Assembly (NCBI RefSeq): GCF_036588685.1
Contig: NC_086382.1
Span: forward strand, 44,601,552-44,665,551
Reading direction: 5' to 3'
Length of the DNA: 64,000 bases
DNA from: Mytilus trossulus
Lineage: Eukaryota
Shown here: one piece after another, positions 1 to 64,000 of the stretch
Numbering within the stretch: position 1 is the stretch's first letter
How the letters are laid out: each line of letters opens with the position of its first letter
Position numbers and translations under genes: made by a program
Notes under the pieces: generated by a model
What the model saw: the letters and a program-made list of their open reading frames with translations, nothing else
What the model was told of the DNA's origin: nothing
Database searches by the model: none

Positions 1-385
1 ACAATCAGTTTTTTTTTTTTTTAGAAAATTTGAAGAATAATATTATTAAACGTACACGTTTTATTTATAACACATACAACTTTATAGCGATCTCGAATAC
101 GTCAGTGATTCCATGTTTACTTAAGAATGTGTTAGCAATTCCTTTCAGTTTTATATATCATATTTTCATTTTTTAAATAACTTTTTGTTCGGTTTCCCTT
201 TTTAAAGGTAAATATAATAAAAATAAAGTTTATCAAATACGTGTTGCTGGTATGAGGAGAAATGCAAACTCCGTCAATTATAATTGTTTTTACAGCTACA
301 TCTACATTGTGCCTTTTGTCTGAACAGCATTACTGGAAACTGCTGGGAACTGGCAAATACAGTTGTTCAATCTGTGCATATTTTG

Positions 386-575
386 TAATTCCAGGCATTG
401 ATTACCTTAGCCGTATTTGGCACAATTTTTTGGATCCTCAATGCTCTTCAACTTTGTACTTGTTTGGCTTTATAAATATTTTGATATGAGCGTCACTGAT
501 GAGACTTCTGTAGACGAAACGCGCGTCTGGCGTACTAAATTATAATCCTGGTACCTTTGCAAACTATTGTAACTT
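386..575 (+). mobile_element. SINE family 2 copy (..ccttagccgtatttggcacaa..aatgctcttcaactttgta..gagcgtcactgatgag..gacgaaacgcgcgtctggcgta..ataatcctggtac..), inserted in a copy A intron
   Basis: It is absent from the orthologous position in copy B (about 21845), where flanking homology resumes on both sides. Other copies are at 11636-11800 (minus), 47480-47655 (plus), diverged at 55040-55165 and 36490-36600, and fragments at 46320-46400 and 47190-47260. Confidence 0.6.
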
Positions 576-1103
576 TTTATAATAAGATAAAATGTGATAT
601 GATTGCCTATAACTAACCATCAATCGTTCAAATGCATTAAATAAAAGTATCATATATGATTAATATCATTATTGAGTTGAAATTGCTTTGCCTGGACACG
701 TCATAAAATGAATACATTTCTTGGCATAGTGGTAGAACGATTGCCTTCAGTGTGATATAGTGTGCTCGATTTCAGGTAGTTTCAAATGAAAGCCTTGACC
801 TTTTACCTCCCTGCCAAATATGCGTCCTCAATTAGAACAGACTGATCGATTTGAAGTCATAAGTGTGTGGGTATGATAACATGTCCATTTTCTAGCTTTT
901 AGCTTGTTAAATAGCACATTGAATATCCGGCTACGCGTGTCGGTCAAATATAAAACTGTCACCGGACGTTCAACAATAATTCAAACTTCCATGCTGTCAT
1001 AATATGGCATTGCTTTATAAAATACTCCAAAATATTGCTGCCAATAAATTGATGTACTAACTAATTTACAAACGTGTTTAGGTTATTGTTTCAAAATACT
1101 TAC

Positions 1104-1328
1104 CAATTAAACATAAAAATAGACAATCGAACAGTTAGAATTTTTGACTTGTAAAGCTCTCCGACGGCTGTACAAAATGCAACCTTTTCATGTTACTCAT
1201 CAACCTTAATTTTCTGAATGTCAATTTCGAAATTAGCATTATTTTCTTTTGCAATATCCTTTAGAATCATTTCAGATCTTGATGACTTCCCCTTCGCTAT
1301 CAACCATCGTGCCGACTCTTTCTGGAAT
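1104..1328 (-). pseudogene. copy A exon 6 with the in-frame TAA (..IQKIKVDE*HEKVAF..)
   Basis: It is homologous to B exon 6. The stop codon is at 1193-1195. The acceptor is atctaag|A and the donor is AATTG|gtaagt. Confidence 0.6.
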
Positions 1329-1905
1329 CTTAGATATATTATTGCTAACTATAATTATTTGCGTTCGAAATGAAAATTGTTTGAGGGGCTATCATTTTCG
1401 TACGCTGTTGATAATATTATGTAGACGTAATGCACTTTTGGCGTACCAAATTGTAAGCCTTGGATAATTGAATATTTTTTGTTAAAACTTTTTTACCAAT
1501 TCAGATAGATCTATATTGTAAAATCTGTGTTTATTCAGTCGCAATTAAAACACAAAAAAATGCTTTATCGAGTATATAAATTTTATGGAAACTTATTTAA
1601 CCAAAATGTCAAATGGAGAACAGCAATACCATTACTGTTCCTTTAATCTTTGTGTTTCCATGTACGCGTAGTGATTTTGTGTCTGGAATTGTTTTGCCAT
1701 ATCCTGTCGTTTCCTTAAATTAAATTTATTCTTATAGTTTTGCTGCATTTAAAATAAAGCTATGTATTTGCTATGATAATACTTGATATATATATATCTT
1801 TCTTTCTACTTTCGAAAATATGGTTTAACATGTGGCTATCTATGAACGAATAAACTCAGTTAAAATATACGGCTTCATTATATTACTTGATATATATCTA
1901 CATAC

Positions 1906-2074
1906 AGTAATGAGGTGAGAAATATACCAACAACTATTGATGTTGACCAGCCCAGAATACGCCAATCCCTGATAAAGTAGGCAAAAATAACAAGCACGTA
2001 TTCTCCAATGCAGAAGGAGAAATAATAGGCAAAGTTTGCGAAAACTCTTTTAGAGGGATCCACCAATTTGGTAG
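1906..2074 (-). pseudogene. copy A exon 5 (TKLVDPSKRVFANFAYYFSFCIGEYVLVIFAYFIRDWRILGWSTSIVVGIFLTSL)
   Basis: The ORF-track ORF 1878..2213 covers it. The acceptor is ttcgttctag and the donor is gtatgt. Confidence 0.6.
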
Positions 2075-3815
2075 CTAGAACGAAAACATCTAAACTGATG
2101 AACATCATTAATATGCACAAAACATATTTATATCCTACAGATTTTGAACTGTTACAGTGAGGTTTTTGATACAAATCAGAATTAAGAAACTGAATTGGTC
2201 TATCAATGCCCATGCTACGTCAATCTTTAAAGACCATCAATGTTGTAAACACGTATCCTACCTCCATGACAAATTTGTTGTTGTCCCCGCAGAGAATCCC
2301 GAAACAACATCTAACCAAAGAAAATATCCTGGATAATCATAGGTCTTTACTAACTTCCTTTGGAATTTCAACCAAAGATGAAGAACTGGGTCTTCAATCA
2401 CTGTATTGCATACCTAAACTACTTAAGTGTCCTTACAAACCATGGTATATTGCTGGGTCTTCCAAGTGCTCCACGAAACCTCTTCCTAAATTATTTACAT
2501 CCATTTTGACAGCAATATTAGGCGGACTTTGAAGTTATTGTGAAGCTGCCTATTCTAGAGGTGGTATGAATCAGATGTGGCTACTAAAAAAATCCAAAGA
2601 TCTTTTAGAGTACATACAATCTAACTCTCTTTCATCTGTAATATTATTAAAACATTTTACTTTTCTCCACTTTACAAAAGTATTCCACATTTCAAACTTT
2701 AAGACAAATTGAAAGAGTTGGTATTGGTTTATTTCATAAAAAAGAATGACCAACGTAGATACAAGTATATTGTCTTAGGGAGGGATAAATCCTACTTTGT
2801 AAAGAATCAATCTGATTAAAACAAAAAATTCTTTGAAACTGACATTATCAAGATCTTGATTTCTTGATTGACAACATATTTGTATCGTTCGTAGGACGTG
2901 TTTTTCAACAGACTGTCAGAATTCCAATGAGAAGCAATTGAGCCCCTCTTCTTGTCGACTTATTTCTTTATTATTATGAGGCTGTCTTCATACATGAACT
3001 TCTTAGGAAGAAAGTTAAGAAGTTAGCAATATCCTTTAATTTAACGTTCCGCTATATAGATGAATTTCTCTCACTACATAATTTGAAAATTGGTGACTAT
3101 GTTGAACGCATGTATCCCATCGAATTAGAGCTAAAGGATACAACAGATACAGCTAAGTCGACCTCATATCTTGACATACATCTAGAAATTGACAGTGAGG
3201 GTCGTCTGAAAAAAAAACTTTACGAGATGATTTCAGCTTTCCAATTGTGAACTTTTTATTTCTAAGTAGCAACATTCCAGCAGCACTTACATACGGGGTA
3301 TATATCTCCCAATTGATACGATATTCCCATGCTTATATTTCCTATCATGATTTTATGATAGAGTGTTTCTATTTACAAGGAAACCATTAAACCAAGAGTT
3401 CCAAACCATCTGATTAAGACTATTTACCGGATTTGTTTACCGGATTTGTTATAGCATGAGCAACACAACGGGTGCACATGTGGAGCAGGATCTGCTTACC
3501 CTTACGGCATGTGTACTATTGCTTGTCTTTTCCATTTTTAGCCATCGCGTTGTCAGTTTAATTTCGATTTTTAAATTTGACTGTTCCTCTTGTATCTTTT
3601 TCTCTCTTTTTTAATAATTGACGTAAAGTTGAATTATTCCAAATGAGAATAGCAAATTTATTATTTTCGCTAACTGTAATTGCAATGCATCATCTAAAAT
3701 AGAATAAATTTTGAATGCCAATTTTATGAGTCTTCAAATTCGCTGTCATGTTTCCGTTTAGTGAACGTTAAAACATATCCCTACTAATCACATACTTTTA
3801 TGGGACACAGCATAC

Positions 3816-3970
3816 CTAGAATATAACCTGGATCATACACAAGCATGCTGAAATAACCGTTCGCAAAAATCAGGAAACCAACAAGTGGAAGAGACGAAAC
3901 GAAAGATCTTATCAAATTTGGTAACATCATTCCTATAAGCGCTGTTGTCAAAACAGGTCGTCTACCTAAT
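3816..3970 (-). pseudogene. copy A exon 4 (LGRRPVLTTALIGMMLPNLIRSFVSSLPLVGFLIFANGYFSMLVYDPGYIL)
   Basis: The ORF-track ORF 3784..4020 covers it. Splice sites are conserved with B. Confidence 0.6.
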
Positions 3971-4679
3971 CTGAATTTGAAGAAATATATTGTGTATGAG
4001 TTGGTTACCAAATTAAACAAAACAGCTTGAACAGTATGTTCCTTCTGGTGGTTTTATTTAAGAAACTTATTAACTAAACAGAATCGCTTATTAAGTTGAT
4101 AGAGACGTGATATGATCTTGATGTAATCAGTCATAATTTTAAAAGTGTTAACACAGTGATTTGTTTCGCCTGAGTGTCATTTCGGCTACGTAATTCAAAA
4201 ATTAAAAAGCAAACACTGAAATCTGTTCACTATGCCAACGTTTCAAAGACAGTAGACTTTCGAGGAGACGGCGGCGCCAAGTGGTCTCCACGGAAATAAA
4301 TGTACCAATACCAATTGAACTTCCTACCAAATATTATTATGACGTATTTACACTTAATCCGTTGGATGTTGGATGCCTATTACATGATAACTTAGTCTTA
4401 GAAGCATGATTTTTTATTATTTGTTATTGGCTGTTTATTCAATTGGTTTAATACTTATAATGAATTGTAACATCATGGTCCTAGATTAGGGGAGGATTGG
4501 GATCCACCTAACATATTTACCATATTTACATTCTATATGTATGTTACTGACCCAAACCAAGAGCCTGTAATTCAGCAGTTGTCGATTTTTGCTATGTTAC
4601 ATACTTGTTTTTGTTCAGTTTTTTGGAACATTAATGAGGTCGCGAGTTTTGTATTGATTTGCAGTTTTCATGTTGGTGA

Positions 4680-4815
4680 CTTTCATAGCTGACTATACGG
4701 TATGGTCTTTGTTCATTGTTGAGGGCCGTATACTGACCCGTAGTTGTTAATTTTTGTGTCACTGTGGAGAGTTGTCTCATTGTAATCATACCACATCTTC
4801 TTTTTATATATACAG
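4680..4815 (-). mobile_element. SINE/MITE family 3 copy in an intron of copy A
   Basis: tttcatagctgactatacggtatgg..cattgttgagggccgtatactgaccc..gagagttgtctcattgtaatcataccacatcttc. Confidence 0.5.
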
Positions 4816-6153
4816 TAAGTTCAAACAGAATAGGACATACACTCTAACTATTACGGAAATGTTGTATACCTAGCCCGGAAATTGAAATATGATTCAAGTA
4901 AACGTACCGATCTTTTTCAATTAACTTATACTAAAATGTTACTAATTCAACAATGTTATTAGGTCTTTAAATGTTGTTTTTAAGTGTAAAAATATTGATT
5001 TTGCTATCAGGAAATCAAAACCAAATAAAAAAGTATAGTATATAAAAATGCATATGCACGGAATTACAATCTTTTAATACCTGTAATTAGGTATGGCACG
5101 TTTTTCTCGGACTGCTAAAGACGTCTTTGCACTTAATTCATTGGATTTTGGATGTGCACTGATTGATATTTAAGATACTAATTTTTCAGTCGGTGTTATT
5201 GACTTCAAATTCATTGTCAGTAACTCAGAGTATTCTCAGATTTGTAACCTGTAATTTTGTATTGTGGGATGTATAAAAACCTCCACTGTCCAAGGTTAAG
5301 GGAGAGTGTGGGGCCTCCAAACATGTTTAATCACGCTATATTCTGTATGTGTATGTACCAAGTCAAAACCTGTAATTCAGGGGTATTCGTTTGTTGCTGT
5401 AAATCATATTTTTGTTATGTTCATTGTTTTGAACATAAACCAGGCCGTTAGTTTTCTCGTATCAATTATTTACATTTATCATTTAGGGGCATTTTATAAA
5501 TACCTATGGAGTATGTATTTTGTTCATAGTTGAAGGACTAAGAATGACCTATGGTTGGAAATTTATATGTCGTTTAGTCTCTGGTGGATTGTTGTATCAT
5601 TGGCAATTATAAAACATTATATTATTCTTATAATATATGCGATAATTAGTTTGTCTCAGGTGAGATAATAAAATTAACGGTACCAATTTTCTTGCACCAG
5701 ATGCGCATTTCGACAATACATGTCTCTTCAGTGATGCTCGTGGCCAAAAGATAACACTCTAGAGAAAATACAGCAATGAGCATTTTGATTCTAAATCTTC
5801 AAATATAATAATGGCGTTAATTTCAAATTAGACAAAAAGAAATCATATTTCAGTACTATTATTTGACATCTAAAAAACAATCTTAAAAACATAATTATTA
5901 AAAAGTTTTTACTTTTTTCCCTTTGCTGTGCGTATCTGATGTAGAACAAAGGAGACTTGTCATCAGATAGCCGTACGACATATGTCACTATAGGTGCAAA
6001 CCTTTATAGAAGTTCGGAAGATTTATTTATTGCTTAAAGAACCTTTGTTTTGTTTACTTTTGTGTCTTTGTTTTTTTTTGTAGCCATACTGTCGGCTATT
6101 TTTCAATTTTGTGTACTCTTTACGAATGTCGAATGACGTGTATGCATACGTAC

Positions 6154-6274
6154 GTGTCCGAAAACATTCCATACGTCATAGCACAGCAAAAAAGTCCAAT
6201 ATAATAACAAAGCATCGTGTGACTTCTTACGAATTTGTTGTCGCATACCATATCCAACTGAAAAATGGTAACCC
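6154..6274 (-). pseudogene. copy A exon 3 homologue (ITIFQLDMVCDNKFVRSHTMLCYYIGLFCCAMTYGMFSD) with a mutated acceptor
   Basis: The reading frame is open, but the upstream AG has been replaced by AC. The nearby alternative AG would give the wrong frame. Confidence 0.5.
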
Positions 6275-7150
6275 GTGAATAATTTTCTTGCACAAACTGT
6301 AAACATCAATTTGAATGTGAAATACTAATGTACAAATAAGTTGTTTGTGTTGTGAGCATTTTACTTGGTTAACACGCTTTGTGTTATTGCTTTCATTGAC
6401 TTCATTTTTAACTTACATATTCGTTTGTTATTCAGCATTTAAACCCGTTGTATTTGTATGCAACCGTCGATATCCTGTTGTTCATTGGTTGTCGTTTGCT
6501 GGTGTGGATATATATATATAGTTGTTCATGTCTGTCGATTTTTTTATCGACAAGATAACTGTTTTGAATGACTTTGGACTAATCAATTTGGGGCTCTTTT
6601 GAGCTTAATGTTCGGTGTAAGCCAAGATTACTAGTTGAAGGCCATACTTTTATTTAATTTTTTTAATTTTTAAGGCAAATTAATCGGAAGAAGTTTCACC
6701 CCTTCTCCCACCCCCACTCACACACAAAAACACATACAAGATAAAAGAAAAAAGTTGAATTAGAATGACAGCAGCGGAAAAGAAGAAAATCTTAAGTGAT
6801 AAATATTACATCAGATGTTAATATATAAATAATTATTACTATGAGAAACCATCTACTTTTCACTAGTGCGACTGTTATCTGTAAGAAATGTCAAAAAGCT
6901 AAAAATCTAGGAAAATTTTTTATTTTCTGCAGAAAAAGCACGTTATGGTTAATTATTCAAATGTTCATTTTTAATTTAATATATCTATATGTCATACTCC
7001 GCTTAATTCTTTCATTGATTAGTATAATTTGTGTATAAATGTTATATTATGCAGTATATTATCTATTGGATATTTATGTTGTGTAAAACCAATAAGCTGC
7101 ATTTGCGCACGGAAATAAAGTTTTATTAAGTTAGTTGTACGCAATACTTA

Positions 7151-7307
7151 CTGTTGAAATAAGTGTAGATTTGTACTGACTTTGATCGTAGACCCACTCA
7201 TTACAGGCTGTTGTACTTCCATTTTGATATACAAAACATTCAGAAATGTTGCAGCCCTATTAAGAGTACTGTTAAATGGATCCACCATGGTTTTTGGCAT
7301 TTGGCAT
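7151..7307 (-). pseudogene. copy A exon 2, carrying the 1-bp deletion frameshift
   Basis: The ORF 7148..7333 translation is ..CRCQMPKTMVDPFNSTLNRAATFLNVLYIKMEVQQ.. It switches frame relative to B (..NSTLNMAANISECFVYQNGS..). The B frame re-emerges as NGSTTACNEWVYDQSQYKSTLIST in the +1 frame. Confidence 0.6.
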
Positions 7308-7779
7308 CTGCAATATATTGACAAATGAATCAATTTTTACAGGAAAGGTTTTCAAATTAATCCGTATGCAATTCGCATTTATCATATAAAATTAAATCTT
7401 CGTTTAGTCTGAGGTCACAGCAGACATATTTTTAGAATGCCAATATTTTCTCAAGATTGAGACAAAAAAAAAAACCATTTCAATGTTGTTGTCTGCTTGT
7501 TTTTTACTCTATTCGACATTTTACTTTTTGATTGTTCCTTGATATTTTCTCTCTCTTTTTTTTCTTCTTTAAAAGTCAGAAAAATAACAATTGAATCGTT
7601 TCTCAACGGCTCAACAAGATGTACATCTGTACAATTTTTCTATTTCTTTGGTGGCTTTGTACGTTTTTTCGTAACGTGTTATCGAACCGTTTTTTGGAAG
7701 GGAAGTGTCATGACCTCATATTCAGATGTTTACAATGAACGATCAATCAGCATTTTCTGTGTCAATGAATCAGCTGTTA

Positions 7780-7925
7780 AAAAGTAAAATCACAAAAATA
7801 CTGAACTTAGAGGAAAATCAATTCGGAAAGTCAATAATCACATGGCAAAATCAAATAACAAAACGCATCAAAAACGATTGGACAAGAACTGTCATATTCC
7901 TGACTTGGTACAGGCATTTTCAAAA
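7780..7925 (+). mobile_element. repeat family 4 copy (..aaaatcacaaaaatactgaact..ggaaaat..aaaggaaagt..ggcaaaatcaaa..atcaaa..gacaa.aactgtcatattcctgacttggtacaggcattt..)
   Basis: It recurs at 9095-9240 and continues as a longer element to about 9900. Other copies are at 8940-9095 (minus), 36610-36840, 37130-37300 and 53860-54700 (a long form sharing about 700 bp with 9095-9900). Minus-orientation copies are at 45900-46090, 48700-48840 and 43560-43640. The ORF-track ORFs 7726..7929 and 48631..48834 are translations of it (..KSKITKILN.EENQFGKSIITWQN..). Confidence 0.55.
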
Positions 7926-8230
7926 ATAGTCTTAAAATATAATATGTATTGTTTAACACATCTTCAATGTCGATTTATAAAGGAACAACATAATTGCGTA
8001 CTTATTAGAAACGTTTAAATGTACCAGGACTACTTACTTAAAAATATAACCTACACCGGATTCCCGGATATCACTACGGCATATACAATTATTGCGTTTT
8101 TAATTAATAACAAGTGTATCGCGTATTGTAATTATCAGTAAAAAAAATTTCTGTGTTTGAACAGCGGTATACTGTTGCCTATATTTATCGCGTATTGTTG
8201 TCTGGCATTCCGATTGAAAAAACTACTTAC

Positions 8231-8373
8231 CTGTGCTTATGATCGCCAAGTATAAATGTCAGCATGTATGAAGTCATGGGATCCAAAAACGGAGGAATCA
8301 ATAACAGAGCCAGCATGCGTTTCTGAAAACGACCAAACCCGCCAATCTCTATTAGAAGCTTGTCGTAATTCAT
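8231..8373 (-). pseudogene. copy A exon 1 (MNYDKLLIEIGGFGRFQKRMLALLLIPPFLDPMTSYMLTFILGDHKH), intact
   Basis: The ORF-track ORF 8227..8433 covers it. The donor is CAG|gtaagt. Confidence 0.65.
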
Positions 8374-8939
8374 GTTGGTCCTGACAAAAAAGTCAAATCG
8401 GCAAACTATTTTGTTTGGATAAAGTATTACCACAAGTAAAGAGATTACTTGTAAAAGAATTATTTTTTTGCGAAAAAATGTCCAACATTGTTTTTTTTAA
8501 ATCCGCCTCATTGGATCACTAGTGGATAGTAAACAATCGTACAGCAGATACTGTTTATGCTATAATAAATCTAAATCGGATGCATCTAAATAAATGAAGC
8601 ACTATGAATGAACGTACTATATTGGAATTATGCTTAGAATGCATTTTCCCCCGTTAATCTTCAACACATGCAAGAAAAAGGCCACCATTGCAGTTTACGT
8701 ACTTGGCTTTATTGAGTAATTATACAATATATACACAAAAGAAGATGTGGTATGACTGCCGATTAGACATCTCTCCACCAGAGACAAAACGACGTAGAGG
8801 AAGCAATTATTGACAACAACGAGCAAAACCAATACCGCATAACAAGCTTTTTTTTATATTTTAACATTGATTAGGATAGAAAAGGTTTCTTTTCTGAAAA
8901 TGATCGAGTTTCTTAAAGGGGATAAGCTGTCAAATACAT

Positions 8940-9900
8940 GTTCATTAATTCAACTCTGAATCTTAGTTATTATCCATTTGTTTTTTGGGTGTTTGGGCTT
9001 TTCTTTTTGCCATTTGAATATGGACTTTTCCTCGGAATTCTGTATTTGCGTTATTTTATTATTTGCTCGTACTTAATTACAAAAAAAATAATGAAAAGAA
9101 AATTCACAAAAATACTGAACTCCGCGGAAAATTCAAAAAGGAAAGTATCTAATGAAATGGCAAAATCAAAAGCTCAAAGACATCAAACGAATGGATAACA
9201 ACAGACTTGGTACAGGCATTTTCTTATGTAGAAAATGGTAGCTTAAACCTTGTTTTAAAGCTAGCTAAACCTCTCACTTGTATGACAGTCGCATAAAATT
9301 TTATTCTATTGACATTAATGCGTGAACAAAACAAACAGACATTATAGGTAAACATGTTGAAAAAAGGAGAACAGCAGTCAACGTGGTGTTATGATATTAA
9401 TCACTATAAAACAAACAAATATTTAACAAAATAGCACAAATGGCATACAGCCTAAGGTTTTTAGCAACAATTAAAGACAAGAATACACAAATTTATTTAG
9501 GTAAAATAACACAATGATGGGATGCATAAGTACAGAGCCACTTCATATGTATGAAAAGAAAACCAAAAGCCACATAGACAAAGCAAATTAGCAAAATTGA
9601 AAGACAAGAATATGGAAATTATCATAGAACATTAACAAAATGACGGTATGGACAAGTACCGAGCCACGTCAAATGGATATCAATAAAAAACAGACTAAAC
9701 TGTAAAATTCATATACATAAAGACAAATAAAAGAAAAGTATAACACGTCATTAAGATAACAAACAACGTCAGTACCCGGAATATATACTTCAAGACCATC
9801 GCGTATTATTTGTCATGTTGATACGGAATATTATACCTTCCGAAAACATCTATTAAATATACATAACGTCCTTAATAAAAAAAAAATAACAATGCATGGA
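8940..9900. mobile_element. composite of family 4: an inverted partial copy (8940-9095, minus) head-to-head with a long copy (9095 to about 9900, plus) containing internal about 120-bp tandem subrepeats
   Basis: Segments 9240-9900 and 54040-54700 align over about 650 bp. Internal duplicated blocks aaagacaagaata..(ca)caaa(t)tt occur at 9470-9540 and 9600-9660. Confidence 0.5.
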
Positions 9901-10479
9901 GTTGTTTCAATATATCATAACTTCGTGTGTATTTTTGAATATGAGTCATATAATTTCCATCGGGATCGTCTCTTAAGAAATTTGTAGGCCATAGACATTA
10001 ATAAACATGAAGCATGTGCAATCGTATAATGAGCAATTTTCCTGATTGTCATACACTAAAAATAGTATCTTATAGCAAAACATTATTCGCTTTGTACATG
10101 TTTGGAACATCATCAATATAGTATGATTTTTTTTGTCCACTTCGTAGCTCATTCCCTTTTACCCATCATCAAATAAAAGAGATTTTGAAGTATTTTGTAA
10201 CAACATATTCCACTTTTGTAAGAATTTTATATTTGCAAATTGGTAGAACTTAGTATAGCTCGCTAAATTCTTACTTTTCAAAACAAATAGGTTCATAAGA
10301 TCTGTTCAACAACACAAAGTTCTTACCTTTAAATCTACGTCATCAAATATTCTTTCAAAATGAATCGAATCGTTATTACAATTGCTATCTAGAGAGAAAT
10401 TTCTAATTCTATAACACTCACACAAATCAGTAACACTTACAACTGATAAGATGGCAATTTAACTGGTATGTTATTTATT

Positions 10480-11420
10480 TGTTTTTTGGGGGGTTTGTGA
10501 CCCGGATTTGTTTAAATAGATTGATGACTTTTAAACAATTTGTCCAAAATGGCCCACAGTATAGTCATACACCAATTCAGTGGGGTTGTGAGGAAACTGA
10601 AGTTAATAGCGTTACCGATTTACAACTATTAAAACAAATCTATTAAAAAAGGGAAGAAAGATACTAGAGCAACAGTCAAACGCGTCAATCGAAAATAACA
10701 GACAACGCCATGGCTCGCTGGCCAGAAAAATTCCTGAATGGGAAATTACCTTAAACAATAGAATTACCCCTATACAAATATGTAAACATTATTTCACATT
10801 TCAAGAAGTCCTGTTAGTGATGTCATTACATTAATCTTCTTAAATGAAGTTACGATTACTAAAATCCGTAAAGTTAAAATAATTGTAATTTTGTAATTAC
10901 CCTTTCATCTAACATGTACCAATATTCTTACATTCCGGATTTGGTTTACACATTTGTATAACAAATTAGTGCTGTTTCAAAATCATGTTTTAATTAGATC
11001 AAAAACATTGAACGAATTCGTCAATTTATTACCGAAGAAGCATGCAAAATGTGAGACCTGCTTTTTATAGTTCTTAAAATATTTCAATATTATTGTAATT
11101 TTTAAGCAATTATATTTTTAACTTTTAACGTACCTTTTGGGGTAATTTTAGAATTTTTTAGCACATATTTTTGAAGTTTTAACTTACTTTTTTGGTACGG
11201 TTTCAATATCTCCTTTAATTTCAGCATGCCAATTTTACATGCATTTTATTGTTTATTTGTGCAATATTTTTTTAAATCTGTTTGCTTTAGGAGTTTTTTA
11301 CATGGGCTTTCATATTTTTTTTTAATTTGAAATTTACTCTGTTTGATGATTTAATCAATGTAAATATCATCATTAGTTATAAATATATATGAATGAAAGT
11401 TCTTAATTCTACGGATCATT
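10480..11420 (+). mobile_element. repeat family 6, with internal insertions relative to the 42850-43400 copy
   Basis: ggtttgtgacccggatttgttt..aatagatt.atgac.ttt.aa.aatttg.ccaaaaatgg.c.acagtatag.. through ..gtcctgttagtgat.tca.t..ccgtaaagttaaaa.aattgt.. is shared with 42850-43400. The 10.5-kb copy has an insertion of about 100 bp at 10640-10740 resembling small elements at 33600-33680 and 62870-62940, and an insertion of about 290 bp at 10990-11280. Confidence 0.5.
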
Positions 11421-11635
11421 TTTCTACCCGAACAACAAAAAACTAATCATGCAAACACATCTTGCTTTTAAGAAAGCTCAAACTTGTAATTTTCTTTATT
11501 TTCAAAGTGTATACTATTGTTGCGTTTCATTTAAGTCTGTGTCAACAAAGCGTTTACCAGAACGTAATAGGTGTTAGCACATAACGTACTATGTGTTTGT
11601 ACATAACTTAATTGGTGTTTGCACATAATAGATAT

Positions 11636-11800
11636 CAAAGGTACCAGGATTATAATTAGTACGACGGACGCGCGTTTCGTCTACATAAGACTCATCAGTG
11701 ACGCTCATTTCATAACCAAAAAGCCAAACGAGTACAAAGTTGAAGAGCATTGAGGATACCAAAAAGTTGTGCCAAATACGGCTAAGGTAATCTATGCCTG
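11636..11800 (-). mobile_element. SINE family 2 copy
   Basis: It is the reverse complement of the 386-575 element (ggtaccaggattataat..gacgcgcgtttcgtctac..ctcatcagtgacgctca..caaagttgaagagcattgagga..). Confidence 0.55.
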
Positions 11801-12300
11801 GGATAAGAAAATCCCTAGTTTTTAGATAAATTCAAAGTTTGTAACAGGAAAGGACTAGGGGCTATAAGGGCCATTTTTGGCCCCACCCCCAAATTTCATT
11901 TAATTTGTCATGTTGTAAGTCTATACCATAGACCTTCTGAAAATAATCGAATTTTGGGTCTAGCTCGTTTATTCTGTTGCCTAGCAACCACTAAAATGGC
12001 GGGGTTAAATTCATCAAATATGATTATTATACAGCTTTAATATATCTTTATTTGAAATTGAACCTGTTTAGCATGTAGTGAACTTTACACTTGTACACTA
12101 TGGATACATCTGTTGTAGGGTTGTCACTGACTCAGACGTACTTATGAATATAATTATTTTCTGTGACTGTATCTTACATTAATTTGTAGGATCCTTTACT
12201 ATAGATAATTTAGCTGATCTGTAACAATAACATCTTCATGCCTTATATATCATGTACTGTAGTACGCCGCTAGATTAAAACTGACGTGGAAAGGTAACAT

Positions 12301-12488
12301 ATGGCCACCGAAAGCTTTTTTTTTGAGAGCCCAGGTGGTCGTGTGGTCTAGCGGGACGGCTGCAGTGCAGGCGATTTGGTGTCACGATATCACAGTAGCA
12401 TGGGTTCGAATCCCGGCGAGGGAAGAACCAAAAATTTGCGAAAGCAAATTTACAGATCTAACATTGTTGGGTTGATGTTTAGACGAGT

Positions 12489-12523
<35 letters not shown>

Positions 12524-12530
12524 TTTGTTT
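12301..12530 (+). mobile_element. tRNA-derived SINE with tRNA-like head (A-box tggtctagcggg, B-box gggttcgaatccc), unique body and (AT)n tail
   Basis: The same element recurs at 37.6-37.96 kb in both orientations, and its body alone at 13652-13720. At about 130 nt the head is too long for a tRNA gene. The ORF-track ORF 12376..12594 is its translation. Confidence 0.65.
12489..12530. repeat. (AT)21 microsatellite (SINE tail)
   Basis: Seen directly. Further (AT)n tracts are at 13626-13651, 37758-37773 and 37985-38006. Confidence 0.9.
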
Positions 12531-13651
12531 TTTTGTAGTTTTTGTCAATGTGACTACTTTACTTTTCGCCTTTACTAATCTTAGTGTCGTATGACTTGGT
12601 CTTTGATCATCATGACAATATTCATTATATCTTCGTCAAAATTATTGAAAACAAGAATGTGTCTTTAGTACATGGATGCCCAAATTGCAAGACTAACAAT
12701 GGCCAGGAAATCCTAGGTTAGGACAGGCCCAAAAAATCGGCAGATTTAAACATGTTATTTTTGCTATCTCAAACCCCCTCTCCCTTTACTTCTAGGCAAA
12801 GTAGAAAAAAATCAAACACACAATACACACAGTAAAATTTACTTAAAAAAAAGTCTGAGTCTGATGTCAGATTCAACTACCTTGACCAAACACTTAAACC
12901 TGAAGCGAGACACAAGGACAATCGGATGAACAGACTGACATACGCACGGACGAACAGACTGACATACGCATGGACAAACAGACGCATAGACCAGAAAACA
13001 TAATGCCCACAAATGGGGCTTAACAACAAAGCCGGGTCACATTTTAAAATGTACACTTCATTTTTACGCATGATTATAAAACTATTCAAAACATAACCTT
13101 TAAAAAGGCAACAGACATGTAGTATGCTTACAGACTTCAGGCTCTTGTTTCTATGCATGGAAAGGTCAATTATCCATATATATAATCCCCAAGGGTGACT
13201 GGGGTATAGAAATATGGTCACTTGGTCTTCTCCCGACCGGCAGTAACACACTTGCCGAAGTGGGGCGTCCGTTTGGCTGTGCGGGATGTAACAAGTTCAC
13301 AGTCACGTCCGGTCAGAACTTGAGAAGGGGGACGTTAAATCCGATACCTCGTGTAAAGAGAGGGCCACGCTCTTTGTGCGTTTAGAACCTTTGCAACAAC
13401 TCTCTGAGGGGTCCGTAGGTGGTCTGTTGCAAGGCAAAATTTCTGTCCCTATCCAATATGCCCTCTTTTTCCGGTGGCAGTCCAAATTTCTCTGACCTTC
13501 ATCCCAGATGACCTCTATTGTATCAACCTACCTATTGTATTTATTGTGAACTTGTTCTCGTACTGAATATGCATGAAATATTTGCCACTGGACGTTAAGC
13601 AACCAACAATCAATCAATCAATCCATATATATATATATATATATATATATA

Positions 13652-13720
13652 CATTTGCAAATTTACAGATCTTACATTGTTGGGTTGATGTTTAGACGAG
13701 TTGTATATACATAATGTACA
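13652..13720 (+). mobile_element. body-only fragment of the tRNA-derived SINE, preceded by an (AT)13 microsatellite (13626-13651)
   Basis: atttgcaaatttacagatcttacattgttgggttgatgtttagacgagttgtatata matches the 12.43-12.49 kb body. Confidence 0.5.
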
Positions 13721-14587
13721 TAGCCATGTATCACCATCACTGCTGGTGATACAATGGATAAATCTGTTGTAGAGTTGTCACAGGCTCAGGCGTACTTATA
13801 TAATTATATATTTCTACGTTTATACGGATATATGGATAGTCTACCTTATGCTGTTTCCATTTTTTACCATCAAATTTTTAAGAACTTGTTCTCTATGCAC
13901 ATTCCCCACAAAAACACATCCAATTGGAATATAGGTAGGATCATTTTCGAAATAAATCTCGTGTTTCTCGTCAATTATGGAAATTTAAGTAAAATACACC
14001 ACCCCCCCTTTTTTTCGTTACATAAATCATGGATCTGACCCTAATACCAGAGAGAGAAGATTGCCCCATTCAAACAACAAATTTTGAATTTATAATTAGC
14101 AAAAACATCAGAAATGTACAGATTTTGTTATATTGAAGGTCTATCTAAAATTTCATAATAAAAAAAAATGTCCTCAAAGTTGTTATTGACTGCCTTACAC
14201 ATGAAGGTCATTGCTGTCGGATTTTTTTAAAGAACCTTAACTAGATATACTTAAGAAAATATATAATTAGGAATACACTTAACATTCATAAACAAAAAGA
14301 ATAAGTTTCTATAGGCATAAGAATGTACAAATGTATAAACTAAACTTTGTCAGATGAAAAGGTCCAATTTGGACTGCAAATTTCAGCTTTTTATTGCTCC
14401 GCTTGGCTATAAAAAATATAAAATAAACTATCGCACCAACCTTGCACCAAAAAGATTTTTTATCCGAAGTTTGATATGTATGAACCTGTCAAAATGTTAA
14501 AATTTCTAATTGGTGCAAGCATGGTGTGGTGGTCAAAATTTAGAAAAAACATCAAATTTTTGGTATTTTTGCTTATTTTCCCAATAA

Positions 14588-14632
14588 TGACGTCATTTAC
14601 ACCTACCATTGTGACGTCATTGAACCTTTTTT
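14588..14632. promoter_or_regulatory. two full palindromic ATGACGTCAT (CRE-like) sites 22 bp apart
   Basis: aataATGACGTCATttacacctaccattgTGACGTCATtgaacc is seen directly. The pair lies about 150 bp from the 22-bp satellite array. Confidence 0.3.
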
Positions 14633-14774
14633 AGTTAAGTAAAAACATTTTTTTTAAATAATTTACTCATATTCTAATAATTTATGGAGAAAAATCTGCT
14701 CTGTTAGAATTTTTATTATCTTGTAAATCTGGGGCCATTTTAGGCCATTAAAGCCCATACTAAATGACCACATT

Positions 14775-15165
14775 ATGATCGATGTTTTGACATAATGTAA
14801 TAGGCATTTGTACATAATGTATATAGGTGTTTGAACATAATGAAATAGGTATTTGCACATAATGTAATCGGTGATTGAATCTACTGAATTGGGTGTTATG
14901 CATAACGTAATAGGTGTTTGCACATACTGAATTGATGTTTGGACAGAATGTAATAGGCATTTGCACATACTGGCATAGGTGTAATAGGTATTTGCACAAA
15001 ACGTAATAAGTGTTTGCCCCCAACGTAAACGATGTTTGCACAAAACGTATAAGTTGTTTGCACATAATGTTATAAGAGCTTGCAAATAATGTATTAGCTG
15101 TTTTAACATATGGTAAAATGCATTTGTACGTGACGTAATGAATGCTAACAGAGTGTAACAATTGT
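14775..15165. repeat. about 22-bp satellite (cataatgtaataggtgtttgca consensus), about 18 tandem units
   Basis: The periodicity is seen directly. A 3-unit cluster of the same motif is at 11560-11625. The ORF-track ORFs 14663..15172 and 14760..15221 are artefacts of it. Confidence 0.85.
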
Positions 15166-18100
15166 TCAGCAAAACGCATATGAACTATACGATGATGTTT
15201 TTTATGTTTTTCACTGGACATTTAAAGTATAAATACAGCATAGACCCGTTAGACTATGATATCATGAGGTTTTCATATAAGAAAGATATATCAAAACATA
15301 ACGCTTAGAATATTCAGAATAGCAATCACATTTGAGACAGGACGCAACTATTTACTGACTTACGTAGAGGAAGAATAGACACAACATAGAGAAAATGTGA
15401 AAGAATAAAGTTTAGGGATATTGACAGAATCTGTAGTATTTACAACATAGTTTAATACCCATTGCGCACAACAAAGTGTAGGCATAGTCCCTTGATTTAA
15501 AATAGTAAACATGTCCATTAAATCCTTTCGGACTTGAAGAAAATATTCTTTGTTTAATATGTTGTTTTTTCTCTCTTTCATTGCTGATTCCGATGGCTTG
15601 TAACCACTTTTTTTTTAGCGCTAATACAATTGGCCCATAATACTGTAGAAACATGGGTTTCTTACATCTACATCTACATCTACATGGGTAATCCGTAAAG
15701 AGTCGATTGACTCATCACACGAATGTATCAAAATTAAAGTTGTGTCATCCAAACTGTGCTCTTTTAAAATCATATGTACAGCTGCCAGTGCAGAACGAGT
15801 TTAGAAATTCCAATATTATTCAGACATTCATATTGTTCAAATTGGAAGACTTCATGCTGATATCTTTATGCAATTTGGTTATTTGAATAGTTCAATTACC
15901 TCATTGTTGGTGAATTATACAAATATTTGTTTGATGTTGTTTTTTTGTACAGTTGTTTGTCTTTTTGTCCTATTTCTTTTTATCCATGGCGTTGTTTTTT
16001 TTACTAATGAGTTTAACTATGCCATACTTAGTTATTACAATAACCAAATGACCCTTTCATGAAATCCAGAGATATGAGTTGAAAATATAGAGAAATATGA
16101 TTGCTTGTTGAAAGAAGTCAATTTACAGGGCTGCAAAACAGATATTATAAAGTACAAAATAGTTTGTATCAAATCTGAACTTTTTTGTTCCCATGGTAAC
16201 CAAAAGCAGATCAATTGTAAATTAACTATTTAACTGTTGAGTATAAAATTCAAACTCCATTATTTATATGTATCTAATACCTAGAAAACCATGTATTTGA
16301 TGCTGATTCTGAATTAATTCAGCAATTTCAGACCGGTTGCTAGGGCTTTTTTTGGTTGCTATTGTCTTTCAGTCACTTAAATTAAAGCTTATATAATTTT
16401 TTATCATTTTCAAACAAATCATAAATTTTATTGTCTGTTAAATTACATTAATATAAAAAAAATAGCAAACATTTTGATAATGAACCAGTATTGTGTTTTG
16501 TCATTTATATGAATTTTACCAATTTTTGTTGCCATGGTAACAAAAAATTTCAAAAACCCAGATATTTTTTTCCTGTTTTTTATTATTCAATGTATCAACT
16601 TTAAGATGCAATCTTAGTTTATAATGAACTTGTCTGCTCAATGTCAATTTTTCTTGATTTAATAAATAATATTTAAGCTATTTTCACAAAATGTCAAAAT
16701 ACAGATTTTTGCACCTTTTTAAATACCATTTTAGCCCGATATCAAAAAAATATTTCACAACCTCAACATCAAAATATAAACTTCCAATAATGCCTAATAA
16801 TATGTTGAAAATTTTTTTCTTCTTGAAATTGTCGTTATCATAAAATTGCTGCAACCAAAAAGTAGACATTTTCCAATTTTCATGTCTGATTTCATCAGAA
16901 ATTCCTCAAAAAAATGGCTGCATGTTTCCATAGCAACCGTTCAACAATATTTAAAAAAAAAGCTGGAAAACTTTATTTCAATCTTAGCTGCCTATTATAT
17001 AAAAGAATAAAGCAGTTCTGAGACATGACATGAATCACCCCCTGCCTGGATCTTACAAATAGCTGTACTTAAGTGTTTCTTTTTGGTATCTTTCGCTTCT
17101 CTTTAATTAACAATTGTATGCTGGAGTAAAGAAACCGGGTTATTCACCAGATCTTTTCAATTTTATTTCGTAGAAAAGTGAATAACATTATGCATAAGTT
17201 AAAGAGACAATTGTAAACATTTTATGGCAGTTATACATATTTATCTCACCTCCTATACATTTCTAGGAATATGATTGGTTAAAAGCGTCCACGTTGAGAC
17301 CGTGTATATTCCATAATAGGTTGATAGGGAGGGGGCTTATTTCAATACACGGTTTGTACTGGAGTTACGACTTTGGCACTATGTGATTATTCAAATGTGT
17401 TGAATTTTCTGTTTAATGACTTTAATATTGTCCTATCAAGGTTGTTGATATTAAATTGTTATTGTTGACATTAGGTTTTTGTGCAGACCAATGGAAGTAG
17501 GTTCTTAAAATTAAACACTTGAACTCCTTAATAGAAAAATAAAAAGATGTGGGATGATTGCAAATGGGACAACTCTGGTCTAATTTCCACACATAAAGAT
17601 AGTCGGAAAGATAAACTCGTTACAAAGTGTGCTAGTGACCTCATACGATATATACGGATCAGAAAATTCCATATAGTGTTCCAGCTTCACTAACACCCAA
17701 TATGGAATTTACTGACCCCATATATATCGTATAAGTTCACTAACACACTATGTAACTAATAATATCAGTTTATAAACCAAAAAAAATTAATAGAAATTAA
17801 TATATTATCTAATATTCGTTTAAGTGTTTATTATTTCAGTCCTTTGTGACTATCAAACTACTTTCAGCACCTTTCAGATACAGGATAGATCCACCTTCCT
17901 TGTATTGTTTCCTGTAATGAAATTCGTGCATGATTGTTTATTAATATACAAATAAAAAGTAATCAAAGGTACCAGGATTATAAAATGCGTTATGTTTAAA
18001 TAGAAACTACAACAGAACTGATTCGCCAATATCCTATGACTGTTGTCAAATTTTGATTTTCTACTCACAAATAGTATAATTGAAATTTCCTTAAGTAAAT

Positions 18101-18439
18101 GGAACTAAAAAAGGTATATCGAACTCCGAGGTAAATAAAAAAAATAAAAAAATGTGCAGTCTTTAAAAACTGACAAAACTGTGAAGATTCTTTGCTATAG
18201 CATTATTTGATACTGTTTAACATTGATTTTACGTTTTTTTTTCTTTTTCTATACTACCAATAATATAAGGTTAAATGTTGAAAATACTTTTTAATTAAAA
18301 AACACTGTTGTTGCCACTGAAACCTATATTTTTTCTGTTTAAATAAGTCCAGCGTGTGTTTCGTATCTTAAGAACATTGAAAAATAATATGTCGATGAAT
18401 GACTTCAAGTCTCATAGTTTTCTCGTTTTAATTGTTTAT

Positions 18440-18605
18440 ATCAGTGATTTCGGGGTCTTTCATAGCTGACTATGTTGTATGGGCTTTGCTCATTGTTGAA
18501 GACCATAAGATGACTTATAATTTATAATTTCTGTGTCATTTTTGGTCTTTTGAAAGAGCTGTGATATTGGCAATCATACCACATCAACTTCTTTATATAT
18601 ATTTT
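18440..18605 (-). mobile_element. SINE/MITE family 3 copy
   Basis: The family motifs are present (ttcatagctgactatg..gctcattgttgaag..ggcaatcataccacatc). Confidence 0.5.
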
Positions 18606-19063
18606 TCCACCTGATATAATCAACTATTTATACTCGTACTCCGTTCTTTTACACATTTCCCCATTAATAAAACAAAGATTTCGGTGGTTATTATTACAAT
18701 TTTTTATGAATTTGATTTGATGTTAAGTGATTTTCTCAGCTCTTTACAATTATGATAATGACAAATAGAAATGTGTTTCTTTGACAGAATGATAAACTGT
18801 TAAAATAGAGCCGTCGCTTAGTCACCAATGTAAGTAGTGTAAAGTAAGAAAGAAAAAAGTAATTACAATACTCTGTATCATGTTTACATTTCTAGTGCTA
18901 CTTATAATTTTGTATGTGTTTACTGTTAAGTCCTTTTGATAGGTTGAAAACTAAGATAAAAAAGTATAATTTAATGAAATCCATTGAGAAATTGCCCATT
19001 TGTTACCTATGTTTTATCTGAAACAAAAAATTTCTTTTTTAAATGTATCTTATGAACGACATT

Positions 19064-19069
19064 TTTATT
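19064..19069 (-). promoter_or_regulatory. AATAAA polyadenylation signal about 11 nt downstream of the gene B stop codon
   Basis: The minus strand reads TAAaccatttgctAATAAAaatgtcg. The site is seen directly, but its use is an inference. Confidence 0.35.
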
Positions 19070-19079
19070 AGCAAATGGT

Positions 19080-19304
19080 TTAAGGTTTAAAATCATTTGA
19101 GAAATCCATTCCTTTAATTTTAGGTTTTTGTTGATTAGACATAAAAACAGACCTTGATATATTTTCAGCTTCTTGTACACTTTGAGGCAATGGCATATTT
19201 TTAGTTTCTGGAAGGGCAAATGATAGTAAACCAGCACAAATACCAAATGCACCAAATATTACCAGCGGTAAGGCAACACCAAACTTTGTATCAACCAATA
19301 CACC
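19080..19304 (-). CDS. gene B exon 9 (TM12 plus C-terminus, stop TAA): GVLVDTKFGVALPLVIFGAFGICAGLLSFALPETKNMPLPQSVQEAENISRSVFMSNQQKPKIKGMDFSNDFKP
   Basis: The acceptor is tttgtag|GGT. LPETK is the conserved SLC22 C-terminal motif. The stop codon is at 19080-19082. Confidence 0.75.
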   Translation of the reverse strand, partial: GVLVDTKFGVALPLVIFGAFGICAGLLSFALPETKNMPLPQSVQEAENISRSVFMSNQQKPKIKGMDFSNDFKP

Positions 19305-22300
19305 CTACAAATATATAAAATGAATTTACCGGAAATTAACTAATCATAATTGATAATTGAAGAACCTGGGAAATGTCACTTAAAAGTATCATTATTTTTT
19401 TTTATTTTAGGGTTATTCGTTTTCCTTTTATGCTTCTGACTGTTAAATCTTACTTTCATTAAAGCATGCTTCTCATGATTATTGATTTTTCATATTTCAT
19501 AAAAGCAAGAAATTAAATGATTTTTGAAATCCTAATTTGTTTTGATTTGGTAAAAGTAAAATATATATGTAAACATCTTGTCAAAATTTCTTTCCTCGTT
19601 TCGAAAAATGGTCACCATAAAAAAAATGAAATATTCAAAAACACATATTTACCAAATCACCAACATATGCAGACACCATTGATCCAGCATACCCAGATGA
19701 GCTGCAAATTCCAATCGCAAATGATCTGAGGTTAGTTGGGAAATTTTCCGCTACCATAAGATAAATATTAAAGTATGCCACCGTTATTGTGAGCTTTCCT
19801 ATCATAGCTAAGGTTATCGTCAACCAGTGAAGGGCTGTAGTAGACAAATGAAAATACTATAAAAAACATGTTATTATACTTGCATACAAAGTTTTTGTCC
19901 GACGTGGTTTAAATGCATTTAAATATAACATAGATGCAGAGAAAGAAGTCAATATAAGTGGGAAGGACTTTTAAGTGCATTTAGGTATTACTAGCTATGC
20001 TCATTTTAACTAAGAAATGTTGATTAAACAAACCTTGTCATTGTTATTCCTTCTACATGTCGTATCTACATGAAACTACATTACTATATGCTAATGCATT
20101 CGTGGATTAACATTTGAGTTCCATGATGAATGGATATAAGTCATATTTTACAAAGCCGAATTGTATAAATTGACTTTGTAAAATTCAGTTTAAAAATTAT
20201 CAGTCTGAATAGTTGTGTATTTTTCATAGTTTATGAAATTGATTTGGATCAATGCTAAACAAGGTATTAATTCCAATGGAACGATAGCAAAGAAATTGCA
20301 TATATATCTATGATCATATCACCTGATATCATTGATAACTAACAGAGAAATATATGATGCATTTCAAGAGCTAATGATGGGAATGGAAAACGACAAAAAA
20401 GTATGTTATCTTAGTGTAACAAGCAATTTCAAGTCTCTTACAATTGATGATATTAGTGCGACCCAACCTAAATTTTCTACATATTCATCTGCTATTGTTC
20501 AATCTATTTTAACTTTTTTTCAGTTCTATTGTTTTATTGAGTGAACACAATAGCTATTGTTCTGTGTGTAGTCTATTCACCGGTACCTTTAGATTTATTC
20601 GCAAATAAAAGTTTAAATAGATTGAAACTGTGTAAATGTTTCATTTGTTTCGCCATATTTTTTTCATGCAGTTTGTGCATTTTAAACCGTTCGCTAAAAT
20701 AAGATAGAAAGCAAATATGAAAAAAAGTCATTGACTCAAAAAAAAAAACCACCAACGAATTATGTTATGATACAGAGTCTGGAAGCAAGTATATGTTGGG
20801 TCGCTATGAACTGTACCTGATTATAGAAAAAATAATCGTTTGCGTATAGAAAGTTCCAAAAAGTTCCCCTCCAATTATTGACAGTGAAAACTATACTATT
20901 TGTTTCACATCTATTAGCAAATGGAAATGCGAGATGAATTGTACATAATATAATGCATTTGCAATCATCGATGGAAATGTTCACATTGGTTGAACTCCTT
21001 TACAAATACGTACGTTATTCGGCATGTTAAGAAAGCTCATATATACTAAAGTTATGTACTTAAGGGGCTTTTTCAAAAGTCTTTATTACACTTTGATTGT
21101 AACGAAAGCATTTAAAAGTGTTCATAATTCTACTTACATGGACCACCGTACAAAGATGAAAATATTGTACACAGACAACCGATGCCACAAATTAACATTG
21201 AAGAACTAAATATTTTTTTTCTTCCAAGTCTTTCCACCACATAAAGACATATGAATAAGGCAATTACTTCAGCTGACGTGGATATTAAATAATTCACATA
21301 GACATCTCCACCTAAGTTACCAACTTTCATTGTGATCCCAAAATAAGTCATACTTATCGAAAACCTGTAAAACATATTACAATATTATTTAATAGCTCTT
21401 TTTTTACCATTACACCATAAAGTGTAGAAATATCACGCAAACGTTTGATAAAAGTAAAAGAAAATAACAAAACGAAAAGTTTTAAAAACAAAACATGCAT
21501 TGTTAAATTCTATTGAATTGTCAGTTTTCAGTGTTGACTTGATAATGCATTGGCTATTCCTTAGATTTTCGTTTATTTCATAACTTATTGATGGTGATTT
21601 TTAAAGACCTTGACTTGCTTTACAGCCCTTGCACGGTCGGTTTAATGTTTTCGTGGTTAACAGTAAATATACATGTAATATAGTTATCCAATAAATGTAA
21701 TTGATGGGAAAAGAAATGCTTACTCCGTTAATTATAAAAGTGAAACTGCTGCGTCCACAATGTGCCTTCTGTCTAAACAGAAAACTAGAAACGGTTAGAA
21801 ATTGGTATGCAAATACCGTTGTTCAATCAGTCCATATTTTCTGGCTTTTTATACAAAAATAAGATATGGTATGATTGCAAATAACTATTCAACAATCGTA
21901 ATACTTTCAAATATGATTTATATCAATATTGAGAGAAATTGGTTTTTTTTTATTGCAATTCAATGGTAAATTGCTTTGCTTGGGCATGCTATGAAATGAA
22001 TATACCGATTAGTATCATGGTCTCATGATTGCCTAGAGTGCATGATATCGTGTGCTCGATTTCATGTTGTTTCAAATAATATCCTTGACCTTTTAGCTAC
22101 ATCTCCGCTAAATATGCGTCCTTAAGTAGTAAGAAGAGACTGATCAGTTCAAAGTCATAAGTAAGTGTCTGGGTATGGTAACATGTCCTGCTGCTATATT
22201 TTAGCTTGTGACGTTGCATATACGGCTTAGCATGTCGGTCAAATATAGAACTGCGTTCAAAGTCATATCACATTAAGACGCTCTTGTCCTTATATGCACA

Positions 22301-25300
22301 CACTATTTGTCATCGGACGTTACACAACAATTCTGTCTTCCATGCTGCTATATCATGACATTTAACAGCTAATACATTGATTGATGTACATGCTGATATG
22401 CAAACGTGTTTATGTTATTGTTTCAAAGTACTCACCAATTAAACATAAATATAGCCAATCGAATCGTTAGAACTTTTGACTTGAAAAGCTCTCTGACTGC
22501 TTTACAAAATGCAACCTTTTCATGTTTTTCATCAACCTTAATTTTCTGAATGTCAACGTCAAAACTAGCATTATTTTCTTTTGCTATATCCTTCAGAATC
22601 ATTTCAGCTCTCGATAATTTCCCCTTCGCTATCAGCCATCGTGCCGACTCTTTCTGGAATCTGAAATAAAGTATTTCTAAGTATAATGATTTGCATTTCT
22701 AAGAGAAAATAGTGTGAGGGTCTAAAAATAACGTGCGCTGTTCATTGGTATTTTGTCTGGTTTCTTTACGATATTGTTTGTTAAAACTTTTTCTCGAGTT
22801 AAGATAGATCTATATTGTGAATTCTACCTTCATTTAATCAAATTTAATTAAAACACAAATAAATGCTTTATTTAATTTGACAGAAAGAACAAACGAAAAA
22901 AAAATATAGTACTATTCCTTGAATCTTTGTGTTTCCATGGACGAGTAGTGATTTTGTTTCTTGAAATGTTTTGCCATATCCCTTCTTTTCCATAAACTGT
23001 CCAAAGTATTTTTTATTATTCTATTGGATTTAAAATAAACTATTTAGTTGCTATGATTATACTTGATATATATCTACATACAGTAATGAGGTGAGAAATA
23101 TCCCAACAACTATTGATGTTGACCAGCCCAGAATACGCCAATCCCTGATAAAGTAGGCAAAAATTACCAGCACGTATTCTCCAATGCAGAAGGAGAAATA
23201 ATAGGCAAAGTTTGCGAAAACTCTTTTAGAGGGATCCACCAATTCAGTAGCTAGAACGAAAAATATCTCAACATGTGTTTATATGCACACACCTAATTAT
23301 ATCTTAACTATTGTGAACTCATAAATCGTTCTTTTTAAAAAATGGATTAAATGGGAAAAACAAAAGCTCAAACACTTACATCCATCTATTATTAAAGCAT
23401 ATGAAATCTTACGCATAGAATAAGAATAAGATTATTCATTGAATCCAATTAAAGGGCATATACATCTATATACATACAAATAAGGTAAACAAATTACCAG
23501 CAGTACTTATGGTTACTATTATTTAATAATGAACGTTATGTTGAATTATTGTAAATGACAATCGCAAATTTTGATTTTTGCTAACTCTGACAGCAATGCG
23601 TTATAAAAAATAAAATTAGTGTTTTTTTGTTATTTGATTTCTTATTTTATTAGTCGTCAAATTTGTTGTCATGGTTTTGTTAGATTAACATTTAGACATA
23701 CCACCCCTCCCCCAATCACATATACAAACAGCGATATATAATGTCAGCATCATACCTAGAATATAACCTGACTGATACACGAGCATGCTGAAATAACCGT
23801 TCGCAAATATTAGGAAACTAACAAGTGGAAGAGACGAAACAAAAGACCGTATCAAATTTGGTAACATCATTCCTATAAGCGCAGTTGTCAATACGGGTCG
23901 TCTCCCTAATCTGAATTAGAAAAAAAATATGATTCTGTGTGAATTGGTTACCAAGTTGGTTCTTCTAGAAACATATTAACTATCACAATAAAAATCAACA
24001 ATGTAATTGTGTCTTTAAAAGTTGTTTTTATTGGTAAACATATTGATTTTGATATCAGTAAATTAAAACCAAATAAAAAAGTATGGTTGTTCGGTGTGAG
24101 CCAAGGCTCCGTGTTGAAGGCCGTACATTGACCTATAATGGTTTACTTTTTTAGATTGTTATTTGGATGGAGAGTTGTCTCATTGTCACTCACACCACAT
24201 CTTCTTATATCTATTATATACATATGAATATTCCCGATACCTGTAATTTGGCATTGTACAAGGTCATTTGTCTCGAACTGCTAATGACGTCTTTGCACTA
24301 AATTCGTTGGATGTTGGATGTGTACTGTTTGATGTTTTAGTCTTAGATACAAAATGTTTTATTATGTATTATATGCTTTCAGTGACTGAGAGTATTCTTG
24401 GTCTAGTAAGGGGGACTGTTGTATTGGAAATCAAACGGATTACATCTTCTCATTTATGATGAGTTTTAATTTCAAGGGCGCATCGACCTGTGACGTCAAG
24501 TCCCCAGATTTTCAACTAAATTTCACGATTTTGAATATGACACTCTTGTGATTACATCTACATTTTACAAGTCGAACTTTATAACTATATTCTCATGTGC
24601 GCGGCTGATGAAGAAAAATGAGGCTTGTCATCAGATAGCCCTACGACGCATGTAACTATAAGTGCTAACCTTCATAATATTTGCAGCGCTTAAGTTCAGA
24701 AGTTTTTATGTTGTTAATGATTTGATTATTGTTAAAAAGACCTTTGATTTCTTTTTGTCTGTGTTTTCTATTGTTGCCATGTATTTTGTTTTTCTTTACA
24801 ATTTTTGTGTACTCTATACGACTGCAGATCACGTTTGTGGATACGTACGTGTCAGAAACCATTCCATATGTGAAGGCACCACAAAATATTCCAATATAAT
24901 GACAAAGCATCGTGTGACTTCTTACAAATTTGTTGTCGCATACCATATCAAACTGAAAAATGGTAATGCCTGAATAATTTTTAATGCAAGGACTAACTGT
25001 AACTAACAATTTGAATGTAAAATACTAATGTACAAAAAATGTGTTTGTGTTGTGAACATACTGCTTGGTTTACAATCTTTAGGTTATTGTTTTCATTGAC
25101 TGTATTTTTAACGTATATATTTGTTTGCTATTCGGCATGTTACGTTTAAACCCACTTCTTTTTTGTGCACCAGTCCTAACTCAGGAGCATCTTTCACTGA
25201 TTGACGTTGGTGTGGTTAATATATAAGTGTTTTTGTTTCAAGTTTTTTTTATAAAGACCAGACAGTTGTTTTGAATTGCTTACCACCAGTCAGATTGGGG

Positions 25301-26793
25301 CCTTAATAGCTTGCTGCTGGATGTGAGTCAAAATTCAGATGTAAGCCAATATTCCTTGTTGAAGGCCATACTTTGACCTATGATTGTTTTAGTTTTATAC
25401 ATTGTGAACGGGATGAGGAGATGCCACATTGGCACTACTTACGTCACATCGTATTAATAATATAGTTTCTTAATTTAATTTTTTAAGTTTAGGGTGACGA
25501 TTTTATAGAGGATTAATGGGTTTTTTTCGTAACCCCAATTATTGCATTACTTGTATATTTCATATTTATGTCTTTACTCTTGTAGTTAAACATTAAGATT
25601 GTCTTTAATAAAATATGTTTACATCAACAATCAGCACGTTCGAATGCTTGATTTTAGAAAAAAAACAAAATTGAGAAAAATTACATTTAAGAAATATTTT
25701 CTAGAAGTAGTTCCATGGATTTCATCAGTATAATCGTCGTTGTTTGGGAAGTGAGGCTCATAAATTCGAAAATACTTTATATGTGTACATTAAGGATCAT
25801 TAAGATTGCAGTTTGCTTTTTAACATCCTAAAATCGTAATTGAACGCAATACTTACTGTTGAAATAAGTGTAGATGTGTACTGACTTTGATCGTATACCC
25901 ACTCTTTACAGGCTGTTGTACTACCATTTTGATATACAAAACATTCAGAAATGTTTGCAGCCATATTTAGAGTACTGTTAAATTGATCCCCCATGGTGTT
26001 TGGCATTTGGCATCTGCAATATATAGTGAAAATGCATAAACTTTAACAAGAAAGATTTTTTCAAATTATCAATATTCAATTCATATTCATCATATAAAAT
26101 TAAATTCTTCGTTTAGCTTTAAGTCACAGCAGACATATTTCTAAAATGCTATCCTTTTACATATTAACTCAATATAGAGATAATTAAACAAATATTTCAA
26201 TTGTATTGACTTAATTTCTGGGTTTTGGGTTTTTTTTCTTTAAAAAATCTGAAAAATAACGATTGCAGCTTTTATCGACCGCTAAACAAAAAATATTTTT
26301 TGTGGCTTTGTACGTTTTTTCGTAACGTGAGATATCGTTTTTTTGGAAGGGAAGTGTCATGTCTTGAAATGTAATAACTTGTAGATCAGATCGTCAATGT
26401 CGATTTATAAAGGAACAAAAAAGAAGCTTATTAATTAAAAACGTTTACATGTAACACGACTACCTATTTTTAAAACAAGCATTACATACACCGGACTACC
26501 GGCTGTCACTATCATTATTACGTTTGAAATTAATAGCAATCCTTTTTTTCTGTAGTGTATCTTGTATTGTTATTATCAGAAATTAGTTTTTCTGTGTTTT
26601 ATCGCGTATTGTTGTCTGTCACTCAGATTGCAATTTGAAAAAAAACTAACCTGTGCTTATGATCTCCGAGTATAAATGTCAGCATGTATGACGTCATGGG
26701 ATCCAAAAATGGAGGAATTATTAACAGAGCCAGCATACGTTTTTGAAAACGGCCAAACCCTCCGATTTTCATTAGTAGTTTGTCGTAATTCAT
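19080..26793 (-). CDS. SLC22-family (organic cation/anion transporter-like, MFS) gene, copy B; 9 coding exons, about 534 aa, apparently intact
   Basis: Exon translations match the SLC22/OCT architecture from established knowledge. The N-terminus is MNYDKLLMKIGGFGRFQ, matching the OCT MxFDxLLxxVGxFGxFQ motif. The large extracellular loop carries N-x-S/T sites and ends in ITIFQFDMVCDNKF (OCT: STIVTEWDLVCD). The MFS signature RLGRRP follows TM2, PESxRWL (here KESARWL) follows TM6, and the second MFS signature VERLGRKK lies between TM8 and TM9. The C-terminal LPETKNMPLPQSVQEAE matches OCT LPETKGxALPETIEEAE. All nine exon junctions have GT..AG and mutually consistent phases. Confidence 0.8.
19653..19834 (-). 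CDS. gene B exon 8 (TM10-TM11): LHWLTITLAMIGKLTITVAYFNIYLMVAENFPTNLRSFAIGICSSSGYAGSMVSAYVGDL
   Basis: The acceptor is ctactacag|CC and the donor is TTG|gtaaat. ELYPTxxRN in OCT corresponds to ENFPTNLRS here. Confidence 0.75.
21138..21364 (-). CDS. gene B exon 7 (TM7-TM9, second MFS motif ERLGRKK): FSISMTYFGITMKVGNLGGDVYVNYLISTSAEVIALFICLYVVERLGRKKIFSSSMLICGIGCLCTIFSSLYGGP
   Basis: The acceptor is ttttacag|G and the donor is CCAT|gtaagt. The ORF-track ORF 21130..21375 covers it. Confidence 0.75.
22436..22660 (-). CDS. gene B exon 6 (TM6-TM7 cytoplasmic loop): FQKESARWLIAKGKLSRAEMILKDIAKENNASFDVDIQKIKVDEKHEKVAFCKAVRELFKSKVLTIRLAIFMFN
   Basis: The acceptor is tttatttcag|A and the donor is AATTG|gtgagt. 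The ESxRWL motif is typical of SLC22. No ORF-track entry covers it because it is split-phase and under 60 aa in that frame. Confidence 0.75.
23082..23250 (-). CDS. gene B exon 5 (TM4-TM5): TELVDPSKRVFANFAYYFSFCIGEYVLVIFAYFIRDWRILGWSTSIVVGIFLTSL
   Basis: The acceptor is ttcgttctag|CT and the donor is CT|gtatgt. It aligns to OCT ..RRYRRTVGIFYQ..LAYxIRDWRWLQ.. Confidence 0.75.
23756..23910 (-). CDS. gene B exon 4 (MFS motif RLGRRP, TM2-TM3): LGRRPVLTTALIGMMLPNLIRSFVSSLPLVSFLIFANGYFSMLVYQSGYIL
   Basis: The acceptor is ctaattcag|A and the donor is CTAG|gtatga. The phase fits exons 3 and 5. Confidence 0.75.
24095..24215 (-). mobile_element. SINE/MITE family 3 copy (5'-truncated) in an intron of gene B
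   Basis: gttgaaggccgtacattgacctat..ggagagttgtctcattgtcactcacaccacatcttc. Confidence 0.5.
24849..24969 (-). CDS. gene B exon 3 (end of extracellular loop plus start of TM2 region): ITIFQFDMVCDNKFVRSHTMLCHYIGIFCGAFTYGMVSD
   Basis: The acceptor is attattcag|GC and the donor is GACAC|gtacgt. The DxVC motif is conserved in SLC22 (..WDLVCD..). Confidence 0.7.
25856..26013 (-). CDS. gene B exon 2 (extracellular loop, N-glycosylation sites NST, NIS, NGS): CQMPNTMGDQFNSTLNMAANISECFVYQNGSTTACKEWVYDQSQYTSTLIST
   Basis: The acceptor is ttgcag|A and the donor is CAG|gtaagt. It joins exon 1 to give ..DHKHRCQ.., compare OCT PxHRCxxP. Confidence 0.7.
26651..26793 (-). CDS. gene B exon 1 (start codon, TM1): MNYDKLLMKIGGFGRFQKRMLALLIIPPFLDPMTSYMLTFILGDHKH
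   Basis: The ATG is at 26791-26793 (minus strand). The exon ends in a CACAG|GTTAGT donor and leaves 2 nt for the next exon. The ORF-track ORF 26623..26823 covers it. Confidence 0.75.
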
Positions 26794-28137
26794 CTTGGTC
26801 CTGACAAAAAAGTAATATTTCATTAAATGTACAAAAAATCGGTAAACTATTCAATTTGCAATAGTCGGCCTTGTTATATTACAATAATTTTAAATAAGAA
26901 GGCACCAGAGAAGAGTTTTGCAAATGGTCTTTGAGCTGTGAAAAGTTTCTTCCGATCTGAGAGTAAAGATTTGCAAGTTTTGCTTTAATATGGTAAATAA
27001 AATATGACTATCTGTCTAAGAACTCAATGTCCTGCCCCTTTGCAAGAGTAGAAAGTCATGGTTGGGACGTTTTTTATCCGTTGTTATACTTTCTACAGAT
27101 TTATTTGCAGTACTGATTTAAGCCTATTCTTTCAAATAAATCAAATGGGACATCTATCTGAACATACATTAAATCTGGACATCAACAGTTTATTATGTGT
27201 ACTGTTAAACTACGTATCGTAAATCATTAGTGTAGAACTGTCCACGGCAAAGAAAGAAAGTTGTCACACATTTTGTATAACTTTATGATTTTAAGATATT
27301 CATAGAATAGTTGTAAGATTGAATGGGTCATGTTTATAAAAAAATATTCTTGATATATCTGGTTAGCACAAAATGGCTGAATGATACTTTAAAACAGAAG
27401 TTATATAACCAAATGTCAACAAAACTGGCGTTCAGATATATGCAATTCGTCAAAAGGTTTACCATATAGATTATATAACGATAAGTTTGAATTCAAAAAC
27501 ATATTTAGATTTAGAACTGGTAATCAAAAAAAAAAAAAAAAAGATTACCAATTGAAACTTGAAAATGGATAGGTTTAGATAGAGAAAAGAATATATTGTA
27601 ATGTATGTCAATCTCAAGAAAAAGGTGATGAATTTCACTTTCTTTTGAATTGTAGATCCCTAGACGACTCAAAAAAAATGTTTTCGGATAATTATTATTG
27701 TAACAGAGAAAATATATATATTTTTAAATTATTACAAACAACACATAGGCATAAGTTAAAAATATATGCAAATTTATAAAGGTTACATATTCAGTAGCAG
27801 GTATTTCTGGTTAGCCTTTTCTATTTATTTTTTTTTCTGTTATAATAACTTCTTGCATAGATATATATTTATATGAAAAGTAATGGTAGCATTCCTATCT
27901 CATCATATCATGTGCACAATTATGGTTTAAAAGAATAAAATTGTCTTGTCTTGTCTTATTTTGATATTTCTTCGGAATTGTCGGAATACTAGATACAAAT
28001 CGTCTTTTATCAAATTAAAATCCTACTTATAACCAATTTTGTTTGAGAAATAATAAAGGGTTGTCACGTCTACATTGTGTTGGTAAATACGGCTCCTGTT
28101 GAAAATTTTAAAAAATCATACCTGCAAAAAAGGCTTA

Positions 28138-28290
28138 CCGGGGCCTTTTATAGCTGACTATGCGGAATGAGCGTTGCTCATTGTTGAAGGCTGTACGGTG
28201 ACCTGTAGTTGTAAATGTCTGTGTCATCTTGGTATGTTGTGGATAGTTTTCCCATTGGCAATCATACCACATCTTCTTCTTTATATTAAC
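28138..28290 (-). mobile_element. SINE/MITE family 3 copy
   Basis: ggggccttttatagctgactatgcgg..gctcattgttgaaggctgtacggtgacc..cattggcaatcataccacatcttcttc is the reverse complement of the 41.8-kb copy. Confidence 0.55.
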
Positions 28291-28898
28291 CATTTTCTGC
28301 GCAATGAATTGTTTTTGCATACGCTGTTAACATATAAAACGTCATAAGAGATTTTTTCATTGGAGAGGTGATGCCAAGAAGGCAATTTTAGGTTAAAAAA
28401 AACAATACCATTATAAGGAATGGTAATGTGTGAATTACAGTATATGCGGAGACTTCGAAGCGAAGAATGTTTTCAAGGTAAGTAAAAGCATCAAATTTTG
28501 TTTTGCACGGAATGCTCCGACAAAAAAAAAAATATTTCCAGCAAGCCGAAGTAGACGCACTTAGTGATCTGTTTTCTTAAACACCCATCATTGAAATGTA
28601 TTTTGTCGTACGAATATACATATTTCGATCTGACATTCGTTAAAGCATGTTATAATATCCATAGGGTTCCATAGTAAACCGCTTTCTTCTCTTGACCCCT
28701 AAAAGTATCTTTTTATACCTCAATGCACTAATACACCTTTAAATTGAGAGAATATGCAGTCCAGAATATTGTGGAATCCTAAGTTAATCTGACCAGCGGT
28801 TTATGAAAACTGCAGCGAGCAAGTTCAACTTGAATGCCGTGGAGAAAGAAAATTCAGTTTTTCTCCTCATTATTAATAATAATACACCTTTTATTTTA

Positions 28899-29600
28899 CA
28901 TGTATCTGATCCTTCTTTTTCCATCTATCTGATCCGTCATTTTCATGTACTTAGTATCTGTACTTCTTTAACATGTATCCGATCCTTCTTTTTCCATCTA
29001 TCTGATCCGTCTTTTCCATGTATCTGTACTTCTTTTGCATGTATCTGATCTTTCTGATCCGTCTTTTCCATGTATCTGTACTTCTTTTGCATGTATCTGA
29101 TCCTTTTTTAATCTATCTGATCCGTCTTTTGCATGTATCTGTACTTCATTTGCATGTATCTGATCCTTCTTTTTTCATCTATCTGATCCTTCTTTTCCAT
29201 GTATCTGTACTTCTTTTGCATGTATCTGATCCTTCTTTTTTCATCTATCTGATCCTTTTTTTACATGTATCTGTACTTCTTTTGCAAGTATCTGATCCTT
29301 CTTTTCAATCTTTCTGATCCGTCTTTTCCCATGTATCTGATCATTGTTTTACATGCATCTGATCCTTCTTTTCCATGTATCTGATCCTTCTTTTGCATGA
29401 ATCTAATTCATCTTTTACATGTATTTGATCCTCCTTTTCCATGTTCCATGTAAATGATCCTTCTGTTGCATGTTTCTGATCCCTCTTTTGCGTGTATCTG
29501 ATCCTTTTTTTTTACATGTATCTGATCCTTCTTTTGCATGTATCTGATTCTTATTTTACATGCATCTAAATCCTTCTTTTACATGTATCTAATACTTTCC
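28899..29600. repeat. minisatellite with a hierarchical tandem array: about 65-bp units built from three 21-22-bp subunits (catgtatctgatccttctttt / catctatctgatccgtctttt / ccatgtatctgtacttcttttg); about 11 units
   Basis: The periodic repetition is seen directly. The ORF-track ORFs 28803..29048 and 29018..29317 are translations of it (HVSDPSFFIYLI..). Confidence 0.85.
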
Positions 29601-29778
29601 CTATTTTAGACATTTAGAGTGACTTTATTACTAAAAAAACTTCTTACACTTTTTTAACACTTGCTCCTTGTCTTTATTAATTGCGGTTTTTGTAAATGTT
29701 TTGTATAGTTAACTTGGGGTTTCTTATTCCTTCTTACTACAAATTATACCATTCTGCTACTGCATTGGAGTTGTTATA

Positions 29779-31081
29779 CAGTCTGCCAAAAGTTAAGCAC
29801 CACCGAAATATAACTGGCAATATTTTTTTAACTATTGCGAAAAAAATATTAATGTTTGGTGTTATGAATTACCTTCAACATACACTAAGAAAATCAATTA
29901 CGACCAAAACGATTGAACTCCGATAAAGCAGTCAAGCAACCTCTTATCAAATGTCATCTGCGCGTTTACAAATACACAGTTTCTCCAGGTGGTCGTGTAA
30001 GTGTTCGTACATTGGTCAGTCGACTTCTCAGAGGCAACTGAAGAGCAAGTTTTGGTGTATAGAGACCTGTACTTACAGGAAGGCACTCCACCGTCAGGTT
30101 TTAATGGGATAATGACTATCTATGCTTGAACATAAGAAGCTGACAAAACACTCATTGTTCAGATGGTAGTCAGTTTCTTTTACTGCCAGTAGACGCCAAA
30201 ATACGAATTTCGCGGGGAAACAAAACGGCCTATGACCAAAAACAATGTTTGCACAAGGACTGCATTCAGTGTTGGTGGTGTTCCAGTACGGGGTTGCTTC
30301 TCATACTGTTATAAGCTGGGTATGCATGTTCTGCAGGGTAGCATAAACGGACAGACAAACAGAGATTTGTAGCCTTAAAACATTTTAGTCTCTCATTTTA
30401 ATAATCCCCCACTTGCGTCGACATTGCCAAGACTCTTGTACATGGACGACAACGCTAGAACACACAGAGCAAGGATTTTAACTGAGTCCAAAGAGCAAAA
30501 AGCCATTTTCACTATTGTTTAGCCTTCCATGTCCCCATACATAAACCCTATCAAACATGTCTGAGATACCATTGGCGGAAATCTCAATCACAGAGATCCA
30601 CCTTCACAATATTTTGTCGATTTAAAAGTGGTATTTGTTGTTTAATGCAACAGATTTCCTAAACTAAAGCTTGAAGGCTTATTCCGAGAATGAAACGTCG
30701 TGTTTTGAAACTCTACCGGAAGTGAGGTTGTTATGCATGCTGTTGACTCAAATGTTGTCATTAAAATTGCCAAACATACCAAAGCTTATGTGTAGAAAGT
30801 TTTAATAATATTGGGTGATCATTTTTTGTAGAAAAATAAAATCAAAGTGAAACTTAAATTCTGTTTCTGAATTCAGTAATTTACACTATTTCTATGAATG
30901 GAAAACCTACATGCATAGAACCTTCATAAGTGACTAAAATTACATTTCTGGTTTGTTTATGGTATACATTAGCAAAATTGCTATATGATTGTTTTATTTT
31001 TTTCGTGGAATAATTGATTTTTTAAATTTGAAAAAAAATCTGTGCAATAAAAACAGGTGGTGCTTAACTTTTGGCGGACTG
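29779..31081 (+). mobile_element. Tc1/mariner-superfamily DNA transposon, 1303 bp, non-autonomous (decayed transposase)
   Basis: The terminal inverted repeats are CAGTCTGCCAAAAGTTAAGCACCACC at 29779-29804 and its near-perfect reverse complement at 31056-31081. Both are Tc1-like CAGT termini. TA lies immediately outside both ends (29777-29778 and 31082-31083). Transposase remnants with stops and frameshifts lie inside on the plus strand. These read ..FSVGGVPVRGCF.. at about 30260 and ..YMDDNARTHRARILTESKEQKAIFTI.WPSMSPYINPIKHV.DTIGGNL.. at about 30440-30600, resembling the third D/E block of DD34E transposases. Confidence 0.75.
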
Positions 31082-32639
31082 TATATATGTTTTGAATACT
31101 GATTGGAATGGAATATTTTTTTCAGTACTTTTTGTAAATTTTCAGGTTGATTAGGATGACGAATGAAATGTTAGAATGAACAAGATATAATAAGAGGCTC
31201 AACTTTTGCAGCAAAAAAGGAAACACAAAAGTAGCAACATCTGGCTAATTTGTAAATTTGATGTTATAGTATAGGCAGACATGAATGAACATTTATCTGC
31301 TTATTTCTAATTAATGTAATAATTCTTTAGTAGTTTTCTATTTTTTTCTCATTCGAACTAATCAGGTTTCTTGTAGATTCATTCTTTCTAAATGCAATCA
31401 AATACTGTTAATGATTGTCCACAACCACCCCTAACTATCACCTGTGTGCTGCAAAATATGCAATCCCGTGCAAAACATTACATTTAGACGAAGTATTAAT
31501 ATTTGAACCAAGAAATTGGTAATTTGATTCTGTGATATTGAGTCAATTCTATATACGAAATACCGAAATAGGTCTCCGAAATTATTTTTTTGTCTTTAGC
31601 TTCAAAATCTCCGACACAAAAAACTCAGGAGCCTTTAGAAAACTGTGCAATGGTTACGTCTGCTTCTCCAATCTGGAAATAAATCAGGAATCATTCTTTT
31701 CTGTGCAAAATAGTATTTGGTGTTTACTTTTCCCAAAAAAAGAAATTTTATACTGTTTCTTACCTTTGTCTTTTTTTAAGCTTCGAAGCCGCCAACTATG
31801 TCAAACATAGTGAACATCCCAAATGAGGCGTTCAACACAGTTATATATGTGCGATTATATTTCCATTATACACAAAAAACCATTTAGACGTTAAGTATAC
31901 ACGGTAAGAGCAATAGCAATCCTACAGTACTATAAAACCAAAATAAGGTACATAGAGGTCACTTTCCTGTGTCTTGATGGAAAAAAATACCTTAAATGTC
32001 TGTCTGTTCTGTTTACAGGTATTAATCAATTAACCACAATAATCTCTATCCGCGGAAATATTGGTGATCAAAGTCAAATATTTATAAAAATTCGATTAAA
32101 TATTAGACTTCCTGATTGAAACAAGTAAATAGGGGCTTAAAACAAAAAAAGATATAACTTCAGAATATTTCTTTTTCTTTATAAAAAGTACGTGTAGTGG
32201 GGTTTTCATCTCATTAGTAAAAAATCTCACTAGTTATCTATTTCCCTTGTTTACAAATAAAAACATTTACATTTGTATAATAATTGATTTGAATTTTATA
32301 GTGCATATTTCAAAATTATGTATGTGTTGAAATATTTCTATCTTCTAGCGGGGTTTTATTTTCTTATTTTAATTTATAAGAGCACTGAAAATTGAGAATG
32401 TAAATTGGGAATGTGTCAAAGTGACAATAACCTGAAAAAGAACAGAAAACACCCGAATGCCACCAATCGGTCTTCAACACATGGAGTGGGCTTCGGCTGA
32501 CCCCTTAACAAAAATTGTGTACAAATTCAGTGAAAATTAACGTTACACTGAACTCCAAAACAAATGGATGAAATTTAATTAAAAACAAAACATACAAGAC
32601 CATCAAGACCAGTAAGGAACTTGCGTATTGATATGCTAA

Positions 32640-32993
32640 TGTCAGCATAAGATAACGAATCATTGGATATTCATCAACAGTGTGAATTTAAGGCACAACA
32701 AAACGAAAACACGAAGTCTTGTTGACATTTAAAGTAGGACAACAACAAATTGAAGTTTTTAAAGACCTTGACTGGCAAAACAGCCCTTGCATGGTCGGTT
32801 GAGTAAGACAGAAAAAATAAAGACAGTATTTTCATTACATGTATATCTGTGTTAATCATCATATAATTTCACAGTCAGAACTTACAGAAAATACTGTCCT
32901 AAAGTAAGACGGATATTATTAAGACAGTATTTTCTGTAATTCACACTGTTGATGAGTATCCAATAATTCGTTATCTTCTGCTGACATTAACAT
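32640..32993. mobile_element. MITE-like element with about 50-bp terminal inverted repeats
   Basis: The left arm gctaatgtcagcataagataacgaatcattggatattcatcaacagtgtgaatt (32640-32692) has its reverse complement at about 32935-32993. The roughly 240-bp core shares a segment (ttaaagaccttgact.gc..acagcccttgca.ggtcggtt) with 21590-21650. Confidence 0.6.
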
Positions 32994-33774
32994 ATAAATA
33001 TGCAAGTTCCTAGTCTTGCTGGTCTTGTATGTTTTTTAATTTTATTTCATTTATGTTTTGTTTGTAATAATTGACAAAATTTATTATATTATATATGCTG
33101 ATCAACACAGATATACGTGTAGTGAATAACGTTTTGGTGATTATTATTTTTTTTTAGTGTCGGCTGATAATTTATTCTTTATGAAATATTAAAAAATCCT
33201 TGTTAGAAATGAAGTGTATTTCCCTAAGATTCGGATCTAATTGACATCTATGGGGATGTTCTTTCAAGTCTATATACAAACATAGAAGAATCAAGTCGAA
33301 AATGATGTATTAGTATTCTATTTAATAACATGTAACTACTTCATTTCTAAAGAAATATGAAAAAATCATCATTAAATTTTTTTTTTACTTGCATTAAATC
33401 TTAAATTGGGTTCACAGACATCCGTGTACTTTCAAAGGTTATCTGACCGATATAAAAAAACATTCAAACAAAATTCGTGAAAGTCTAATTTGAAATGTAC
33501 AATTCATTTTCAAATGTATAAACATGTATAGGTTTCAAGATACGTTAAAGACACTGGCCTGATAAGTGTTTCAACTTGACTGGTCAACGTTGTCTTAAAA
33601 CAAGTGACGAAAGATACCAGAAGGACAGTCAAACTCATAAACTCATAAATCGAAAATAAACTGACAACGCCATGGCTAAATATGAAAAAGATAAACAGAC
33701 ATTCAATATTACACATGACACAACATAGAAAACTAAAGAATAAGCAAAACGAACCCCACCAAAAACTAAGTAGG

Positions 33775-33792
33775 GGGGGGGGGGGGGGGGGT
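33775..33792 (+). repeat. poly-G18 homopolymer
   Basis: Seen directly. Confidence 0.9.
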
Positions 33793-35389
33793 TCTGAGGT
33801 GCTCTGGAAGTTGATCTGTTTTCGTTTTAGACTTCCATTTTTAATTTGTCAACGTCTGTTTTTCCTTGATTTCCTTAAATTCATGTTTGTTTTTTTCAAA
33901 CTAATAGACTGATAGACAATATGTGCTGTGACTAACTGTCATTTACACATTGTCCTCTTTGTAATAACATTACTCACATATTACTCTTTGTAGTGCAGAT
34001 ATATAAATATATCATTTTGGAAATCAAGGATAAGATACATTTATACTCTATTGCTGTTTATTCTGTTTTTAGACAACTTCTAATTTTTTGATTTGAGTTT
34101 TTTTTTTAGATTGAGCGATGATTTGTTTAATAGTTTGTTTTTTTAGAGCCATAAGCTTAAAGAGTTGTTATATTATTTAGTGTAGTAAATTAACTCATCA
34201 TAGATATCAGGACTAAACTTGATGGGGTTTAATCGATCGACACTATAAAGCTTCCAGTGTAAGGTAATTTAATTATTATCATTAATTTTTCACTCGCACT
34301 TGCGCTTTGCGATTGTTGAAGTTCTAACATAAAGTATTGGAGTTAAGGTCACTGAATACGCAAAAGTAAAGACGAACTAATGCATGGGAAGAAAATATTT
34401 CAATAGCAATAAATAAAATACGTAAAGGATTTTGTTTGTCAAAAAAAGTTATTTACCACACTTGAATGAAACTATTCAATTATATAAAACATTCAACTTT
34501 TATTTTTAATTTGAAGTTTCATATCACTTTAAAGTGCATCACATCAATTTTAAATCGAGGTCTAATTTTTAATTCCAGCTACAAGTTTAAAATATTTAAC
34601 AGTGACCTTAATATTTAAGGTTGAACTGTTTTGCGGACAAAGATCTGAACATATAACTTATATCGCGTGACTTATATTAACTAAAGACATTTAGAGCCCT
34701 TTTTCCATCACTTTAATTTTATAACTTTACAACTTATTTTATTCAAAACAAATATTCATGCTTAATTGACCACTTTTACGTCTATTTAAAGACCATGAAA
34801 AAAGTATCTCAAGGTTTGTGTTAACTTACTCACGTCGTCTTTATAACATTGAGGGATGACTATCTGCAGGTGTAATACCACCATTGATTTCCCTCTATAA
34901 GTCTTTGTTAATTTTGCACTTTTCAAAATATTGTGCAGAATTTATCTCTGTTTCAAATAAAGAAATACTGAGTAAAGTTTTACCCTGTCCAGTACTATAG
35001 AAAAAATTTCACATAACAGGTCATTGCACTTAAGAAAATAATCATCACTGTAAGTTAACCTATCAAATTTCTCCTTTATTTGACCTTTGTACAAGCCTTA
35101 GTAACCATGTTACCTCAAATTTACAAAATACTCTATAGAAACCCCAAATAAAACAAAAATGGTGCACAAGACATATGTTTATGAAACAGAAATGTTTTAC
35201 TGCAATAAAATGTACGATTATTACCTAAAACTGTCAAATTCAAGGGAATATATTTATTCGACCTATTTTCGTATAAATACGGATGTGACGTACCATGATT
35301 TGGTGGTATTAGTATTACGCCTAAATCACTCAAAATGAAAAATATCTTGAATTGTTTTACAATACGGTGGCCTGTATTACGATTTTTTT

Positions 35390-35900
35390 TTAAATAAACC
35401 TATCTATGATATCAAATGTTTCGATACAGTAATACCACAAGTAAAGAGATTAACAAAATTATTTATTTTTTTTGCGAAAAAATGTTCAACATTGTTTTTT
35501 ACATTCACATCGGGTAGTCTCTGGTAGATGGTTAGCAATTGTACAGCATATACTTTTTATACCATAATTAGAACAAAATTTTAATTGTACTATTTTGTTG
35601 TCAACTTCATAGCTAATGCCCTTTATACCCATCAAAAAATTAAACAGACTTAGAAGTATTTTGCAACAGCATTTTCTACTTTTGTAAGTAATTTTTATTA
35701 TCAAGTTCATAAAAGTTAAATTCTTACTCTTTAAAACGAATAGGTACATGAGATCTGTTCAACAACATAAAGTTCTTACCTTTAAACGATCTTTTAATCT
35801 TTGTCATCAAATTTTCTTTCAAATGAATAGTTTTTATTACTATCTAGAGAGGTATTCTAATTTTATAACACTGACACAGATCAGTAAGAATACTGTTACG
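35390..35900 (+). mobile_element. repeat family 5 (about 500 bp)
   Basis: Homologous copies are at 10100-10460 and 44700-45050. A 5' part at 8416-8560 lies immediately upstream of the copy A start codon. Shared blocks include taccacaagtaaagagatta.., ..tttgcgaaaaaatgt.caacattgtttttt.. and ..agatctgttcaacaac..aagttcttacctttaaa.. Confidence 0.5.
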
Positions 35901-37627
35901 ATGGAAATTTTAGTAGGATCTATTTCACCCTGTCGCAATGTCGTAAAATACGAATAACATATTACATCATGATTGTCACAAACATAAACTTTCTCTCTCG
36001 TATTTCATTTTCATGTTTACAATTTGAGATTGTTATGCATACCTGATAGGAATTTAATTTTAATTTTTCTAATGTTTACTCAAGAGAATCTTAGAATAAA
36101 AAGCGTATGAAAGATGCACTAGCAGCTCTGTGAAAATAATTATCATGTTTAAACAAATAAGTAATCTAATTCACTTTTGAATCTTTTATTTAGTGATGAA
36201 ATGTGATATTCCTTAGGATTTAGAAGATCTAATTGCTTTCATGAATGTCCTATTTTAAAAAAAATATTTTGGCAACGGTTGTGCCTCAGCACTAGCTTTG
36301 ACGTTTCGTGACCAACTCTACTAGAACCAAGACGTAGAGTAATTAAACAATCTTACCCCTCGTATAATATTATTTCGTAATTTTTCCAACAATTCACGAT
36401 GAGATCAGTGTATGAATTTAAGTTTTTATATAGTGAATTGGTTCACTTTTCACATGGCTGGCAGTCAATGAATTGAGATTCGGGAAAAGCGGTTTAAATC
36501 TCAGTATTCCTCAATGCTCTTCAACTTCGTACTTTATTTGGACTTTTTTAAAAACTTAATTTGATGTCTTTTGTAGACGTAACACGCGTCTGGCGAAAAT
36601 GCAAAAAAAAAAACACAAAAAAATACTGAACTCCACGAGATAATTTAAAACGGAAAGTCCCTAATCACAAAATAACAAAACATATCAAATGAATGGAGAC
36701 AACTGCTGTCATATTCCTGACTTGGTACAGGCATTTTTAAATGAAGAAAATGATGGATTGAGCCTGGGTATATAGGTTAAACCTCTCACTTGTATGATTG
36801 TCGTATCAACATTTCAATCCTGGTATCTATGATGAGTTTATTTTACTGACGGGTCATTTACAAAACTTCATTCTTCATTCTCCTTTTCAATCAGTGATTA
36901 CCGAAATCATTTTTCTCAAAATTTCAATTTCTTTTTTGGGGCGGGTTGGATCCGTATGCGCACCAAACCCAATGAAGTATAATCAGTTCGTTAGTTGAGG
37001 ATGAAACAAAACGAAGACAGAAATAAGTTTTACTAGGCGTGAAAAAACACTTTAATAGCCATCATTACTAGTAGTTTCTGATTATGTTTTGCACGACTCT
37101 AATGCAACGTCCTCAAGCAATTGCGATGTAAAAAGTAAAATCACAAAAATATTGAACTCCGAGGAAAATTTAAAAAGGAAAGTCCCTAATCAAACGGCAA
37201 AATGAAAAGCTCAAACACATCAAACAACTGTCATATTCCTGATTTGGTAGAGAGATTTTATTATGTAGAAATGGTGGATTAAACCTGGTTTTAAACCTTT
37301 TCTATTTATTGCCTATTTATAGTTTGTAACAATGTACGTATTTTTTGCTAACGGAATAAAACTAGGGAAATATGGTAAATCTGTCATCTGCAACGATATA
37401 TTTTGGTTTAACTTTTCGGAATTTTGGTCGTCAATGCTCTTTAACTTCGCACTTTATTTGGTATTTGACTTCTTCTCTGATTCAAGCATCACCGGTGAGT
37501 CGATTGATGACGATACAACGATACAATTACACTATGATGACGAAATAGTTTAATTTCATAATTTTTCTTCTACTTTCTTCATTTAACATGTTTAACTTTA
37601 TTATTTTGTTTACTTCAGCATCTATAA

Positions 37628-37757
37628 AGGTAACACACGGCCACCGAAACCTTTATTATTGTGAAGCCAAGGTGGTCGTGTGGTCTAGCGCACCGGATAC
37701 AGTGCATGCGATTTGGTGTCACGATATCTCAGTAGCATGGGTTCGAATCCCGGCGAA
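37628..37757 (+). mobile_element. tRNA-derived SINE, head-only copy, abutting an (AT)8 tract
   Basis: ggccaccgaaa..ccaaggtggtcgtgtggtctagcg..agcatgggttcgaatcccggcga matches the 12.3-kb copy. Confidence 0.6.
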
Positions 37758-37960
37758 TATATATATATATACAACTCGTCTAAACATCAACCCAACAATG
37801 TAAGATCTGTAAAATTTGCTTTCGCAAATTTTTTGTTCTGCCCTCGCCCGTATTTGAACCCATGCTACTGAAATATCGTGACATGAAATCGCCTGCACTG
37901 TAGTAGCTAGACCACACGACCACCTGGGCTTCATACAAATAAGAGCTTTCGGTGGCCGGG
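37758..37960 (-). mobile_element. tRNA-derived SINE, full copy in inverted orientation, forming a large palindrome with the 37628-37757 head
   Basis: The minus strand reads ggccaccgaaagctc..gcccaggtggtcgtgtggtctagc..gggttcaaatacgggcgagggcagaacaaaaaatttgcgaaagcaaattttacagatcttacattgttgggttgatgtttagacgagttgta(AT)n. Confidence 0.6.
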
Positions 37961-38199
37961 TGTTACTTTTCTAAGTCAGTTTTAATCTAGCGTCGTACTA
38001 TATATATATATATATAATAAAAATTAATTGAGACAATTTCTATTTTTTTTTAGATATTTTTTTCTGTGACAAAATTTCAAAAATACCAGAAATCTTTAGA
38101 ATTACTCTAAAATGCGTGTTTTGCGTACCATATATTTAGCATAGTAACATAATGCAGGATACCGAGCAAAACGATATTACCAAAATAGATTAAATAGTG

Positions 38200-41100
38200 T
38201 TAAAAAGTGTGTTTTTTCCTGGAACAAGTTTAAGGGTGGTGTACTTGTATCGGCGAATTAAGATACGGAACACAAATTACCAATGCATTTCTTAAGATTT
38301 TAATCAGATAAATGATTTTCCCATACAAAATAGTCCACGTAAACCTGTTTAAAAAAAACATAGCCATACAAGTAAATAAAATATTCAACTTTTTTTTTCA
38401 TTTAAAGTTTCATCTGACTTTAACGTGCAACGCACTATACAACGCACTTTAAATAGATTTCAGTTCCAGGTACATAGTACAAATTTAAAATATTTGACTT
38501 TTTGCAGTTTCGAATGACTGAAATTAATAACCAGTTTAAACTGGATTCATTGAACTCCATAGCATATAACAAATATACACTAAGCGGTTTCAGAACCATG
38601 TTTCCGTCACTTTAATTTACATCTTTTATGTTCGATTTTTTTTATGGTAAATTGACTTCTTCATAAGTTCTAAAAGAGATTTATTTCAAGGTTTGAAATA
38701 AACTTCGTCCGGTAAATTTAAAAGTGATTGACGACTGTCTGCTTTATCAGAAAAGAAAGTTATTTGAATTGTGTTACAATCCAATTAAATTATTCAATTA
38801 AAAAGAAAATAAGTGTAATGATACATATATAGAATAACCATACATTTTCTCGAAATATCAATGTTATTCGCACATGGCTTCTAAACAGGTAGAAAGCGAG
38901 GCTGTGCCGAGCATTTCTATCTGTTTCGAGCCGAGTACAAATAACATTGATATTTCGAGACAATGTATAATTATTCTTTATATACTGCAACTCTTATAAC
39001 TGTTCTAAATGAAGTTTTGAGGGTAAAAACCATCATTTTTTTATTTTGAGCGAAAGACGTAAAATTTCCGCGAACCTGTATGTTTTAGTGACGTCATAAC
39101 TAAAACTCTACGGAAACACAATTTCAACGTCATAAACAAGGTGATATACGGTCAGTAACTGTATATCACATTTGAATATACGGTCAATGCAATTTGACAG
39201 CTCAAAAAGCACAGCTGCAGTATATATATGATTCAACCATGCAAAGCAAGCAAAATGACATTCCAAATATGCATTTGATAACAGGAATTTATAAAAAAAA
39301 ATATGCAATTCTAATGATTTTAACTATGAAAACTCGGTGGAACCGGTTAAGTTGAATTTTAAAAACATTGAAAATTTATTTATCTATTTATGCAAAACAA
39401 ATGTTTTAACTATCAACAAATCATTTATCTTTTCTGTACTTTGTGTACTTGCTACCAAAACACGTTAAAAGGTGAAGTGGTATATAAGTGGTATACAAGT
39501 TAATGAAAACGACAATGGAACTGTCTTAAAGCAGCCTTAAATTTATAAATAGTTGATTAACTTTCAATTTATATATTGTTTATGAAACAACCATGCTTCC
39601 ATATCTTACGACTTCTATGGTAAATTTCTAATAGTATTTCTGGTCTTTATGTTAACTTAGTTTTATAGATTTTAAGAGGATCTGGAATTTTTATGATACA
39701 TCACATATCTTTACGTCTATCGACTAACATAATTGACTTGGCCAAACATAGAAACATCGTCGTTCGAGTCTTATATTCTGCAGAGTTCACTGTTGATTAA
39801 AATGGTGATATTATTGAGATACAGGTGCATTGTTTATATTTTCATTTAATTTTTCAACTATTTAATTCAGGTTGATTTTTTTTATTCATTGCCTAGCAAA
39901 ACAATGTTCATTGTTAAATTTCTTTATAAAAAAAGTACATTGATAGTTTAACTAAACAGCGAATTAAAGAACAGGAAAACAAATTGTCAATGTACTTTTT
40001 TAAAATAGTCCACGTACATTTGTTTAAAGTAAAACTTAGCCAAACAAGTAAATAAAACATTTTTTTTTCATTCGAAGTTTCATCTGACTTTTAGCTTTGA
40101 TAACTAACTATTTAACGTGAAACGTACTTGTAATCGATCTTAATTCCAGGCACATTGCACTTTGTACAAGTTTAAAATATATTTTATGTTCGAAAAAAAA
40201 ATTATTTATAATAAATTAACTACTTTTACACATATTTAAAAATGTGTTCTCGTAAATCTTCATAACTTCTAAAAAAAAAATAGTTCAAGGTCTGAAATAA
40301 ACGTCGTCGGTTTAAATTAAACATGAGTGACGACTGTCTGTTTAATCTGAAAGGAAAATTATTTGAATTGTGTTACAATCTAATGGAACTTTTTAATTAA
40401 ACATATAGTTTTCCTGTATATTTCTGAAGGGTACATTTCAAAAATTTCCTTTTTTCTTTGAAATAACAGTTTTTTTCATACGGTGTTACACGTTTTCTTG
40501 GTATGATGATTGTCTGAAGTCAGCTAACATAATGCTACAATTAGTAACATCATAATAAAACCATGTACACAGTAATTGGTATCGTATGAATTACTAGCCG
40601 TGAGATGTCAAATCATATTGGGGAATCCGGTCTAGAATAAAAGAAGCCTATGTGAACACAAAATTCAAACATACTGTTTGCTTATTTGAAAAAATAAAAT
40701 TTGCAATAAAAAGTATGTAAAACTTGTCTCAATGACAGCTTGTGTCCTTTTTTAATTTTCTTTTGATATAACAATTCAATGATGCATGCATGTTTCTACC
40801 ATGCAAAGCAAACAAAATGACATTCCAAAAAATTTAAATGATTTTAACGATGACAACTCGGTGAGTCGGTTTTGTTGAAATTCAAACACATAGAACCTTT
40901 TTTAATCTATTTATGCCCCAAAAACATTTCAACTATCACCAACAACGTTAATCTTTTTTCAGTACATGGGTGCTCGGTGCCAAAACACGTATAAAAGAGA
41001 AGTGGTATACAAATAATTGAAACCGACAACTATTGCGTATAGAGAGAATTTAAGAAACTGTCTGAAAGTAGCCTTAAATCTGTAAATGGTTAATTGACTT

Positions 41101-41400
41101 TCTATTTATATGTTGTTTGTAAATAAGAATATGCAACTGCCATGCTAATATATCTTACGACTTCTGTGGAAAATGTCTTATACTGATTCTGGTCTTTATG
41201 TTTACTTACATAATTTAATAGATATTTAAAGGAGTTAAACTTCTTATAATACCTCACATATCTTCTCGTCTATCGACTAACATATCTGACTGGGCCAAAT
41301 ATCGAAAAATCTACGTTCGAGTCTAATATTCTGGGTTCACTGTTGGTGACAATGCTGATAGATATGAAATTATGATCCAGGTGCATTGAATGGACTATCT
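38200..41400 (+). repeat. local tandem segmental duplication, two units of about 1.5-1.7 kb (38200-39850 and 39950-41400)
   Basis: Long collinear homology runs from ..aaatagtccacgta.a..tgtttaaa..caagtaaataaaa.atttttttttcatt..aagtttcatctgactttta.. through ..ctcacatatctt..cgtctatcgactaacata..ctgac.tggccaaa.at.gaaa.atc..cgttcgagtct.atattctg..ttcactgtt.. to ..gatacaggtgcattg. Unit 1 has an extra block of about 400 bp at 38800-39230 that includes a short hairpin-capable inverted repeat (38852-38872 and 38939-38962). A diverged third copy of the first 450 bp lies at 34380-34880. Confidence 0.6.
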
Positions 41401-41794
41401 ATCATACACATATTTTCTACATGCCACTACGAGGTCCTTTTTGTTTTTGTTTTTTTCATTTTTGTTATATATACAATGCACCTATGACAGGAATTCGCAC
41501 GAAAAATGAACTTTACTAAAATGTTCATGTTTAATTATGAATGTTCCAACTTTTGTTAGTTTGTTTCTTTTTGTCCAAGAGTATATATATAGTCAAGTCC
41601 AGTCCATGTAATACACTCTGCATTTTTGGTCAGCTAAATAATATTTCATATTTTTAATACTAAAAAGCAGTCAGACTTTGAATCAGTATAGCAGGTTTTT
41701 TTTGTTGTTGCAAAATTTGACGTAACTTTTATACTTAACGGAACTATACCTCAATATCACTTAATAAGCCATGACATGTCATTACGAGTCACAT

Positions 41795-41945
41795 TATATA
41801 AAAAAGAAGATGTGGTATGATTGCCAATGAGACAACTCTCCACAATAGACCAATATGGCACAGATATTAACAACTATAGGTTACCGTACGGCCTTCAACA
41901 ATGAGCAAAGCCCATACCGCATAGTCAGCTATAAAAGGTCCCGAT
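41795..41945 (+). mobile_element. SINE/MITE family 3 copy (aagaagatgtggtatgattgccaatgagacaactctccaca..ccttcaacaatgagcaaagccc..cagctataaaagg)
   Basis: Reverse-orientation copies are at 4680-4815, 18440-18605, 24095-24215, 28138-28290, 61430-61560 and 60960-61040. Plus-orientation fragments are at 8741-8800 and 63130-63200. A diverged copy is at 25310-25440. Confidence 0.6.
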
Positions 41946-43899
41946 ATCACATTGTAAAACAATTCAAACGAGAAAACATAAGCTCTTTTAATATTTTACT
42001 TAACATCGACGAAAAGGTCAAAATATCTGATTGTTAATCTTCTTCATATCGTAAATGTATCCATTCACTTTTAAAATGCAGTCCAACATATTTAAGGTGC
42101 TTTAGAAAATAAGATGTATGGTAAGGGGACTTCTATTCTACATTCTGCTGAGGAGGATTAAAAATCTATTCTGTCCCAATGAGAACTAAAAATAATTATC
42201 CTTGTCTAAAATAACGAAAATGAACGTTTTACCCCAAAAATATGCATGATAGACATGTTTTTAAAGGTAAATATTATAAACGAAACCTGTAACAGGTCAA
42301 ATAGATATCTGTCAGAAACAAATCCTTCTTCTCTGTTCCGCCAATAACAACTCCCCAAGAACATCAAATGACTTTTCCCTTACCATTGATTTGAGATAAT
42401 ATCTGAATTATTGTAGCAGACGTATCTTTTAACCTTTTTAGCGGGTCGACGATTTCGGCCATGGACGTCAAGAACCAATTTTGTTACATGTTGGCGATGG
42501 CTACCATTTTCCAACTGACATTTTGGTGAAGCTTTTAGCTGTTTACTCCTGGTCTCGTTGAAAGTTGACAATAAAATGCTGGACAAAAACAGTTGTGTAG
42601 CGCTAAACATTGTTCAAAATATTGTTGATTCGTTTTGCTCATGGGTATACTTTTTCGTGGATCAAGGAAAACGAACTATTTCGTGGATATTCCATTTCAT
42701 GATTTTGGTAATTTTTACCACTCAAGGCTTTAAAAAAGTTTAATTCGGGGTTAACTTGTACCCACAACATTCACAAACATTGGTACCCAGCGAAAAAATT
42801 ATCTTTAGTAAACTTCCAAAATTTCAGTATATTAATTATTAATAAGATGGAAAGTTTTTTGTTTTTTAGTTTTTTCTTGGTTTGTGACCCGGATTTGTTT
42901 CAGTTAAATAGATTTATGACATTTCAATAATTTGCCAAAAATGGTCGACAGTATAGTTAAGCATAAACTCATTTGGTTGTAATGAATAACTGGGAAAACT
43001 GAAGTTGATAGCGTCACCGATTTGCAACTATTAAAACAAATCTATTATAAATCACTAACGAGAAGAATTACTAAAGGGAAATCACCTTTGACAATATAGA
43101 ACTACTCCTATTCAAAGATGTAAAAATTATTTCACAATTCAACAAGTCCTGTTAGTGATATCACTAAATCATCTTAAATAAAGTTACGATTTATAATATC
43201 CGTAAAGTTAAAACAATTGTGTGTAAATAATCTAACATTTAAAATGTACCAATATTCTTACATCCCAGATATAGTTTATTTAACAGATTTTTATTTACGA
43301 TTTACTCTGTTTAATGATTGAATCAATGTGAATATCATCATAAAATATTAATATATACAAAAGGGTCATGAATCTAAATCTGTGGAAGGCTGTTATTTTG
43401 AATTTAATTTTTAAAATATTTACTTGATTTTAATTTTGTATTTTTTAACCTAGCAAAAATTTGTTAATTATTATATTTTTATTACAAAAACATATATTGC
43501 TATTTCAATTCAACGGTTGTTGATTTTTTGTCACTTGGTATAAGCAGTCACCTGTTCAAATCTGAATCTGACAAAGTTCATAATTTCATTTTCCTTAGAG
43601 TTCAGTATTTTTGAGATTTTACATTATACTTCTTTTGCTTTAATTACATCCGTAAATCTGATATCGAAATTTACATAGTTAAAAGCAATGTGTTTTCCCT
43701 ATGACCTCTATACAAAAATTCTGAATATATATATATATAATTATCTTTTATATCGGGTTATTGGATATATCGTGATTTAACCACGGGTTGGTCCTTTATT
43801 ACAAATATTTTACCCAGAGCGATGAACCTAAATGACGATTGTACTTATATGTCTTATAAGTAAACAAAAAATGGCACATTTAACACATTTTATCATCGT

Positions 43900-44110
43900 G
43901 TGTTGACGTTTCATTGTTTGTGATGATTTTCCGTTTCACAAGCGTGTATTTACCGTAACATGCTTATATTCTGACGTCAGAGTTCTATGACGTCGGGTAG
44001 CGCATTCATAAAAAGCAAATGACGTGGGAGTACAATCGGCACAGCCCAAACAATATATTCATATTTTACCACGGGTGTGTACTCAAAACGTTTGAAGGAC
44101 GTCATGTTAG
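43900..44110. promoter_or_regulatory. cluster of five TGACGT (CRE/ATF half-site or full-site) motifs within about 200 bp, including the full palindrome cTGACGTCAg at about 43973
   Basis: The motifs are tgacgtt at 43905, tgacgtcag at 43973, tgacgtcgg at 43992, tgacgtggg at 44022, and ggacgtcatg at about 44098 on the other strand. This GC-containing hexamer recurs far more often than the roughly 67% AT background predicts. No adjacent gene was identified. Confidence 0.3.
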
Positions 44111-47100
44111 AATGTTAAATAGTTATTTTTATAGGAATAGACTTGCATTAATTTTTAAATCAAAATCATTTGGTCTCTATTGATTAGTTTGCAATCAAAC
44201 CGCATATAACTTTTTTATATTAAAACATAATTCGCATGCATCTAAACTACAAAGGCATTATGCATGCACGATATGTATTTTAATTCGGCTTAAAATACTT
44301 TATAATCCGTTTATATCGCCAACATTTGCAACAAAATAGGCTATCATTGCAGAATAAGAATTTGGCTTTACTGAGAATATGGTATAACTGCCAATATGAC
44401 AACCTGAGACCACATGACTTAGGTTAAGCAATTTTTGGCAGTCTTGATTATGTTTGGCAGATTCTGTAGGTCACATAACCTTTTATAAACATAAATACAC
44501 GTACATACACATAAAACACGTGCAATAGTTTAATTGCCATTTGTCTAGGTCTATTTGATTTCATGTCTTATATCAAAAACGTGTTAATCATGGAGATTTG
44601 TAATCATGGCAATATCAGTGAACGATAGACAATTACCGGGTAGCTGATTTTGTTCACTTTCAGTATTGACATTCTTTTTTTTTACTGATAACTAAACATG
44701 CCTTCACCATAAATAACCATTCTCAATTATAGCGAAATATTATTTCACGACTCATGGGCTTGAAACAAACAATCATTTGTTTTGTCCAACTTCGTAGCTA
44801 ATGTCCCTTTTATCATCTGCAAATAAAATTATTTTAGAAGAAGTTCTTAACAACATTTGTTAAAGATGAGAGCGGTTTGATAAATTCTTCGTCTTCAAAA
44901 TAAATAAATGCATACGATCTGTTCAACAATTTTTTTTCTAACCTTACCTTAAATTGTCTTTCGAAATGAATCAATGTCCGATAAATGTCCGATAAATCCT
45001 TCTAATTTTTTATTACAGACACAGATCAGTAAGCACTACAACCGTAACGCTGGTGATTTAAGATATGCAAATCTCACCCTGCCTTAATTCTGTAAGATAT
45101 AAATAACGTATTAAATTATAACAAATTATTTTCATAACTACTTTTATTTTCATATGTTTACAAAATGTTATGGAGTTATGGACACGCGTTTGGTATTTAA
45201 ATTCTTTAATTCACTTATTTCTTCTATTTTTATCTTCCAAATGGGTTTGAAAAAAAAACAGGGTATATCGGTATGTTCGTACAGTTCTGGAAAACAATTC
45301 ACAAGGTTCTGAAGCATTATGCCTAGCTACATGGCATACGATAAACTTGGGATAAACTTATATATAATGTTAGGTCAATGTCAGAAAAAATATAAAAAAA
45401 TTTGTACGCGATTGAGAAACTGTGAAAAGGCGAGGTTATACAGAGCCCTTCACCAGTTATGTGTCGAAAACAAACAAGTTTCAAATAAAAAAATTTATAC
45501 TGCAACTTAAATTAAAAAATTGATAGCTATTTTAATTGATTTTCATCTCTTAATGAACCCCTGATTGTGGAAAAAGTGTTCCCAACCGAAATTGGCATTG
45601 TACAGCTGTGTTACTTTATTTAGTAATATACACAACAAGTTACAGTATAAAATGTTGTACAGTAGACATAGTCGAGAATGTTTTATTTACGAACATTTTA
45701 TCTTTTAGTAATGAAATATCCAAAAAAATTTGCAATCGCGTAAATTTGAATCTATTGATGATAAAACTTTACGTGTGTACCCTTATTATTTACCATTATA
45801 TCTCTGTTTTCTTAAAAAAACTAATGGTATTTTATTCGACAAGTGAGAGCTCAAGCTAGCTATGAAACCAGGTTTTAACAACCAGGTTTAATCGAACAGT
45901 TTCTACATAAGAAAATGCCTTTGACAAATCAGGAATATGACAGAACTATATATCCATTTTTATTTGATGTGTTTGATGTGTTTGAGCTTTTGGTTTTGTC
46001 ATTTGAATGGGGACTTTCCATTTGAATTTTCCTCTGCGTTCGGTATTTTTGTTATTTTACTTTTTACTTTGTTTTGTATGATTTTATAGTCTTTTAAACA
46101 CAACGCGTGTCTGGCATAAATACAAAATTTAACCATGTATCTATGATGAGTTTGTTTATCAAATACATATGAATAAACTGAATTTCAATGATAAATGTTC
46201 GCAATATTTACATAACTGTTTTTCGAAAGAAAAAAACCAGTTAATCTTGGGGTGAAATTGTTGACTTTTAAACAGAAATATAACTAGAACTGTATCTTTC
46301 AAGATTAGTTGCATAATAAATAAACTCATCATAAATACCAGGACTAAATTTTATGTATACGCCAGACGCGTGTTTCGTCTATAAAAGACTCATCAGTGAC
46401 TCTCGAATAATTGATGATTATTAATGAGTAAATATAGGCAACATCATTTTATCGATATACAAATTCCTAGATTGATTCGAAAAGTCAAATCGAGGTAACA
46501 GACAAGTTCCGATCGATTGATTGATTTTTGTTCTAGGTGTTAAACGCCACTTTCAATACTTCGTGGCAATATCGAGATGGCCAGTGTAAACTTGCTGATG
46601 CCACTGAAGTAGGTAGAGAAAACCACACCCATTTGGTTATCCCTTTCAATTAAAATTGTTTTATGTATACAACAGGAGTTGTAAGATAAAAGGCATACAC
46701 ATGTTTCCCATAACGTCAATGCAAATTATTTTCCGGTTTTACTTCCGAACCGCGAGAAAATGTCCACCAAAACACGTTTAAATATATGTCATAGTTAGTT
46801 TCTTAAAGAAATAAGAAAATACTCACGATCTTTCGTGTATACATTCAGAGTATTAATGAAATTTGAAAGTGTATTCACATGAAAATGCTCTCAGACACAT
46901 ATATTTTACCTAAATGCATGTTTTGAATGAATCTGTATTGTTATAGCGTATGCTGTCATTGTACATGGCATGTTTTCATCACCTTTTGATCGTATGATAT
47001 ATGTTTAAATGCATGTTGACATATTTACACTGTTGTGTTAGAAAAAAATAAAAGCATTTGATGTTATTAGTTACATGGTGTGCTAGTGACCTAATGCGGT

Positions 47101-47479
47101 ATATATTGGGACCACATATATACCGAAAGTTAGGAATTTAAAGTGGATTTCGTTAATTTTATGAAACATTTTCTTCTACATTAAATAAACTCATCATAGA
47201 TACCATGCTTAAAATTGTGTATTTGCACCAGACTCACGTTTCGTCTACAAAACAACCGTTCAAATTATAGAATGTATACAATGATCAAACGTCTATAACA
47301 TTCACCCTCCGAGTCATTGAATCTCATTACGAACCAACTTTTTTAGTATTTGACGTTTCGAGAATGTAACTTTAACACACTTATGGTTGACATGTATATT
47401 AATTATATGGTCATTTTTTTATAAATTTTCCGTTTACAAAACTTTGAATTTTTCGAAAAACTAAGGATTTTCTTACCCC

Positions 47480-47655
47480 AGGAGTAGATAACTTTAGCCG
47501 TATTTAGCACAACTTTTTGGAATTATGGATCCTCAATGCTCTTCAACTTTGTATTTCTTAGGCTTTTTAACTTTTTGATCTGAGCGTCACTGAAGAGTCT
47601 TATGTAGACGAAACGCGCGTCTGGCGTATAAAATTATAATCCTGGTACTTTTGAT
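47480..47655 (+). mobile_element. SINE family 2 copy
   Basis: It is about 90% identical to the 386-575 copy. Confidence 0.55.
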
Positions 47656-50600
47656 AACTACATTATGACTGTTATAAAATTAGTTGTTATAATTTATAGA
47701 TTCACGCAATATTTCTGAGGATAAACTAGCTTCATCAGGTGCATGCATCAATCAAGGTGAGTTCGAATGATGATAAGAAATTTTTCCAACAATCGCACAT
47801 TTTCTTCAATTTTTGTAGCTTAATGTTCATGTTGTTCAAAAAGATTTAGTAAGTTGTTTAAGTTGTACGAAATCAAGATTGGCTTCTTTAGTGTTTCTAT
47901 CTTCATTTATTCGTTTAGTTCTGTAGTACTTCTAAAAAAGGTTTTTTTACTCACCCCCAGTTTTTGGTGTTCGTGTTATTTAGTATTTAGTTTTCTTTCC
48001 TTTTTTTTTTTGATTATACTTTTGTTGGTTTTTTTTTCTTTATAAGCCATGACATTATTCGTTTTATTTTGATTTATGAGTTCGTATGTTCCTCTGGTAT
48101 CTTTCGCCCCTAATTTACAAAATTGGCTTAATTTGTTAAGAATAGTTTGGTTTCTTTGTTTTTACAAACAAACCAGCCCAGCCTACTCTAAAATTCTCAA
48201 TAATCAAAAAATAACTCTTTATCTATTCTATGTCATTGACTAACATTATTTCGGTTTGTAAAGGATTTTTTTTTCTTTCAAATATTGCATTTTATTACTC
48301 TTTCTTCGAATCATATATCAGTCCATTGAAAGTTATATGTATGTACATATAAACATGTTAAAAAAATGACAAAATAAAAAAAATAACTCTCATAAATATT
48401 AAACTACAGACGCGCAAGTACGATACTTTCCAATTTGATCTAAACATGTTTGTTAATGTTCGTGTCTTTATCTCGTATAGTTAGTTAACAAAAGTACTGA
48501 CGCGTAGCAACTTGACCAATTTAAACAGAAATGAAATGAAAATTTAAATTCAAAAGAAAAAAATGTTTCCAGCCGTTACTCCTATTTACAATTTCAAAAA
48601 CGGTTATCTTTATACCAGGGATGGTAAGGATTACCCGAGTACTCGGGTACTCACTCGGAAGGCCAGGTACTCGAGTGCAGTTCTTGTCCATTCGTTTTTG
48701 ATGCGTTTTGTTTTTTTATTTTGCCATGTGATTATGGACTTTCCAAATTGATTTTCCTCTGAGTTCAGTATTTTTGTGATTTTACTTTTTAAGTCCTCGG
48801 ATACTCGTTTGCCTGTTGAGATAGTTCTCTTCACATTTGCACTTACTTGAGTTCTGTTAAAATATATCCTTCGTAATACTAAATTAAATCAATTAAGAAA
48901 ATAAATATGTTTATTCTAAGCCCTATGCAACAAATTAGAAACATTTTTAACGGTGTTTGTACATGAATCAACACTTTCATGGATTAATAATAAACTCATC
49001 ACAAGCCGTAAAAACTCTTTGTATGTTTTAAATCAAACTACTATGTAATCATGATTGATTTGAGATTTCCATTTAGCACGTTTAAATACATTTCATTTCT
49101 TTGTTCTTGAAACTAAGGCCACACCAATTTAATTTCTTGTTCTACGGATTTTTGGACTAAAATTTGGGGCGAGCGAGCGATTTGAAAATTTTAATAAAAA
49201 AAATATTTAATTTGAAAATTTTTGAGGCGAAGCTTGAGAAGTAAAGGCGAGCGATTATATTTTTTTTTTGTAAACATAAAATAGTAGGTTTTGACAGTAT
49301 CAAAACTTGATTTATCAATTGTTCTTTGACATTTCTTTAATTTCTGAACTATTCTTTCCCTGTTCACCAAGAAATAATTAAATCTGGTCCATGTATGTGT
49401 GACTTACAATAAGACAATTCTCCATCCAAGTCATAATCAGTTTGGGGGCAACCCCTCAATGTTATAAATATCCCTGTTACATGTTTTACGAGGGCTCAAT
49501 ATAAGTTATAATATATTTGTTGGTACAAAAGGGCTCATATTTTCTCAAAGAACTATATATCTATCTGGTATTAAATGGTCAAAACATGCCCAAGAATTTT
49601 TGTAATATTCCTGGACTTTAACAAGTTATTTACTTTTTACAGTTTAAAATATTTAAAATAAGTGGACCCCTCTTTTAGAAAAAAGTTGTTTAAGATATGA
49701 TGTAACTCTCCTCTGTTTGAGTTCAAAATTTTCAAAAAGTTTTCAAAGGTTTTGTATAGAAGAACTATACAAATCCTTGGTATTTTCTTTTCTTTTCTAC
49801 ATCAGTAGAATGACCCCTTGTCTGAGGGAGGGTTGTTCTCAACCTAATAATAATAAACACAGGTCAAAGTACGGCCTTTTACACAGGGCTTTGATACAGA
49901 CCAAACAACAAGTTAAAATGGATCCCAAAAATATTAGCATACACAATTCGAACAGGAAAACCAACGATCTAATTTATATATCCGAACGGGAAAATATCAA
50001 ATTATGAATCAAACAACATCAACAAACGATAACTGCTGAACGACAGGCCCCTGGATTAATCAGGACAGGTGCATAAACATGCTGCGGCTATGGATAGTTT
50101 TGTTTCGCCAGCATACAATATAATTGCAGTTGAAGGCAAATCCTTTAGAAGTTCTTTGTACTTTATTCTAACAACGAACATTTTTCGATAGGGAATATAA
50201 GTAAATAGAAAGAAACCTATTGAATGTTGATATCTTTTTATAATATTTACCCAAAAAAAAACGGTGCGGGAAATGGACATGATTACATTTCCGGATGCGG
50301 GAAGCGGGAATATAAAAAAAATAAAAAAATTCTGTTTTGAAAAAAATAGGTGCGGGCGGGTCCGTCGAACAAGGAATCAAATTGGTATGGCCTAAACTAT
50401 AAATTTTTAATTTACAATTGAGAGATAGGCGAAAGTACGAGAGCGACATTCAAACCCAAAATACGAAGATAAACCGACAACGTCATCACTGGATGAATAA
50501 GAAAATCAGACAAACAAAAGTGCCAAAAAAAAAACACACTGAAAAGGTTATACTGAGCAACACGAATACGCACAATGATTTGAGGTCAAATAGTGTTGTT

Positions 50601-53600
50601 GACAAATAAATGGACAAGTCGTATTAAAATAATATCAACTCCTCAGGAACAGATGAAACATATATTGTCTACTTTGTTGGAATAATAGCAAAAACACTGC
50701 ATCCCACCTAAAATCTAAACTTTCAATAGAGATTTAAGATTAATTCGAGTACTCGTGAGTACTCGAGTATGATGACCTAGTATCCGAGTATCAAATTACA
50801 TATCTTTTGACATCCCTTTTATTCAGCGTAATTAAAAAAATGTAATTTTCGTAAATTATTTGAAAGGTATGTTAAATGACCATCCTGTTGTACTTGTATG
50901 CATAGTGTTCCACTAAGACAATCAAATAAATAAACGTCTATCCTCATAGATCTTAACTTACATCATGGATTGCCTTATGAGTGAGCTATTAATGTTGCTG
51001 CACTGTCCACAATCGCCAAGTTTGTTTGTGTAAAATACTCCAAATAAAACATATATTTTGCTGTTTGCTGGTATCGAATTGTTATTACTAGAATGCTTTT
51101 GAAACTTTTGAAACCGAACACTGTTATATATGGGGCTGTCTTCTCAAATGAGTTTCTTTGGCCTTAAGGTCAATGTTAAAGGTCAATGAAAAACTCCTTT
51201 TCACAACGCCAACGAATGTACGTGTTAGAGTTCTGTGGACTTTTTAATGGAGTTGTATCCCCTTAGATATTTAAAAAAAATTATTTGGTTCCTAACCGTA
51301 CATATAGGCTTAATGTGTTCTATTTTGAGATCCTCGATTTTTTACCCTGAAACTAAGGGTAAGGTGAGATTTTGACTTTTAATAGAATTTTATACTCGTA
51401 GCTGATGAAGCCATTTTGTCTTTACTATCAGTATTAGCATGAAAATGTATAACACGAAGTAACTGTGTTTAAGTTTGACAGACAATTTAGTCCAATGGCA
51501 TGTAAAAGAAAACACAAACAATATGGTTTTTTTCGCATCGATTAAAATAGGTTTTCATTTGAGATCGGATTTAGAAAAGTGTTCGCCGTAAGTAGCAAAT
51601 AATTTCCCTCATTTCAAATAAAAATTCATTGAAACCATATACTTTTTTTAAATCAGTCAAAAATAAGTTTACAATGGAATGGCTTTTGATACCGAAAGTA
51701 GCGGATCATCTCTCTTGCTTCAAGGAATTATAAATACACTCGAACTTTTTTTTTTATTCAAGTGAAGTTATTGCATATTTATGTAGACCAAATTATAAGC
51801 CTGGTTGGTATCTTTGACGAGATGTTTTTAATATTTTTTTTATAAATTCAAACTCGGTATCGCAAATTATACCTTATGTCTCCCTAAAACAATATATTTT
51901 TAAATAGGTTGGTCAATTTTGTTTATAAACAGAATTCTTCTAATCTGTCTTAAACTAGGATTATTTGTTTGAAGGGTACACAATGTCGATGTGTAATTGA
52001 GTGTACTCTTACAAATGCGTTCTTTATATTCCAAAATAGGATTCATTCATAGCGATACAGCAGACCACTTTCACGCTTAATCTAAAGCTATGTTTTGATT
52101 GCTCAAATAAAAGATATGCGTAATTTAAATGGAGGTTTGTGGGAAAATAGACCTACTTAAGTTAATTACAATATAACTGTTTATTGGGACACCTTTAATT
52201 TTGTATCCATTTGACAATTTTCGTTATTTCTTGATAAATATTTACTTTGCAATCCTTCAAAGTTTTGAATAAACACAAAAGCTTACCACAATCTGTTCTC
52301 ATAATATTTTTTTTCTTTTCGTTCTTAAGTATTTAGCATTTCTGTTAACATTCGTAATACCTTGATGCAATGGTCTATTTGTATCTATGTTATATATATA
52401 TTGTTTTGTATTTTCTCTCATACTATTTTTAGTATACTGTCATTTATGTTACCTTAAGTAGCCTACCATGTCATGAACTAATGTTTGAATGTGTTTTATT
52501 ATAAGCTTTGACAATTTTGACTGATCAGCAATTTTATCATAATACTATGTAAATCTGTATAAATATATTTTTTCACAAACTCATCCTTCCATTATTTTAT
52601 AAAGATATATTTCATCCTCATTCCTTAATAAATCTAAACACTATATGTTAGTAATTTTGAGGAATTGAGCCGCATCAAGGTCCAGAATTATGTTATACAA
52701 AAGGAAAATAGCATAATACAGTTAAACGCCTGTAATTTACGTCCAAAGTTAGATCTCATTAACACAAATATACATAAGTCGGATATTATTTGTATATAAT
52801 TATCTCATCATAACAAGTAAAATAATTTCCTTTACAAAAATAAATTATATATCCTTGTTTCGAAATTTCCAATATGGAACATATATTACAGCATTTTAGT
52901 AATACACCATTATTCGACACGTTTCGGTCACTGGCCTTCTTCAGTTTTTTTATGTTTCTTCTTAACTACATGGTAGACATTTTTCCTTTCACAATCAATA
53001 AATTATATGTGTTTCAAAAACATGTAATGTACAATACTTGTATATTGAATGTACAATGTAACAGCAGTTTACTGATGTTCATATCCGATAAATCAAATTA
53101 GAATATAAAAATTCAAATTTAGAAAAAAGAAAAAAGGAAGGAAACAAGAAACAAAAATATTGTCAACAGAGCAAAAAATCTCCGGATATGCAACCACCGT
53201 CGAAAGAAGGCACACTCAGTCAAAATGTAACAATCCACTATAAACTTGTTTACTTCTGAAAGGGTAGCCGTAAAACCTACACTGAACTGTGTTTTTTCTT
53301 TTTGCACCATTCTAAACAAGTCGATATTTTATTTGAAATCACTGTTTTTGTACAGATATTGCCAGAGAAAAGAGTTGACGGTACTTGGTTTTATGGCTAT
53401 CTGAAACTCTTGCTTATATATCATTTCTTTAAAGTTCAGTTATATAAACGAAATTAAGTCAACAGACATAACAGGTTAATAATTTTATCCAGTAAATGTA
53501 GTACACAAAGTGTAACTGAGTGTGTAATAAAAGCTTTTAATTTTTTGGTGAAAACTTATAAAAAAAAACTTTTAAAGATGAAATGGATTTGAATAAGTAA

Positions 53601-53859
53601 AAAACGACAACAAATGAGTTTAAACGGTTAAAAATATGACAGAAAGAAATATTTTAAGCATTGATATTAAACATTTTATATGTCAAGGAAAATTACTTAT
53701 TAAAAAAACTTGTCCATTAAAATTTGCTAATGTATATTGTAAATTAGGTTCTGATAAAATCATTAGATACATGTCATAGATAGGATTTAATGATAGAAGA
53801 TGAATAAATTAGAAATGATTAAAAAAAAAAGAAATGTCATCCCTCATATTTTTATATTT

Positions 53860-54700
53860 ACCGAACTCCAAGGAAAATTCAAAACCGGAAAGTTCTTCAT
53901 CGAATGGTAAAGTCAAAAGCTCAAATACATCAATAGTTATCAAAAGTACCAGGATTATATAAACGTATCAAATGAATCGAAAACAGCTGTCATATTTTGG
54001 ATTGGTACATGCTTTTCCTTGTAGGAAATTATGGCTTAGCTAGCTAAACCTCTTACTTGTATGACAGTCGCAAATTTGCATTATTTTAACAGCAATGTGT
54101 AAGCAAAATAAACAGACATAATTGGTAAAATTGTAAAAATATGGGGTACACAAGTCAACACTGCGTTATAATATTAATAACTATAAAACAAATAACTATT
54201 TCAACAAAAAAAGATAAAATGGCATATTCACTCTATAAATAAGTACATAAGCAAACTTGAAAGACAAGAATATAAAAAAATGACTATAGCATAATAAAAA
54301 AATGACTAATGTATAAATACCGAGCCACGCAAAAGGAATATTACCATAACTGGACAAAACAGTAAAAGGTTAAAAAATATACAAAGACAATTTAAAACAC
54401 TATAACACGTAATATAAGTACATATAATCTTTACTTCAAGATCATAATGTATTATTTTATAAGTTAATACGGAATATTCATGAAAAACAGGTTTGGTATC
54501 TTCCGATGATCGTGTTTAAAAAAAGGACGAGACGTTCTTTGACACAACTCTATGTCATCAATTTTCTGCCTGAACAGTGATGGCGTTTTAGTAGCTGCAA
54601 GTTCTCAGATACCGAATAAACGATTAAATGTATATCAGATGGAATTGTAATAGTAAGATGGGGGAAATTAATAGTTTCAAATTAAATATTGTCTCGTTGT
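53860..54700 (+). mobile_element. long form of repeat family 4
   Basis: It is homologous to 9095-9900 and includes gctagctaaacctct.acttgtatgacagtcgca. Confidence 0.5.
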
Positions 54701-56801
54701 CATACATTCTGATACTAAGATGTCAGTTGGTGTCAAGACAATAACAATCAAAACCAAGAAGTAAACAAAGACTCGTAAAACCAAAAGACATTTACATGAA
54801 CAGTTATAAATAATAAATAAGAAACAACAAGAACTCCACTAAAAACCGGGAGTGAAATCAGGTGCTCCGGAAGGGTAATCATTTCCAGTCAAATTTGAGT
54901 TATATATTAGTCTAAAAATGAGGCGGAGTAGGCATGACAAGTTCAAACTACGATGTTTAAAACAAAGCACTGCGGTAGTTATAATATATAGGAAAAGATC
55001 ACCTCAGCTGTATGCAAAACTTTTAGGAATTTTTGGTCCTCAATGCTCTTCAACTTCGTACTTTATTTGGCCTATTCAAATTTTTTTATTCGAGCGTCCC
55101 TCTTTTGTAGAAAAAGCGCGTGTCTGACGTAAATATAAAATTTCAATCCGGGTATCTATGATGAGTTTATATATAAACTTTGTTTGAATTTTGGTTCAAT
55201 TATAAAAATCTTCGGTTTTAAACATCTTGTGTCTTGCCCTCAGCTGTAAACCCATAATTCTTTGGCACCACCTGCACTGTGTCCAGTACCCAAGTCCACG
55301 TAATCTACTAGACGCGTTCGTAAGTTAGAAAAGCCGATATTCGTCGTCTTCTGTAGTTGCAAGTCACTGCATGATTTTGATAGCATACTTTGCAAATATA
55401 TGTTTTATCTGTCGTCAAGAATATACGTATCACTGCTCCTTGTTCTCTCATTGCGTGCATTTATGCTTACATGAAATAATATCATGGTTTTAACAAATAA
55501 TAATGACAAATCAAACAAAATAGACAATAATTTGGATATCATTTATTAATGCAAGAGATGATGTACAAAATTGATGAACATTATTTTATCGAAATGTACT
55601 TTAAATGTAGGCACCCATCGAATAATACACTTTTGGACTGAACCTGTTCTTACAGATTTTTCTACGACTGTATACTATTGTTAAGAAAACTATTTCTAGT
55701 CTTTTTTCTGCTTCCTCTCTAACCACTTGTCGATTTCCATACTTGAATTAACACAACAGTACATGATAAACAAGTTTGTTAACAACGACTTCATCGAACC
55801 TGTAATGAAGACAGTTTGTTTTAGACAAAGACGTTGCTACCTACAACCTTCCTGCCCCCCTCCCGCAAAAAAGAGACAAAACTAAGAATTACTGGTATTA
55901 CCCTCACAATGAAAACGAATGTCGGATCTGAGGAATAAAACGTATTAAAAATATATAATATACTATGGTTTTAAATCAAAACTTATTCCCAGACCTTGAC
56001 ATTGGTTTAATTAACAATACAAAAATAGAAAAAGAAAGGGCGTTTTATAATGGCAAATATGTCATAATATAATTTGATACAGTAAGTTTTAAGATTGCCT
56101 TACACAGAAGGTACAAAAAGAAACACACACCACAAATAAAATTAAAGGCGTTTTATCAAGGACAGGTAAACGATTGAAAAGAAAGAACGAAAAAACAAAA
56201 ACGAAGTTGAATTTGTTTATAGGCATTAAAGCTGAACAAACTACGATTCCACATGTGGAACATGATCTATTCACCCTTCCGGAGCACCTGAGATCACCCC
56301 AAGTTTTTGATGGGGTTTGTGTTGCTTAGTCTTTAGTTTTCTATGTTGTTTCTTGTGTGCTATTATTTGGCTGTTTGTCTTTTTCTTTTTTAGCAATGAT
56401 GTTGTCAGTCTATTTTCTATCTATAAGTTTAAGTGCCTGTCCTTATGGTATCTTTTGTCCCATTTTCATTGACTGCATTCTAACGTTCAATTCATAACTT
56501 TTAAGTGATAAAGTTGAAAGTAAAAAAAATAATTGTTGTCGTTAATGGATCGTGATCGTTGTTATTCTTCGGTTTAAATGTACATGTTACTAAATTGTAC
56601 TATAGTTTTGTTTATTTGTTCGTTTCTCTGTAGTGAGTGTTCAAGATTGTGTTTGCTTGTACTATCATAATCCTGTCACGTAGTGTTGTCATAAAAGCGA
56701 TGAATTGTAATTGTAAAAAACAATCTTTCTCTGGTTATTTAGCGAACTTTGTAAACTTTTCATATTCGTTAGTTTTAAGTTTAAAAGTATTTGAAGCTTA
56801 C

Positions 56802-56907
56802 CTTTTACAATAATTGTCTGATAATAAATGTTTCCTATACTGCTCCCTCCAACAAAACAGAAAGTAGATAAGATTGACATGATAGCTATCGGCGCTGCAA
56901 CAAAGCA
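56802..56907 (-). CDS. HHAT: HHAT-like penultimate exon: CFVAAPIAIMSILSTFCFVGGSSIGNIYYQTIIVK(G)
   Basis: The donor is AAAAG|gtaagc, which is strong. The acceptor atacag|TGC was chosen for phase consistency. An alternative acceptor at 56894 (ttgttgcag) would need a different upstream donor. Confidence 0.5.
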
Positions 56908-59900
56908 CTGTATTCTTCTGTAGACAGCGGGCATTGACGTTTTCTAAAAATTGATAAAATGATTTTCAAATTTGCATTGCTGCGTGTTTGTATCGAGCTA
57001 ATTAGTGTTCTTAAAATAATCAAATCAAGGATTAATCATAACTTTGCATATTCTTCGTTTACAAACTTTTTATTGGCTTTGAAACTGGAAAGTTTTCATT
57101 TCTATGGTCTGCAACTTTCTGGGTAGATTTCGTGTAGTAATTTTCAGATGATTATATCTTTAATATTGTCAAACGCCTTCTCCTCTACAAATGTCTTTAA
57201 AAAAACTTTAACAATGATTGTTCATTATCAAAAAAAAAAAAAATCTACCTTCAATTTTCAATTTCAATCTCAATCTATAAAAAAACAAAAATGATAGGGT
57301 TGAAGTATAAGGACGGAATTAAGAACTTACAAAGTGAAACACAGCAGTGTGTTTATTGACCCAATTACCAAACACTTCGAGTGAGATACCAATAAAGTTA
57401 AGTAATGTCCAAATAAATATGTAGTACTCTGTGCCGTGCCAAATGAATACAAATATAAAACAGGATGCTGAACACACTAGTCTTTGTAAAGTATTTCCTT
57501 TTGAGCCTCCAAGAGGTACATAAATATATCTGTAATAATGAGTTAAATGATCTTATTTAAGTGTACGTACGCTTTAAAATATTTTCGTGGAACTCCGAGG
57601 TACAAATATTTATTTGTTATAATAACACTTTATTTTAGAGAAAACCTTTCCGCCTTGCTATTTAAACTATACTCCGGCGACTTTTGCAGATAGTTACATA
57701 ATATAGTTTTTCTCAGAGTTTGAGATCGCGTACGGTGACATATAGTTGCTTAAATCCATGTCATTTGAACTCAGCTGGTTAGTTTTCTCAATTGCAATCA
57801 TCATGATCGTACCGCATATTCTTATTTTATACCACTCAGAGTTCTATCCATCCTAAACTAAAATTGTCGCTACAAAATAGTAGACATCATGGACGTGACA
57901 TCATTGGTCGGTCGATGATTATTGAATTGTATCCAAAGTAATGGTAGATTTATTTTCAGTGCTTTTTGTCATTTTAAACATTACCTTATTAGGCAAATTA
58001 TCGGATATGACCATCTACCAAAATGTTCTCATGCAGAGATTGATACGCTAATATTTGTAAGCAATTAAAGTTGATTTTGACAGGATTATACATTGCTTAA
58101 AGCTCGTGTGTGCTGTTTTTGATATAGCTTTGAGTGCATCTGTTTTTGTTGGTCCATGCAACTGTCTCAATGATTTTGCTTTGTCACAATTGTTTAATGT
58201 AAAGAGGTAGAGCCAATTTGCCGGCAATATGTTTCATTCGATAAGATAGGTAAATCATGTTTTAAATAGCCCGATAGATGCTAATTATAGTACATGAAAA
58301 TACGTCACATCATCTATTTTCATACCTTGAACAGGTATTCCTACAAGGACAAGACTATTGATTTTTTAATATTGATTTTATTCTATTGTTAACATCCTTT
58401 ATGCAAAGTGCGATACTACGTAACTTGGCAAGGAGCCAAATAATATCGAACAAATTCAAATCGTGATTTTATCATTCTGAATATATGTATATCTGTGTTT
58501 GTCCTGTTTTTTTAAGGTTTTATCGTCTATAAGATAAGATAAGATAATACATGTATATATTTTAACCGGAGAACATCTTACATCAGTTGGTCATAGATCA
58601 CCCTGTTTTACTAGCACATTTTATATTGCCTTTTCTGTCATTTTAACAAATCGGTCCTTCGTTGTTATACAGATACAACAGCTTCGTGCTGTTTTACATA
58701 AAATCATGATTTGTAGTGTAACTGATTTGTTCTGTTGCGATGTTTTATTTTCTGATGACTTAGTTACCGGTGTAGGGACGGTGGTAAAAATTTCAGTACT
58801 AGTAACTAAACAGTTTGTGAATTTGCGACAAAATTGTTGTTGACTGCATTTATTACATATAATACCATTTTCAAAAAAGGTTTCGAAAAATTGTTTTTTG
58901 TTGTTTTGAAACTTGTATACAATGGCCTTATTTTAAGTTATGTGTATATGACACCCCCTACATTTAGGTTTCATTTCTATAGAATTAATTCTCGTGTTAT
59001 TGGTTATGTACAGTCACCTACATCAGTTTGACGGCAGTTGTCCCTTAAATATATCTAATAAATGTAAACACATGAATAGAAAGTAAGTGAAGAGTATGGA
59101 CAGTCATAGGATTACACACAATAAGCGATACATTATTTTTTCTTTGATACATGTAAACTGATAAACTAGTAAATTATATAGTCAAAATGAACCAGAATGA
59201 CTCTATGAATTAAGCAAACATCCGAAAAATATGATAAAAACATTAAAATTTAATATAACAACACAAAAAATGCTAAAAATTCTGAGCGAGATTCGAAACC
59301 CTTTGTTCAAAACCATCATGTATTAGTAGTTCTGTGCTCTACTGATGGAGCTACCGCGATGCTTATTATTATGTCTCTTATTTGGAAGCTATATCGGTAC
59401 AATTTATCGATGTTGCATTTTTTTTCTTTAAAAAGTTGTTTTTTATGTAATAAGGACACACTAAACTAATTTCATTTTTGAGGGAAAAGGTAGCATGAAT
59501 AACAAGAGTCATAAAAAGCATAACTTTTTTTTGGTTTGAAATGTCATTCTGGGGGGGTTCCCTGTTTTTTCCACCTAAAACACCCGAAAAGCCGCATACT
59601 GGACTTTCATCCTTTTTTAGGGTTAAATTAACTATCGATCACACATATCATAAGATATGTAAATCGAGATATTGATCAAAAAGCATTTTTCCTTTTTGTT
59701 TTTATAGTAAATTCTATTCTGTCGGCACTTTTTGAAATTGGCCCTTCTGTGAAAAAAATCCTCGGCATATTGGCCCTACCTCTTTCATTTTTCCGTTTTC
59801 CAGTTTTAGAATGCGCATACCCAAAATATAATTCAATGAAGAAAACAATATGTAAAAATTATCCTACCAACCTTTTGATAAAATTGTACATTCCTCTGTC

Positions 59901-62900
59901 AAAGCACCTACAAATACAAAAGTTATTGCCTAAAATAAATTTAAATATTCTGGTAAAATCCAAATCAATACATAAAAGTTGCTGCGCGAAACGAATTTTA
60001 TCTAAGCTATATCCACTTTAATAAAAAAAAAACGGTTTCTTTTGTTTTTTCTTTGAAATACAAATATATAATATCATTTTGATTCTATGCTGTTTTCTGT
60101 GGTTTATTTCCTTAATGGGTGTGATCATAATCACTACTTTATAAAATTGGTCCTGGAATTATTTTATTCAAATTACTTTTCTTCATTTTGATGAATTGAA
60201 ACATGTTCCTTTTTGCCCCCGTTAGCGGATTTAGGTCTGTAGAGTAAACTTATTACTTTTGTAGAAATAGAATGAAAAAGTAATAAGGGATGATTGTTTT
60301 ACAGTTTTGTATCCTAATAACCTGTTTTACAAGTCTTATTCTCTGAGGTCTTATTACCGGAATGTAGAAAATAGTTGTCTTAAATCTTGGATAAAACAAA
60401 CGATGAAGCTTCTTACTCTTTCCCATTCTTTTAATTAATCAATCAATTTGTTTAAAAGTTGGTGCAAGATATAAATAACCAGCCGATGGATACAAAAACG
60501 GATTATATTCAAGTGTTGAATTAATCTCATCCCCCAAAAATATAAAGGCTAATTTCTTACTTCCACATATCAGAGTATTTGTAAATATGCCCTACATAAT
60601 TAGGTCCTTCTGGTGGAACAATACCGCAAATCCTGGCCACTACAGATGGCAGACCAAATAACACCCAGTATTTTATCATAAAGAAATGGCTTTGACAATA
60701 TCCAATTCCCCATAAAGTCCATTGGTCAATGTTTTCTAGAGTAGACACATTATGTTGAAATGCATTGACATATAAGAAATGAAGAATGAATTCAATGAAA
60801 AATGTCCAGAATATCACCCTTATTGCTCGGAATGCTATAGATTTCAGTTCCGATGCTTTTAAAGTTTTCTTTTCGGATTCGTTCATCTAAAAATAGAATA
60901 TATTGTTAATATTTGCTATTTTTGTGGATTTTGCCATTTAATTTACACAAAAAATAGCGCTCTTTGTTTGGGTAAACACTTCCCAAAGACACATATCGTA
61001 CTTTGATGGAGAGTTGTCTCGTTGGCACTCATACCACATCTTCCTATATCTGCATAATGAATGTAAAGGCATAATGTACGAACCATACTAGACAGATACA
61101 TGAAAAAAATTATACCTAGAAATGTAAATACACCAAGAGTCCTCAACCCTGACTTTTATTTAGAACTGTACCAGGCTTTGTCCAAGTCATTGTAATTGTT
61201 TACTGTCATGTATACATTGTAATTGTTTATTGCCCTATATAAATTGTAATTGTTTAATGCCATACATAAATTGCAATTGTTTACTGCTTTACATACATTG
61301 TAATTGTTTAATGCCATGCAAACATTGCAATGGTTGTCGTTTAATTTTAGCTTACATTAATCTTTTGTAGGCTCTTATGATTATTACACCCTTATGTTAT
61401 CTTTGGCTCAGCCTCTTTACAACTCCCATAACGGTTTGCTCATTGTTGAAGTCCTTACAGTGATCTGTAGTTCTTAAGATCCTTGTCCAATGGGTTTTGG
61501 TGGATAGGTTGTCTCTCATTTGGCGATCCTACCACATCTTCATTATTTCAAATAGAGTTGCAACGTGGCATTTGTAATTAACTCTTTTTTTCATATTAAT
61601 AAACATGCAAACTTAACGACATATTATATTACAAATAAATCATACCTGTTTTGAAAAATCATCATAGGTAATAATTGGTCCAGTGAAAAACAAAGGATAG
61701 TAAAAACAATAACTAAATGCATCCAACAAAGAAAAGTGAACCTCCTCTTTTTGTTTCATTTCTTCGTCAGTTTTTCTTGTAGGACAGGCACTTTCGTTTT
61801 GTTTTGTTTTAGCGCTTTGCTGTAGAGGAGCTTTGCAAACTACATATTGTTTAATTGAGGAAGAAAACTCCACTCGCTCCAGACAAAAACTTGTATAACG
61901 TAGATGTGTAAGCGATAATGTAGCCATTAAGGCGTAGTATGAGTTCCTTCTTGAGTCCTCAGGGGTCAATGAATTCTACAAAATATGGCAATCATTACTT
62001 AACTGGCGTTTTTTTCAAATTAACGGGTAAACTTTGAATGCTCACTATGGAAGAAATAAAGTATCATTTATAAAGAATGTTACATGTGTTACTTGCAACA
62101 ACTTCTGCAATGGGCAATATAAATTTACGGATGCTACTTAATCTTATAAATCGGTTTGTTATTGAATTTATAACCAGCAGCATTCTTAAAACATCTAACA
62201 AAACTAGTTTTTTTTTATATATAAATTTGAAATTGATGTCATACAGATTTTTTTTTGTAATTCAATGAATATCTTATACCTCGTTCACACGTACCTTTAA
62301 TTCGAATCGAGTTCGCTACTAGCGTTCACACACTCTTCTTTTTTAATTCGAATTGATTCGAAATGGCTAATTTAAATTAACTAATTCGCATTAGAAATCC
62401 GTTTTGACAATCTAATACCTTCGTTAGTCGGTGTATTGTGTTTTCTGTGTTGCTTTATTTCACAATCACAATCTTTAACATTGTTTAATACTAATAAGTA
62501 TATAATAAAGAAATTTCAATCGTTTTTAATCCCCCCTCTCTGTTACTTACCATCCATGTAACACAAGTTGGTATATTTAACGTTGAGATGAGAGCGATGG
62601 ACAGTATCCACACCAAAGACTTAGACTGGAGTAAACAGACTAGATACATTACAGTACAATGTACAACTTGTAATAGCATTGTCTTCCATCCTAGCAGGTA
62701 TATCAATAGTATCAAAGAAAACGAAAGACACACCATTTTTCTGTAAATCTGTAAATGTTAAATAGAGAAGTAGTAGTAGTAGTATTGTCAATAACCTTAG
62801 AAAAATGTTCTCTTTCAATGGACAATGAGTTAAATACATTGCTTAGATTTAAAAGGTTACACAAAACAAAACGAAAGATACCAAAGGGACATTCAAACTC

Positions 62901-63495
62901 ATGAGACGAAAACAAACTGGCAAACAGAAAAACTGATAAACAAATGTACACAAAACACAACACCAAAATTAAAGCTGAGCAAGACGAACCCTCCTTAAAC
63001 TGGTGATGATGCCTGGTGCACCGTATTAAGGATACGCATCTCCTGTTCCACAGCGGCACACAAAATTCACAAGTAGTATCCGATTCCGTAGACTATCTTG
63101 TTACTTTGTTTGACTTTAACTGTAAATTAAGATAAGAAGATGTGTTGTGATTGCCAATGAAACAACTCTCCATCAATGGTGACAATGTATTAAAAGTTAA
63201 CAATTAAACAATTCAAACAGCATACTTTATATTAAAAAAAAACCCACACCAAACGACAACCACTGAACATCAATTTGAATTACAATGCTTTGGCAAGCAT
63301 TTATACATACAACCATATCTTTAACTTGTTAGCATTAGGATAACAGCTTTTAGAACAGGAATAATATATAATACACATACTTACAAACGACAAATGACGT
63401 GATGCTATCCAGTCCAGGGCTATGTAAGCAAAGAATGACGGATAGATACTCCAAAATAGGTTGTAGAAAAAATACCACTCAAAATCAGAATTATC
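56802..63495 (-). CDS. HHAT: Hedgehog acyltransferase-like MBOAT gene (HHAT/GUP1 family), partial; the N-terminal exon(s) and last exon were not located
   Basis: The exon translations align in order along the whole length of HHAT as recalled from established knowledge. DNSDFEW matches HHAT D-x-(S/T)-DFEW. LLQVVHCTVMYLVCLLQSKSLVWILSIALISTL matches LLHTTISFCVAQFRSQLLTWLCSLLLLSTL. YYALMATLSLTHLRYTSFCLE matches YYLLQFTLTVRCLYYTSFSLE. FSYCFYYPLFFTGPIITYDDFSKQ matches LAYVFYYPVLHNGPILSFSEFIKQ. FWTFFIEFILHFLYVNAFQ matches WWWLAELMAHLMYMHAIY. YIYVPLGGS..FIWHG matches YVYIPVGGS..SYWHG, which holds the catalytic His. STFCFVGGSSIGNIYYQTIIVKG matches [23 protein letters not shown]. Confidence 0.75.
57331..57529 (-). 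CDS. HHAT: HHAT-like exon carrying the conserved catalytic His: YIYVPLGGSKGNTLQRLVCSASCFIFVFIWHGTEYYIFIWTLLNFIGISLEVFGNWVNKHTAVFHF
   Basis: The acceptor is ttattacag|A and the donor is TTT|gtaagt. No ORF-track entry covers it (wrong frame or under 60 aa). Confidence 0.7.
57985..58014 (-). CDS. HHAT: tentative 30-nt micro-exon of the HHAT-like gene: (K)WSYPIICLI(R)
   Basis: It bridges the roughly 12-aa segment between ..DMW(R/K) and (R)YIY(I/V)P(L/V)GG that HHAT/GUP1 possess (YFDVGLHNFLIR in HHAT) and that is otherwise absent when the 60.6-kb and 57.4-kb exons are joined directly. Its flanks are ttttggtag|A and AAG|gtaatg. Its phases (1 nt in, 2 nt out) are exactly those required by the neighbouring exons. 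It was found by eye and its sequence similarity is weak apart from the ..LIR ending. Confidence 0.35.
60561..60886 (-). CDS. HHAT: HHAT-like exon: MNESEKKTLKASELKSIAFRAIRVIFWTFFIEFILHFLYVNAFQHNVSTLENIDQWTLWGIGYCQSHFFMIKYWVLFGLPSVVARICGIVPPEGPNYVGHIYKYSDMW
   Basis: The acceptor is tttttag|ATG and the donor is TGGAA|gtaaga, leaving 2 nt. The ORF-track ORF 60557..60886 covers it. Confidence 0.7.
61646..61975 (-). CDS. HHAT: HHAT-like exon: NSLTPEDSRRNSYYALMATLSLTHLRYTSFCLERVEF..EVHFSLLDAFSYCFYYPLFFTGPIITYDDFSKQ
   Basis: The acceptor is ttttgtag|AAT and the donor is CAG|gtatga. It is 330 nt with phase 0-0. The ORF-track ORF 61640..61969 covers it. Confidence 0.7.
62551..62748 (-). CDS. HHAT: HHAT-like exon: IYRKMVCLSFSLILLIYLLGWKTMLLQVVHCTVMYLVCLLQSKSLVWILSIALISTLNIPTCVTWM
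   Basis: The acceptor is tttacag|ATT and the donor is ATG|gtaagt. The phase is 0-0 over 198 nt. The ORF-track ORF 62491..62736 covers part of it. Confidence 0.65.
63385..63495 (-). CDS. HHAT: HHAT-like exon: DNSDFEWYFFYNLFWSIYPSFFAYIALDWIASRHLSF
   Basis: The acceptor is tatttcag|GAT and the donor is TTT|gtaagt. The phase is 0-0 over 111 nt. Confidence 0.65.
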
Positions 63496-64000
63496 CTGAA
63501 ATACAGGTATTCAAATGAAACTATTTGATATATGAACAGTCATATCTACAGCAAAGACCATTCTAGTACGAACCAATTTTCGTGCAGCTGATAAGGTCGT
63601 TCATTTTTTATCGTCGATGGTTTTGTAATGTAAAGCTATACTTGTTAAGGAAGCTGGCTTGTCATGTTTTGGACTTTTTGTCAGATTTTGGAATCCTTTG
63701 CTTTTATCCATTTGAATGCCTTGAAAAAAAATTGCCCGGTGACCCTCATTTTTCTTTTTATAAATCTTTTACATGTATAATGATAAGCCATCTGTAAAAG
63801 TCTTATAAAATTTTAATTGTTTTTTAATAGTTTTTGAGATTTTAAACTTGTCAATGAGAAAGCTATGAAAAGTCAAGAGAGAATATTTTTCCCACCAAAA
63901 TGTTAATGGCTAATGTCTCGAAAACAAGCACGGTGACCTACATATTTTTTTGCTCTTTGGATTCCTTTATTTATCCCCTATCAATATAAACTAGTGTTTT

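Follow-up and report, generated by a model that had tools for sequence, protein, structure and literature searches.

Two SLC22-like genes, copies A and B, lie in tandem on the minus strand of a 64,000-nucleotide stretch of Mytilus trossulus DNA (the window; B is the upstream and A the downstream copy). A preliminary description, made from the letters alone, had taken A for a recent, species-specific duplicate of an intact B, caught in the act of pseudogenisation by three independent lesions. The locus raises the question of how old the pair is and whether, when and how A was lost. The history that we consider probable is an old tandem duplication in the SLC22 family that left one working copy (B) and one long constrained, recently inactivated copy (A). 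It would comprise five steps: i) an SLC22-family gene would have duplicated in tandem before the split between M. trossulus and M. edulis; ii) purifying selection would have acted on A for the greater part of its existence, and hence A would have been a working gene; iii) on this haplotype a 1-bp frameshift (exon 2) and a nonsense codon (exon 6) would recently have inactivated A; iv) the M. edulis orthologue of A would have been hit independently by different mutations; and v) short gene conversion around exon 5 would have partly homogenised A and B.

Arrangement of the copies and structure of gene B

Collinear blastn blocks with 71-90% identity, introns included, join 202-8393 in A to 21657-26813 in B, and the exon peptides of A and B follow an identical map order in either copy, in agreement with the earlier picture of two minus-strand paralogues with a common exon-intron structure and intron homology. 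Copy A is visible through exon 6 (ending at 1104), and its exons 7-10 fall beyond the window start. Moreover, two instances of a 5' module precede B, at 35580-35930 and at 44760-45060 (the second contains B's 5'UTR exon), and a paralogue of this module lies upstream of A:

10110-10480, minus strand: 5' module paralogue upstream of copy A (sequence comparison)

Gene B consists of one 5'UTR exon, ~18 kb upstream of the ATG, and ten coding exons (11 exons, from 44990 to ~17811 in the window) encoding 529 aa. An intronless Logan transcript contig (L005), assembled from a public run, fits every exon boundary:

44947-44990, minus strand: first, non-coding 5'UTR exon (L005 nt 1-44 at 95%; donor AAG/GTAAGG next)
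26651-26793, minus strand: coding exon 1, CDS part, ATG from 26793 (transcript and ORF model)
25857-26013, minus strand: coding exon 2, extracellular loop (transcript and ORF model)
24849-24952, minus strand: coding exon 3 (transcript nt 351 aligned at 24952; RefSeq models LIST/FDMVC)
23756-23910, minus strand: coding exon 4 (transcript)
23082-23250, minus strand: coding exon 5 (transcript)
22436-22660, minus strand: coding exon 6 (transcript)
21138-21364, minus strand: coding exon 7 (transcript)
19653-19834, minus strand: coding exon 8, containing Y442 (transcript)
19153-19304, minus strand: coding exon 9, with donor AAG/GTCTGT at its end (transcript)
17836-17911, minus strand: coding exon 10, KQYKEGGSILYLKGAESSLIVTKD plus stop codon (transcript; absent from the preliminary model)

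The exon carrying the ATG starts at ~26800 and is preceded by the acceptor TTTTTTGTCAG. Translation of the ten coding exons was identical at all 529 residues to the M. trossulus RefSeq protein XP_063403792.1 (organic cation transporter protein-like), which is the same gene without difference; the M. trossulus protein was absent from an exact-sequence gene index. Gene B is a functional, already annotated gene whose RefSeq structure is exactly that recovered here.

The ATG at 26793, the open and GT-AG-consistent reading frame and the intactness of the gene were as first described, while the nine exons and 534 aa gave way to the structure above. The transcript matched B, but not the junctions and last exon of the earlier model, which differs from XP_063403792.1 at the exon 2/3 and exon 5/6 junctions and at the C-terminus. 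The 534-aa protein was reproducible only when these two junctions were shifted, inserting VSITIFQ, an insertion found in no homologue or transcript compared. At exon 3 the cryptic AG at 24971-24970 had been chosen in place of the true acceptor AG (24954-24953), and the last exon had been read through, past the true exon 9 donor, to a stop at 19080.

Gene B as an SLC22-type transporter

Pfam profiles place B in the MFS (MFS_1: 1.2e-27, 97.2 bits, cut-off 33.4; Sugar_tr: 3.1e-23, 82.8 bits, cut-off 22.3). By far its best NCBIfam match was TIGR00898 (2A0119, cation transport protein; E=7.7e-93, 312 bits, profile 96-505/506), although the score falls short of the curated cut-off (550.75 bits). The top 26 PDB sequence matches were all SLC22 proteins (OCT3 at 3.8e-64, OCT2, OCT1, OCTN2, URAT1, OAT1, OAT4 and SLC22A17), and the next family, SV2B, followed at merely 1e-6. 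The AlphaFold2 model of B (pLDDT 82.9, pTM 0.83), in which residues 47-88 form a small beta-rich domain, has the 12-helix MFS fold with an SLC22-type TM1-TM2 extracellular domain; in a Foldseek search with this model, ranks 1-45 were all SLC22 structures (TM-score up to 0.87). The earlier assignment to SLC22-type MFS transporters is thus borne out by Pfam, PDB and fold searches, and B is, as modelled, a 529-aa, 12-helix MFS transporter of SLC22 fold, organic ion transporter-like.

SLC22 proteins transport organic cations, anions and zwitterions (TC 2.A.1.19) and carry signature motifs: an ASF motif before TM2, G-x3-D-[RK]-x-G-R-[RK] between TM2 and TM3, ESPRWL after TM6, ELYPT-x2-R, and LPET after TM12. 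The motifs of B are STLISTFDMVC (95), GMVSDTLGRR (130; Thr where the family motif has R/K), ESARWL (247), ENFPTNLR (423) and LPET (485). With the vertebrate SLC22A proteins of solved structure (OCT1/2/3, OCTN2, OAT1, URAT1), B has in common the MFS fold (TM-score 0.82-0.87 to the best matches), the ASF-like STLISTFDMVC, G-x3-D-x2-GRR, ESARWL, E-x-FPT-x2-R and LPET, at 23-29% identity over ~430 residues in sequence search. In alignment with OCT3 the TM1-TM2 extracellular loop of B is shorter by ~40 residues. Six cysteines are typical of OCTs; B has four.

In OCTs a conserved TM11 Asp binds cationic substrates (D475 in rat OCT1). Y442 of B aligns with this Asp in the OCT3 and OCT2 chains, and the column holds Arg in 19 of the 24 aligned homologues and Tyr solely in this Mytilus clade. 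Thus B lacks the charge-selectivity Asp seen in the solved structures of the OCT subclade (OCT1-3, SLC22A1-3), and because its TM11 residue is Tyr it should not be filed as an OCT1-3 orthologue, its RefSeq name notwithstanding. A literature search on SLC22 and Mytilus returned no study of gene B and no functional data.

Lesions of copy A

Six exons of A lie within the window:

8231-8373, minus strand: exon 1, intact, donor CAG/GTAAGT (sequence alignment)
7152-7307, minus strand: exon 2, 156 nt vs 157 (1-bp deletion at ~7251-7249)
6154-6257, minus strand: exon 3, acceptor AG 6259-6258 intact (AC at 6276-6275 is the lesion supposed earlier)
3816-3970, minus strand: exon 4, open, canonical splice sites (sequence comparison)
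1906-2074, minus strand: exon 5, at 97% identity to exon 5 of B (inside a probable gene-conversion tract)
1104-1328, minus strand: exon 6, in-frame TAA at 1195-1193 (acceptor weakened, CAG to AAG)

The ATG at 8373, the intact exon 1 and the end of exon 6 at 1104 were found as described, and within the visible exons the ATG and all splice sites are intact. Two of the three reported lesions hold: i) the 1-bp deletion in exon 2 (GCTGC-AACATT against GCTGCAAACATT) is private to the window's copy A and lies in a short run (AA vs AAA), with no long homopolymer; ii) the exon 6 TAA stands where every other copy has AAA. The third, a change from AG to AC at the exon 3 acceptor, is a real difference (AG at 24971-24970 in B, AC at 6276-6275 in A) but it concerns a cryptic site; the acceptor in use (CCATTTTTCAG, directly before the exon) is 17 nt further downstream and intact in A. 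This calls for caution: a plausible ab initio model that relied on a cryptic acceptor and read through the last exon yielded both a spurious third lesion and an incorrect protein length.

Under normal splicing, translation of A would stop at codon 110, at a premature stop (6229-6227) in exon 3. A has the features of an unprocessed pseudogene: a homologous parent gene, introns kept, and the exon 2 frameshift and exon 6 TAA. Judged by its sequence, copy A is disabled on this assembly; we infer that the lesions are genuine rather than assembly errors and would abolish function. Furthermore, three missense changes of A (G125C, E189K and A261S) fall where at least 90% of homologues agree, which may be a weak additional sign of relaxed constraint.

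Age of the pair, selection on A and probable gene conversion

Adjacency, a shared strand, likeness through the introns and two real lesions are what a recent M. trossulus-specific duplicate, decaying by three independent lesions, would display. That reading is nevertheless barely credible. In two M. edulis assemblies (L001 and L002) an upstream and a downstream copy are present as in the window, which is collinear with L002 throughout; on the M. edulis chromosome record OY782965.1 (GCA_963676685.2) the two copies are in tandem on one strand. In a neighbour-joining tree either copy clusters with its M. edulis counterpart at a bootstrap of at least 99% (A with the downstream copy, 99.2%; B with the upstream copy and the Mgal sequence, 99.8%). 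Synonymous divergence was larger between paralogues (dS 0.265) than between orthologues (~0.175), paralogous introns were less alike (72-78% identity) than orthologous ones (82-90%), and the third lesion falls at a cryptic site, outside the acceptor in use. Only M. trossulus DNA introgressed at the M. edulis loci could rescue a recent origin, and the window differs from L002 by 10-18% in non-coding DNA, which speaks against it. On these sequence comparisons the origin of A predates the split of M. trossulus from M. edulis, so that a seemingly young duplicate proved older than the species, which is a further caution. As an old duplication common to M. edulis, it is therefore an ordinary gene-family event.

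The M. edulis upstream copy (XP_071133848-51; P0003) is intact and orthologous to B, while the downstream copy, orthologous to A, likewise yields no intact transporter: RefSeq has only a truncated 224-aa protein (P0067), and the L002 gene call (25149-31594) gives 240 aa. Its intron 1 donor is changed from GT to AT in both assemblies, and a 1-bp deletion in exon 3 is present in L002 but not in L001. These lesions differ from the exon 2 deletion and exon 6 TAA of M. trossulus A, and because they differ between the two species none is ancestral. No intact A-type protein is on record from any Mytilus species.

Selection on A was estimated by Nei-Gojobori counting and parsimony, and the counts are small: dN/dS was 0.17 between the A and B exons and 0.195 between A and the M. 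edulis downstream copy. In binomial tests on the A lineage, neutrality was rejected for the pair (P=1.4e-8) and for A's terminal branch (P=0.0013; 13 synonymous vs 13 nonsynonymous changes), and terminal-branch omega of A (~0.27) and B (~0.24) was indistinguishable. Thus A does not show the neutral evolution (dN/dS near 1) of a pseudogene, and beyond the two lesions its sequence seems to give almost no sign of relaxed constraint. Because the A lineage was under strong purifying selection, its inactivation would be recent; because this held for most of its history, A would formerly have been a working gene; and the low terminal-branch omega implies that inactivation was very recent or that a null allele is segregating. 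Being caught in the act of pseudogenisation is thus apt for the inactivating changes, which are young relative to the copy, but not for the duplicate itself.

A might still work at the species level, if the lesions arose in assembly or make up a null allele of this one haplotype (a polymorphic pseudogene of a dispensable gene). The constrained terminal branch, the intact splice sites and ATG, and the retained 5' module paralogue are consistent with this; the assembly appears to be single-haplotype (PNRI_Mtr1.1.1.hap1; PMC11304980), so that an intact A allele may exist, and the exon 3 deletion seen in L002 but not L001 suggests that such lesions may segregate. We consider it unlikely, if still a serious alternative, given that i) one haplotype bears two independent disabling changes; ii) the exon 2 deletion lies outside any long homopolymer; iii) the TAA is a substitution, unlikely as an assembly error; iv) three missense changes strike near-invariant positions; v) an intact A-type protein is missing from the Mytilus record; and vi) the M. 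edulis orthologue is damaged too, in both assemblies. Somewhat more doubtful still is that A is dispensable, with intact alleles persisting alongside independent loss-of-function alleles in M. trossulus and M. edulis (parallel loss of a long-constrained duplicate), and that, with the clade-specific TM11 Arg-to-Tyr change, the pair forms a Mytilus-specific SLC22 subfamily of altered substrate class whose dosage varies between individuals.

The locus is ordinary and largely annotated, B being already known from RefSeq; animal transporter families routinely contain tandem duplicates of which one copy is disabled, and the import is slight beyond annotation quality. It is of modest biological interest that the downstream copy was long under purifying selection, yet is differently disabled in two species. 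Presence/absence variation of genes and gene dispensability in Mytilus, the topic of PMC10138031, are similar, A being a lineage-restricted duplicate whose function is apparently being lost in related species independently of one another, and whose null alleles possibly segregate; A, however, is not absent but physically present and disabled by point lesions. A's history may fit the picture of mussels tolerating dispensable-duplicate loss.

Around exon 5 (A 1884-2150 vs B 23060-23319, 89.9% identity) the two copies probably share a short gene-conversion tract and would be partly homogenised: the 97% A/B identity of exon 5 exceeds that of either orthologue pair, and a ~370-nt tract has no A/B-diagnostic (orthology-supporting) sites vs four conversion-type sites. 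A fainter signal lies at the 5' end of exon 6. Repeated conversion from B could in principle have produced the low dN/dS as an artefact in a copy dead since soon after duplication, as the exon 5 tract, the weaker exon 6 signal and the M. edulis paralogues might suggest. Such an early death is very improbable: outside exon 5, around exons 1-4, orthology sites exceed conversion-type sites 58:0, 35:1, 28:3 and 31:1; the terminal-branch counts are changes private to A, impossible by conversion, and omega still comes to ~0.27; and the two species have no lesion in common from their ancestor.

Exons 5 and 7 differ unusually little between the two M. edulis copies. The spacer between the copies measures 9.5 kb in the M. 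trossulus window vs 2.1 kb in M. edulis.

Gene B and its paralogue

The window is AT-rich eukaryotic DNA (GC ~31%), and two sets of exon-sized ORF pieces, each from an MFS transporter, lie on its minus strand. A blastn comparison of 1-12000 with 15000-30000 aligned copy A (202-8393) with copy B (21657-26813) as a collinear series of blocks, with 71-77% identity through the introns and a maximum of 90% around exon 5; moreover, the exon peptides of copy B matched the window at two places only and in identical order, with no third copy detected by them in the 27-64 kb part of the window. Thus the preliminary description was right in placing here two same-orientation paralogues with homology extending through introns. 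Paralogous homology in the gene body begins ~20-25 nt before the ATG and stops near the internal donor of exon 9; in M. edulis, the ~9.5 kb that follow exon 9 of the downstream copy revealed no second exon 10.

Splicing the fragments of copy B at GT-AG sites gave a nine-exon ORF of 528 aa. A homologue search assigned the locus to Mytilus; among its results, a 529-aa RefSeq protein from M. edulis had a C-terminus unlike that of this model, which indicated a tenth coding exon, and the 528-aa model was therefore superseded. The tenth coding exon lies at 17911-17836, with the acceptor TTTCATTACAG and a phase that fits the internal donor of exon 9 (AAG/GTCTGT at 19153). At the protein level, the ten-coding-exon translation (529 aa) is identical at every residue to XP_063403792.1, named "organic cation transporter protein-like [Mytilus trossulus]" in RefSeq, which identifies the window as M. 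trossulus DNA; the assembly of this species is given as PNRI_Mtr1.1.1.hap1, GCF_036588685.1, in PMC11304980. At the transcript level, an intronless contig of 1,685 nt from a public sequencing run (L005, Logan SRR34257100) encodes a 529-aa orthologue; the ends of its 11 alignment blocks on the window match every exon boundary of the ten-coding-exon model, and the blocks reveal an extra 5'UTR exon at 44990-44947. Gene B thus totals 11 exons over ~27 kb, well past the extent first assigned to it, and the nine-exon protein of 534 aa initially proposed is wrong.

Enumeration of alternative GT/AG junctions yielded exactly one route to 534 aa with a read-through last exon, and this route requires three shifts: i) the exon 2 donor (+4 nt); ii) the exon 3 acceptor, taken 17 nt upstream (AG at 24971-24970); iii) the exon 5/6 junction. 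The route adds VSITIFQ ahead of FDMVC, an insertion absent from all homologues, RefSeq models and the transcript compared. The upstream exon 3 site reads AC in copy A (6276-6275) and in both M. edulis downstream copies, and AT in M. galloprovincialis and M. coruscus; copy A preserves the acceptor really in use, CCATTTTTCAG at the exon boundary (AG at 6259-6258). Therefore the AG-to-AC lesion once ascribed to the exon 3 acceptor of copy A does not exist, the site being an unused upstream AG.

Several lines of evidence bear out the SLC22-type identity of gene B: i) the nine-exon ORF scored above the gathering cut-offs of Pfam MFS_1 and Sugar_tr; ii) TIGR00898 was by far its best NCBIfam model (7.7e-93, 312 bits), without reaching the curated cut-off of 550.75; iii) the best 26 PDB sequences were all SLC22, led by OCT3, OCT2, OCT1 and OCTN2; iv) the complete set of SLC22 family motifs was found; v) for an AlphaFold2 model (pLDDT 82.9, pTM 0.83), used in place of a transmembrane-helix count by Kyte-Doolittle hydropathy that was unreliable, the 45 top-ranked Foldseek matches were without exception SLC22 structures (TM-score up to 0.87). 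Gene B is an expressed gene with an SLC22-fold transporter product. By analogy with other MFS/SLC22 proteins, this product would move small organic ions, by facilitated or exchange transport, through an alternating-access mechanism.

The solved OCT1-3 chains have Asp at a TM11 position where gene B has Tyr (Y442, in exon 8, 19653-19834, minus strand; aligned with Asp in the OCT3 and OCT2 chains). This column holds Arg in 19 of the 24 aligned homologues, including the nearest non-Mytilus relative (P0004) and a Mytilus paralogue (P0005). Within the alignment only gene B and its orthologues from M. edulis and M. galloprovincialis have Tyr; inspection of further sequences showed it in the downstream copy of M. 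edulis and the orthologue from M. coruscus as well. As judged from these aligned residues, Tyr may signal a changed substrate class; since the position is neither Asp nor Arg, the substrate class of gene B is not readable from sequence.

Upstream of gene B a 5' module occurs twice.

Occurrences of the 5' module upstream of gene B
35580-35930, minus strand, first occurrence
44760-45060, minus strand, second occurrence, containing the UTR exon of gene B

The duplicated module could supply an alternative first exon or promoter; M. edulis RefSeq lists four accessions (XP_071133848-51) for one and the same protein. A paralogue of the module lies on the 5' side of copy A (10110-10480). The idea of a copy A devoid of the 5' region and promoter of its parent was therefore dropped, as copy A retains a relative of the module with the UTR exon and was not obviously duplicated without a promoter.

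Age of the duplication

Copy A had been taken for a recent, species-specific duplicate. In M. edulis, however, two assemblies (L001 and the chromosome-level L002) have the arrangement of the window, an upstream copy followed by a downstream one in the same orientation. Collinearity of the window with L002 covers the 5' flank, the two copies and some of the spacer, and non-coding identity is 82-90% between orthologous sequences versus 72-78% between paralogous introns. In a neighbour-joining tree (exons 1-6, 953 nt, K2P distances, 500 bootstraps), copy A and the downstream copies of M. edulis formed one group (99.2%), and copy B formed another with the upstream copies of that species and the gene of M. 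galloprovincialis (99.8%), a grouping independent of root position. Four-taxon site patterns near exons 1-4 favoured orthology over within-species similarity by 58:0, 35:1, 28:3 and 31:1, and dS was 0.265 between A and B and ~0.175 between orthologues. Therefore the duplication is older than the trossulus-edulis split, which refutes the reading of a recent, species-specific duplicate.

M. coruscus showed one copy, with no second within the flanks covered (10 kb downstream and ~40 kb upstream). Its copy is slightly farther from both lineages in the tree than these are from each other, and both observations are tentatively compatible with a duplication after the divergence of M. coruscus. Absence of copy A from M. 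galloprovincialis was considered and dropped, because the locus available (L003) ends before any A exon could occur; its spacer is collinear up to the boundary of A and then continues as a paralogue of the long 5' intron of B, and no A-type protein of this species is on record. The B-A spacer (window ~11055-17811) measures 9.5 kb in M. trossulus versus 2.1 kb in M. edulis. Some 6.7 kb of it has no counterpart in L002, and parts are collinear with L003; thus the M. edulis spacer may have undergone deletion.

Lesions and past constraint of copy A

Copy A was assessed over exons 1-6, as exons 7 onward lie outside the window. Six-way alignments identified a 1-bp deletion in exon 2 (GCTGC-AACATT, ~7251-7249) and TAA instead of AAA in exon 6 (1195-1193), both private to the copy A of the window; these two stand among the three disabling differences reported earlier, and that of the exon 3 acceptor falls. 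Otherwise the ATG is intact, as is the rest of the frame in exons 1-6, every donor and acceptor is canonical, including those of exon 1, which had correctly been called intact, and the exon 6 acceptor alone is weakened (CAG to AAG). Because of the frameshift, a normally spliced copy A would end at a stop in codon 110 (6229-6227) and yield a 109-aa product, and transcripts, if made, would be NMD targets, since the stop is many exons upstream of the last junction. Copy A is an unprocessed paralogue of B whose reading frame is broken twice on this assembly.

The M. edulis downstream copy is damaged as well: its intron 1 donor reads AT instead of GT in L001 as well as L002, and exon 3 additionally has a 1-bp deletion in L002, where the gene call is 240 aa. 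Its RefSeq product (P0067) is truncated and aberrant, comprising 224 aa with an out-of-frame start in exon 2 and exon 3 skipped. No lesion is common to M. edulis and M. trossulus. L001, the older assembly, has an insertion in exon 5 and another at the end of exon 6 of the upstream copy, and indels in exon 9 of the downstream copy.

Positions noted for indels in L001 (M. edulis GCA_905397895.1)
14262-14267
~15005-15010
31916-31966

The single-base indels in upstream-copy exons are missing from L002, which encodes the intact RefSeq protein; indels seen in L001 only were therefore treated as possible assembly errors, and reliance was placed on the M. edulis lesions present in both assemblies. Two L001 gene models (P0001 and P0002) fuse both tandem copies into chimeric proteins of 716 and 670 aa and are annotation artefacts. 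Similarly, the M. coruscus model P0063 (1,553 aa, named SLC22A4_5; L004, GCA_011752425.2, 10001-64305) joins the SLC22 gene to a Mutator-type transposase and to an RNase_T/PML-like exonuclease element, which explains the unrelated 'PML-like' and exonuclease proteins in its 90% cluster; the transposase/exonuclease part has no counterpart anywhere in the window.

The dN/dS values (Nei-Gojobori) were 0.17 between A and B, 0.195 between A and its M. edulis orthologue and 0.156 between B and its orthologue. The two A-lineage copies differ by 25 nonsynonymous and 32 synonymous changes, which rejects neutrality (P=1.4e-8, with 78% of sites nonsynonymous). Neutrality is also rejected for changes private to the copy A of the window (13 nonsynonymous, stop included, and 13 synonymous; omega ~0.27, P=0.0013), a pattern much like that of the terminal branch of B (8 versus 9). 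Therefore the A lineage was constrained, and presumably functional, for most of its existence, and either its inactivation is young or the lesions are limited to some haplotypes. Three of the 12 private missense changes in A (G125C, E189K and A261S), versus none of the eight in B, fall in columns at least 90% conserved among the 24 homologues, which is a weak sign of relaxation.

Exon 5 departs from the overall divergence: A and B of M. trossulus are 97.0% identical there, versus 92.9% and 95.3% to their own orthologues. A tract of ~370 nt around it has no A/B-diagnostic (orthology-supporting) site and four conversion-type sites. On these site patterns the tract fits a short gene conversion, and it corresponds to the 89.9% block between A 1884-2150 and B 23060-23319.

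Both the gene model and the evolutionary interpretation of the preliminary description thus need correction. Tandem pairs in which one copy is disabled are commonplace, and the finding is real but ordinary: copy B is already annotated, as is the M. edulis counterpart pair, and a literature search on SLC22 genes in Mytilus found no paper addressing this locus. The one reading of mild interest is that two mussel species have, recently and in parallel, lost a duplicate that had long been constrained, a loss that may still be polymorphic.

Repeats and other features of the window

A scan of the window for tRNAs found none. An Rfam match to the type I hammerhead ribozyme (Hammerhead_1, RF00163) at 47584-47627 (plus strand; 34.1 bits versus a gathering cut-off of 34, E=1e-4) lies upstream of the first coding exon of B, in or near the long 5' intron; bivalve hammerhead motifs are usually part of retrozyme or Penelope-like repeats. 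A dispersed repeat of ~180-330 bp, probably a MITE- or SINE-like element, recurs in the introns of both copies, in the flanks and, several times, in the loci of M. edulis.

Repeats in the window
4488-4812, dispersed repeat
5283-5594, dispersed repeat
18415-18601, dispersed repeat
24112-24222, dispersed repeat
28134-28291, dispersed repeat
41797-41977, dispersed repeat
14786-15118, tandem array, 22-bp period, ~9 copies
28894-29597, tandem array, 22-bp period, ~31 copies

The shorter array yields spurious long ORFs at 14663-15221, and the position of the longer one is conserved in M. edulis (L002 7613-8282).
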